Assembly (NCBI RefSeq): GCF_009914755.1
Contig: NC_060935.1
Strand: one strand, 5' to 3'
Length of the DNA stretch: 64,000 nucleotides
From: the human T2T-CHM13v2.0 reference genome, Homo sapiens
Both the position numbers and the translations under genes were made by a program. Positions 1 through 64,000 of the stretch are shown one piece after another. Positions within the stretch are counted from its first letter, which is position 1; each line of letters starts with the position of its first letter. The notes beneath the pieces were generated by a model. That model had not been told where the DNA came from and searched no databases. It saw only the letters and a list, made by a program, of their open reading frames with translations.

Positions 1-489
1 ATCTTCTGAAATCCTTTATTGCTTATTTGAGACTTACTGTTTATACCGAATCACTAGTTCTCACTGTATTTGTTTGCCTTGTAAGCCTAACTGTGCTGAA
101 TTATTTTTGAAGAAAGATATTAGAGGTACTGCATATATAGAGCCTGGCATAGAGTCAGCACTTAATAGAATCCTGTTGACAGATTAATTGCAGATTTGAT
201 AAAACAGGGATTTTCCCACAATGGGATATATTGCCAAGAAGATGCCATCAAATCCCCTTTCAGGAGATATTTATAAATAAGATTCATTTTCAGCCACTTC
301 AGGTCATTTACTGAGTTCCTACTAGAAGTGAAAGGAATGGCCTCCAAAATTCCCTTCTAAGCGTGTGATTTGTTAACACTGGGAACTGTCTTTCTAAACT
401 CCCATATCCCTTTCCTTCAAGGTATTTACAACAATGAGACTCAATAATCCTGCCCTTATCCATAATATAATGTTTTGGAAAGATCATAA

Positions 490-715
490 GCTTTGGGATT
501 AGTCAGTTTGGGATATTCATTTTTAGTCTATAATGTAAAATCTTGGAAAACGTGATCAGTTTTTACCTCTCTAAGCTGCTGTTTTTTTTTTTCACTTGCA
601 GAATGAATTCAATGACAGCTACCTCATAGGTTTGTTCTAAAAAAAAATGTAAAATTGTGTAAGTTAACACAGTGTCTGTAAAACCATAAACACTCAAAAG
701 ATTTTAGTGCTCTTT
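490..715 (+). mobile_element. MIR SINE (degenerate)
   Basis: MIR core-like ttttacctctctaagct...acctcataggtttgtt...aacacagtgtctg...cactcaaaag. Confidence 0.65.
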
Positions 716-2694
716 AATTTCTTCTAACTTAATCTTTGATAAAAAGATATTCCCATAAGTTATTATGTTTCAGTAGAGAATGGCCATTTGTCATGGGTTA
801 GTTTGTGAATATGCATGAATATATATATAAGATTGTTACACCACAAAGCTCAAATTAATTAGAAGATAGATAAACTCTAGATATCAACCCTGGGGATGGC
901 TACAATCTGATAACACAAAAAAGTAATCCATATAGCACTTCTAAATAATAAAAAAATTACTAGCATTTAGATAATAAATTGTTTGTTTCCAGAAAGTGAG
1001 TGGCTATAATACGATGGCCGTCCATTGCAGAGCTCAGAGAGACAAGGACTCCCCAAGCAGTTGCCAAAGCTATAAAAAGAAAATGTTAACAACTGGAAAG
1101 ATTTTAACATTTATATAAATCAGTGTGGTAGCAAATAACATAAACAGCAAAATAACTAATAAAAATGTAGTTCATTATTTCTATACCAGAATATCTCAGC
1201 TTTGAAAAGTTACAGAGGGAGACAAAGAATAACGTGAAATTGACATATTAACATTGGTATTAGTAAGGGGTTGTATCATTTAGGACTGGGAAAGAGTGCT
1301 GAAAGAGGTATCAAAAGATTATTTCAAACCAGGACACGGTTCAGAGATACATGAGAGATCAGAACTAAGACAAACATAATCATGAGCCATTCCAGAGTAA
1401 GACATATTTTTAATCTCTCTACAGAGTTAAGATCCTTAAAAAACCACTTTAGTTTGTTACAGATAGAAATTTTAACAAAAGGTGTAGTCAATGTCTTGGT
1501 TTCCAGAATGGCCTGATTCCAAAGTTAATCAGTGGCTTTTATTAATACAGCCCTAAATTATACTTGACCTTTTGTGGGTGGTAAAAGAATTTGTCATCAT
1601 AAAATATAAACCAAATATATGCAATGATTTTTGTGAGCATGCACACACACATACTCACTCACAATTTAGTTCCAATATAGTAACCTGTGGGGGAAAAATT
1701 ACTTTAATATTATAAAATCCACAAAGCAAATAAGTCAATTCAGGATTCACTGACTTCTTAGACTAGGGCAGAATTCCAAACACTTTTATGTTAGAAAAAT
1801 CAACTCCCAGGAAATGAATGTCGTCAGTAACTAACAGTAAATATGAATGATCTCCACATATAACAGATCATAAATGCCGGAAATATTTATACATATTTAA
1901 AATACATGAATGCTTCTCTTTTGGTGACTGTATAAATGAAATTCACTTAAACTTTTGCATTTGTGATGCTTCTTGAGTTAGTGTTTAATAGCAATTATAA
2001 ATTTAACTTTGTATACACAGACAAATTATACAATCCAAGTTTAAATTAATTTTCATTAATAAAAACAATATAGTGCATTGAGAATATCCAACTGCATTCA
2101 ATTGCATTTGATTTAGCCACTAAAATTCATCTGAAATAAGCAGTAATTTAATGTCTGCAATATTAATTCTAAATTCAAATGATACACTAATTACAGACTT
2201 TTCAGACAGCTAATTACTTCAGTTGGAAATACAGAATTACTTTCATTTATTAGACACTTGTTTAACTTAGAGCATTACACATTTTAGATGCTATTTTTCC
2301 TTTTGCATAATGACCCTCTACGGTTCATGGGTCAAAGACTATGAATTAACATATAATTACTTCAGCTATAACTACTTGACACCATTCATGGGAAATAGTT
2401 AAGTAAACAGGACATCTAGATCCACATTGCGACTACTTGCAGAAAATTTTAGTTTCTCTGGAATAGGAAACCATGCCATCATCAACTTATTGCACCCATC
2501 AGTATCTACCACATAATATGTGCTCTCTATACGCAGTAAATGGAACCATGGATATTATTCTTGGGAGAATTTGGTACGTACTAGTTCATACACACTTTCC
2601 TACCTGTAAAACATTAAGCCGTTTTTCAACCAATAAACATGTGTCTTAGTGGTGGGACTGAGGGACTTGGAAAGAAAAGACATTGCTAAATATG

Positions 2695-3250
2695 GTGAGA
2701 AACTGAATATATAAATAGACAATGATCAGATTGTATAGGATGGTGCAAAAGTCATTATGATTTTTGCCATTAAAAGTAATGACTTTTGCACCAACCTGTA
2801 TAAAAATTAAAACTCTGACCCACAATTGGCATTAATCTGCCTAAAAACTCAACCCATTATCTTCAGTAACCAGCCCAGGAAGCTAGCCTACCATCTAAAG
2901 GAAATACCTATAAGAAGTCAGACCACTGTCTCTAACAAGAAATCCAGAAAGCCAAATGATAGCCCCTGTAATGATTGGGCCCCAGTGATCAATACTTGAT
3001 TAATAACTGACAGCTTCCCTAATTTTTGTTCCTACTTCCAACATAAGACTAACAGCTTCTCCAGACTAACAGCTTCCAATCAGAGCACACCTGAAGGCTT
3101 CTTTACTTTTGATGATTAAGCTTTCCCACTCCTATACCTGCTTTTGAGGCTCTAAAATCAAGTGATAGTGGCCACCTCCCTCACTATGGCAAGTTTTGAA
3201 TAAGTAGCATTTTTTGTTCTCATTTGAGTGGCTGTTGTTTACTTCCTCAA
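2695..3250 (+). mobile_element. ERV1-class solo LTR (MER90/MER110-like), interrupted by MADE1
   Basis: aactctgacccacaa...cagtaaccagcccaggaagc...gattaataactgacagcttccctaatttttg...gttctcatttgagtgg resembles MER90-type LTRs; subfamily from recall. Confidence 0.6.
2736..2798. mobile_element. MADE1 mariner MITE, internally deleted
   Basis: taggatggtgcaaaagtcatta...tttttgccattaaaagtaatgacttttgcaccaacct; MADE1 terminal inverted repeats flanked by TA. Confidence 0.85.
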
Positions 3251-3335
3251 TGAAAAAAATTCTGGATGGTGAGTTTATGAATAATTTTTTGAAAATTTTA
3301 TTCTGTATATTACAAATGTTCTAGTGAGTTTGCTT

Positions 3336-3582
3336 ACTCAATGTTTAACATAAAGAAGTGATACGAACTATAGGCAATAGATTTAGACTAAGTTCCACCT
3401 TTACAGTCTGTGTGGTCTCTGACAAGTAATCTAACTTCTCCATAACACAATTTGTACGACTGAAAGATGGGAATAATCCATGCAACCATCCTTTTGGGTT
3501 ATCACAAATATTAAAAGAGAAAATATATGTTATAACTTATAACTGTATCAATGAGTGGAAGTACTGTGAACCATTCACATCA
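3336..3582 (+). repeat. Inserted copy of 5151-5400 (local duplication, MIR-containing)
   Basis: Manual alignment: 13 substitutions plus one 3-bp indel in about 247 bp. Confidence 0.95.
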
Positions 3583-3879
3583 TTTGTAATATACAGAATA
3601 GTGAATGAGTAAACTCCTAGAACATTTGTAATATACAGAATAATACAATTTAATAGAGTTTTATAATCAGAAACTGTAAGTGTTATTTAGCCAAATAGAG
3701 AAAATATATCCTTTATATTAACATGTTTACATACTCCGGGTGCAGGTGGGTATAGACAGGGGTGGAAGTTCAGGAGACATCTTGGGGAAACACTTGGGAA
3801 GACTGTGTGTTATGGCTCCCCAGGTAGAATATTATCCTGCGTTATTGGGAACCACCGTGAAATGCTGCATGTGTTACTC

Positions 3880-4308
3880 TGAAATGGCGGAGTTCAGAAC
3901 ATGCTACCCCAAAATATGATGCATTTTATGAAACAGCAGAAGCAGAAAATTCTCTCTGATCTCTAGCCTTCTGCCTTGAAGCAAGCCGTGAAAGAATTCT
4001 CTGACCTTCCTCTAAGGTAAGTCACGTGACTCTCATTCCAGCGAACCCTTCGCAACACTAGAGAAAGGGAATGTGGCACAAGTACACTAAGAATTGGAAT
4101 AAACAGGCTTTGCTCATACTTCTGTATGACTGACCATAAAAATACAGAGATTTTTCTGTTCATTGAGTCTTCATTTTTTAAAATATTCCCATGTCACATA
4201 AAACTTACATTAAATAAATGGCTGTGCTTTTCTCTTGTTAATTTGTCTTAGTGATAAAGGTCTCAGCCCTGAACCTCACAATGGGTGAGAAATCTTTTCT
4301 CCCCTGCA
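3880..4308 (+). mobile_element. ERV1-class solo LTR (MER39/MER34-like)
   Basis: gttcagaacatgctaccccaaaatatg...cccatgtcacataaaacttacattaaataaa...cagccctgaacc...ttctcccctgca. Confidence 0.7.
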
Positions 4309-4639
4309 GTACTTTTCTTTCTTACTCAAGAATAAACATGACCAGAGCTCTGATTATCTTCCAACTCTTGACATCCAAGTTTTGAAACGTCCTTTGTAAA
4401 GAACTGCTAATTTCTGGCAACCAATTGCTGACAATCTAAAGACATTAGTAACGTTACTGATTTCAGTGTATATGAAGGCTACATATACCTTCAGCATGAT
4501 GATCTTTTATTGCTGTGAGAACGTATCTTTTTATCATCCCTTCCCATGAAATAAATAAACCCAGCAATAAAGTGATATGGAAAGAAAAACAGCTCTTAAG
4601 ATTGATTGTAATGTGACAAGGACCTGAATATGTTTATGT

Positions 4640-4800
4640 ATATTTAATTTCATAACATTGCAATAAAATAGGACTATTATTTCTCCCATTTTCAAATTAA
4701 GAAACTGAGACCTAAATGGGTAAGTAACTTGTTCAAGATGTAATGTTTAATACTGTCTTAATTTACACAGGTTTATTCCAAAGGTCACACTCTGAATTAT
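4640..4800 (-). mobile_element. MIR SINE
   Basis: tattatttctcccattttcaaattaagaaactgagacctaaatgggtaagtaacttgttcaag. Confidence 0.7.
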
Positions 4801-5150
4801 CAGTCATAATTTTTCCCAGTCCGTCCCTGAAAAGAAAACACACACATGCACACAGAGACATGATTATAAAACACGGGTCAAGTACTAACAAGAGGAATAA
4901 ATTGATCATGTTATTTTATATCTTGTAGTCTAATATTCATATTGCCTCTCACATATCTGGGTTTGGTAAAGAATTCATTCACCCATATCTAAGAGGTTAG
5001 GATTACCAGTCTTAAGAAGCAAATAAATAAATTATATTTCAAACAGAGTTTAACATATGAAAAGTGTTTTGCTTATTGAAAATTTGAGAGGGGGCTTGTT
5101 ACTTCCCTCATTTTCTAATATGTACCTTGTGAATTGTATAATATACAGGC

Positions 5151-5400
5151 ACTCAATGTTTAACATAAAGAAGTGATAAGAACTATAGGCAATAGATTTA
5201 GACTACTAAGTTCCACCTTTACAGGCTGTGTGGTCTCTGACAAGTAATTTAACTTCTCCATGACACAATTTGTACAACTGAAAGATGGGAATAATCCAGG
5301 CAGCTATCCTTTTGGGTTATCACAAATATTAAAAGAGATAATATATGTCATAACTTATAACTGTATCAATGAGTGGAAGTACCTTGATCCATTCACATCA
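5151..5400 (+). repeat. Donor segment (MIR plus flank) of the 3336-3582 duplication
   Basis: About 95% identical to 3336-3582; continuous with native flank (ggcactcaat). Confidence 0.9.
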
Positions 5401-5539
5401 AAATTTCTCTATTTCAAACAACATAAAAGTTTGAAAAAAAATGCCAAGATGGCATATCATTAATTGATAGAGTTTATGCTCTTTCAGAGACTCTTTTAGA
5501 AACCAGCTAAATAGGTTTTCAAACATACAATACCATTAT

Positions 5540-5632
5540 GAGAGATGAGGAGAAAGAGAAGAGGAGGGTAAATGAAGAAGGAATAAAGAGAGTGGAGAAG
5601 AGAATAGAGTAGAAAGAAAGAAAGAAAGAAGG
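5540..5632 (+). repeat. GA-rich low complexity with (GAAA)n
   Basis: Purine tract ending agaaagaaagaaagaaagaa. Confidence 0.8.
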
Positions 5633-6579
5633 CCAACATACACACTATTAATTGTTTTATTTTCTATTTATAAAGCAGAACCCTGAAACCCTTTGTCTTT
5701 CCTGATAATCTTTAAAAACTCTCCCAATAATTCACTTTTCAGTAGTTTTCCACTTGTTTCTAAGTACCTCAGAGCAGGGAGAAGCAGTTGATTTCCTGAT
5801 GTAATTATAAGCTGTATTTTAATTAGATTAGTGATAACTAATGCATTTTAAGTTTCTGACTTTGTTGCTTAGGTAGAATACTAATTGAAAACAAAATGGT
5901 TAGAAGCAGGCAAATCAGGTTACAGGTTGAACTGACACCATGCTGTCCTCAGTAAATAATCAAAAAGGAATAACAAAGTCTTTCCTGATCCTGTTCTCTG
6001 CTTCTTGTTTTCTCCTACGTTGTAAACTAGAAAAAGATATTTAGTGTAGGACACTGTATTTCTTCAGCATAGGTAATGTATGAACATGAACTATAGCACA
6101 GTGGATGAGACAAGAGAGAAAGAATGAAAAAAAATATGAGTATGACAGAAAGAGTGAGAGAGTGAGGCAGAGAGAAAGAGAGGGTAAGAAGATAGAGCCA
6201 AAGCCAGAAGCAGAGGCAGACAGACACAGAGACAGGGACACATACTGGCTCAGCTGAGGATTCTACTTACTTATTCTATTATGGAAGTTTATCAACATTT
6301 TTAATAGAAAAGGTAGTATGTGAGTTTTTTATTCTCATCTATATTAACATCAACAATTCTATCCACAAACCAATCCTATTCTGGTCCTATCAGAACTTCT
6401 CTCTCATTCACAATGTTTATCATTTGTTGTGACCTTAAAATTTTTGATTTACCTAAATAATATTTTTCTCATTAATTTGAGCACACAATGTGTCTATTTT
6501 GTTTTGTGTCCTTTACACTTATTTTGCTTCTATAGTGCCAGGCTATGTGCATCCTGTCTTCATATATGTTATCTAATAC

Positions 6580-7043
6580 TGTAGCAGGACAAGCAGCAGA
6601 CAAGTACCCCTCAGACACCTAGTTGTGGAAGGAAAGGGCTTTATTCAGCTGGGAGCATCGGCAAGACTCAAGTCTCCAAAAACCGAGCTCCCCTAGTGAG
6701 CAATTCCTGTTCTTTTTAAGGGCTTACAACTCTAAGGGGGTCTGCATGAGAGGGTCGTGATCAATTAAGCAAGCAGTGGGTACATGACTGGGGGCTGCAT
6801 GCACTGGTAATCAGAACAGAAAAGAACCGGACAGGGATTTTCACAGTGCTTTTCCATACAATGTCTGGAATCTATAGTTAACATAACCAGTTAGGTCGGG
6901 GTCAGTCTTTAACTACCAGGCCCAGGGTGTGGCAACAGGCTGTCTGCCTGTGGATTTCATTTCTGCCTTTTAGTTTTGACTTCTTCTTTCTTTGGAGGCA
7001 GAAATTGGGCATAAGAAAGTATGAGTTGTGGTCTCCTCCCATA
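6580..7043 (-). mobile_element. HERV-E LTR (LTR2 family), no internal sequence
   Basis: tgtagcaggacaagcagcagac...gggctttattcagctgggag...ggaggcagaaattgggcataag...gtggtctcctccc, reverse complement of LTR2; inserted in an L2 3' end; TSD not cleanly resolved. Confidence 0.9.
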
Positions 7044-7261
7044 TTCCAGGCATGTGCTCAATAAATGCCATAAGAATGTCCTGAGTGAATGAAAGGGTGA
7101 ATGCGTGGACAGATAATTTGTTTACTTCCTAAACAAAGCTTTTCACATAAGAATTTTTTTAAATTAGCTAATGAGCACCTAATGTATGCTAGGCTCTTGG
7201 GAAAAAAAGAATGAACACAACACAATTTTGTTTCTACTCTGTTTAACAAACAGTGATGCAG

Positions 7262-7445
7262 ACTTATTATTTGCCAGTTATTGTTCTACATGCTTTCCAA
7301 ATATTAACCAATTTAATCCTTTTAACAAGCCTATTATGTAAGTACAATTATATACAGAAACACAGACTCAGAGTAGTTAAGTGATTTGCCTAGGACTATT
7401 CAGCTAATAAGAATTTGAATTGAGATTCAAACACAGGTATGCAGG
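7262..7445 (-). mobile_element. MIR SINE
   Basis: tttaatccttttaacaagcct...tacagaaacacagactcagagtagttaagtgatttgccta...gagattcaaacacagg. Confidence 0.75.
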
Positions 7446-9515
7446 AATATGAATTGTAACTTATTTTTCTTGGATTTTGCTACTCAGACTATAAAAATAT
7501 ATGCATACACAACACACATTTCTGACTTTTTTGTTTAATTACCTTCTTTTTAAACTCATTAATATCCTTGTATACTCATAGGTATTCATCATGTGTGCAC
7601 GGCACAATAGGTAAAATGTATCCGAGAAAACACCAAATATTTAGAATTAAACAAACACATTCTAGTAATTAAAGGATCAAAGAAAAATTGCAAGGAAAAA
7701 TAAGGGATGTTATGAATGATAAAAGCATATCAAAATTTTGGAGATGAGCTAAAAAAACTTAAATGAAATATATAGCTTCGAATGCTAACACAAGAAAAGA
7801 CAAAATGTCAGTGACCTAAGTTTTCACTTTAATATGTGGGAAAATAAAAAAGCAATACGAAAGAAATAAAGATGAGAGCAGAGTTCAGCATAATAAACAG
7901 AGGAAAACAACAGAGAAAATTAAGTGTCAAAAGTTAGTTGTTACAAAAATAAACATAATTGATAAACCTCTAGCAAAACAAATAAAGGGACACAATATAT
8001 AAATATCAGCCATGAAAGAGAGATTATTACTAGATTGTACAGACACTAAAAAGATTCTAAGATAATATTACTTGTAACTCTATGCAAAAAAACATTACAC
8101 CTGCGTAGCTCAGACAAATTTTTTGAGAAACATCACTGGCCAAAACTGATAGGAGGCAAAACAGAAAATTTGAATAGTCCTCTGAATGTGAGTTTCATTT
8201 TGACAACTCCAAAACAGGTAAAACAATAAACCCAGATCATTTTACTGCTAGGATGTATCAAACATTAAAGAAGAAATAACATCAATCTTAAAAAACTCTG
8301 TCATGAAACATAAAAGAAGGAAATACTTCCAAACTCATTATGTAAAGTCACATAAAATTGGTACCAAACTACATGACAAAAAAAGAACACTATAGATTTA
8401 CATTCCATTACTTATGGTCTAGCGATATTCCTAGTAAATAGCAATATTCTTAGTAAAAAATATTTTTAAAAGCTAGAATAGAATGGAAATTCATCTATCT
8501 GATAAAGGATATCTACAACAAACTTAGATAATATCAACTTAGTGTTGAAATCCTAAAATATTTTGTCTAAAATCTAGAATAAGGCATTTCTATTCAGTAT
8601 TACACTGGATGATCTAGTCTTTGTAATACGACAAAAAAACAGAAGTAGCTGAAAAAATACAGCAAAGAGACAATTAAAACTGTCTTTACTTGCAGAAAAT
8701 ATAAATTTTTATATAGAATATCCTTAAAAATTTACAAATGTTAAATAAACAACAGGAAAAATTAAGAGTTGAAGTTGGTTATTTACAAAGATCAACAAAA
8801 TTGATTAACCCATCACTAGGCATGTCAAGAAAATGACACCATATATTAATATCAGGCATGAAAGAGTGGGTATTACATAGATTGTATAGACATTGAAAAG
8901 ATACTGAGAAAATAAAATTGAAGATTAAGTTAACAAGTTTGCAGACACAAAGTTAATGTACAGAATCAATCATTATTTTATATGCTAGCAGCAAAGAATT
9001 GGAAAACAAAATATAATTCCATACACAATAATCTCAAAAAAGAGAATATTTAAAAAACAATTTTCACAAAAATGTTTGGACCTACACGGGAAACTATAAA
9101 ATTTTGCTGAGAGCAAAAAAAGCACAATTTATGGAGATTTACATAATATTCATGAATTAGAAGACTCAACATTATTAATGTAGATTCTACTAATTCCAAT
9201 TGGTTTTTTTTGGAAAAGATTACAAATTGAATATAAAAGCTATATAGGCATGCAAAGTGCAAAGAATATCATAAGCAATATTGAAAAAGATGAACAAAAT
9301 TGAAGAAATTATACTATATGATTTCAAAACTTACTTTAAAGTTATCACAAACAATATGGCATTGGGCATATAAATCAATAGATTTGAATATAAATTTCAA
9401 ACATAGACCTACATATATACATCCATTGTTTTAAATGAAGGCACTAAAACAAAATATAATATGGGAATAACTATTTGTTTTTAAAAAAATAAATCTTGAC
9501 TCCTACCTCATACAA

Positions 9516-9826
9516 CAGTCTTCCTTTATTCACGGGGAATATTCCAAGACCCTCAGTGGATGCCTGAAACCATGGTTAGTACCGAACAATATACATATTT
9601 TTTTCCTATACATACATATCTATGAAAAAGTTTAATTTTTAAAATCAGGCATAGTAAGAGATTAACAAAATAATAATAAAATAAATTATATAATATGCTA
9701 TAATAAAAGTTATGTTAATGTGCCCCTCCTCAAAATATCTTATTGCATGTAATATTTTCAGATCACAGTTGACCCTGTATAACTAAAACCGTAGAAAGCA
9801 AAACCATACATAGGGATGAACTAATG
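9516..9826. mobile_element. MER44 (Tigger7-derived MITE)
   Basis: ttccaagaccctcagtggatgcctgaaacc...agtaagagattaac...cagttgaccctgtataactaaaaccgtagaaagcaaaacc. Confidence 0.8.
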
Positions 9827-10264
9827 TATACAAAAGTGAGTTAGAGATGGATAAAAGATCCACATGTAAAATAAATAATATAAAGCTTTTAAAATAAAAC
9901 ATAAGGAAATGTCTTCACAACTTGGGACTAGGCAAAAACAGGTCATTTAAAGCAATAACCATACAATAACAAATCGATAAATTAGACTTCATCAAAAATA
10001 AACATTTTTCCATCTAGGGCATAATTAAGAAAATGAATAAATAAGCCACATACTGGGAGAATATATTTGCAAAATATGTGTGTCACTAAATCTGATATCT
10101 GGAAATACCTCCTATGACTCAAAATTAAAAGACAAACAACTCAGAAATAGATGACATATGTGAGTAAGCATTTCACAAGAAAAATACAAATAAATGAAAA
10201 ATATCTCAACCTCATTAGACTCTTGGGAAATGCGATTAAAACCATAATGTGATACTACTATCAC

Positions 10265-10388
10265 ATTTGAATTGAGATTCAAACACAGGTATGCAGGAAG
10301 TATTTCACGTTTGGATTTTGCTACTCAGACTATAAAAATACAAGCATACACAACACACATTTCTGACATTTTTGTTTAATTATCTTCT
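10265..10388 (+). repeat. Inserted copy of 7413-7547 inside L1
   Basis: 35-bp identical block, a replaced internal segment, then about 78 bp with 4 substitutions. Confidence 0.95.
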
Positions 10389-10699
10389 AAATTTCTAAAT
10401 TTAGAAGAGTGACAAAACCAAAAGCTGGAAAGGATATGGAGCAACTCGAAGTCTTACAAACAGTTGGTGCAGATGTAAAATGGTGTAACTACTTTGGAAG
10501 AAGTTGTCCTGCAAGTTCTTATAAAACTATGCACATATTAATCCTGTGACCCAGCAATTCTACACATATGCCTCTATAAAAAATATATCAAAATATATGC
10601 TTAACAAAAACTGGACAAGAATGTTTCAGGCAGATTTATTCATAATAAGCCAGAATTAGAAATAGCTCAAGTGTCCATATATGGGCAAATGCATTTTTA

Positions 10700-10964
10700 T
10701 TCTTTTATTTTATTTTTTTGAGATGGAGTCTCGCTCTGTCGCCCAAGCTGGAGTGCAGTGGAGGCGATCTCGGCTCACTGCAAGCTCCGCCTCCCAGATT
10801 CAGGCTATTCTCCTGCCTCAGCCTTCTGAGTAGCTGGGACTACAGGAGCCCGCCACCACGCCCGGCTAATTTTTTGTATTTTTTTAGTAGAGATGGGGTT
10901 TCACCGTGTTAGCCAGGATGGTCTCGATCTCCTGACCTTGTGATCCACCCACCTCGGCCTACCA
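10700..10964 (-). mobile_element. AluY-like, 5'-truncated
   Basis: gcaagctccgcctccc, caccgtgttagccaggatggtctcgatc; TSD caaatgcattttta (10686-10699 / 10965-10978). Confidence 0.95.
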
Positions 10965-11160
10965 CAAATGCATTTTTAAAAAAGTTTGTTATACTTATAC
11001 AATGGAATAATATGAAGCCTTACAAAAGAAAGAGAGGCCATTAGAAAATACTAATACAAACAAAATATCAATAATCTATCTCATAATATGATACTGAATG
11101 GAAAAAACCTTACACTAAGGACTACATAATATCTTTGATATTCATACACAATACAGTGGC

Positions 11161-11389
11161 TGTTGGAGCCTTTTGTCTATAGCTTCTTGCATTTCTGCAC
11201 ATTTGGGAACAAAGGGAACCAAATAACATAAATAAGATGTTTACGATACTTGTTGTGCCTTGAACAATAAAAATCTTTTTCTTTAACTCAGGAATCGTGT
11301 GTCTCTAACCAGCATCCCTGAAACTGTGGCAGGTTAAATTGTTAGCTTGCCAGTATTGGCAAAAATTTCGGACTTTTCACAGTTTTGAC
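11161..11389 (+). mobile_element. ERV1-type LTR remnant inserted in MER3
   Basis: TG start, aataaa, cagcatccctgaaactgtggcagg...gttagcttgc...cacagttttgac; family uncertain. Confidence 0.5.
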
Positions 11390-11571
11390 CGTAGCAACAT
11401 CTGGCTAATTAAATTTAAATTTTTATTAAATGTAATTTATAATTCAATTACTCAGAACTACCAGCCACCTTTCAAGTGCTCAATACCCACACGTGGCTAG
11501 TAGCTACTATATTAGAGAGCGTACTTATAGAACATTTGCATCATTGCAGACAGTTTGGTTGCACAGAGGTG
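11390..11571 (-). mobile_element. MER3 (hAT-Charlie MITE)
   Basis: ttcaagtgctcaatacccacacgtggctagtagctac...atagaacatttgcatcattgcaga; the remaining terminus (aatacagtggc) lies at about 11150-11160. Confidence 0.8.
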
Positions 11572-14500
11572 TTTTCAACAGCAAAAACTGTAGCGGAAAG
11601 AAGTCAAGAGCGGCTGCTGTGCTGCTGGGGCCAGGAAAACGCATGGGCATGAAGGGGTTTCCTGGGTGGATGGTAATGTTCTAAGATATCTTGATAAATA
11701 TTTAGTTTACACACATATATTCAGTTGTCAAAACTTCGTGAATATACATCTAAAATTTGTGTATTTAATTTTATGTAAATTTTACAGCTACAAATTTGTA
11801 AACAGATGCTGAACTAGTTAATAATTTAAATGCTAAATGAATATATTTATGCCTGTAATTTATGTTAGTGAGGAGTGTAGTGATGTCTGCAGTCCACTGT
11901 GAAGTTAATCAATAAAATAGGATAGGTTGATAGATACATTCGTATGTACAGAGTTTAATAGTTGGATCTGTGATAAAACAAGTGTAGGAAAATATTGATA
12001 GTAATTTTGGGTGGCATATATGCAGGTGTTTATGTGTAAAAAGTATTTCAACTTTGATATATGTTTAAATATTTTAATAATAAATGAAAAAAGCTCATTT
12101 AAAATAGCAACAGAAAATATGTAACCACTTTAGAAATAAATCTAAAATGATTTTGTGCAAAGAAAAATTTTTATTTGGAATACACTAAACTTCGTTAAAA
12201 GACATAGCACAAAATATAAGCAAGTAGATTGTATCAGGAAGATGGTGATTCTCCTGAATTATCCATAATTTTAATAATTTTAATAAGAATTTAAAAATCT
12301 AGAAGTTTTTCTATAAAATATAATAAGCTGAGACTAAAATACAAGTGGAAAATAAATCACTTATAATAATAATTTTAGCATAGCATGTATTAAGTCCTCA
12401 CTGTATTCCAAGCCTTCTCTGAGAAATTATATTTAGATAGATGATATATAGGTAGATAGACAAAATAAAATGCACATGACAACCCTATGAGTAAGATATT
12501 GTTATTTCTGCTAATTTTACACCCTTAAGCATGCATTGGTAAGCGGCAATTTCTCATCTAGGGAAATTCACACATCTCAGAAAATATAAGTAATAATAGT
12601 TAATGTAGTATTATTTATGATACTCATTAAATGAAAACAATTTATAAATTTTATATTATAGTAGATAAATAAAACATAATTGTGATTTAGTTATACAGTG
12701 GAATACTTTGAGTCATTATAAAAGGAATAAAATTAAAATAGAGGTACCAAACTAGATAATTCTCGAAAACATAATGCGAACTTGAAAATGAAAGCATATG
12801 GCAAAAGGACAAGCATAGTATGATGCTATTAATGCACATTATTTTTTGAAACACACAAAACAATATTATAGTTTTCAAAGTAGGCTACCCATGTTCAAAT
12901 ATCAGCATCATCACTTAATAGCAAGGTGAAAACGTCAGCAAAAATACAGAATAGGCATTTCAAGCATGCATCCCCTCATAGAAACATCGCTTTGGACAAC
13001 CATCCACAAAAATATCGTCACCAAAGCTAGGGAATGTAGATGAGATTACAGCACCTGAATGAAGCACAAAAATCAGAAAAGATGTATTGAACAGAGTCGG
13101 AAGGACAGCTTTATATTACCTGTATTTCCCCTCCCCCAGGCCCATATAGCATGGCATGAAGTGGTAACTAACACATGGGGAAGGAGAGTGAAGTGAGCAT
13201 CATGGTGGATCCCAGCACTCCCACACCAGTGAACCCCAGACGTAGGCCAACCTGAATGGTCCCAGGGTCCAGGTTGGACTATGTAGACCTAGTTTCCTGG
13301 CTTGCCTTAGCACTAAGGCAGTCTCCATGGATCCAGGCTCCAGGGCTGCTCCAGAACCAGGCTGGCTCCCATACCACCATCCTCTGAATCCACCCTTGCA
13401 GACCCAGATGTCCACCCCAATCCCCAGCTTGCCCCCACTTCTCCAGCCACAAGGCCAATTCCAATGTACTCGGGCTTTAGGCCAGCCCCTGTGGACTCAG
13501 GTTCAAAGCCTATCCCCATACATTCAGGTTCCAGGCCCACCTCCATGCATTCAAGTTCCAGGCCAGCCCACTAAAGAACTCCAGTAACATGCTCTCCCAT
13601 TTACTGTGCAAACTGGTTTACCCAGAATTTGTTGATATGTTGACAATTGAATGCCTTTTCCTGCTGAAAGTGGTTTATAAAAACAAGAAAAAGTGGTTAC
13701 TTCCTCAAATGTGCAGACACCAACACAAGGCTACAAGGATCACAAACATGACACAACCAAAAAACGCAAAATGAAGCACGATAACTAACCCTAAATAGTG
13801 GGAAATCTACAAACCACCTGACAAAGAATTCAAAATAATTGTCTTGAAGAAACTCAGTATGCTACAAGAAAACACAGATAGAACACTAAATAAAATGAGG
13901 AAATGAATACATGAACAAAATGAGAAGTTTAACAATGAGACATAAACAATAATAAAGAACTAAACAGGAATTCTAAAGTTGAGGAAAAAGATAACTGAAC
14001 TGAAAAATTCGATTTAGAACTTAAAGAGCAGACTTGCTCAAGCAGACGAAAGAATCAGAAAGCTTAAAGACAGTTTATTTGAAATTATCCAATCAAAATA
14101 ACAAGAGAAAAAAATAATAAAGTAGAGTGTAAAAAACCTGTGGGAATGATGGGAAACCATCAAGCAAACCAACTTATGTGAATTCCAGAAAAAGTGAAAA
14201 GGCCAGATAGCTTCTTTATAAAAACAATAATAGTTGAAAAATTCTAAAATCTGGAGACGGACAAAACATCCAGATCAAATATATGCAAAGAATCCCAAAT
14301 AGACTAAAAATAAAGAGATACTCAAGACATATTATAATCAAATTCTCTAAAGTCTCAGGCAAAATAATAATTTTTAAATCAAAAAGAGAAAAAGCAATTC
14401 GTCATTCAAGGGAACTTCCATGAAAGTATAAGCATATTTCTCAGCAAAAACTTCGCAGTTTTGGAGAGAGAGATATGATATATTCAAAGCGAAGTGCTGA

Positions 14501-15257
14501 AAGAAAAAAAAAATACTGCCAACCAAGATTACTATATGCATCAAACTTGTCCTTCAGAAATAAAGTAGAGCATGCACTTTTCCAGACAAACCCAAGCTGT
14601 AGGAGTTTATTATCACTAGACCTATCTTATAAGAAATGCTAATGAGAGTTCTTCAACTTGAAATAAAAGGACAATAATTAACAATATGAAAACATGAGAG
14701 TAAAAACTAACTGTAAAGATAAAAGTATAGTCAAAGTCAGAACACTCTAATACTATAATGGTGGTGTTTAAGCCAATTTTAACTCTAGTATAAGAGTCAG
14801 AAGACAAAATTATTAAAAATAACTATAGCTAAAATAATTTGTTAAGGAGTACATAATATAAAAATATGTAAATGTTGTAGTATGCAAATATGTAAAAATA
14901 TGTAAATGATATCAATAACAAAATATGCGGAGGAAAAAAGTAATAGTGTAGAGTTTTGTATGTGGCTAAAATAAAGCTATTATCAGCTTAAAATTGACTG
15001 ATATCAAATGGTTTATGTAAGTCCCATGATAACCCATAAACAAAAAAACCTGTAATTGATACATGCAAGAGAAAGGGATTGTTAATCAAAGTCTACCACT
15101 ACAGAAAATCGTCAAATCACAAATGAAAACAAGAGAACAAAAAGGAAAAAAAAACCTAGAAAACATTGAACGATTAACCAAATGGCAATAATAGAGACTT
15201 ATTTATCAATAATTACTTTAAAGGGATAAAAATTCTTCTATCAAAAGACAAAGCATT

Positions 15258-15659
15258 TGTATTAGGCTGTTGCTGCACTCTATAAGGAAATATCTGAGAT
15301 TGGGTATTTATTATGACTTTATACAAAAACTTTAATTGGCTTATGGTTCTGCAGGCTGTACAGGAAGCATAGCAGCATCTGCTTCTCGGGAGACTTCAAG
15401 AAGGCAATGGAGGAGGAGGCACATCACATGGCAAGAATGAGAGCAAGAGAGTGTCGTAGGGGAGGTACCACACTTTTAAATGACCAAACTTTGTGTGAAT
15501 TAAGAGTGAGAGCTTACTTATCACCAAAAGGATGTCCCAAGTCATTCATAAGGGATCCACCCCTATAACACAGTCACCTCCCACCAGGGCTCACCTCCAA
15601 CACTGGGGATTACATTTCAACATGAGATTCTGGCAGGGATAAATATCTAAACTATATCA
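15258..15659 (-). mobile_element. MaLR solo LTR (MSTA/MSTB-like)
   Basis: tgtattaggc...ggttctgcaggctgtacaggaagcatag...cacctccaacactggggattacatttcaacatgagatt...actatatca; 5-bp TSD gcatt. Confidence 0.9.
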
Positions 15660-15983
15660 GCATTGCTGAATGGATTAAAAAGAAGAAGATCCATATGCTT
15701 CCTATAAGAGATTCACTTTAATTTTTAGTATACACATAGGCTAAAAGTAAAGGGATGAGAAATACTTGTTCCATGCATATGGCAAACAAAAGGGATCAGA
15801 GGAGGTTATATTTATAACAGACAAAACAAATTTGTATTCAAAAACTGTCATAAAAGACAAAGAGGGTCATTATATAATTATAGAGGGATCAATTCATCAA
15901 GAGGATATAACAACTATAAATATATGCATGCACTCAATATTGGAGCACCTAAATATATAAAGCAAATTTTAAAAGAAATAGAA

Positions 15984-16301
<318 letters not shown>

Positions 16302-17081
16302 TCAATACATCAATAACTAAAGACTTCAAAATTTCACTTTCAACAATGACTAGATCATAAAGAAAGAAATTTATAAGAAAACAGTAAATCTGATGAACAT
16401 AATAGAACAAAAGTATCATAACAGACATATACACAGCATTATGTACAATAGCAGCAGAATACACATTCTAAGTGCTGAATGATCATTCTCCAGAATAGAT
16501 AAGCCACAAAATAATTCTTAACAAAATTTAAAAGACTGTATTTCTATCAAGTATCTTTTTCAACTACAATAATATAAAACTAGAAATAACAGGTGGAAAA
16601 TTGGGAAATTCACATGTATGTAAAATTTAAAAAACACGCCTCTGAAGAATCAATGGGTCAAAGAAAAAATGAAATAAAAAATATCTTGATATAAAGAAAA
16701 ATGAAAACACATAATATCCAAAACTTATAGGATGCAACAAAAACAGTTCTGACAGGGAAGTTTATAGCAATAAGCATATTCTTAAGAAAAAAGAAAGCTC
16801 TCTAATAACTTAACTTTACACATTAAGGAAGAAGAAAAAGACAAAAGAAACTAAGCCCATATTTGGTAGAAGGAAGGAAATGATAAAGATTAGAGCAGAA
16901 ATAAGTGACAAAGGGACTACAAAAAAATAGAAAGTCAATTTAAATAAGAGTTTATGAAAAGATAAACAAAATTGCTAAATTTTTAGGGAGACCAAGAAAA
17001 AAAGAGAAAACAGACAAATATAAATGAATAATTAGACATTAAAACTGATACAATAAAACATAAATAATCAAAAATTTATCA

Positions 17082-17438
<357 letters not shown>

Positions 17439-19339
17439 ACAATTTTACATCACCAAGTTAAATAACTTAGAATAAAATGAATAAATTCCTAAAAACAAGT
17501 AAACTACCAAGATTGAGTCATGCAGAAATTGAAAATCTGAACAGATCATTAATGAGTAAGGAAGTTGACTCAGTAATCAAAAACCTACCAACAAAAGGAA
17601 ACCCAGGACCTGATAGCTTCACTGCTGAATTCTACCAAACATTTAAAAAAGAATGAAGGGCAATCCTCAAACACTTTCAAAAATTGAAAGGGCAGGAACA
17701 CATCCAAACTCATTTTCTGAGGCCAGAATTACCTTAATACCAAGCCAGATAAGTACACTACAAGAAAAGAAAATTACAGACTAATACCCTGACAAACACA
17801 GATGTAAAAATCTTCAGCAAAATAATAGCAAATTAAATTGAACAGCCTGTTAAAAGGATCATTTGCCACAATTGAGTAGTGTATATCCCTGGGATACAGG
17901 GATGTTTCAATACATACAAATCAATTAGTATGATTAGACCATATTAACAATGAAAAAATAAAAATCTTATGATTATGTCAGTAGACGTAGAAAAAGTATT
18001 TGAAAAAATTCCACACTCTTTTTTTTTAAGTCTTAACCAATTAGGTATAGGGAGAATATATCTCAACATAATAAAGGACATATACGACAAGCTTACAGCA
18101 TACTCGACAATGGATTGGAAACAAGACAAGTATGCTCATTCTTACCACTTCTGTTCAGCATAGCGTTGGAAGTCCTAGCCAGAGAAACAGGCAAGCAAAA
18201 ATAATAAAAGTATTCAAATCAGAAACCAAGAAGTAAAATTGTCTCTGTTTGTAAATGACATGATCTTACATATAGAAAACTCTAAAGAATCAAAAACTGT
18301 TAGAGCTAATAAACAAATTCAGTAAAGTTGCAGGATACAAAATCAGCATACAAAAATAAGTCATGTTTCCGTATGTCAACAATGAGCTCTCAAGAAAAAA
18401 ATTAAGAAAATAATTACGTTTTGAAAAAGCATTGAAATATTCTTAGGAATAAATTTACCAAGGTGGTAAAAGAAGTATACTCTGAAATCTACAAAGCATT
18501 AATGAAATAAATTAAATAAAATACAAATAAATGGAAAGCTATCTGTGTTCATGGATTAGGAGAATCAATATTGCTAAAATATCATTACTGTCAAAAGCAA
18601 TCTACAGGTTCAATACAATCTGTACTAAAATTACAATAACATTTTTCACAAAAAAAATCCTAAAATTTGAATGGAACCACAAAAATGCCCAAATAGCCAA
18701 AGAAATATTGAATAAAAAAGAACAAAGCTAGAGGCATCACACTATTTGATTTCAAATTATACCACAGAGATATTATAAACAAAATATTATGGCACTGGCA
18801 TAACAACAGCCATGTCAACCAATGGGACAGAATACAGAGCCCAGAAATAAATCCTCATACATTTGCAGTTGATTGATTTTCAACAAAGGTGCCAAGAACA
18901 AACAATAGGCAAATGATATTTTTTTTAACAAATTGTATTGAAAAAATTGAATATCCACACACAGAAGAATAAACTTGGATCCTTAGCTCATACCACATAG
19001 AAAAATCAACTCAAAATAATTTAAAGACTTAAACATAAGACCTGAAACTGTAAAGCTACTAGAAGAAAGCAGGGGAAAGTTTTTGACATCAGTCTGGACA
19101 ATGATTTTTTTAATATAATCTCAAAAGCACAGTCAACAGAGTAAAAATGACAAATGAGATTGCATCAAATTGAAAAGCTTCTGCACAGTAAAAGAAACAA
19201 TCAACAGAGTAAAGAGAGAACATACAAAATGGGAGAAAAATTTGCAAACCACATATATGATAAGGGATTGATATCCAAGATATATAAGGACCTCAAAAAC
19301 TAAATAGTAAGAAAATAAATAACCCTATTACATATGAGG

Positions 19340-19422
19340 TGTATTAGGATTCTCTAGAGGGACAGAACTAATAAGATATAGATTGATAGATAGAGAGAGA
19401 GATAGATTAGATAGATATAGAT

Positions 19423-19466
<44 letters not shown>

Positions 19467-19866
19467 TAGATAGATAGATGATAGATGTATAGGAGTTTAT
19501 GAAGTATTAACTTACACGATCACAAGGTCCCACAATCGGCTGTCTGCAAGGTTGAGGAGCAAGGAGAGCCAGTTCAAGTCTGAAAACTGGAGAAATTGTA
19601 GTCCGATGTTCGAGGGCAGGAAGCATCCAGCACAGGAGAAAGGTGTAGGCTGGGAGGCTAGGCCAGTCTAGCCTTTTCACGTTTTTCTGCCTGCTTCATA
19701 TTTGCTGGCAGCTGATTAGATTGTGCTCACCAGATTAAGGGTGGGTCTGTCTTCCCCAGCCCACTGACTCAAATGTTAATGTGTTTTGCAACACCCTCAC
19801 AGACACACCCAGGATTGATACTTCGCATCCTTCAATCCAATCAAGTTGACAGTATTAACCATCACA
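19340..19866 (-). mobile_element. MLT2A1/MLT2A2 (HERV-L) solo LTR
   Basis: tgtattaggattctctagagggacagaactaata...atccttcaatccaatcaagttgacagtattaaccatcaca; TSD tgagg/taagg. Confidence 0.9.
19375..19487. repeat. Compound (GATA)n STR; pure (GATA)11 at 19423-19466
   Basis: Direct count. Confidence 0.9.
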
Positions 19867-20148
19867 TAAGGCAAAGGACCTAGATAAACATTTCTCCAAA
19901 GAAGTCATACAAATGTCCAACATGTATACAAAGAAATGCTCAACATCACTAATTATCAGGGAAGTGCAAATCAAAACCACAATGAGACATTATCTCACAC
20001 CTGTTAATAGCTTTAATTTAAAAAGAGAGAAATAAGTTTGGGGAGTATGCAGAGAAAGGGAAACCCTGATGCACTGTTGGGAAAAAGATAAATTGATATA
20101 GCTATTATAAAAAATAGTATATTTTTTTTCAAAAAAATAAAAATAGAA

Positions 20149-20439
20149 TGTCTCCTGTAATCCCAGCAACTTGGGGGCCAGGGCAGGTGGATTGCTTGAG
20201 CTCAGGAGTTCAAAACCAGCCTGGGCAACATGGCGAAATCTTTTCTCTAAAAAAAATACGAACAAAATTAGTTGGGCATGATGGTGTGTGCCTATAGTCC
20301 CAGCTACTAGGGAGGCTGAGGTGGGAAGATTGCTTTAGCCTGGGAGGCTGAGGCTCAGTAAGCCGTGGTCATGTCACTGCACTCCAGCCTGGGTGACAGA
20401 GAAAGACCTTGTCTCAAAAAATAAATACAAAACGAAAAT
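20149..20439 (+). mobile_element. AluJ-like, 5'-truncated
   Basis: ggattgcttgagctcagg, cctgggcaacatgg; TSD ataaaaatagaa. Confidence 0.9.
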
Positions 20440-20630
20440 ATAAAAATAGAACTACCACATGATCCAACAATCCCACTTCTGGGTATATATCCAAGGGAAA
20501 TAAAATCAGAATCTCAGAGAGATATCTGTATTCCAATGACACTGCAGCATTATTCAAGATATAATATAGAACCAAGCTGAGTGTCCACTGACAGATGAAT
20601 GGATAAAGAAAATGTGATACATATATATGA

Positions 20631-21522
20631 GATATATATACATAAAGGAATATATATAAAATGTTATATATGTAATATATATAGAAAATATTATATATAA
20701 TGGAATATATATATATCACATATATATCACATTTTCTTTATCTATTCATTATATTAATATATATATAATGGAATTTATTTCAGCCTTAAAAAATAAGAAC
20801 ATTTTGACGTTTTTAAAAACATGGGTGCACTTTGAAGAACATTACGCTAAGTGAACTAGTCAGGTACAGATAGACAAATACTGCATGATATATATACATA
20901 AAGAAATATATATAAAATGTTATATATATGTAATATATATAGAAAACCTTATATATAATGGAATATATATCACATATATGTGATATATATAATAATATGT
21001 GATATATAATGGAAAATATATATCACATACATATCACATTTTCTTTATCCATTCATTATGTTAATATATATGATGGAATTTATTTCGGCCTTAAAAAATA
21101 AGAACATTTTGTCATTTTTAAAAACATGGGTGCACTTTGAAGAACATTATGCTAAATGAACTAGTTAGGTACAGATAGACAAATATTGCATGATATATAT
21201 ATATAAAGAAATATATATAAAAAGTTATATATGTAATATATATAGTAAATGTTATATATAATGGAATATATATCACATATATAATGGAATATATATATCA
21301 CATTTATGTGATATCTATAATAATATGTGATATATAATGGAAAATATATATCACATACATATCACATTTTCTTTATCCATTCATTGTGTTTATATATATG
21401 ATGGAATTTATTTCGGCCTTAAAAACTAAGAACATTTTGTCATTTTTAAAAACATGGGTGCACTTTGAAGAACATTACGCTAAGTGAACTTGTCAGGCAC
21501 AGACAGACAAATACTGCATGAT
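20631..21522 (+). repeat. Tandem triplication (about 260-330 bp units) in the L1 3' UTR
   Basis: Block atggaattta...agaacattttg...aaaacatgggtgcactttgaagaacatta...gacaaata(c/t)tgcatgat occurs three times, with TA-rich spacers. Confidence 0.95.
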
Positions 21523-22563
21523 CTCACTTATGTGTGTGTGTGTTGAACTCATAGAAACATGGAGTAGAATGGTGGTTGTCAGAGAGTGGGTGCTGGGGAA
21601 AATGGGAAGATGTTGCTCAAAGGTACAAAGTTTCAGTTATGCACAATGAACAAGTTCTGTAATATAATGCACACCCTGGTAGCTGTAGTTAACACTGCAT
21701 TGTATTCTTGAAATTTTCTGAGAGTAGATTTTAAATGTTCTCAACACACACCAAAAAAGTGGTAAACATGTGAGGAGAAGGATATGTTAATTAGCTTGAC
21801 TGAAGTAATTATTCCACAATGTATATGTGTATCAAAACATTATATTGTATACCTTAAATATGTGCAATTTGTATTTGCCAATTATACCTCAATAAAGCTA
21901 AAAAATAACTGGGTGCCTTTGCTCAATTTACTTTACCTTTACATGCATGCGTCTGTATGGGGAACAATTAAAGATCCTTATATGCCAGGGAAAGCCTCAC
22001 TGTTCTCCTGTTTTCCCAGTAACTTGTTCTTTGCTGATGTTTTTCCTCTCAAAAGGGCTCTGATTTAGTTGATTCACACACAATTTTGCCCACCTAACAA
22101 AGCGAGATTGATTTATGTGGAATGGATCTCGGAAAAAAATACAGGCTTTCTAATGCTTTTCTCTGGCTTGACTGGTGTAGCCACCCTGCCCTGCTGTAAG
22201 CAGAACTGATTGAAAATTGCAGCCTTCCTCTTTTGCAAGGTTATCACTCGGAAGCTGAATGATGGAGTGTAGAGGAGAATACATGCTCCTGGCCGACTGG
22301 TTAAATGAGTAGTGTGTGTCACTTCACTTCGGAAAATCAGTTCAGCAACTTCTCAGACGGGAGTGGGGCCTTGATCCACATCCCCACTCTTACAATGGCC
22401 ACTAGAGCACTAGGAAATGGGACCAATGGGGCTACATGGGGCCATGTGAAAAATCGAACTTAGAATCATCAAACAGAATTTATTTCCCTTTCCATGTATT
22501 CTTTTCAGGTTGGATGTTTAGACTTAATATTAAATTGAACATTCAAAGCAGAAATTATGTACA

Positions 22564-22860
22564 TTTTTTTTTTGAAAGGGAGTCTCACTCTGTCGCCCAG
22601 GCTGGAATGCAGTGGTGTGATCTTGGCTCACTGCAAGCTCTGCCTACCGGGTTCAAGCGATTCTCTTGCCTCAGCTCCCGAGTAGAGAAGCTGGGACTAC
22701 AGGCACACGCCACCATGCCCGGCTAATGTTTTTTGTATTTTCAGTAGAGACAGGGGTTCCCTGTGTTAGCCCGGATGGCCTCGATCTCCTCACCTCATGA
22801 TCTGCCCACCTCGGCCACCCAAAGTGCTGGGATTACAGGCGTGAGCCACCCTGCCCGGCC
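22564..22860 (-). mobile_element. Alu (AluSc/Y-like)
   Basis: Full antisense dimer with gcaagctc and tgttagcc diagnostics. Confidence 0.95.
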
Positions 22861-22929
22861 ACTATGTCACTTTTAAAAAGCACATTATGGCATAATGGCA
22901 AGGTCATCACTTTAAGTTAAAAAAAAAAA

Positions 22930-23120
22930 ACCCTAGGTTCTAATTTTTAATTAATTATTTTATTACTTTAATTTGGGGAAGTTACTTAATTCCTCCGAAT
23001 TTTAATTTCTTTATCTGATACTGAAGCTAATAATGCCATCATTAGGGGTGTGCTTTGGAAAGATATCTGTCTCAATCACTTGACACCTACTAGTTGTTCT
23101 ATATGTGGCAATTCATTTAA
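22930..23120 (+). mobile_element. MIR SINE
   Basis: ggaagttacttaattcctccgaattttaatttctttatctg. Confidence 0.55.
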
Positions 23121-23190
23121 CTATATTTCCCATAATTGTCTAACTATGAACCTTTGCTCTTGGTATTCCGTAGATCATGATCCCTCCTAA

Positions 23191-23568
23191 TGTATTAGTT
23201 TGCTAGGGCTGCCATAGCAAGACCTCAGACCATGTGGCATGTGGCTTAAACAATAGAAAGTTATTTTCTTACAGTTCTACAGCCTAGAATCCAGAATCAA
23301 GGTGTTGGCAGAGTTTGTTTTTCTGAGGTCTCTCTCCTTGTCCTGCGGATGCCTGCCTCTTGTAGGGTCCTCATATGGCCATTTCTCTGTGTACACACAT
23401 CCTTGGTGTCCCTTCATCTTCTTGTAAGGACACCCATCATAATGAATTAAGGTCCCACTCATGACTTCATGTCACCTTAAGTCATTTTTTAAAGTACCTA
23501 TTCCAAATACGGTCAAAGTGGGGGTTAGGGCTTCAACATATGATTTTGGGGGAATTCAGTCCATAACC
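23191..23568 (-). mobile_element. MLT1A/B MaLR solo LTR
   Basis: tgtattagtttgctagggctgccatagcaa...ggcttaaacaatagaaa...gggttagggcttcaacatatga...attcagtccataac. Confidence 0.85.
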
Positions 23569-23606
23569 CATGTTGGTCAAACTGCTCATATCAATAAAGA
23601 TGGCTC

Positions 23607-23891
23607 GGCCAGGCGCGGTGGCTCACGCCTGTAATCCCAGCACTTTGGGAGGTCGAGGTGCATGGATCACAAGGTCAGGAGTTCAAGACCAGCCTGGCCA
23701 AGATGGTGAAACCCCGTCTGTACTAAAAATACAAAAATTAGCAGGGTGCAGTGGCAGGCACCTGTAATCCCGGCTACTTGGGAGGCTGAGACAGGAGAAT
23801 CGCTTGAACTCGGTGGTGGGGAGGTTGCAGTGAGCCAAGATCACGCCACTGTACTCCAGCCTGGGCGACAGGGTGAGACTGTCTCAAAAAA
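23607..23891 (+). mobile_element. AluSg-like
   Basis: ggatcacaaggtcagg, ggccaagatgg; TSD aa(a/g)gatggctc. Confidence 0.95.
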
Positions 23892-24719
23892 AAGGATGGC
23901 TCAACTTTCACTTTTAGAGATTCTTCCACATGTTCCTGAATAACATCTGACCTTGAGACAGAGCTTATTTCTAGTTCTAGTTTATTATTAATGCCCTGTT
24001 TCCAAGGCTCTTTTGGTTAATATGGCCTTAGTCTGTATACTCTTAAAAAAATTTAGGTGATTGATTGAAACCAGTGGATTAAAAACTGTTCCCCATGTCC
24101 AAGGCAATGAAATACCATTTGGATGCTATTAGTGACACTGTCTTCTTTAACAAATGTACAGGTTATTTTTACTTTCTCAGGGAATTTTTGATGAACATGA
24201 AATATTCATAGAGGACAGACAATATTTAAATGACATCGTTAAATAATTAAAAATGTGAAGATCTCCACTGGGGATTACCACATTAAGGCTGAGAATACAT
24301 TGTCATTACCACACTCAATTTCTGAGATTTTGGAATAAAAGGAACTTCTGAATAATTTCTCTATGCTATTATTAAGGGAATGGAAATTTACCTTTAGAGA
24401 TACTTAAACTTTGCATTTAATTTTCAGCAAAATTATAATTAAAATATTCTTGAATAAATTTAGAAACTTAAAAATCAAGTGCACTATGTAACCAATAAGG
24501 AATACACCAAAGGTTAGCACTTCCAAATATTAGTATGTCTAAAGCTACAAAAAAAGCCTTTGCGTATCCAAAGGACTGAGTTTAATCTCAGCCATGATAC
24601 TTGCTGTCAGACACATATTCTATTTGTTTCTTTTTTTAACTAATGCAGAACTGGTTTATGGCTATGTCTGCTTGTGCATAGCAAGGTAACAGAAAGGAAG
24701 ATGGCAAGAAAATATTTTT

Positions 24720-24870
24720 GAGAACTTGTTTATCTAAGTAGTCTCAATAAGTGTATGAAGTAGACATAACTTTATTTTACTGTTTAAGAAACTGAAGTTA
24801 GAAATGATTAAGTGAATTTCCTATGGTCACACAAATAGTCAATGGCAAAGACAGTTATTTAAACCCAAAC
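24720..24870 (-). mobile_element. MIR SINE
   Basis: attttactgtttaagaaactgaagttagaaatgattaagtgaatttcctatggtcacaca. Confidence 0.65.
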
Positions 24871-25152
24871 CTAATCATAAGTTTTATTACCTTTTCTGAA
24901 AATAATGATATCATATCATGATTTCTTCTGAGGTTGCTGTAAAGTTGGTTAAAACAATGGAAGTTAAGGTACTCTGAAAATTATATAGACATTCACAAAT
25001 GAGTTTTGTATTACTATTTATTATTTCCAAAATATTGCAGGTATTTTTCTAACCATTTATTGACTACAAGCATCAAACTTACAATACATTTTAAGTATAA
25101 GTTAATCATTAAGTATAAATTTCCATTGTTTTGCAAGCTATCATCAATGTCA

Positions 25153-25500
<348 letters not shown>

Positions 25501-26552
25501 TTAATATAAGTGAAATGAATGGTGTTTATTAATAGTTTGATGCGTACTCAGCAATATGCTTAAGGCTGTGAAGGATCGCAAAAGCTACTTAAACAATATA
25601 TAATATGCACTTTCTCCCTTTTAAACTTAAACTATAAATAAAACATTCTGAAATATAATTGTTATAATATAAAAGGAACAGCAACAACATTTATCATGTG
25701 GCAGGAAATACTCTAAGCACAGCCTGTCTGACCTTACACATATATACACAACCATAAAGTCATAGGAAAAAACTTTCCTGACTGCTTCAATTTCCTACCA
25801 ACCACTTTTCCTTTCAAAATTGTATCATTGTGTTCCACATCAACAAATCCAGCAGCTTTGCTCCTCATTGCTCTCTGAAATATTAATTACTGAGAACTTC
25901 ATTTTTGAAATTTCGACCTCTTTTGAATGTCATGACATAACATCATCTGAGCTTTCTCCCATCTCTTTGATACTGTCTGTTCCCATTTTATCCCCTTTCT
26001 TTTTCATTTAACCTAGTGTGTAGACATACACCAAGAATCTGTTTTAACATAATCCAGCCACTTCTATGATTTCAGTTAGTATCTCCTCAGGTAAAGTGAA
26101 GAGTTTTAAAGGCAAATGAAGACAATATAGTGATATACTCTTTTATCAAATATTTATTGCACATTTACTATTTGATAGTTCCTGTTTTATATGATGGTAA
26201 CACAACAACAAAAATGAGCAGAAATGCATGCACTCATAGAATCTTATTTCTTAGTGATGAAAGGGAAAATGAGCTTCTTCTCTGAAAAGATAATTTTTCT
26301 AGTAAAAAGAAAAACAAAAAAGAAGGGTAATAAAAATCTTATGGCAGAGGAAAACAGGTATTAAAATTGTGCATTTAAAAATTTCAAAAATGATCATTTC
26401 AGCTTACATTTTTCAATGCCATGCTCATAAAAAGCAAAAAAAATGGATTTTAAAGTATTAAGACACAAGTAAAAGAAAATTCAATGAAACAGTGACTTAA
26501 TCCAGTCTAGTAGGACTTTTTTTATTTCTTACATAAAAAAACACATAAATAC

Positions 26553-27507
26553 TCCTGATCTTGCAGGAAAAGGCTTCAACTTTTCCCCATTCAGTATGAT
26601 GTTAGCTGTGAATTTGTCATATATGGCCTTTGTTGTTTTGAGGTATATACATTATATGCCTAATTTGTTAAAAAGAGATGTGAAATGTTGTCAAATACTT
26701 TTTCTGTGTCTATTGAAATGATCATATAGCTTTCATTTCTCTCTTTTTTTAATGTAGTGTATTGCTAGAATTGTACGTTAGTATAGCCAGAATATGGAAA
26801 CCAGTAGGCAAGTTGCTCAAAAAATTAAAAAGAGAACTACCATATAATCCAACAATCACATTACTGGGTATATATGCAAAGAAAATGAAAACAGTATGTC
26901 GAATTACAGAACTATTTGCATTATTTGCACTATTTATAATAGCCAAGACATGGAATCAACCCAAGTGTTCAGCAACAGATGAATGGATAAAGAAAATATG
27001 GTACATGCAATGAAATTCTATTCATTCATATAAAATGGAATCCTGTCAATTGAGACAACATGGATGGACCTGGATGACATCACATTAAGTGTAGTAAGCC
27101 AGACACAGAAAGACAAACACTACATGATCTCATTCATATGCTGAACCTAAAAAACTCTTTAAATAGTTAATATCATGAGAGCAGAGAGTAAAACAGTGGT
27201 TACTAGAGACTGGGGAGAGGAAGGAGGGCAGGGAGAGTTCAGTCAACTTGAATGAAGCTATGATTACATAAGAAGAATAAGTTCTGGTGTTCTATTGTAC
27301 AGTAGGACAATGATGGTTAACAGTAAGGTATTCTACATTACAAAATAGCCAGAAGAGAAGTTTTTGAATGTTCTCATCACGAAAAAACGATAAATACATG
27401 AGGTGATAAATATGCCCTGATTTGATCATTCTACAATATACATGTGTCAAAACATCCAATTGTATCCCTTAAACATGTATAATTATAATGTGTTAACTAA
27501 AAATAAA
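26553..27507 (+). mobile_element. L1MA4/5-like 3' fragment with inverted 5' piece (26553-26760 antisense ORF2)
   Basis: Antisense ttttccccattcagtatgatgttagctgtg abuts sense gaactaccatataatccaacaatc...3' UTR...aaaaataaa. Confidence 0.8.
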
Positions 27508-27531
27508 TTGTTTTATATATTATATAAATGA

Positions 27532-27535
<4 letters not shown>

Positions 27536-27601
<66 letters not shown>
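27536..27601. repeat. (TA)n(CA)n microsatellite
   Basis: Direct reading. Confidence 0.95.
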
Positions 27602-27602
<1 letters not shown>

Positions 27603-28545
27603 TTGAGAAACAAAAATTTCTGAGATACACAGATAAAGACACATTTACTGGCTAACACTATCAGGGACTTAGATATTGTCTGTATTTTCATTCATTCATT
27701 TTTACCATTGCAAGGGTATATACTATCAGCATGTTTTATGATGGTTGATGTTGACTTCCATCATCTGGCTGAAGTAGTGTTATCATTTGTCTGCACCATA
27801 AAGTTACTTTAGTTTCCCCCTTTCCCATACTGTACTCTTTGGAAAAAAGTCACTATGCACAGTCCATATTTAAAGAGTTGGGATTTAGCTCCCTCTTCCT
27901 GAGTGCGGAGAACCTACATAATTTATTTAGAATTATTCTGCACAGATTTGTTGACACATTTCAATGTGTTTTTTTGTTTGTTTATTTATTTAAGCACTTC
28001 TATATTTTCTTGTACTACAAGATGCTCCAGGCTCAGATTGTACATTGCCTATCCTAGTCAAAGAATCAGATATTTCTCTAACAAGCCCTGGGTCCTTTCA
28101 CTAGTGCATAGTGTTAGAAACAAGATCTGTGTTCTAGAAATGATCATTGCTACTGAGGTGTAATTTCTTTTAGGACCCCCTCAGCAGACAGTACAAATAA
28201 ATGCACGTCATACTAACCCATGTATATATACATATTTAAAAATATTTCTATATCTAAATATACACATTTATATGACGGTGAACATCAGTTCTTAGCAATG
28301 TCTCTAGGTCTAACCTATTACCACATGTGTTATTCTAGCTTCCCCCTCCCACTGTGTGCAAATTCCCACTCTTACAGTGAGAAGTCTGGCTCCCAGCATT
28401 CACCATGTATTTACTTAATTGTTCAATTCCAGTATACGCATAGAGAAATATCAGAATTCTTAACCCCTATACCCAAGGAAAGTAACTTTATCAGCCACAG
28501 TACAGTAACGATGTGTAATTCCTTTGGCCTTTGTGATTACAGGCC

Positions 28546-28963
28546 ATAATGTTTAATTTTCTATGTCAATTTGGCAGGGCCACAGTACCCAGCTATGTGA
28601 TTAAATGTTATTTCTGTGTATGTCTGAAAGGGTGCTTCTGGAAGGCATTAGCATTTGAATTGGGGGACACTGTCAAGGAGATTGCCATCTCCAATGTGGG
28701 TGGGCATCATCCAACCTCTTGAGAGCTCAAAAAAAAAAAAAAAAGATAAAACCAATTCAATTTTCCTTTTTTGCCAGACTCATTGAGCTAAGATATTGGC
28801 CCCTGTCCTTGGACTGGGGCTTACACCATTGACACTCCTGATTCAAAGGCCTTCAGACTCTAAATGGAATTTACACCACTGGCTTTCCTGGGTCTTGAGC
28901 TTATATACAGCAGATTGTGGGATTTCTCAGCCTCATGTGAGCAAATAGCTTATAATAAATCTC
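28546..28963 (+). mobile_element. MLT2C/D-like LTR, 3'-truncated
   Basis: taattttctatgtcaatttggcagggccacagtaccca...attgccatctccaatgtgggtgggcatcatccaa...cagcctcatgtgagc...ataataaatctc. Confidence 0.8.
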
Positions 28964-32615
<3,652 letters not shown>

Positions 32616-34017
32616 GTATAACAAAGTATAGTTTCACCACCCAAAAGCTCCCTGTTGTTTACCTACTCATCCCTTGTCCTGGACTCTGAAACTCTGATCT
32701 TCTTACTGTACCCAAAGTTTCGCCTTTTTCAGGATGTCATATAATTGAAATCATACAATACGTAGCCTTTTCAAATTTGTTTCATTCAAGTAGAGATGTG
32801 CTTTGAGCTTCCTCCATGTCTTTTAGGCTTGGTAGCTCATTAATTTTTATTGTTGAATAATATTTCATCATAGGGACATGCTACAGTTTGTTAATCTATT
32901 TACCCATTGAAAAACTTCTTGGCTGCTTCTAGTTTTAGGCAATTACATAAAAGTTGCAACAAGCAATCATGTGCAGGTTTTGTGTGTTTGTGTAGAATTC
33001 ACTTAGAATACCTAGGAGCAAAACTACTAGGACATATGATAAGACTATGTTTAGCATTGCAAAGAACTGCCTAACCGTTGTGCATAGTTGTCTTACTGTG
33101 ATTGTATCATATTGCATTCCCACCAGCAATAAATTAGTTTCTGTTGCTCCACATTCTGGTGCATATTTGGTGCTTCCCCTGCTTAGGATTTTAGCCATTC
33201 TAATAAATGTATACTAGTATCTCCTTTTTATTTTAATTGGAAATTCTCAAATGAATTATGATATTGAACATAGTTTCATATACATTTGCCACTGTATATC
33301 TTCTTTCGAGAGGTGTCTATTCAGATCCTTTGCTCATTTTTAAATTGCATTATTTTATTATTCTTGAGTTTTAAGACTTCTTTGTATATCTTTAACACAA
33401 ATCCTATATCAGATATGTGTTTTCCAAATAATTCCTCCAAGTCTATGGCTTGCTTTTCATTATCTTAAGTCTTTTTTACAGAGCAAAAGTTTTAATATTA
33501 ATAAACTTCAAGTTATAAATTTTTTCATAGATTGTACTTTTGATGTTGTACCAAATCCAAAGTCATCTAGATTTTCTCTTTAGTTTTCTTCTAGACATTT
33601 TCCAGTTTTGTATTATATATTTAAGTCTATGATCCAATTTGGGTTAATATTTGTGAAAAATATAAGTTCTATTTCTACATTCATCCTTTTACATATGGAC
33701 ATCCAATTGTTACAGCACCATTTGCTGAAAAGAGGATCCTTTCTTCAAGAATTGCTTTCGTTTCTTTTTCAAAGTTCAATTGGCTATTTTTGTATGGGTT
33801 AATTTCTAGAATCTCTATTCTGTTTTTTTTAAATATATATATATTTTGCTAATATCATGTTGGCTTAATGACTGTATCTTTAATAGTAAGTCTAGAATTT
33901 GGCTATTATCAGTCCTCCAATTTCTTCTTCTTTAGTATTTAGTTGGCCATTTTGAGGCTTGGCTTTCAAAATAAATTTTAGAATCATTTGATTGATATCC
34001 ACAAAATAGCTTGCTAA

Positions 34018-34491
<474 letters not shown>

Positions 34492-35092
34492 TAGCTTTAT
34501 ACCTAAGTATTTTATTATTTTGGCATTATTATAAATGGTATTTATTTTTTCATTATAATTTCTATTTCTTTTATTGGTGGCATATAAAAATCAACTGAAT
34601 GTGGTATATTAATTTTGTATTCTGTGACATAATTACTGCTTAATATTTCTAAGATTTTTAAAATTCTGTCAGAATTTCTATATAAACAATCATGTCATCT
34701 ACAAACAAAGTTAGTTTTAGTTTTTTCTTAATCTACTCCTTTTAATTTCCTCTTCTTATCTTGTTGCACTAGTTAACACTTCCATTTTAATGTTGAATAA
34801 AAGTTGTTAGAGGGCACAACTTTGCTGGTTGCTGATCATAGCAAGTATTCCTGTTACTTACAGTTAAGTATGATATCAGTTGTAGAGTTTTTCCAGATGT
34901 TCTTTATCAAGTTGGATAAGTTCCCATGTATTTCTAATTTTCCGAGAATTGTTATGAATGAGTATCGGATTTTGTCAAGTGTTTTTTCTACATCAATTGA
35001 TATATTTGCAATATTTTTCTTCTTTAGCCTTGTCAATACAGTGTATTACACTAATCAGTTTTTCCAACATTAAGCCAACATTGCATATGTGG

Positions 35093-35490
35093 TGTATTAC
35101 TCAGCTTAGGATGCCTTAACAAAATATCATAGACTGAATATCTTAAGCAACAGAAATTTATTTCTCACAGCTTTGGAGGCTGGAGAGTCCAAGATCAAGA
35201 TGCTGGCCAATTCAGTTGCTGGTGAGGGCTCTTTTCCTGACTTGCAGATGTCCTGACATTGTCTTTCATTGGTTGCATGCATGGAGAGAGAGAGAAAGAT
35301 ACCAAGAAAGAGAAATATTTCTTCCTTCCTCTTCCTATAAGGCCACTAACTGCATTATAAGAGCCCCACCCTCATAACCTAATCTAATCCTAATTGTTTT
35401 CCAGATGCCCCATCTGCAGATATCATGACATTGGGGTTTAGGGATTCAATATATGAATTTTTGGGGAACACAAATTTTCAGTCCATAACA
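35093..35490 (-). mobile_element. MLT1A-like MaLR solo LTR
   Basis: tgtattactcagcttaggatgcc...aacagaaatttatttctcacagc...gtccaagatcaag...ttcagtccataaca. Confidence 0.85.
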
Positions 35491-36299
35491 TCTGAAATAA
35501 ATCCCACGTTTTCATGGTACATATTTCGTTTTATACATTGCTAGATTTATTTGCTATTACTTTCCTGAGGATTTTTGCATCTACGATCACAACAGTTATC
35601 ATTTTGTAGTTTTCCTTTCTCATAACATCTTAATTCAGTTTTAGTATTAGGGTTATTCTGTTCTTACAGAATGAATTAAGCAACAGTCCTTCTAATTTTA
35701 TTTTCTGGAAAAGACTGCAAAAATTTGTTATGTCTTCTTTCTTAATTTTTGGTAGAATTCAAAAGCAAAACCATCTAAACCTGCTTCTTTCTTTTTTGGA
35801 AGTTTATTAAATATAATTTATTATAAGTTTATTAAATATTAATTTAATATTTAATAAATTTAATCATCTTAATAGATACAATTTTATTCAGATTATTTCT
35901 CCTTCTCTGAGGTGGCAGTTTGTGTCTTTCAAGGAATCGATTCATTCATCTAAGTTCTCAAATTTAGCAGTATATAATTATTGAAAATATATTTTTAAAT
36001 TTTCCTTTTGATGTTTCTGATATAAATTTTAATGATACCTCTTTAATTTCTGATATTGGAAATGTGCATCATTTTCTTTTCCTTGGCTAGCCTTCCTCGA
36101 AGTTTATGAATTTATTGATCTTTTCAAATAATTATTTCTGGTATTGTTGTTTTTTTAATTAATAATTTATTTTCAATGTAATTAATTTCCACTCTAATTT
36201 GTATTTTTCTTTTATTGTTTGCTTTATGATTAAATTCCACTTTTTTTCCCTTCAGTTTTCTAAAAGTAGAAGCCTAGATGATAGGTTTTATATCTTCAT

Positions 36300-36638
36300 T
36301 TTAATACTTACATATGTATTAAGTACATTTATATGTATTTTAATATTTACTGCTATTTTAATACATAGATATTAAAATAAGGATATAAACCAATAATTTA
36401 ATAAATATTTAATACATATATGATATATATCTAATATATAATACATATATGTAATATATCTAATATACATAATATTTAATATATATAATATGTATCTAAT
36501 ATCTATTTAATATATGTAATATATATCTTATATATAATATAATAATACATGTAATATATATGTAATGTATATAATCTAATATATATTTAATACATATATA
36601 TGATTTTAATACTACACACATACACGCACACACACACA
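36300..36638. repeat. AT-rich low-complexity expansion ending in (CA)n
   Basis: Direct reading. Confidence 0.85.
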
Positions 36639-37044
36639 ATTGGATACTATAAGTTTTCCCTTAAGCACTGATTTCACAGAAACCCAAATTTTTTAAAGTT
36701 GTATTTCACTTTTTATTTCAGTAAATTTTAAACTTCTTGTAAGATCTTTTTTTTGTTTCATGTATCAAAGAAGTATATTGTTTAATTTTCAGATACTTGG
36801 GGATTTTCCAGCTATCATCTGTTATTGACATCAACCTCAATTCTCTTGTGGTCTGAGAATATATTTGACATTATTTCTATTTTTTAAACTTTTCCCAGGT
36901 GAGTTTTATGGCCCAGAATGTGATCTATCTTACTTCCCTGTGAGCTTGAAGAGACTGTGTATTCTACTGGTGGAGACTGTTATTCACTAAATGTCATTTA
37001 GATCAAGTGGATTGATAGTACTGTTCCAGTAATCTTTTTTAAAA

Positions 37045-37506
37045 TTTTCTATTGTTATTTATTTAGTCTTTAGAGATAGGAACTCACTGAGTTAGTCAGT
37101 CTGGCTCAAATTCCTGGGCTCAATAGATCCTCCCACTTCAGCCTCACTGTCAAAATATTCCACAATGATCCTCCAAAAACTAGTCAAATTACCATTCCAT
37201 TGATTCTACTGGATAATGAAATAAACTCATGTACTTATGAGTTAATGGCTCCAGCAGCTTCTGCGGGTAGGTGGATCTCAGGTGTGATTTGCTAAATTTG
37301 ACTGTGTTTCCACACTTAAGGTGATTGTTCGACCTGTTCCTTGAAATCACTGATGCCATTAATAAAAGTCATTGATTTTCAATTTATTCAGGTTTTTCTT
37401 GTTGGAAGAAGTGGGGTGATGACTTCCAAGATCTTTACATGTAAGAGTTGATACCAGACATAAGGCCACGTATTTTTGGGCTACAGGCATGCACCACTAT
37501 ACCCTG
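37045..37506 (-). mobile_element. FLAM (free left Alu monomer) split by a 335-bp insertion
   Basis: tagagatagg...ttcctgggctcaatagatcctcccacttcagcctc [insert] tgggctacaggcatgcaccactataccc. Confidence 0.8.
37143..37477 (+). repeat. Inserted copy of 39807-40145
   Basis: Manual alignment: about 32 substitutions plus 2 small indels in about 335 bp. Confidence 0.95.
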
Positions 37507-38210
37507 TTTAGGTTAACTAAATCCTTACTGATTTTCTGCCTGCTTGATCTATAAATTACTGAAGAGGGATGTTAAGATCATCAACTCTAATAGTGAATTT
37601 GTCTCCTTTTCCTTGTAGTTCCGTTAGTGTTTGCCTTACATGTTTTGATGGTCTGCTGTCAGGTACATACATGTTAAATATATTTTCTTGGAATTTCTGC
37701 CTTCTTTGGTTTTAATTGAGCTTTCATATGATTCCATCTTATCTCCACTGTTAGCATGTATTTTACTTCCTTCAAAAAAGTTAGTGGTTACTTAGAGTTT
37801 TAATGTACCTTTGCAACTAATCTAAGTCCACCTTCAAATAACACTATATGGTTTCACAGGTAGTACAGGTATCTCACAACCAAGTATTACCAATTTCTCC
37901 CTCTTGTCCATTATAACATTACTGTCCTTTATATCATTATCCATATACACTAATTATCCATTGTGTTGTTGCTATTACTACTTTAAATGAAGAGTTTTCT
38001 TAGATGTCTTAAGAATAAGAAACATAAAAGATTTTTTAATTTTAACTTTATTTTTTTCTCTGGCACCCTTTTATCATGTGATCTGATTTTGTGACTTACC
38101 TTTATTCTCTTTGAAGATCTACTTTCAATATTTCTTGCAGGGTAGTTCTCCAGGTGCTGGATTTCCTCAGATTTTATTTATCTAAGAAAGTCTTTTTATT
38201 TCTTCCTAGC

Positions 38211-38341
38211 TTTTTTTCCAATTGTTTTTATTGTGGTAAAAATGCACATAACATAAAATTTATTATCTTAACTATTTCCAAGTATATAGTTCAGAGGTAT
38301 TAAGTACATTCACATTGTACAACCATCACCACCATCCATCT
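38211..38341 (-). mobile_element. Short L1MB-type 3' end
   Basis: ttttattgtggtaaaa...cataacataaaatttattatcttaact...attaagtacattcacattg...aaccatcaccaccatccatc. Confidence 0.75.
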
Positions 38342-40602
38342 AATTTTTACTTGATATTGAATTCTAGTTTTGTGGTAATTTTCTTTCATCACTTTAAATA
38401 TTTCACTCAACTATTCTTGCTTGCACAATGTCTGGTATAACTGTTAGCCTTAATCTGTAGGTATAAAGTTTTGGTTCTTTGTTCACTTGATTTTTTCTTT
38501 CTGGCTTCTTTCATAATTTTGTCTTTATCTTTGGTCTTCTGCAGTTTGAATATGTCATGCCTAGATTTTTGGTATTTATCCTGATCGGTGCTACCTGAGC
38601 TTCCTGAATCTGTAATTAGTTGTCCATCATTGACTTTGAAAAAGCTTGGCTATTACTATCTCAAATATTTCTTTGGTTCCTTTCTCTTATTTTTCCCTTT
38701 CAGGTGTTTAAATTATGCATATGTTGCACATTTCATGATTGTCCCACAGTTTTTGGATATTATGTTCTGGTTTTTTTTACATTCTTTTTCTTCTCTTTGC
38801 ATTTTAGTTTGGAAAGTTTCTATTGACATGTTCAAACTCACTGATTATTTTCTTGGCTGTGTCTAGTCTACAGGAAATTTATTCAAAGGTACTCTCCAAT
38901 TCTGTTGAAGCACATTTTTTTTCTAGCATTTTCTTTTGATTCTCAGTTTCCTTCTCTCTGAATGTATTACCCATCTGTCCTTCAATATTGTCCACTCTTC
39001 CATTAGATTCTTTAACATATTAATCATAGTTATTTTAAATTCCTATAGGATAATAGAAAAATATGTGTTATATATTAGTCTGGTTCTGATGCTTACGTGT
39101 TTCTTTAGGCTGTCTTTTCCTGCCTTTTATCATACCTTGTAATTTTTTGTTGAAAGACATAATATATTGTGTAATAGGAACTGATGTAAATATTCCTATA
39201 GTGTGAGGTTTTATGTTAATTTAACTAAGTGCTGGGCTGTGTTTAATGTTTGCTGAAGCTGTCAGTTCCAGAAGCTCTGGTTTCTTGGAGTGTCATTTTT
39301 TCTTTCTTTCTTTCTTTCTTTATTGTTATCTTTGGAGTTCCCTAAGAATACCTTTGAAATAGTCTATACATTACAGCTCTTTCTTTTTTAATATGCTGTT
39401 GTTATAATGGCACTCCGTTGCTGTGGTTATAAAGTATGAAGTTGGAGAAGTGTTCTATAATCTTATAATTAAGTATCAGGCTTTTAGTAGTCTAAGTTCC
39501 TGGCCAGTGACCTTCAAAAGTGTTTTTCAGCAGTTTTTTCTTTCCTTAGATGAGACCAAAAAACTGGGGATACTCAAGTTGGCTATTTGCCCTTCTCCCA
39601 TAGCAGATCAGGCTCTCGTAAAGCCATTTTTGTTGTTGTCGTTGACTACGCATTTTTAACAGGAAAAGTTTTGGGGATATCTCAAAATGGTTATTACTTT
39701 TACACCCCTTCAACCCATGATCTTTACTGCAAGAGCCTGGTACTATTCCTGGAGGTAAAATCCATGAAAATGTGAGACTTCCCTAACACTAGGTTTCAAG
39801 GAATTTCTCACTGTCAAAATATTCCACATTGATCCTCCAAAAAGTAGTCAAATTACCATTTCAGTCTTTCTACTGGATAATGAAATAAACTGGTGTCCCT
39901 ATCAGTTAATGGCTCCAGTAGCTTCTGCACCAGGTAGGTGGATCCCAGCTGTGATTTGATAAATTTGACTGTCTTTCCACACTTAAGGGGATAGTTTGCC
40001 CTGTTACTTGAAATCACTGATGCCTTTAATAAAAGTCATTGATTTTCAATTTGTTCAGGTTTTTCTTGTTGGAAGAAGGGGGGGTGATGACTTCCAAGAT
40101 CTTTAAATGTAAGAATTAAAATCAGAAATAAGGCCACATATTTTTATTATTCCTATTATTCAGATAAGGCCTTAATTGAAAATCGAAATCTATCTTTTCA
40201 AGTGCATGTTCTTACATTGGTTAAAAACTACCCTCATTAAGCTACTTAGTCTATTGGTTCTTTGATCTATTAAATGACTTACAGTTTTTGAAAAATAGAA
40301 GGCACTGAAGGAATGATAAGTAAATAAAGAAAAAAAGAATTAGGGAATATTGTTAGATTAGAAAAAATCTGAGGTGAATATAAAGTTCTGAGGCCTGTTG
40401 ATTCAAGGCTTAATATGTAGTCTAGCCAAATAAAGGTACATGTTGATGTAGAATCCATTACTTTGTATAGAATAAAAAAGAACAGATTTTTATCAGAATT
40501 GTCTTGGAATAATTCAAGTTGTCAGGATAGAGTGTCCAAAGTCAAACTGGAAAGTTGGAATTTATATAGATATATATATATAATATATTTTACTATCTGG
40601 AA

Positions 40603-40661
40603 CTGAAGCTATCAGTTCCAGAAGCTTTTGTTTCTTCGAGTGTCATTTTTTTCTTTCTTTC
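40603..40661 (+). repeat. Copy of 39253-39310 embedded in TA-rich DNA
   Basis: ctgaagct(a/g)tcagttccagaagct...tttctt(c/g)gagtgtcattttttt. Confidence 0.9.
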
Positions 40662-40824
40662 ATAAATATAATATACATTATATTTAATATATAATTTATA
40701 TTTACATTATATTTAATATATAATTTATATTTACATTATATATTGAGAATATATAGTATTATATAATTTTCATATATAAAATAATATATATACATTATAG
40801 CCACACATACACAAATATAATCCT

Positions 40825-41304
40825 TGTTATGGGTCGAATTGTGTCCCAGATAAAGATATGCCAAATCCCTAGCCCCCAGTACCTGTGAATATGACTTTAT
40901 TTGGAAATAGGATATTTTCATATATAATCAAGTTAAGATGAGGTCATTAAGGTGGGCCTATACGCCACTTAACTCGTGTCCTTATAAAAAGAAGGAATTT
41001 GGACCCTGAGAAAAACTCACAGAGTAGGGAGATGACACAGAGACACACAGGAAGAAGGCAGTCATATGATGATCTAATCCAGAGAGATTGGAGTCAATCT
41101 GCTTCAAGCTAAGGAACACATGGCACTAGCAGAAGCCAGAAGACACAAGGAATGATGCTCCTCTAGAAACTTCAGAGGGTGCATAGCCCTGCCAACACAC
41201 TGATTTTGGATAGCCAGCATCCAGAATTATAAGAGTAAATTTCTGTTGTTTCAAGAGACCCAGTATGAGGTACTTGGCTACAGCAGTCCTAGGAAACTAA
41301 TATA
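40825..41304 (+). mobile_element. MLT1C-like MaLR solo LTR
   Basis: tgttatgggtcgaattgtgtccc...gactttatttggaaatagg...aaatttctgttgttt...cagcagtcctaggaaactaata; TSD a(t/a)cct. Confidence 0.9.
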
Positions 41305-41729
41305 AACCTTCTGGGTTTGTGCAGGTTAGGCAAATGGCTTTTACTGAAGATGTTTTTGTTGTTGTTTCTGATGAGTTAAGTAAATAAATAAGAAATGGCA
41401 ACCTTGCTGAGAGCCCAAATTTCCAAATATCAATATGCACAGAAGTCTCACGTGTTTCTAAAAGTTAACTTTCTTTAGTATACTCTGGTATTCAATAAAA
41501 TGCATTGAGATTTCAATGTAAGTATGCAAAATCCACCCTTTCTGCACTTCCTAATATCCATACGAAGTCACTAGTGACTGTGACATATGCGGTTCTTTAA
41601 TTTGTATCAACAAACTTATATTGAACACCTACTATGTGTTAGCTACTGTTAAATGCTTTAGATAGAAAGCACAGTCTATTATGTTTAAGCACCTAAAAGT
41701 CTCCTGAAAGTAATATTAATTAATTGATT

Positions 41730-43988
<2,259 letters not shown>

Positions 43989-45914
43989 TCAGCATCCAAT
44001 GTGTGTCAGGCCCTGTTCTGGGAACCAGGATAAAATGATGAGTACATTATGTGTTTTGAGAGCAGTCTGTGTTTACCATTACCAATATGGGTTTGAGAAT
44101 AAAGTTGTAAGAAATAAGTTAAAAGGTGCAAAGTTAGATTATACCTAACATGCATATATTTACACTCCTTTTAATTGTCATATTTTATTGTCTGATGCCT
44201 TTGAGAAAATAAAGGGTTAAGAAGCAGGTCTGCCATCACTCCTCTCCAAAAGAAAGAAGTTAGTCACCATTGACTTGTCTAGCCCCTAGCGAGAGTCCTT
44301 TTGACAAACACACCAATGGCATATGCTAGCAGGAGGGTCCTTACCTATGGATGCTTTCAAAAGGATGCACCTGGTCTAAGATTACTTGTTGTAAAAAAAT
44401 CTGGAATCTGTTGATTATGAGACATGTTTTCTTAGAAAGTGTCATGTAAGCCATTTACCTGGGTATAACATGGAAATGTTTCTTGTCTGAGATAAATCTC
44501 CTCTAGGTCAATGATCAAACCACACACAGTGCTTAAGAATCTCATGTTCCTCTGGGTTACAGTGTCTCTGAAGAAGCAAACAAGAACCCGGGAAACCATG
44601 TTGATGGCCCCAGGTTTTGTTTTCCCTGCACCTTATGATGACTTCTGGTCTTAAAATTGTTTGTGAAGCTTCCAATTAAATAAGGTTTTGAATGTTTGTG
44701 AAGCTGGCTTGACCAATTCTTTGTGTTATTTTACTTTCCAGTTAGAACTTAAATTACTGCTATGCCCTTAAAAACCTTTGTCTTCCCTATGATACCATAA
44801 GCACATTTGCACAAATGTTTGCAATTGTCAAATATGCATGAGAAATTTCACATAGCTGTTTTATTTCAATAAGCTTATGAGAAAGGAATTATTGTCACTA
44901 CTTTACAGAGGATTTCATTAGGGTTCAGAGGTTAAAAAAAATTCCCCAAACTTTTATGTGTCAGGGACCAAATACGAACCCAAACATGTTACTTCAAAGC
45001 ATGTTGTTTTACCATTCTATTATAATCCATGGGTCTAGGCAAGTAGATAAGTACTCAATAAACAAATTCAGTATATCTACTCTGACGACCAATCCTTGGA
45101 AGAAACAAACTTTCTATTTAATAAATTAATGAGTAAAATAAATTAGGTAGCTTCAGACTAATGTGTGTATTGACAATTTATCTGTCTTGGCTTACAAAAC
45201 TTGTTTATTGGCAGTTATGACGAAATAGATAATGTGCTATAGAGATCCCTGCCAGAAACTTAAAATTTATTGAATCTTCCATGTTTCCTTATCCTTTTCA
45301 GTTTTCTTTTATGCTTTTCCCCTTTACATTTGCCTTGTCCTTTTGTTGCAGAAATCAAGAGTAGTAACCATGATTTATGTTTAGATAATGAGAATTGGCT
45401 TTAATTAATATGGAAAAGTTATTACCTTTTTGGGTTGAAAATATTCAGACTGCTTTTTCTCCTTCTGCAAATAATTTAATTGATTTCCTCCTTCACAAAG
45501 AGGTTATAACTCACATTCCAAGCTAACTAAACCTGGAGAAAATACTATCTCGTTAGAATACAGCTTATTATTTATGTATAAATTATCGTTACCAGTAATG
45601 GTGGTATTATTACTTTTACCAATTATCTTATATTTTATTCCATCTAGAGTGGAATCACCCAAAGCAATTTGATTGATCCTCACACACATGAAAAAGTAGT
45701 CAAGAATTGGCAGTGAAGCTGACTGAGAAAGCAGGGTGCATGCATCCTAACATAATTCTAAAACAGTTCTAACTCTGTAGCTCACATCCCAGAATGTTTC
45801 AACTGGCTGTTAGTATGTCTGTAGCTATTATAAATGCTGACTGCAGCAGGCAAAAATCTATTCCTATCACAGCAAAGGTATTTGAATTGAGAACAGCAAA
45901 TCTAGGATATAGAC

Positions 45915-46331
45915 CTATAGGGCCACTTGTGGCTTTGTGACTACCCAGTATCTACTCTACCTCTTGGAAGGATTCTCTTCCTCTCACTTGACACAGTCTG
46001 GTGGGACTAAAATCAATGTGTCAAGAACACATCTGTGGAAAAAGCAGATACATCACCCAAACAAGACCAACAAGATCCTTCTCCATAGAATTTGAATCAA
46101 TTTGAATCTTGAGAGATAAATAAAGCAGACTTAAAACAGTAAGAAATCATTTGCTTCAGGAGTGCTCTTGAGATGAGTGTGAGACTGGACATTCTAAGTA
46201 TTTTATGAGCTTGAATCTTCAAATTTTCTGTCATTTCTTTTATAATGCATCTCTAAGACTGTCTAACAAATTCAATTTTTTCATTTAGGTAGATTTGTTT
46301 TGCTGGCAACAAAAACATTCTAATTGATACC
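45915..46331 (+). mobile_element. Ancient MLT1 (K-N type) LTR
   Basis: tctggtgggact...gaccaacaagatccttctcc...ttgctggcaacaaaaacattctaattgatac. Confidence 0.45.
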
Positions 46332-48059
46332 AGGACTAACTATGTGATCTTCACCAAAACACTTGAAGTCGATAAACCTCAGCTTTTTACTTGTCAAGTG
46401 TTAATAATATATGTCCTATAAACTTCAGAGATTGTTTTGCAAATAATACGCTACATAAAATTAATGTATCTAAGAATAGATTTTATGTTTTTGTTTAGCA
46501 AATTAAAAACTACAAAAGTAATATTTTTGCATACATTACATATCACATGCATCTATCTATCTATTCATCTATCTGTATCTTTGTCAGTTAGGATACAGGA
46601 CAGCCACGCAGAATAAGCGGCAGTCCAGAGGGAGAGCAATCTTCAGTGAAGAGCAAACCATCTTCAGTGATGGTTAAGAGAATGCAAAAGGGCAAACAGT
46701 AGATATGAGCATAATTCTTAACATCAAAGTTGTGTCTTCTTCATAACAATCATTTTAGTTTGACTGGATGAATGTGAAAATTAGAAGAGTCTCATGATAT
46801 TTACTCAATTTATGTGTTGTAATGCAAGAAGATGTAAGGCTAAGTATGTAAGACTCATTCAGTGGCTTACAAATAGAATAGAACAAGATTGCTATAATAT
46901 TTCTAATAAGGCTTTGGAATATGACCAGTGTTTATTGTGAATATGTTTGTCATCAGATTATCAGATGCATACTATTGACACTGTTCTTGTGGATTTGGCA
47001 TTTAAGAGAACAGACTTCTGCTCAGGAAACATGTCTATCATTGAGATCCTAACAAGCCACAGGTGTAAAGAGCTGCACCCTGCCTGTTACCAATGCAAGG
47101 AAGGTTGAGAACTTTTAACACTAAAGCTATGATCCAATTAGGGCCTCATGTCTGTAGGTTGGAGGTAACTTTATGTTTCTCCATTAAGGGATTTACCTGG
47201 AATATTTTTAGAAATGTTTTACTGCTGCCACCCAGGTGACTGATGAACTTGCTAATGGTGATGAGAAAACTAGCATTTGTATCACTGCTCCTGGGTGCTT
47301 GCAATTTGCACTTTGTATTTACGAGCATCACCCTATTGACCTCTCACAATTTCCCTCTGAAGTTCATATAATTGCAGCTACTTTTCTGAGGAATCTGTGC
47401 TGTAACACCATGCAGGAACCTCTTTAACACAACCATGAAAGTGCAAACTGCATTCTGGCACTGATTTTTAACAGATGTCTTTCTGCATTGTGACCAAACA
47501 CACACTCTTTAAAGTGACGCCAGCTATGTATGCCTCCTTCTCCTTCTCTCTCAAGGTTTCCCCTGTGATGACTACTCTGAAGGGATCAGCTCTATACTAG
47601 ACACAGGATAAATGGGAGGAGATTGTTCATTAACTGCGGGAAAGTATATGAGGAAAATATGATTCCCTCTTGCTACATACAAAAGAAAAATCTTTGTAAG
47701 TATAAAAATGTAAGATGTTAAATAGTATTCTTATCACATAAATGAAAAAGTTGTTGAGATGCTAAGAATATTGATAATGAAACTTAAAAATGGTAAAGCA
47801 CTGTGTGAATATAATTAATTCATTTAAAAAACCTATTTATCAATGGCCTATGTTTCAGAAACTGTGAAGGGACTGGAGATGTACTGATTGACAAGACAAA
47901 ATCTACCACCCGCCCCCCACAGCAAAATAAATTTACACAGTATTATTGCTGTTGCTATTGTTGTACTCTTAGTTATATTTCCAGTAATTTGTCTTTGATC
48001 CTTTACAAAATGTAAGCTTATGAGGCAGCATCATGCTAGTTTTCTTTTTCTTTACTTTG

Positions 48060-48800
48060 ATCTTTGATCACCCCGCTCATGTTTTTGCAGGTGACTCCCA
48101 AATCCAAATCTATAGTCCCATCCTTTCTCATGAGCTCCTGTCCTGTGTTTACAAAGTACTTGCTGAATCTCTTAAGAACATGCTGAGCACTCAAACTCAA
48201 CCTTCCCCAAACGGAGTCGTCATTTTCTTGTCTCCAGGCCCCATCATTCAACCACAAAAATACAGGTTCAATTTTGGTTCCCTGTTGTCATGTAAACCAG
48301 CTGTCAAGTATAGTGACTGGCACACTTCCCATATGTCCTTTCTGACATCCTTCATCCAGTATTCCCTCACACCAACCTGTTCTATATCTTATTGCCTTCA
48401 CATTCTACATATGTTTTTGATCATGTCAACTGTGCAGAAAATCACTGTCACTCAATCAAAAGTATCCAAACTCTTTAGCCTAATGTTGGAAGTCCCCCAA
48501 CATCCATAAACAACTTCTCTCCAGCTTATCTTCCAGAATTCCTAGCACCTAGGACACGGGAACTTTGTAGAACATGCCAGTACATTTCTCCTCACTGCTC
48601 TTCCACCTAGGCTGTTCCATTCTTCACACTCATGTAAGCCCCCACTTACCCTTTCAGGCAGATTTTAAAATGTATTCATTACTTCTATTAAGCATCTCTG
48701 ATTCTTTCCACGTAGAATAGCCGTTCTCACTCATCTTTAATTCAGAATTCTTTACCTGTATTATGGGTCTTAATTCTTTAATTCAGAATTCTTTACCTGT
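48060..48800 (+). mobile_element. L2 LINE fragment
   Basis: gcaggtgactcccaaatccaaatctatagtccc...tctcatgagctcc...aaagtatccaaactctttagcct. Confidence 0.65.
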
Positions 48801-48815
48801 ATTATGGGTCTTAAT
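48734..48815 (+). repeat. Perfect 41-bp tandem duplication
   Basis: tctttaattcagaattctttacctgtattatgggtcttaat x2. Confidence 0.97.
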
Positions 48816-48821
48816 ATTTTC

Positions 48822-49132
48822 TTTCTTTCTTTCTTTCTTTTTTTTTTTTTTTTGAGATGGAGTTTCACTCTGTCACCAAGCTGGAGGGCAGTGGCGCGAT
48901 CTCGGCTCACTGCAACCTCTGCCTCCTGGGTTTAAGCTATTCTCCTGCCTCAGTCTCCTGAGTAGCTGGGACTACAGGCACGCGCCACCACGCCCAGCTA
49001 GTTTTTGTATTTTTAGTAGAGACAAGGTTTCACCATGTTGGCCAGGATGGTCTCGATCTCTTGACCTCATGATCCACCCACCATGACCTCCCAAAGTGCT
49101 GGGATTACAGGCGTGTGCCACCACGCCTGGCC
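48822..49132 (-). mobile_element. AluSc-like
   Basis: ttggccaggatggtctcgatctcttgacc; TSD aatattttc. Confidence 0.95.
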
Positions 49133-49239
49133 AATATTTTCACCATGAAATGAAAGGCATGTGTTCATATGCCTTAATTCTCTCAGCACGCATATAGGTC
49201 TGATTTATATCTATATACATAGACATGTCTTAATATCAT

Positions 49240-49690
49240 ATATATATAGAAAGTACATAAATCCCAAGTGTACGGCTTGGTAAATAAATATTCACAATGC
49301 TAACATGCCCATGTAGCTAGCACCTCCATCATGAAATAAATAAATTAGCAGAACACGAAGAGCCACCTCATGTTTCTTTTTAGTCTCTACCCTGTCAAGG
49401 AAATCTACAGTCATTTGTAACATCATTGCCTGTTTTTAAGCTTTATATAAATGGGATCAAATGAATGTACCATTTTATGTTTAATTTATTTGGCTCTAAT
49501 TAACATTTATGGGAATCCATCCAGATCACTTCACGTACTTTGAGTTTCCATAATCTCATTACTGTATTATATTTCATTGCATGAACGTACTGTACTTCAT
49601 GTTTACTCATTCTTCTGTATGGCTTGTCTCCACTTCTGGGATATTACAAATAGTGCTGTTTTCTTGGGTAGATTTTTAGATGTACATATG
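49240..49690 (-). mobile_element. L1ME-type 3' fragment
   Basis: tagaaagtacataaatcccaagtgtacggcttg...gcctgtttttaagctttatataaatgggatca. Confidence 0.6.
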
Positions 49691-49805
49691 TCACCCATTT
49701 CTAGTGGTTTTACAGTGTCTGGTATACTTTTGTGTTTCTTACAGCATCTAATTCAGTGTTTTGTTACTTGAAAAATAAATGAATAAATCTATATGATATT
49801 TGTAA

Positions 49806-49992
49806 TTTTTAATTTTTGTGGGTACATCGTAGGTGTATATATTTATGGAGTACATGAGATATTCTGATACAGGCATACAATGTGCAATACTCATATCGGG
49901 ATAAATGAGGTATCCATCATCTCAAACATTTATTCTTTCTTTGGATAACAGACATTCCAATTATACCCTTTTAGTTAGTTCAAAATGTACAA
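49806..49992 (-). mobile_element. L1MA2/3-like 3' end
   Basis: tttttaatttttgtgggtacatcgtaggtgtatatatttatggagtacatgagat. Confidence 0.85.
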
Positions 49993-50144
49993 GTGAGAAT
50001 CCTTCAAGTACCAAATATAAATATATATTATTCATATAGTAGGCATGTTCTCTTTATCTCTCTCTTTCTCTCCTCCCTCTCCCTCTAATCTTTCTCCCTC
50101 TCACTTTCTTTCTCTTCACCCCCTTCTCCTTGTCTCTTTCTCCT

Positions 50145-50565
50145 TGTTAGATCTGCCTAGGGGTAGACATGACACAAGGGTGTCTTTGGGCAGTGCAGGG
50201 AACAGAGATACAAGAATGGAGAAGTGATACCTGGAAGAATGGTAGCTCAATAACCAGTGAGTGACCAGAGCTCAGCCCAGTGGATAAACTGGGAAATGAT
50301 GCAAAACAACTCATAATTATCCCAACTGAGCAGTGAGGGAGCTGGGGCATTTAAATGCTAACCTGAGAGTCCCTGATAGAGACTTCTGATTGTTCACAAG
50401 GGGAGTTAATTTCCGGGCACTTCCTCCTTCCATGCGCATGTGCATCATGGCCATCTGCACATTCAGGAAACAAACTCAGCCCAGATGCAGACACTAGCAG
50501 TTGGTAGTTAGCCAGGTCCCACTAAAACTGCAGAGTCTGAGGAAATATGGACAGAAGACTGACGT
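50145..50565 (-). mobile_element. LTR16-type ERVL LTR
   Basis: attatcccaactgagcagtgagggagctggggcattta...ggagttaatttccgggcacttcc. Confidence 0.6.
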
Positions 50566-51635
50566 TAAATATCCTTCCTTTTTTTCTTCTATTTCCTTCT
50601 TGCTTGCTTGCTCTTTGTCTCTTGCATCACAATAAGAGCTTTTAAATTTATATTGAGATATTCAAAGAGCATTTAAAAAAATAAAGCTGAGGAAATCATG
50701 ACAATGAAAAAATAAAAATTAAAAAATATATATGAACCTGAGATCGAGCTAGTACCCAAAATATTTCTCATGTAAGAGATGAACCACAGTTTTACACAAA
50801 AGCTCTTGCTTTGTATAATATCATGATACATGTATCACTGTATCATGTTTACCACCAACCCCATGAGGCAAACATGATTCACCCATTTATGTTATCCATG
50901 ACAGCATTATGACAATTCAGTTTTCTAGGAAAAGTACTTTTCACTGATACAAAGATTAGAGACACTGTCTACATCAGCCCTTCGTAATGAAAGCAGTGTG
51001 CAGTGCTGTAAACAATGCCATTCTCAAACTTTACAGAGAAATAGAAGTTTATAAAGCCAAAGGGAAATCAAGATTAAGGTCTTCAGAGCAAAACAAACTT
51101 GATAAGAATCTAGTCTCCTTTGAAAATGTTCCCCAGTTTCAGAATACTACAAACAATATCTCCAGGAAATAGTTGTCAGAATCAAGAATCTCTAATGACA
51201 TTTGAATACTGTATACAATTGACCTGAAGATACTTCAAGAAACTGGTGACCATTCCAATGACACCTTTGGACAGCCTCTGGAAGAGGGTTAGGAGCAGCC
51301 AATTCAAGAATTGAGGAAAAGAAAATACAAGGATCAAAATAATTGTCACTATCATCAACTGCTGCCCAAAAAAGATGGCTGCAGAGACTGCCACCATTTT
51401 GAGTTTCAGGGATACTGAAAAATAAACAGCTGGCAACCATCCACCCCAGAGGGAGTAACGCAATTCCACCAGCAATTAGGCCCAGTACTCACACTATTTA
51501 ATTAGATCAACTGCTGTAGGCTGAGCCTACACATCCTTTGATTCCTGTTTTGCAAGCCCTCCCAAACCCCCATGGCCTTCTGGTCGGTGGGGTTGCTATC
51601 ATGAAGATGCTCTGTATTTCCTTGATTCTAACTAG

Positions 51636-52018
<383 letters not shown>

Positions 52019-52212
52019 CATGAACAGGCTCAGTTTTATCTTTAACCTCTTCGTTTTTACTTCATGTTCTTGCTTTAATGAAAACATTATAACTGAAGAT
52101 ATAGTTTCCATGACAGTTGTGTCTTCTCTCAAAGTCCATAGATTTTAGGTTTGAGGTAGGAGTTAATTTTCTTTCTCCTAAGGCCTTGACATTCATGGAG
52201 CATTAATCCCCC

Positions 52213-55200
52213 ATCTTAGTCAGGAAAGGCTGGAGTAAGCCACGGTAACAAATTCTGAAGTTTTAGTGTGACACAAAAGTTTATTTCTTACTCATAAAGT
52301 AGTCTAATGAGAAGGTGAAGTGGTTTTCCTCCAACTAGTTACTTCTTTGTGATTTTTCTACCATCTTTTGGCATTAAGATCATCTTGGCACAATTCAGTC
52401 AGCAAACAGTGAAAAAACAATTGAGAGGAAGACACACAATTTACTTACTCACTTCAGCCAAAAAAAATGTCATTTCTCCTTACATCCATCTCATCAGCCA
52501 TAGCTCAATCATATGTCACCAACCTCACTAAAATAGTGCCTTGGAAATATAGACTTTTGGGGGTTCCAGGAAGAGGAAATGAAACTGGTAGGTATTTGCC
52601 ACAACTCAACCTTCTGGTTAACAAATTATCCATTTTATTCTTTCTCAGGCACATAGAACACATGCTCTCTTTTTAAGAAGGAAAGCCCAAATTACCATCT
52701 GGTCACTGTTTCTAACTCAAAATCAAGCTCTCCAGGTGATTCTCAGTCCTCTACATCAAGTCTACCTGTGGCTCTTTGTCATATCAACAAAACGTATGTT
52801 TCATTTCAGTATACAGTGTCAGAGAAAAGGATATCCACATTAGACACTCCCATTAAGAAAGAAAATGGTACGAGGAGAATGGAAAACACATAAAATCATG
52901 GGCCATTTAAAATCCAGTGGGCCAGGCACTGAGAACCCTTTCTTGTCTCAGAGGTAAAAGAGATTCCGTGAACTAGCTCTATTCTTTGGAAGATATTGGT
53001 ACATAGCTTCCCATGACCTCAAGCTCTTCTTTTTGGAAGAGTTCTCTTTCCCATTATCCTACATGGCCACAGTGAAAATGAGCATTTGTCAGTGTGGCTT
53101 CCTCGAAGGCTGCCTCTTGACTGTAGAACAATTAGCACTGGAGTTGTTTAATAGCTAGAATGGCGTAAGCGATTTTTAGTGTGGTCTTGAGGTTCCTCTG
53201 GCAACATAATTCATCCTTGAACAATGCAGGGGTTAGGGGCATCAACCCATGTGCATTCAGATAGAAATTTGTCTCCTCCAAAGCTTAACTAATAGCCTAT
53301 TATTAACCAGAAGACTCATCAGTAACATAAATAGAATTGATACATATTTTGTATGGTTTATATGTTATATATTGTACTGTTATGATAAAGTAAACTAGAG
53401 AAAAGAAAATGTTAAGAAAATCATAAGAAAGAGAAAGTATATTCACTATTTATTACATGGGAATGGATCATCATAAAAGTCTTTATCCTCAGTGACTTCA
53501 GGTTGAGTACGATGAGGAGGAGGGGAAAGAAGGGGTTGGTTTCTCTGTCTTAGAGTGGAGGAGGCAGAACAAAATCTGCATACAAGTGGGCACATGCAAT
53601 TTAAATGTATTTTAATGGTCAACTGTATGTGTTTTTCCTTATAACTTAGTAACTTGAGCTTTGCATTTTTCTAATCAGTTCATGATCTAATAACCCAAAA
53701 ATTTTTGAGCTGTAATTTTCATGTTTAGTGACTGTTAACTTGATGTCCTCCTGACATAAATAGGGATGCTAACCCTAAAAACTCTATCTCATCTTCACCA
53801 CGGAACACTTTGGTAAAATAGAAAGCTGAATTAGACTTTGACACTCAAAAATTTTTAACCACATATTAATTATGTGATTATTTTCAAATCTTTTCCACTA
53901 GGCTTGCTAGTTTAGACAAATAGTCTACCCCAAAAATGTCAGCAGAGGTGACAGTTTTAAAATATTTTGCTTTAACATAACATGAATTGCCTTTTTCTAA
54001 ATTTCCACTATTATGTCTTCCCTTCTTGTTTTTCTACTATTAAGCTAGTGCCGTATATTTGCAGAAATTTTTTATGCTACCAATTTACTTCTGCTCAAGG
54101 TCAAACCTGACAGCTCCTGAATAACTATTGAAATTCTTGGTGACTTAACACAATACAAAGTTTAGTTCTCACTCATGCCATACTCAGCTATGAAAGGTCA
54201 AAAGGTTTTCTGGTAGCTTTCCTATAAGTGGTGACTCATAGATCCTGTTTGTTTGCTTGCTTTTTAATCATATGTCTCCATCATTTTGGATTCCTTTTTT
54301 CCATCCACAAAACTGCAAAGATAGAAAATGGACCAAGATGTATTCAGTTGTTTGAGAATTCAGGTCTGGAAATAGCCTATATCATGTCTGCCCAGATTTA
54401 TTTGGCCATTACTAATCAAATGACCCCTATCTAATTTCAAAGGAGTTAGGGAAATCTAGTCTTCTAGCATTCCTTTGAAAAGGAAACAGGATTGATGGGA
54501 TCCAGCCATTTTCTGCCACCATTCAGCCTTCTAGTCCACAAATATCTGCCTCAGTATTTCTTCCAAATATGTGAAACTTTCACCCCTTACATATAGAGAA
54601 CAATCCAAAGTTTCCATTTGGCCACTGTCTCTGTATAAATTTCTGGGATCAAGGACTGATACCCAAGCCATCTCTGCCATCTGTAGATATGGCTTCTCTT
54701 TGTCCTGTAACTTCTGGACTAAAATGATAGTTATCTTCCTCCTACCCACAAAAATGCACATACCACATATAGTAGTGAATCAGGAACAGGATATTAGCAG
54801 TAAATGCTCTCATTTGAAAGGGTGAAGAATGAAAAGCTCACCCCAGCTACTGGCTGGAACAACTCTGAAATGCTGCTCGGAAGACACAGTGAAAGTCTCT
54901 GCACTTGGGTTTATGATTCTGGCTCCCTGGGAGGATTTTTTTGTCCATTAGTGTTCATGGGCCCTGGGCTGTTCCTTTGGGAGTCTCCTTATTCTTATGC
55001 CACTGCCGAGTCCGGTAAGCACAGTTGGAACATTTCTTCTCTGAGAAGTGACTCAAAGATCAGTCTGTTTCCATGTTATGGTCCTTACATCTCACAGTTT
55101 TAAGCCCACTCGAAAATCCACCAGCTGAGGGAGATGGAGGGAATAAAGCCAAAGGTAAAATACACCAGTTATTTAAGCACTTTATGAAAAGATTGATGAC

Positions 55201-55335
55201 ATCACTTTCTTTTGCATGGCAATGGCCAGATCTGTCCCATGAACCCAATCTAACTGCAAGGGAGAATGAGAAGTGTGATCTTCTTATGAAGCCAAGAAGA
55301 ATAAAAGGATTGGTAAGTGAGCCTGAAACTTTTCC
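52213..55335 (-). mobile_element. Ancient MaLR (MLT1J/K/L-like) LTRs with internal sequence
   Basis: LTR motifs (aaagtttatttct-actca; ctaactgcaagggag...gaaat-tagtctt...gaagagg) recur near 52550, 54450 and 55270; MLT-int-like sequence follows the first two. Confidence 0.55.
53207..53625 (-). mobile_element. Tigger2a/MER28 DNA transposon
   Basis: ccttgaacaatgcaggggttagggg...aagtaaactagagaaaagaaaatgttaagaaaatcataag...ggtcaactg. Confidence 0.8.
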
Positions 55336-55479
55336 CTAGTCCTTCGTAAAAATTCTTCTCCTTGAAAGCTATTGCCATTTGATGCTAACATTTTTCCCTT
55401 TCCTGTACCGTCATTCTGAGTAGTCCTGCTCTTCTCTCTCCTGAATCAGACATTAGCACTTTCAAAACTTTCTTTCTGC

Positions 55480-57660
55480 CTTTATCGTCACTTATAAATA
55501 GACCCAACCAGACCACTGGCCTCAACTTGATCAATCTCCTCAACTCCAATGATCTTCTCCAACATGATACCTCAGCCAACCTTCTCAGAGTCAAATCCTA
55601 GAATCTGTCATCACTCGAAACAGCTCTTTTTCCAAAATCGCTAATCCCATTTCTCTCTGTGTTCCAAATAGAATCATCTTTTTCTCTGTTTACTATGAAA
55701 CTCCCTTCCTAATTCATCAGTTAAAATCCAATATTGGTTGGGTGAGGTGGCTCACACCTGTAATCCCAGTAATTTAGGGTGCTGAGGCAGAAGGATCACT
55801 TCAGCCCAGAAGTTCAAGACTGGCCTGGGCAACATGGCCAAACCCCGTATCTACAAAAACCAAAACTAAAAATAAAGAAATAAAGAAAATCCATTCTTAG
55901 CCCCTTTAATCCAACCTCTATGCTCATAGCCCCCTATTACTCCAGCTTGCTTAGTCAGTCCCTTCCTATTATGGTTCCCTGATCTTTTTCTCTAGACTAA
56001 TAATTCTCTTTACTCTTTCCCAATACAATAACCATCCCCTTTTATTAATTCTCTCATTAACCAGTTTTAAGTTATTTGGTTCACCCTTTCAAACACTCCC
56101 TTGCCACACACTTTGTTACCAACCAACGCTACAATTTATTCCTAATCTTCAAATTAAAAAAGGGCCTAACACTCACTTGCAATCAGACATTTCTCTGGTC
56201 AACAAATCTTGTCTACTTGCTGCAGAAATTATTTTAAACCTTTGTGCTTCCCTTAAAACTCCGATCATCCAGCTCCTCACCTCACCCTCATTGCCTAATA
56301 ACACAAAGAGAAAGTGTAAGCCTTAGGGTAAGGAATCTTTTATCATTTTACAATCATCTACAAGCCTACTTTCTTTTTTTTCCCCTGAGCCCCTTCACTC
56401 TCTCCTGTTATAAATGAAAAGGCACCCTTACTACTATAAAAGGGTCTTTTATGCTTCAGTCCTCATCCTCTTCTGACTTTATAGGAGATTAATCTATTCT
56501 CCACCCCCATATATTCAGTCTTGCCCTCGATACTGCACTTTTTTTCCAATAGTATTTAAATCCTCTTAAGCCTATCTCATCTGAAAATACAGCAAATAAG
56601 TTAAAACACTCTTATACCCATAGTTTCAATCTCCATCTTTATGTCGATGACTGCTAATTCTCCTCTGAGCTTCAATAAGCATATTTCAAGCTACCCTCTT
56701 GACACATTGCAAACAGCTTCACTGAACACAGCCACACTGGAATAGCTGGCTCTCCCATACTCTAAAAGTATTTTCTCTTTGTATCCTCTCTCAATGAATG
56801 GCACTAGAGTTAATCTCTGCTGCATGTCAAATGCCTGGGAGTTATTTTTGACAACTCTCTCTCCTTTTTCTCCTCCACTAACAGATCCTGAATGCCACAT
56901 CTCCTAAATAAACTTTGAATACATCCACTTCTAATTCTATCACCACTACCACCCTGGTCCAGATAAGCTCACATCTTTTTGGACTATCATAACACCCACC
57001 CTTCTTCTTTCATGTTTTTCCCCTTTAATTGATTCTCTTCTCTGCAAGCTGAATAGTAGTTTCTAGGTGCAAATCTGATGATATATTACATGTTTGCTTA
57101 AAATCCTTCAAAGGATTCTCTTTGTTCCTTGCTTTTGAGGTACAATCAAAATAGTTAACAGGGCTAAGCATGGTCTGGACCCTAAATACTGCTTCAGTTT
57201 CATCTCATACTATGACAACCCACAACTCTCCAAGCTTTAGCTACTTTCACTGTCATTTCAATCTTCAGACAATAGTCTGAAGATACTCCTTCTCACCACA
57301 AGGTTTTACATATTTGAAAACTGCTCTGTTTTCAGATACCATCTCTTATGACCATGTTTCATCTATATAATTAATTCTCATCACGTTAGTTCTCAAATCA
57401 AGTGCTATCATCTCAGTAAAATCTTCCTTGATATCTCAGACTAGAGCCCCTTTTTCATAAAACATTGCCCCCGTTCATTTCCTTCAAAAATATACAATTT
57501 AATATTTTTGTGTAATATTTATTTGTGCTGTTATTTTTTGGAATCCATCTTACCCTCTTCCTAAAAGGATTTTGCTTAATTTCCTGATAGATATTTTCAC
57601 CACTTAACACAGCACAGAGATGTAGAGGGTGTTTGTAAATAAATGTTGAAAAAAATATAT
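55480..57660 (+). mobile_element. L2 LINE (long degenerate 3' portion)
   Basis: ctcctcaactccaatgat..., tcaatgaatggcac, tgcaaatctgat...gcttaaaatccttcaa, 3' end aacacagcacagag...aaataaatgttgaa. Confidence 0.7.
55736..55885 (+). mobile_element. FLAM_C
   Basis: Left monomer only, with A-rich tail; TSD aaaatcca. Confidence 0.85.
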
Positions 57661-57756
57661 TAATTTCAGAATGGCAAAATAAAGAGAAAGGCAGTGTGTC
57701 CCAGGGAGGTAGTTACATTATTCAGGGATGTACTACACAATAATAAACAGAGAGTG

Positions 57757-57762
<6 letters not shown>

Positions 57763-57789
<27 letters not shown>

Positions 57790-57845
57790 ATACACACACA
57801 CATACACATACATGTTCTCTTTGTATATATATATACACACACATA
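57763..57845. repeat. (TG)n / (CA)n / (TA)n compound microsatellite
   Basis: Direct reading. Confidence 0.9.
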
Positions 57846-58574
57846 CAGAGAGAATTATTCACCCCTCTATAATATTTTTCTCAACTTAATTTTTGATAAG
57901 TAATAGATGATAGATAGTTCAAGGTTATTGTCTCTGAAAAATAAGTAGTGAGAAAATATCTTGTGTTACCATTTTAATACAGATCCTCAGGTTTAGGATT
58001 AGTTAATATATAATGCACACCAGGAATATAAGTATAGATATAATCATGCAAAAACAATTCATACTCTCAGATAAGCCTCCTGAGAAAACCAAAGATAAAA
58101 CTAATACTACATTTCAGAAACTCCAAGTCAACTTGACTCCAAGTCAAAACTTCATGATTATGCTAGGGCATTTTGTCCTAGCATTCTTTTTCCCTAGCGT
58201 GTTTCAGAGAGGTCATATACTAGAAGGGCTGAGAATTTCTATCTTTCTCTTTACACAAAATGGTGACGTAGCAGGACAAACCATTGTCTCAGAAACCCTT
58301 AAATTAGAAACATGTTTTTCGTCCTGGCTTTGCCACAGTGTGACATTCTGTAGATTGCTTAAAGACACCCTGAAACTTAGTTTTGTACCTTTTTAGAATG
58401 CAAAGGTGAATTTATAAATCTGTTTCAGATCTAAGCTTCTAAAAATCTTTATTTGGCATCATTTGTATGTTTCAATAACAATCATGATGGGATATTCAGA
58501 ATTCATCTGGGAACACTAGTAATCAAGTACCCCAGTGTCAAATATTAAATCTAAAGAGTGAGAAAATGCACATA

Positions 58575-58596
58575 CACACACACACACACACACACA
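58575..58596. repeat. (CA)n microsatellite
   Basis: Direct reading. Confidence 0.9.
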
Positions 58597-59448
58597 GACA
58601 TATAAATACAAACATGCAAAAACAAATAAATAAAACATCAACCCCTTCAGTGGCTCCTTGTTCTTATCCCACTTAGCTCTTCTATTGCTTGATACCTTAA
58701 AGAAACATACTTTATCCAAGCTTTATGCTCTTGTAAAAAATTAATATGAATATGCTAACAATTTTCCCATTGGGTTTGCAATTATTCCTACAATGTTTGG
58801 CATGCATGTGGGTGGCATGAAAAAACAACTTGTCCTTTGACCCTTCTCTGGATATTATCCCAGAACAATAAAACACTAAATGTTAACAGTGGCAGTAAAA
58901 TAAAATATAGATGAATGATAGAAATTGTTCATATAGCTTAGGAAAAGTTTATCTCTAAAAATAGTTGTTTATATTGAACAGAGAGCTTCCTTAAAGCAGT
59001 AGCTGCTAATAGGGCTAGAACATTAAAAAGAAATACTTATTGGTGTGTCATAAAACTTGGGATAATAAAGCAGCACTTGCTTAAACTAATAAAGATACAT
59101 TAGAGTGTGTGAAAATAGGAAGCATTGCTAAAGAGAGAGACTGCTCTTTAATGACCAAAAATGAAGAAAGCAGAAAGTAGAAATTTTTCTGTATTAGAAA
59201 CCCATTTTTAAGTTTCAAATTATCTCAAGGCAAGAATAATCCTCATATTCTAGTGGTGGTAAATAATGAAGTCTTTCATCTATCATATTCTGGTAGTTAA
59301 CTCTAACCCCCTGGGAACAGCTACTGAAGAGATGATGAGAAAAAGTCCACAAATCAGGCATCTGAAAGGAGAGTAAAATAGTTTCTGAGATATCATCCCG
59401 GTGGGAGCCACACAAGGGATGACTATAGTACACATGGACTTCTCTTAG

Positions 59449-59856
<408 letters not shown>

Positions 59857-60066
59857 AGGGGAAGCTTTTTTATGGAAAGGGCTTTTGCTTAGGGTATTGA
59901 GTTTGGCTTTTTACTGCTGAAGTCATTTTGGATAACTACACTGAAAAAAATCCCTCCTAAGAGAAAGAATAGAGATTGCCTGACAAAGGACATAAATTTA
60001 ATGAATAAACAGAAATAGGTTAAACTGCAGAAACTGACTACCTCTTGTGTATGAAGAGGCAGCTTT

Positions 60067-60371
60067 GGCCAGGCACAGTGGTTCACTCCTGTAATCCCAG
60101 TACTTTGGGAGGCCAAGGTGGTCAGATCACTTGAGGACAGGAGTTCGAGACCAGCCTGGCCAACATGGTGAAACCCTATCTCTATGGAAAATACAAAAAT
60201 TAGCCGGGCGTGGTGGTGCACACCTGTAGTCAAGCTATTCCAGAGCTGAGGCAGGAAAATCACTTGAACCCAGGAGGCAGAGGTTGCAGCGAGCTGGGAT
60301 TGTGCCACAGCACTCAAGCCTGGGCAACAGAGCAAGACTCTCTCTCTCTCAAAAAAAAAAAAAAAAAAAAA
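60067..60371 (+). mobile_element. AluSx/Sz-like
   Basis: Full dimer, long A tail; TSD aggcagcttt. Confidence 0.95.
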
Positions 60372-60714
60372 AGGCAGCTTTGCACAGATCACTCAGAAGC
60401 TGGACAGCTAAACACAGTTGTCTTCCATTAGTCAACCTCAAATGCCTGGCCCAAGTACTGATGCTATGGTAGGTTTGAGAGACCTGGGACATAGAATCAT
60501 AAAAGTGACTGGAATTTATGAAGCATCCCAGCACATTATGTGAGATCTGCAGATAGCAAAATCTATTTTAAAATGTTGAAAAACATTTGAATGTGTCTAG
60601 ACAGAAATGGACATCCTAATTTTGAGGATAGTTTTAAACTTTATTTTTATAAAATTAGCAAATAATCTACCCATGGAGGTAATAAGTGGAATACGATGTG
60701 TTCTCCACTTGTAC

Positions 60715-61118
60715 TGTCATTGACTGGTTCCCCAGGAAACTGAAACTGAAATGGAGATCTGTGTACACAGGTCATTTCTTAGGGAGTATTCTCAAGAACA
60801 ATACCTACAAGGAAGTGAGGGAAGAAGATGGATGGGCCAGAGAGAAGTTGAACTCAGATGTGTTTGCAACTGAGGCCTCAGCTGATCACAGAAGGAGCAG
60901 GGGCTCTAGAAAGTTCAATGATATTCTGTATTGAGGTAAGAGGACTGAGCCTTTCTATCTTTACTCTGACCAGTCATTGGATGCAAACAGCTTTTGGGAA
61001 GGGTGCATAACCTTAGGCAAGGTGTCACTTTTTGCTGTATAGTACTTCCTGGAAAGGGACTACTCAGTTGTGGACAATCAGTTGGCAACACAAGTTGGCC
61101 ACTGCAGCACCTGCTACA
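60715..61118 (-). mobile_element. LTR16A-like ERVL LTR
   Basis: ggttccccaggaa...tggagat...agagagaagttgaact...gaggcctcagctgatc...gaccagtcattggatg...cataaccttaggcaagg. Confidence 0.75.
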
Positions 61119-61387
61119 CCAGTGTGAAGCTTTATTGTCCATATTTAAAATCTAGTTTTCCATTCATGATGTGTGACTTAGTTACCACGTCTGGAAATGA
61201 ATATAAAATATGACTTACTTCACAGTTTCAAGAATAAAATACAGATAAAGCCTCTGAAATAGTGACTAGCTTATAGTAAGCAATTAGTAAGTACTTTTAT
61301 AAAATATCTTTATAGCCACGGCCTTTTTATAAAATATCTACAGCTAGGGCTTTCTAAATATGGCTAACAGGGTCAAGTATCTACTAT

Positions 61388-62084
61388 TATAGCTGGTCCT
61401 CATGATTCATTGATTCCATATTTACAAATTCTCCTGCTCTCTGAATTTTATTTGTAACTCCCAAATCAATACTCACAGTGCTTCAATGGGCATTCAGGAA
61501 CATGCACAGAGTAGCAAAAAAGCACAGAATAACCCAAGATATGCATTCCCAGCTGAGGTCCAACAAGGTGGTGCTCTGCCCTATTGTTTCAGCTTTCACA
61601 CTGTAAATATGTCCTTTCCATTGCCTATTTAGTTCTTTGTTTTTTACATCTTTGTCCTTGTTGGTGGTGCTTAAAATGGCCCCCTGTTATGATATCATGA
61701 CTACTAAAACCCCCACTTTTGGTTAATTAAGCATCGTGCTTAATTGCTGTCTAGTGTACCTAAGTGCAAGAAGGCTGTGTAACACTTCATAGAGAATATA
61801 TGTGTGTGTTAAAAAGCTTCATTCAGGCATGAGTATAGAGCTGTTGGCCATTAGTCCAATGCTAGTGAGTCAACGGTAATTTTAAATAGGGTGTCTTTCA
61901 ATAGAGAACCATACAAAACATGGTTATGTATTGATCAGTTGACAAAAATGTGAGCTCAAGTTTGCAGGACACTAACTCTGTATATACCCTAGGAGCAATG
62001 GTCCAGTATTGGCTAAGTCAATGTTCACGAATGTTCATGGTAACTTTATAGAATGCAGCTACCACAAATAATAAGAATCAACTG
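61388..62084 (+). mobile_element. MER82 (Tigger-derived)
   Basis: tttatttgtaactcccaaatcaatactc...ttcccagctgaggtccaacaagg...aaaatggccccc...ctaagtgcaagaaggctgtg...ataagaatcaactg. Confidence 0.85.
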
Positions 62085-62159
62085 TAACAATAATAATAAA
62101 AGCAATAATAATATACTTTTTTTTTTCTAGTTCCAGGTATGTCACATTTATTTTCCGAG

Positions 62160-63187
62160 ATGCTGTTGATGCCCCATCTCAAATCCCTTAAGCCTATGGC
62201 TACATTTTCCTGAAGTCTTTGTAGATAATTTTTAATATGCTGATATCTCCCCACCTCAGAAACATGTGCCTCCTTGCCTGCGAAGTCTCTCTCCTGCACC
62301 CGAGAGCAGCCGAGAAATGTGAGCAAGTTAAAGCCCCAGGGACAGCTAACAAAAAAAAATGGGAGATTGTAAGTAAACACCCCAGCATCCCAGCACTCCA
62401 GAAATCTTGGGACTGATATAGAGACATAGTTTCTCAGAATTCCCCAGTCGAATTTAGGCATCATCATTTCTTGTAGGGATGACTCACTGTGCCAGCTAGC
62501 CTTGAAGATGGCTCCTAATGACCCTTGCCTCTTGGTAAATATGTTCTCTATATTCCCCTCTCATGTTAATTAGGGCTGATTGGTGTAGTCAACAGGATAC
62601 TAATGAAGTGATATTGTGTGACTTTTGATCATATGTCATTAAAGATATCAAGGCTTCAGCATTGGCCTCTCTTGTATCACTTGTTCTGGGGAAAGCCAGT
62701 TGCCATTTAATGAAATTATCTAATCAGTCCTATGGAGAGGTACATATGATGAAGAACTGAGACTTCCTCCCAAAAGCCAGCATCAGCATACCAACCATGT
62801 GGCTAAGCTACCCTGAAAGAAGATCCACCATCCCTAGTCAATCCTTCAGATGACTATGTCCTTGGCCCGCATCTTGATTTAAATTCATGAGAACCTCAGA
62901 ACCAAAACCACCGAGAACCACCAATCCAAGCTCAAATGAGAACCCCATGTGAATAGGACAAACATTTATTGCTGTTTTAAATTACTAAGTGTTGGGGTAA
63001 TCTGTTACATGACAGTAGATAACAAATACATCTATACATGAACACATATTTTATTGGATTTACTCCTTTTCTTCTCTCACTTAACCCATTCTCACATGTA
63101 CACTTCATAGCATCATCTCAGAAATAAACTATATATGCCCATGTCCTTATTCCAGAGTCTGCTTTTAGAGGAACTCAAACTTTGACT
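62160..63187 (+). mobile_element. LTR16B/C-like ERVL 5' LTR, split by MLT1F
   Basis: agttaaagccccagggacagc...gtaaacaccccagc...aaataaacta...gtctgcttttagaggaactcaaac. Confidence 0.65.
62488..63030 (+). mobile_element. MLT1F/G-like MaLR solo LTR
   Basis: tgtgccagctagccttgaagatggctcctaatgacc...tctggggaaagccag...ccttcagatgact...tctgttacatgacagtagataacaaataca. Confidence 0.85.
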
Positions 63188-64000
63188 CTTGGTACTAAGA
63201 AGGTTCTTAAAAGCAAATTCTTATGATGATATCCTGGAATTGAATCAATTATTAGTCAATGGGCCCCATTTCTGGTATTAAGTGGGGTGGTGGTATCTGG
63301 AAAGCTGATTACTAAAACTTCCACTTTTGGTTAATTAAGGATTAGGTAAAGGTAGAAAGAGATGTATTAGTTTGTGCAATAGCTCTAATTTTTGAATGAT
63401 ATTGGGGAAATGGTAAATACACACATACATGTCTATTTATTTATAGGTAAACTGACTTTCGTTAACTTTCCTAGAATGCTGAAGAAAGACAATGGCAAGA
63501 ATAGGTCAATTAACTATTCACTCAAGGTACTCAGTGAAAACCAGGAGGTATCTGTGTTAGAATTCAAAGAGATCTCCATTCCCTATAGCTGGAGTGTCTG
63601 GCCAAGAATTTAATCTTAAGTATAGCAGAGCTAAATAGAAGACAGTACACTGGTATCTCTCCTGTGCTAACGTGAAAGTCCAATTAGGAACATGCAATAG
63701 CTTTACATAAGGTGTGTGTCTCACAAAATGATGTATGACTTTCTCAACATCTATTCATGCTTTCTTTCATTGCCTCTAGACTAATAACTAGAATCAGCCC
63801 TCAGAATAACACAGATAATTAAAGTTTTGCTTTGGTAGCAAATGTTTTATTTACCCAAAGAACTACAGGATTTGGAAAGTACATACAAATAAGACTAGCG
63901 AGACACTTGGGGGAGTGGGTCTTAAAGATGTGGAATATGAGGCTGGATGGAGGAGCTTATTAGTATGGGAGTGCTCTCCCATAACTGTGGTTCAATATTC
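63188..64000 (+). mobile_element. ERVL internal region (ERV3-16A3-like) with disrupted gag, running off the window
   Basis: 63848-64000 translates, with stops and frameshifts, as YLPKELQDLESTYK*..EWVLKMW..NMRLD..ISMGVLS..FNI, similar to ERV-L Gag YTPKEL...YKQ...WEWILRVW...LD...FIDMG.LS...FN. Confidence 0.7.

What the first reader, a model, noticed from the sequence alone, without database searches (positions are those of the whole stretch)
3299..63339. Recurrent short-range templated insertions across the window (candidate fossil break-repair system)
Seen: six segments have a second, same-orientation copy nearby: 3336-3582 from 5151-5400 (1.8 kb away), 8747-8914 from 7905-8067 (0.84 kb), 10265-10388 from 7413-7547 (2.9 kb), 37143-37477 from 39807-40145 (2.7 kb), 40603-40661 from 39253-39310 (1.35 kb) and 61698-61731 from 63306-63339 (1.6 kb). 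Five copies visibly interrupt a known repeat (L1, FLAM, MER82), which fixes donor and acceptor. None has a poly-A tail or TSD, so they are not retrocopies. Several have 2-5 nt junction microhomology or fold-back inversions. Identities range from clearly diverged to about 95%, so they arose at different times. Known: templated insertions are a recognised product of Pol theta end joining, SDSA and MMBIR. Inference: about one event per 10 kb, all direct and within a 1-3 kb window, suggests a persistent locus propensity or a mutational class that repeat-masked analyses overlook.
Basis: partly seen in the sequence, partly recalled or inferred. Interest (0 to 1): 0.8.

Follow-up and report, generated by a model that had tools for sequence, protein, structure and literature searches.

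The report
Old break-repair copies of nearby DNA
This stretch of human chromosome 11 holds five or six ancient short copies of DNA from 1-3 kb away, pasted in when breaks were repaired; this kind of scar was described in 2009, and only their unusual number here is still unexplained.

Summary
All six pairs exist at the stated coordinates. Five (P1, P3, P4, P5, P6) have no other full-length copy in the genome. They are direct, 1.35-2.85 kb apart, 37-339 nt long and 87-94% identical. The sixth (P2, 76%) is an out-of-order L1 piece inside the same L1, so its donor cannot be fixed.

Four acceptors demonstrably split a dispersed repeat: an L1 twice, an Alu-like monomer, and a DNA-transposon-like repeat. 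The P1 acceptor does not. None has a poly-A tail or target-site duplication. Junctions carry 3-5 nt microhomology, an 11-nt deletion, 7-20 nt filler and hairpins.

This is the known class of repair-mediated duplications (Pace et al. 2009, PMC2671141; the "doublets" of Thomas et al. 2004). It is not an overlooked class.

The density here is 5 per 64 kb, against 2 comparable events in 290 kb of control sequence (nominal p about 0.003). The control set is small, the window was chosen after the fact, and 90 kb of neighbouring desert had none. A local hotspot is therefore possible but not shown.

The parts
3336..3582 (+). P1 copy, probable acceptor, homologous to 5151-5400
   Evidence: 93.6% over 250 nt. 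Only 2 copies in the genome. Polarity is inferred only from junction complexity; the copy does not lie inside a repeat.
3298..3340 (.). Left arm of the 43-nt inverted repeat flanking the P1 copy. Its last 5 nt (ACTCA) overlap the start of the copy.
   Evidence: 91% complementary to 3602-3643.
3583..3600 (+). 18-nt filler at the right junction of P1, a copy of nearby sequence
   Evidence: Exact direct repeat of 3625-3642 and exact reverse complement of 3299-3316. There are no other occurrences in the window.
3602..3643 (.). Right arm of the inverted repeat flanking P1
5151..5400 (+). P1 probable donor
7413..7547 (+). P3 donor, in sequence with no other genomic copy, just upstream of the detectable L1
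7700..10678 (+). Old L1 element that hosts the P2 and P3 acceptors and the P2 donor candidate (approximate span)
   Evidence: Translation with X at stops matches human L1 ORF2p colinearly. The 3' part aligns to a paralogous copy in the chrX control block.
7905..8067 (+). P2 donor candidate, in its native position in L1 ORF2
   Evidence: 76% to 8747-8914. Lies in the colinear ORF2p match. At least 40 other genomic relatives at 68-74% over long stretches.
8747..8914 (+). P2 acceptor: a 168-nt out-of-order L1 ORF2 piece inserted further downstream in the same L1
   Evidence: ORF2p residues 666-713 are followed directly by residues from about 349 onwards. A chr1 paralog has 53 nt where the window has 222 nt, about 169 extra.
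10265..10388 (+). P3 acceptor, inserted in the 3' part of the L1
   Evidence: 2 copies genome-wide. The chrX paralog aligns to 9940-10266 and 10463-10678 with 50 nt between the two stretches, against 196 nt in the window.
10389..10408 (+). 20-nt filler at the right junction of P3. With the last 6 nt of the insert it forms a perfect 12-bp hairpin.
   Evidence: Exact inverted repeat 10383-10394 / 10397-10408. P(>=12) is 0.0095 at random positions. Absent at the donor.
37051..37145 (-). Left part of the Alu-like monomer split by P4
   Evidence: Matches window and control Alu copies, with the matches ending at 37142-37147.
37143..37477 (+). P4 acceptor, with CTC shared by donor flank and host at the left junction
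   Evidence: 89.4% over 339 nt. Only 2 full-length copies. About 11 nt of the host monomer are missing.
37478..37514 (-). Right part of the split Alu-like monomer
   Evidence: (family D15).
39807..40145 (+). P4 donor. It contains part of an older dispersed repeat.
39253..39310 (+). P5 donor. Its TTTC run continues beyond the copied part.
40596..40661 (+). P5 acceptor (40603-40661) plus 7-nt snap-back filler (40596-40602), lying in an AT-rich simple repeat
   Evidence: 91.5% over 59 nt, 2 copies genome-wide. 11-bp exact inverted repeat 40596-40606 / 40612-40622, absent at the donor. A tandem repeat starts at 40665.
61683..61734 (+). P6 acceptor. 45 nt (61683-61727) are extra relative to paralogs. 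The donor-like part is 61698-61734. AAG is shared at the right junction.
   Evidence: MAFFT with 3 paralogous copies of the host repeat. Gap arithmetic on 9 further paralog rows.
63306..63342 (+). P6 donor, in unique DNA
   Evidence: Only the query itself was found genome-wide for 63090-63560.

Best explanation
The window carries five secure fossil 'repair-mediated duplications' (P1, P3, P4, P5, P6) and one probable one (P2). In each case a chromosome break in the germline was repaired with a detour. A resected 3' end annealed at a few bases of microhomology to sequence 0.8-2.9 kb away on the same chromosome or sister chromatid. It copied 37-339 nt, came off, sometimes folded back on itself or switched template again to add 7-20 nt of filler, and then annealed to the other broken end.

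The result is a same-orientation second copy at the break site. It has no target-site duplication and no poly-A tail, and sometimes a small deletion of host sequence. The events are neutral, fixed and old: roughly 12-27 My for P1 and P3-P6 at 2.2e-9 per site per year, twice that at 1.1e-9, with P2 older.

Shown: the copies, their privacy to this locus, four interrupted hosts, and the junction anatomy. Inferred: a break as the initiating lesion, the enzymology (SDSA-like synthesis and/or polymerase-theta end joining), the donor/acceptor polarity of P1 and P5, and the ages.

The number of events in one window is best read as the upper tail of a genome-wide background process, not as a dedicated system.
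For: 1. Privacy. P1, P3 and P5 have exactly 2 genomic copies. P4 has 2 full-length copies. P6 has no other relative. As a positive control for the test, the inverted pair 26570/29241 found by the same pipeline had 1221 first-look candidates.

2. Proximity. All 5 private pairs lie within 3 kb. Random placement within the window gives 6e-6.

3. Hosts split:
- P2b: ORF2p residues 666-713 are followed by residues from about 349, and a chr1 paralog lacks about 169 nt.
- P3b: a chrX paralog lacks about 146 nt.
- P4a: the Alu-like monomer is split with 11 nt missing.
- P6a: 45 extra nt relative to 3 aligned paralogs.

4. No TSD and no poly-A at any acceptor.

5. Scars:
- Microhomology: CTC at P4a, AAG at P6a, ACTCA at P1a.
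- Filler: 18 nt at P1a, 20 nt at P3b, 7 nt at P5b.
- Hairpins of 11-12 bp whose one arm is donor-templated and whose other arm is filler. These are absent at all 10 donor junctions. At least 11 bp occurs at 2 of 10 acceptor junctions against 0.013 per random site, p 0.007.

6. Every measured property falls within the ranges of Pace et al. 2009: donor under 5 kb away, length up to 619 bp, microhomology 2-9 nt, deletion 1-15 nt, filler 1-68 nt, no poly-A.

7. The same kind of event turned up in random control blocks: chr7 (106 nt, 85%, 1.0 kb apart) and chr3 (a 61-nt chimeric acceptor), both private.

8. Hinch et al. 2023 (PMC7615360, passages read) report template switching and TMEJ signatures, with an excess of structural variants within the extent of resection (about 2 kb), at human meiotic breaks. 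That matches the distance range seen here.
Against: - No outgroup genome was available, so no empty orthologous site was seen and no event is dated directly.
- P1a is not inside a repeat, so its polarity could be the reverse.
- P2's partner is only marginally closer (76%) than unrelated family members (up to 74% over 168 nt). P2 could have another donor, or could have arisen during L1 retrotransposition.
- The genome search is word-seeded. It missed the 76% P2 partner and the 37-nt P6 partner, so '2 copies' means no other close copy, not no distant one.
- Insert lengths of 124-339 nt exceed the usual range of polymerase-theta insertions, so the enzyme assignment is open.
- The density is about 11 times my control estimate. 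A pure background reading has to attribute that to chance plus selection of the window.
- Donor and acceptor differ by 26 transitions to 34 transversions. This is unusual for neutral decay, so part of the divergence may date from the copying itself and the ages may be overestimates.
Confidence: 0.85

Rival explanations
1. The window is a real, long-lived hotspot. Local sequence or chromatin, for example AT-rich structure-forming tracts or ancient recombination hotspots, made this ~60-kb stretch break or misrepair repeatedly. The density then reflects biology rather than sampling.
For: - 5 private direct events in 64 kb against 2 in 290 kb of controls run through the same pipeline. Binomial p 0.003; 0.0018 when P2 and the inverted control event are included.
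- At the point estimate of the control rate, only about 5 such windows are expected genome-wide.
- Two of the events (P3b, P4a) are of the type Pace's pipeline detects. At 824 events genome-wide, at least 2 in one 64-kb window is expected in only about 7 windows.
- P5b abuts an AT-rich tandem repeat, and P4a lies about 540 nt from another.
Against: - The control set is small: 6 blocks with 2-3 events. At the upper 95% bound of the control rate, about 1100-2300 such windows are expected.
- The window was selected because of these pairs, so the p-values are not valid tests.
- Two blocks from the same gene desert, 0.5 Mb away on either side, had 0 events in 90 kb.
- Pace et al. saw no tendency of such events to cluster.
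- Overlap of event spans within the window (P2 within P3, P4 with P5) is about what uniform placement gives. This is my own estimate and was not scripted.
- Tandem-repeat proximity holds for 2 of 6 acceptors only.
Confidence: 0.15
2. The copies arose by replicative template switching (FoSTeS/MMBIR-type fork stalling and re-priming on a nearby template), not by repair of a two-ended break.
For: Several features are equally expected from serial replicative template switches: microhomology at junctions, multi-step junctions (P1a has an 18-nt templated filler plus 43-nt inverted arms; the chr3 control acceptor is a chimera of two donors 114 nt apart) and short-range donors.
Against: Nothing in the sequence discriminates between the two. 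The small host deletion at P4a and the clean insertion without rearrangement of flanks fit a two-ended break resolved by annealing, as Pace et al. argue. The experimental and germline data seen concern breaks.
Confidence: 0.2
3. For P2 only: the out-of-order L1 piece was created when the L1 was reverse-transcribed (template jumping on the L1 RNA), or was captured from a different L1 copy. It was not copied later from 7905-8067.
For: - The P2 segment is ordinary L1 ORF2 sequence with many genomic relatives.
- Its identity to the local partner (76%) is barely above the best long genomic match (74% over 168 nt).
- It is significantly more diverged than the other five pairs, so it may be as old as the element itself.
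Against: The nearest, same-orientation, same-element copy is still the best long match found. An internal 168-nt fragment without a 3' end or poly-A is not a normal L1 insertion.
Confidence: 0.35
4. The pairs are chance matches, unrecognised dispersed repeats or LTR pairs, or assembly artefacts.
For: - One pair from the same pipeline (26570/29241) and two control candidates did turn out to be dispersed repeats.
- P6 is only 37 nt long.
Against: - Window-scale E-values range from 4e-6 to 5e-125.
- Genome searches show no other close copies for the five pairs.
- P6a coincides exactly with a 45-nt insertion relative to paralogs.
- Copies that differ by 5-11% cannot be collapsed or duplicated reads of one locus.
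Confidence: 0.03

Closest known systems
[quoted passage not shown]
   Same: A single extra copy of a locus-private segment inserted within 5 kb of its source, found because it splits a transposable element. Matching properties: length of tens to a few hundred nt, no poly-A, microhomology, small deletions, filler, chimeric acceptors, and mostly old primate-age events.
   Different: Nothing in kind. Three of the six here would escape that pipeline: P1a is not in a TE, P5b is in a simple repeat and P6a is under 50 nt. P2b would be filtered out as a nested TE. The local density is far above their catalogue's average of 0.017 per 64 kb, and they saw no clustering.
[quoted passage not shown] 2004, PNAS)
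   Same: [quoted passage not shown] From memory only: they peak about 1 kb apart and favour the same strand, as here.
   Different: As I recall it, that study used exact matches of 25-100 bp, whereas the pairs here are longer and diverged. The paper itself is not held, so these details are recalled and were not checked.
Polymerase-theta-mediated end joining with templated insertions and snap-back synthesis
   Same: Microhomology use, short filler copied from adjacent sequence, and hairpins in which one arm is newly made (P3b, P5b, the P1a filler). TMEJ signatures and an SV size range within the ~2-kb extent of resection are reported for human meiotic breaks (PMC7615360, passages).
   Different: To my knowledge (not checked here), typical theta insertions are a few to a few tens of nt. 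The main inserts here are 59-339 nt, which suggests more processive D-loop-type synthesis for the long part.
Short-range template switches in great-ape genomes (PMC7954356, seen only as a search listing and the start of its abstract)
   Same: Local template switching that leaves fossil clusters of change.
   Different: As I recall it (not read here), those events are much shorter in range and produce inverted, in-place replacements. Here the copies are direct, 1-3 kb away, and are net insertions.
Templated insertions at engineered or spontaneous breaks in human cells (Min et al., bioRxiv 10.1101/2022.09.30.509517, abstract read)
   Same: Insertions copied from elsewhere, enriched near the break, stimulated by single-stranded overhangs.
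   Different: There the donors are genome-wide and tied to transcription and RNA/DNA hybrids. The donors here lie within 3 kb in a gene desert, and nothing points to transcription.

Membership tests
Repair-mediated duplication (Pace et al. 2009) | The inserted segment occurs at only one other place in the genome | tested here: met
   P1, P3, P5: 2 copies. P4: 2 full-length copies. P6: no other relative found. Not met for P2, which is a dispersed L1 sequence.
Repair-mediated duplication (Pace et al. 2009) | Donor on the same chromosome within 5 kb, not tandem | tested here: met
   Offsets are 842, 1350, 1608, 1815, 2664 and 2852 nt.
Repair-mediated duplication (Pace et al. 2009) | The acceptor interrupts a transposable element whose two parts are contiguous in the family | tested here: met
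   Met for 4 of 6: P2b, P3b, P4a, P6a. Not met for P1a. P5b lies in a simple repeat.
Repair-mediated duplication (Pace et al. 2009) | No poly-A/T tail or retrotransposition-type target-site duplication | tested here: met
   Flank and terminus scan of all six acceptors. The T5 run at the end of P4a is donor-templated.
Repair-mediated duplication (Pace et al. 2009) | Junction hallmarks: microhomology 2-9 nt, deletion 1-15 nt, filler 1-68 nt | tested here: met
   P4a: CTC plus an 11-nt deletion. P6a: AAG plus up to 15 nt unaligned at the left. P3b: 20-nt filler. P5b: 7-nt filler. P1a: 18-nt filler plus ACTCA. P2b junctions were not resolved.
Repair-mediated duplication (Pace et al. 2009) | Empty orthologous acceptor site in an outgroup species | not testable with these tools
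   No other primate genome is held; the genome tool states that the window's genome has no relatives here. Only paralogous empty sites were used.
Polymerase-theta end joining (TMEJ) | Dependence on POLQ; insertions templated in cis (snap-back) or in trans from the flanks | tested here: inconclusive
   Snap-back-type hairpins at P3b and P5b, and locally templated filler at P1a. Enzyme dependence cannot be read from sequence, and the inserts are longer than is usual for TMEJ.
Retrocopy / L1-mediated transduction | Poly-A tail, target-site duplication, 3'-anchored copy | tested here: not met
   None of these features is present at any acceptor.
LTR pair or other dispersed repeat | Many genomic copies with shared ends | tested here: not met
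   for the five pairs. The test did detect dispersed repeats where they were present.

The most novel reading that the evidence does not exclude
This ~60-kb stretch of the 11p12 gene desert was a recurrent germline break or misrepair hotspot over tens of millions of years. It accumulated proximal templated insertions at roughly ten times the genomic rate, and part of the donor-acceptor divergence (transversion-rich, 26 ts : 34 tv) is a direct record of error-prone repair synthesis rather than of age.
Probability: 0.15. Interest if true: 0.55.

Novelty: new member of a known kind. Interest (0 to 1): 0.25.

Why it matters
The window gives clean, well-resolved examples of a known but little-used class of germline scar. 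They include events that the published TE-based catalogue could not have detected: one outside a TE, one in a simple repeat and one under 50 nt.

This supports the view that such events are much more numerous than the 824 catalogued. My controls suggest several per megabase, from only 2-3 events. If the local excess proved real genome-wide, it would point to long-lived break-prone domains. If the transversion excess is general, these pairs would be a natural archive of the error spectrum of repair synthesis. As it stands, the finding is mostly confirmation of established biology.

Tried and rejected
- Assembly artefact, chance, LTR pairs and retrocopies were rejected (see rival explanations).
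The left-flank repeat ends near 3250 with an A-rich tail, and three paralogs diverge from each other after it.
- My own first reading of a snap-back at P6a was withdrawn. The right arm of that palindrome is native to the host repeat. The inverted repeat at the P3b left junction may also be native L1, and the one at the P5b right junction is AT-rich repeat. I therefore count only P3b-right, P5b-left and the P1a arms as robust.
- PDB and Pfam searches of the translated L1 3' region (9800-10699) gave no match. The paralog alignment was used instead. HMMER's extension of the P2b match to ORF2p residue 446 is probably spurious, because the chr1 paralog shows that the insert is about 169 nt.
- I tested a model in which the opposite resected tail serves as template, which predicts filler on the donor-distal junction. 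P1 and P5 fit, P3 and P6 do not, and P4 is uninformative. This gives no support.
- A more sensitive banded search (10-kb tiles) found no further events in the window. It found three marginal 21-30 nt hits in the chr7 control block, with E from 1.6e-4 to 7e-3 per tile over about 70 tiles, which is compatible with chance.
- I looked for another local source for the divergent patch inside P3b. Only scattered 10-11-mers were found.
- No complex prediction or structure job was relevant.

Full report
**What was checked**

The window is human chr11:42,408,001-42,472,000 (T2T-CHM13), an AT-rich gene desert (GC 0.351). I aligned each claimed pair.
- P1: 3336-3582 / 5151-5400, 93.6% over 250 nt.
- P3: 7413-7547 / 10265-10388, 86.7% over 135 nt.
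- P4: 37143-37477 / 39807-40145, 89.4% over 339 nt.
- P5: 39253-39310 / 40603-40661, 91.5% over 59 nt.
- P6: 61698-61734 / 63306-63342, 89.2% over 37 nt, E 3.7e-6.
- P2: 7905-8067 / 8747-8914, only 76%, below my 84% filter.

The same filter also picked up two inverted items: 43-nt arms at 3298-3340 / 3602-3643 that flank the P1 copy, and the pair 26570-26627 / 29241-29299.

**Are the copies private to this locus?**

I searched the whole genome with each segment.
- P1, P3 and P5 have exactly two copies.
- P4 has two full-length copies. Its positions 98-320 belong to an older dispersed repeat that matches elsewhere at only 67-83%.
- For P6 only the query itself is found, and its partner's surroundings are unique.
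- The inverted pair 26570/29241 is a dispersed repeat with 1221 first-look candidates, which shows that the test discriminates.
- P2 is different. Both members are L1 ORF2 sequence with many relatives. The best long genomic matches reach 72-74%, against 76% for the local partner.

The genome search is word-seeded. It missed that 76% partner and the 37-nt P6 partner, so 'two copies' means no other close copy.

**Which copy is the insertion?**

- *P2b.* Translation of 8551-9150 with X at stops matches human L1 ORF2p residues 666-713, followed immediately by residues from about 349 onwards. The region around 7905-8067 is colinear ORF2p. A paralogous L1 on chr1 has 53 nt where the window has 222 nt, so about 169 nt are extra. 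That matches the 168-nt segment 8747-8914.
- *P3b.* A paralog in the chrX control block aligns to 9940-10266 and to 10463-10678. It has 50 nt between these stretches, against 196 nt in the window. The excess equals the 124-nt copy plus about 20 nt of filler.
- *P4a.* The flanks are an antisense Alu-like monomer. Matches to other Alus stop at 37142-37147 and resume at 37478, with 11 nt of the host missing.
- *P6a.* The flanks belong to a dispersed repeat with 869 first-look candidates. In an alignment with three paralogs the window has 45 extra nt (61683-61727) at one point.
- *P1a.* It is not inside a repeat. The left-flank repeat ends near 3250, and the paralogs diverge from one another beyond it.
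- *P5b.* It sits between AT-rich simple-repeat sequence on both sides.

**Junctions**

No acceptor has a poly-A/T tail of its own or a flanking target-site duplication.
- P4a shares CTC with the donor's upstream flank and has the 11-nt host deletion.
- P6a shares AAG at its right junction.
- P1a begins with ACTCA, which is shared with its left arm. It is followed by an 18-nt filler that is an exact copy of 3625-3642 and the exact reverse complement of 3299-3316. The whole structure lies between 43-nt inverted arms.
- P3b is followed by 20 nt of filler. Together with the last 6 templated bases this makes a perfect 12-bp hairpin.
- P5b is preceded by 7 nt that are the reverse complement of bases inside the copy, giving an 11-bp hairpin.

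Neither hairpin exists at the donor. Exact inverted repeats of 11 nt or more occur at 1.3% of random 91-nt windows. I found them at 2 of 10 acceptor junction windows and 0 of 10 donor junction windows (p 0.007). I withdrew a third apparent fold-back at P6a because its arm is native to the host repeat.

**Ages**

Mismatch fractions are 5.3% (P1), 5.6% (P3), 6.9% (P5), 9.6% (P4), 10.8% (P6) and 18% (P2, gaps excluded). At the rate used by Pace et al. (2.2e-9) these correspond to about 12-27 My for the five secure pairs and about 47 My for P2. At 1.1e-9 the ages double. P2 is significantly more diverged than the rest (p 1e-4). P1 against P4 is marginal (p 0.06). The five secure pairs differ by 26 transitions and 34 transversions. 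This is low for neutral decay: p 2e-4 against a transition share of 0.67, and p 0.012 against 0.60. The three private control pairs show 25 transitions to 5 transversions, though two of them lie in GC-rich sequence. Some of the differences may therefore date from the copying itself. Hinch et al. infer a 1.2% polymerase error rate for insertions at meiotic breaks.

**What it is**

All of this matches the repair-mediated duplications of Pace et al. 2009 (PMC2671141). I read the abstract, Results and parts of the Discussion and Methods.
- They found 1,136 TE-interrupting insertions with a single other genomic copy.
- 824 of these had the donor within 5 kb, and 753 within 3 kb.
- Mean length was 162 bp, with a maximum of 619 bp.
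- None of 39 inspected proximal events had a poly-A tail.
- Scars were microhomology of 2-9 nt, deletions of 1-15 nt and filler of 1-68 nt, with occasional chimeric acceptors.
- Most events predate the ape-monkey split.

They attribute the events to synthesis-dependent strand annealing on an ectopic nearby template, and they link them to the 'doublets' of Thomas et al. 2004. I could not read that paper. The class is therefore known, and it was discovered precisely by exploiting repeat annotation. A full-text search for 'repair-mediated duplication' returned 9 papers, none about clustering.

**Is the density special?**

I could fetch only 290 kb of control sequence. It comprised four seeded-random 50-kb blocks and two blocks (50 and 40 kb) from the same desert, 0.5 Mb away on either side.

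The identical pipeline gave 7 candidate HSPs in the window and 10 in the controls. I checked 7 of the 10 control HSPs by genome search:
- chr7 15169/16180 is private and direct.
- chr7 37356/42216 is private and inverted.
- chr3 9143/11172 is private and direct. A second HSP shows that its acceptor is a chimera of two donors.
- chr3 37294/39582 has an equally good match on chr20.
- The two chr11 43.04-Mb HSPs are a young dispersed L1-like repeat.

The three unchecked HSPs lie outside the 0.3-5 kb range (202 bp, 220 bp and 7.5 kb apart).

The controls therefore hold 2 direct private events, against 5 in the window. The binomial p is 0.003. The control rate is 0.44 per 64 kb (95% CI 0.05-1.59). 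The expected number of windows genome-wide with 5 or more events is 5 at the point estimate and about 1,100 at the upper bound. The two desert neighbours had none in 90 kb. The window was also chosen because it has these pairs. The excess may be real, but it is not demonstrated. The same kind of event, with the same orientation and distance, occurs in random sequence.

**Orientation and distance**

All five secure pairs (six with P2) are direct. With the verified controls the count is 7 of 8 direct, or 8 of 9 with P2 (p 0.07 and 0.04). All lie within 3 kb, which fits the distance distribution in Pace et al. It also fits the observation that structural variants at human meiotic breaks concentrate within the ~2-kb extent of resection and carry template-switch and TMEJ signatures. 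Donors lie to the right of the acceptor in three events and to the left in three.

**Verdict**

However, the class is established, and the suggestion of a special locus or system is unproven.

Noticed in passing
window, all donor-acceptor alignments (P1, P3-P6): Differences between the copies are transversion-rich: 26 ts to 34 tv, with P4 alone at 12:20. The three private control pairs show 25 ts to 5 tv. This may reflect error-prone repair synthesis or AT-rich context.
   Followed up: partly
window 48734-48815: A perfect (100%) tandem duplication of a 41-nt unit directly before the T-rich start of an Alu. It looks recent.
   Followed up: no
window 20666-21522: An AT-rich tandem array with a 328-nt period, 2.7 copies, 89% matches. 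The two best copies are 95% identical.
   Followed up: no
window 30011-30550 and 31423-31963: A ~540-nt inverted repeat (78-86% complementary) with an 872-nt spacer inside the long masked block. The arms also match 19870-20006 and 42659-43040, so these are probably two copies of a dispersed repeat in opposite orientation.
   Followed up: no
window 5133-5146 versus 3583-3600: The donor's immediate upstream flank contains a 10-nt word (TAATATACAG) that also occurs in the P1 filler and arms. This could be a trace of the template switch or an AT-rich coincidence.
   Followed up: no
L018:9143-9203 with L019:1172-1211 and L019:1325-1350 (chr3 control block): A 61-nt acceptor made of two donor pieces 114 nt apart that overlap by 5 nt in the acceptor. 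It is 97.5-100% identical, so it is a young chimeric event of the same class.
   Followed up: partly
L016:7356-7646 and L017:2216-2482 (chr7 subtelomeric control block): A locus-private inverted 291-nt duplicate, 86% identical and 4.9 kb apart. It is the only inverted private pair seen in 354 kb.
   Followed up: partly
window 10299-10312 versus 7447-7470: Inside P3 a short patch differs completely between donor (about 23 nt) and acceptor (about 12 nt), within otherwise ~95% identical sequence. No local source was found for it.
   Followed up: partly
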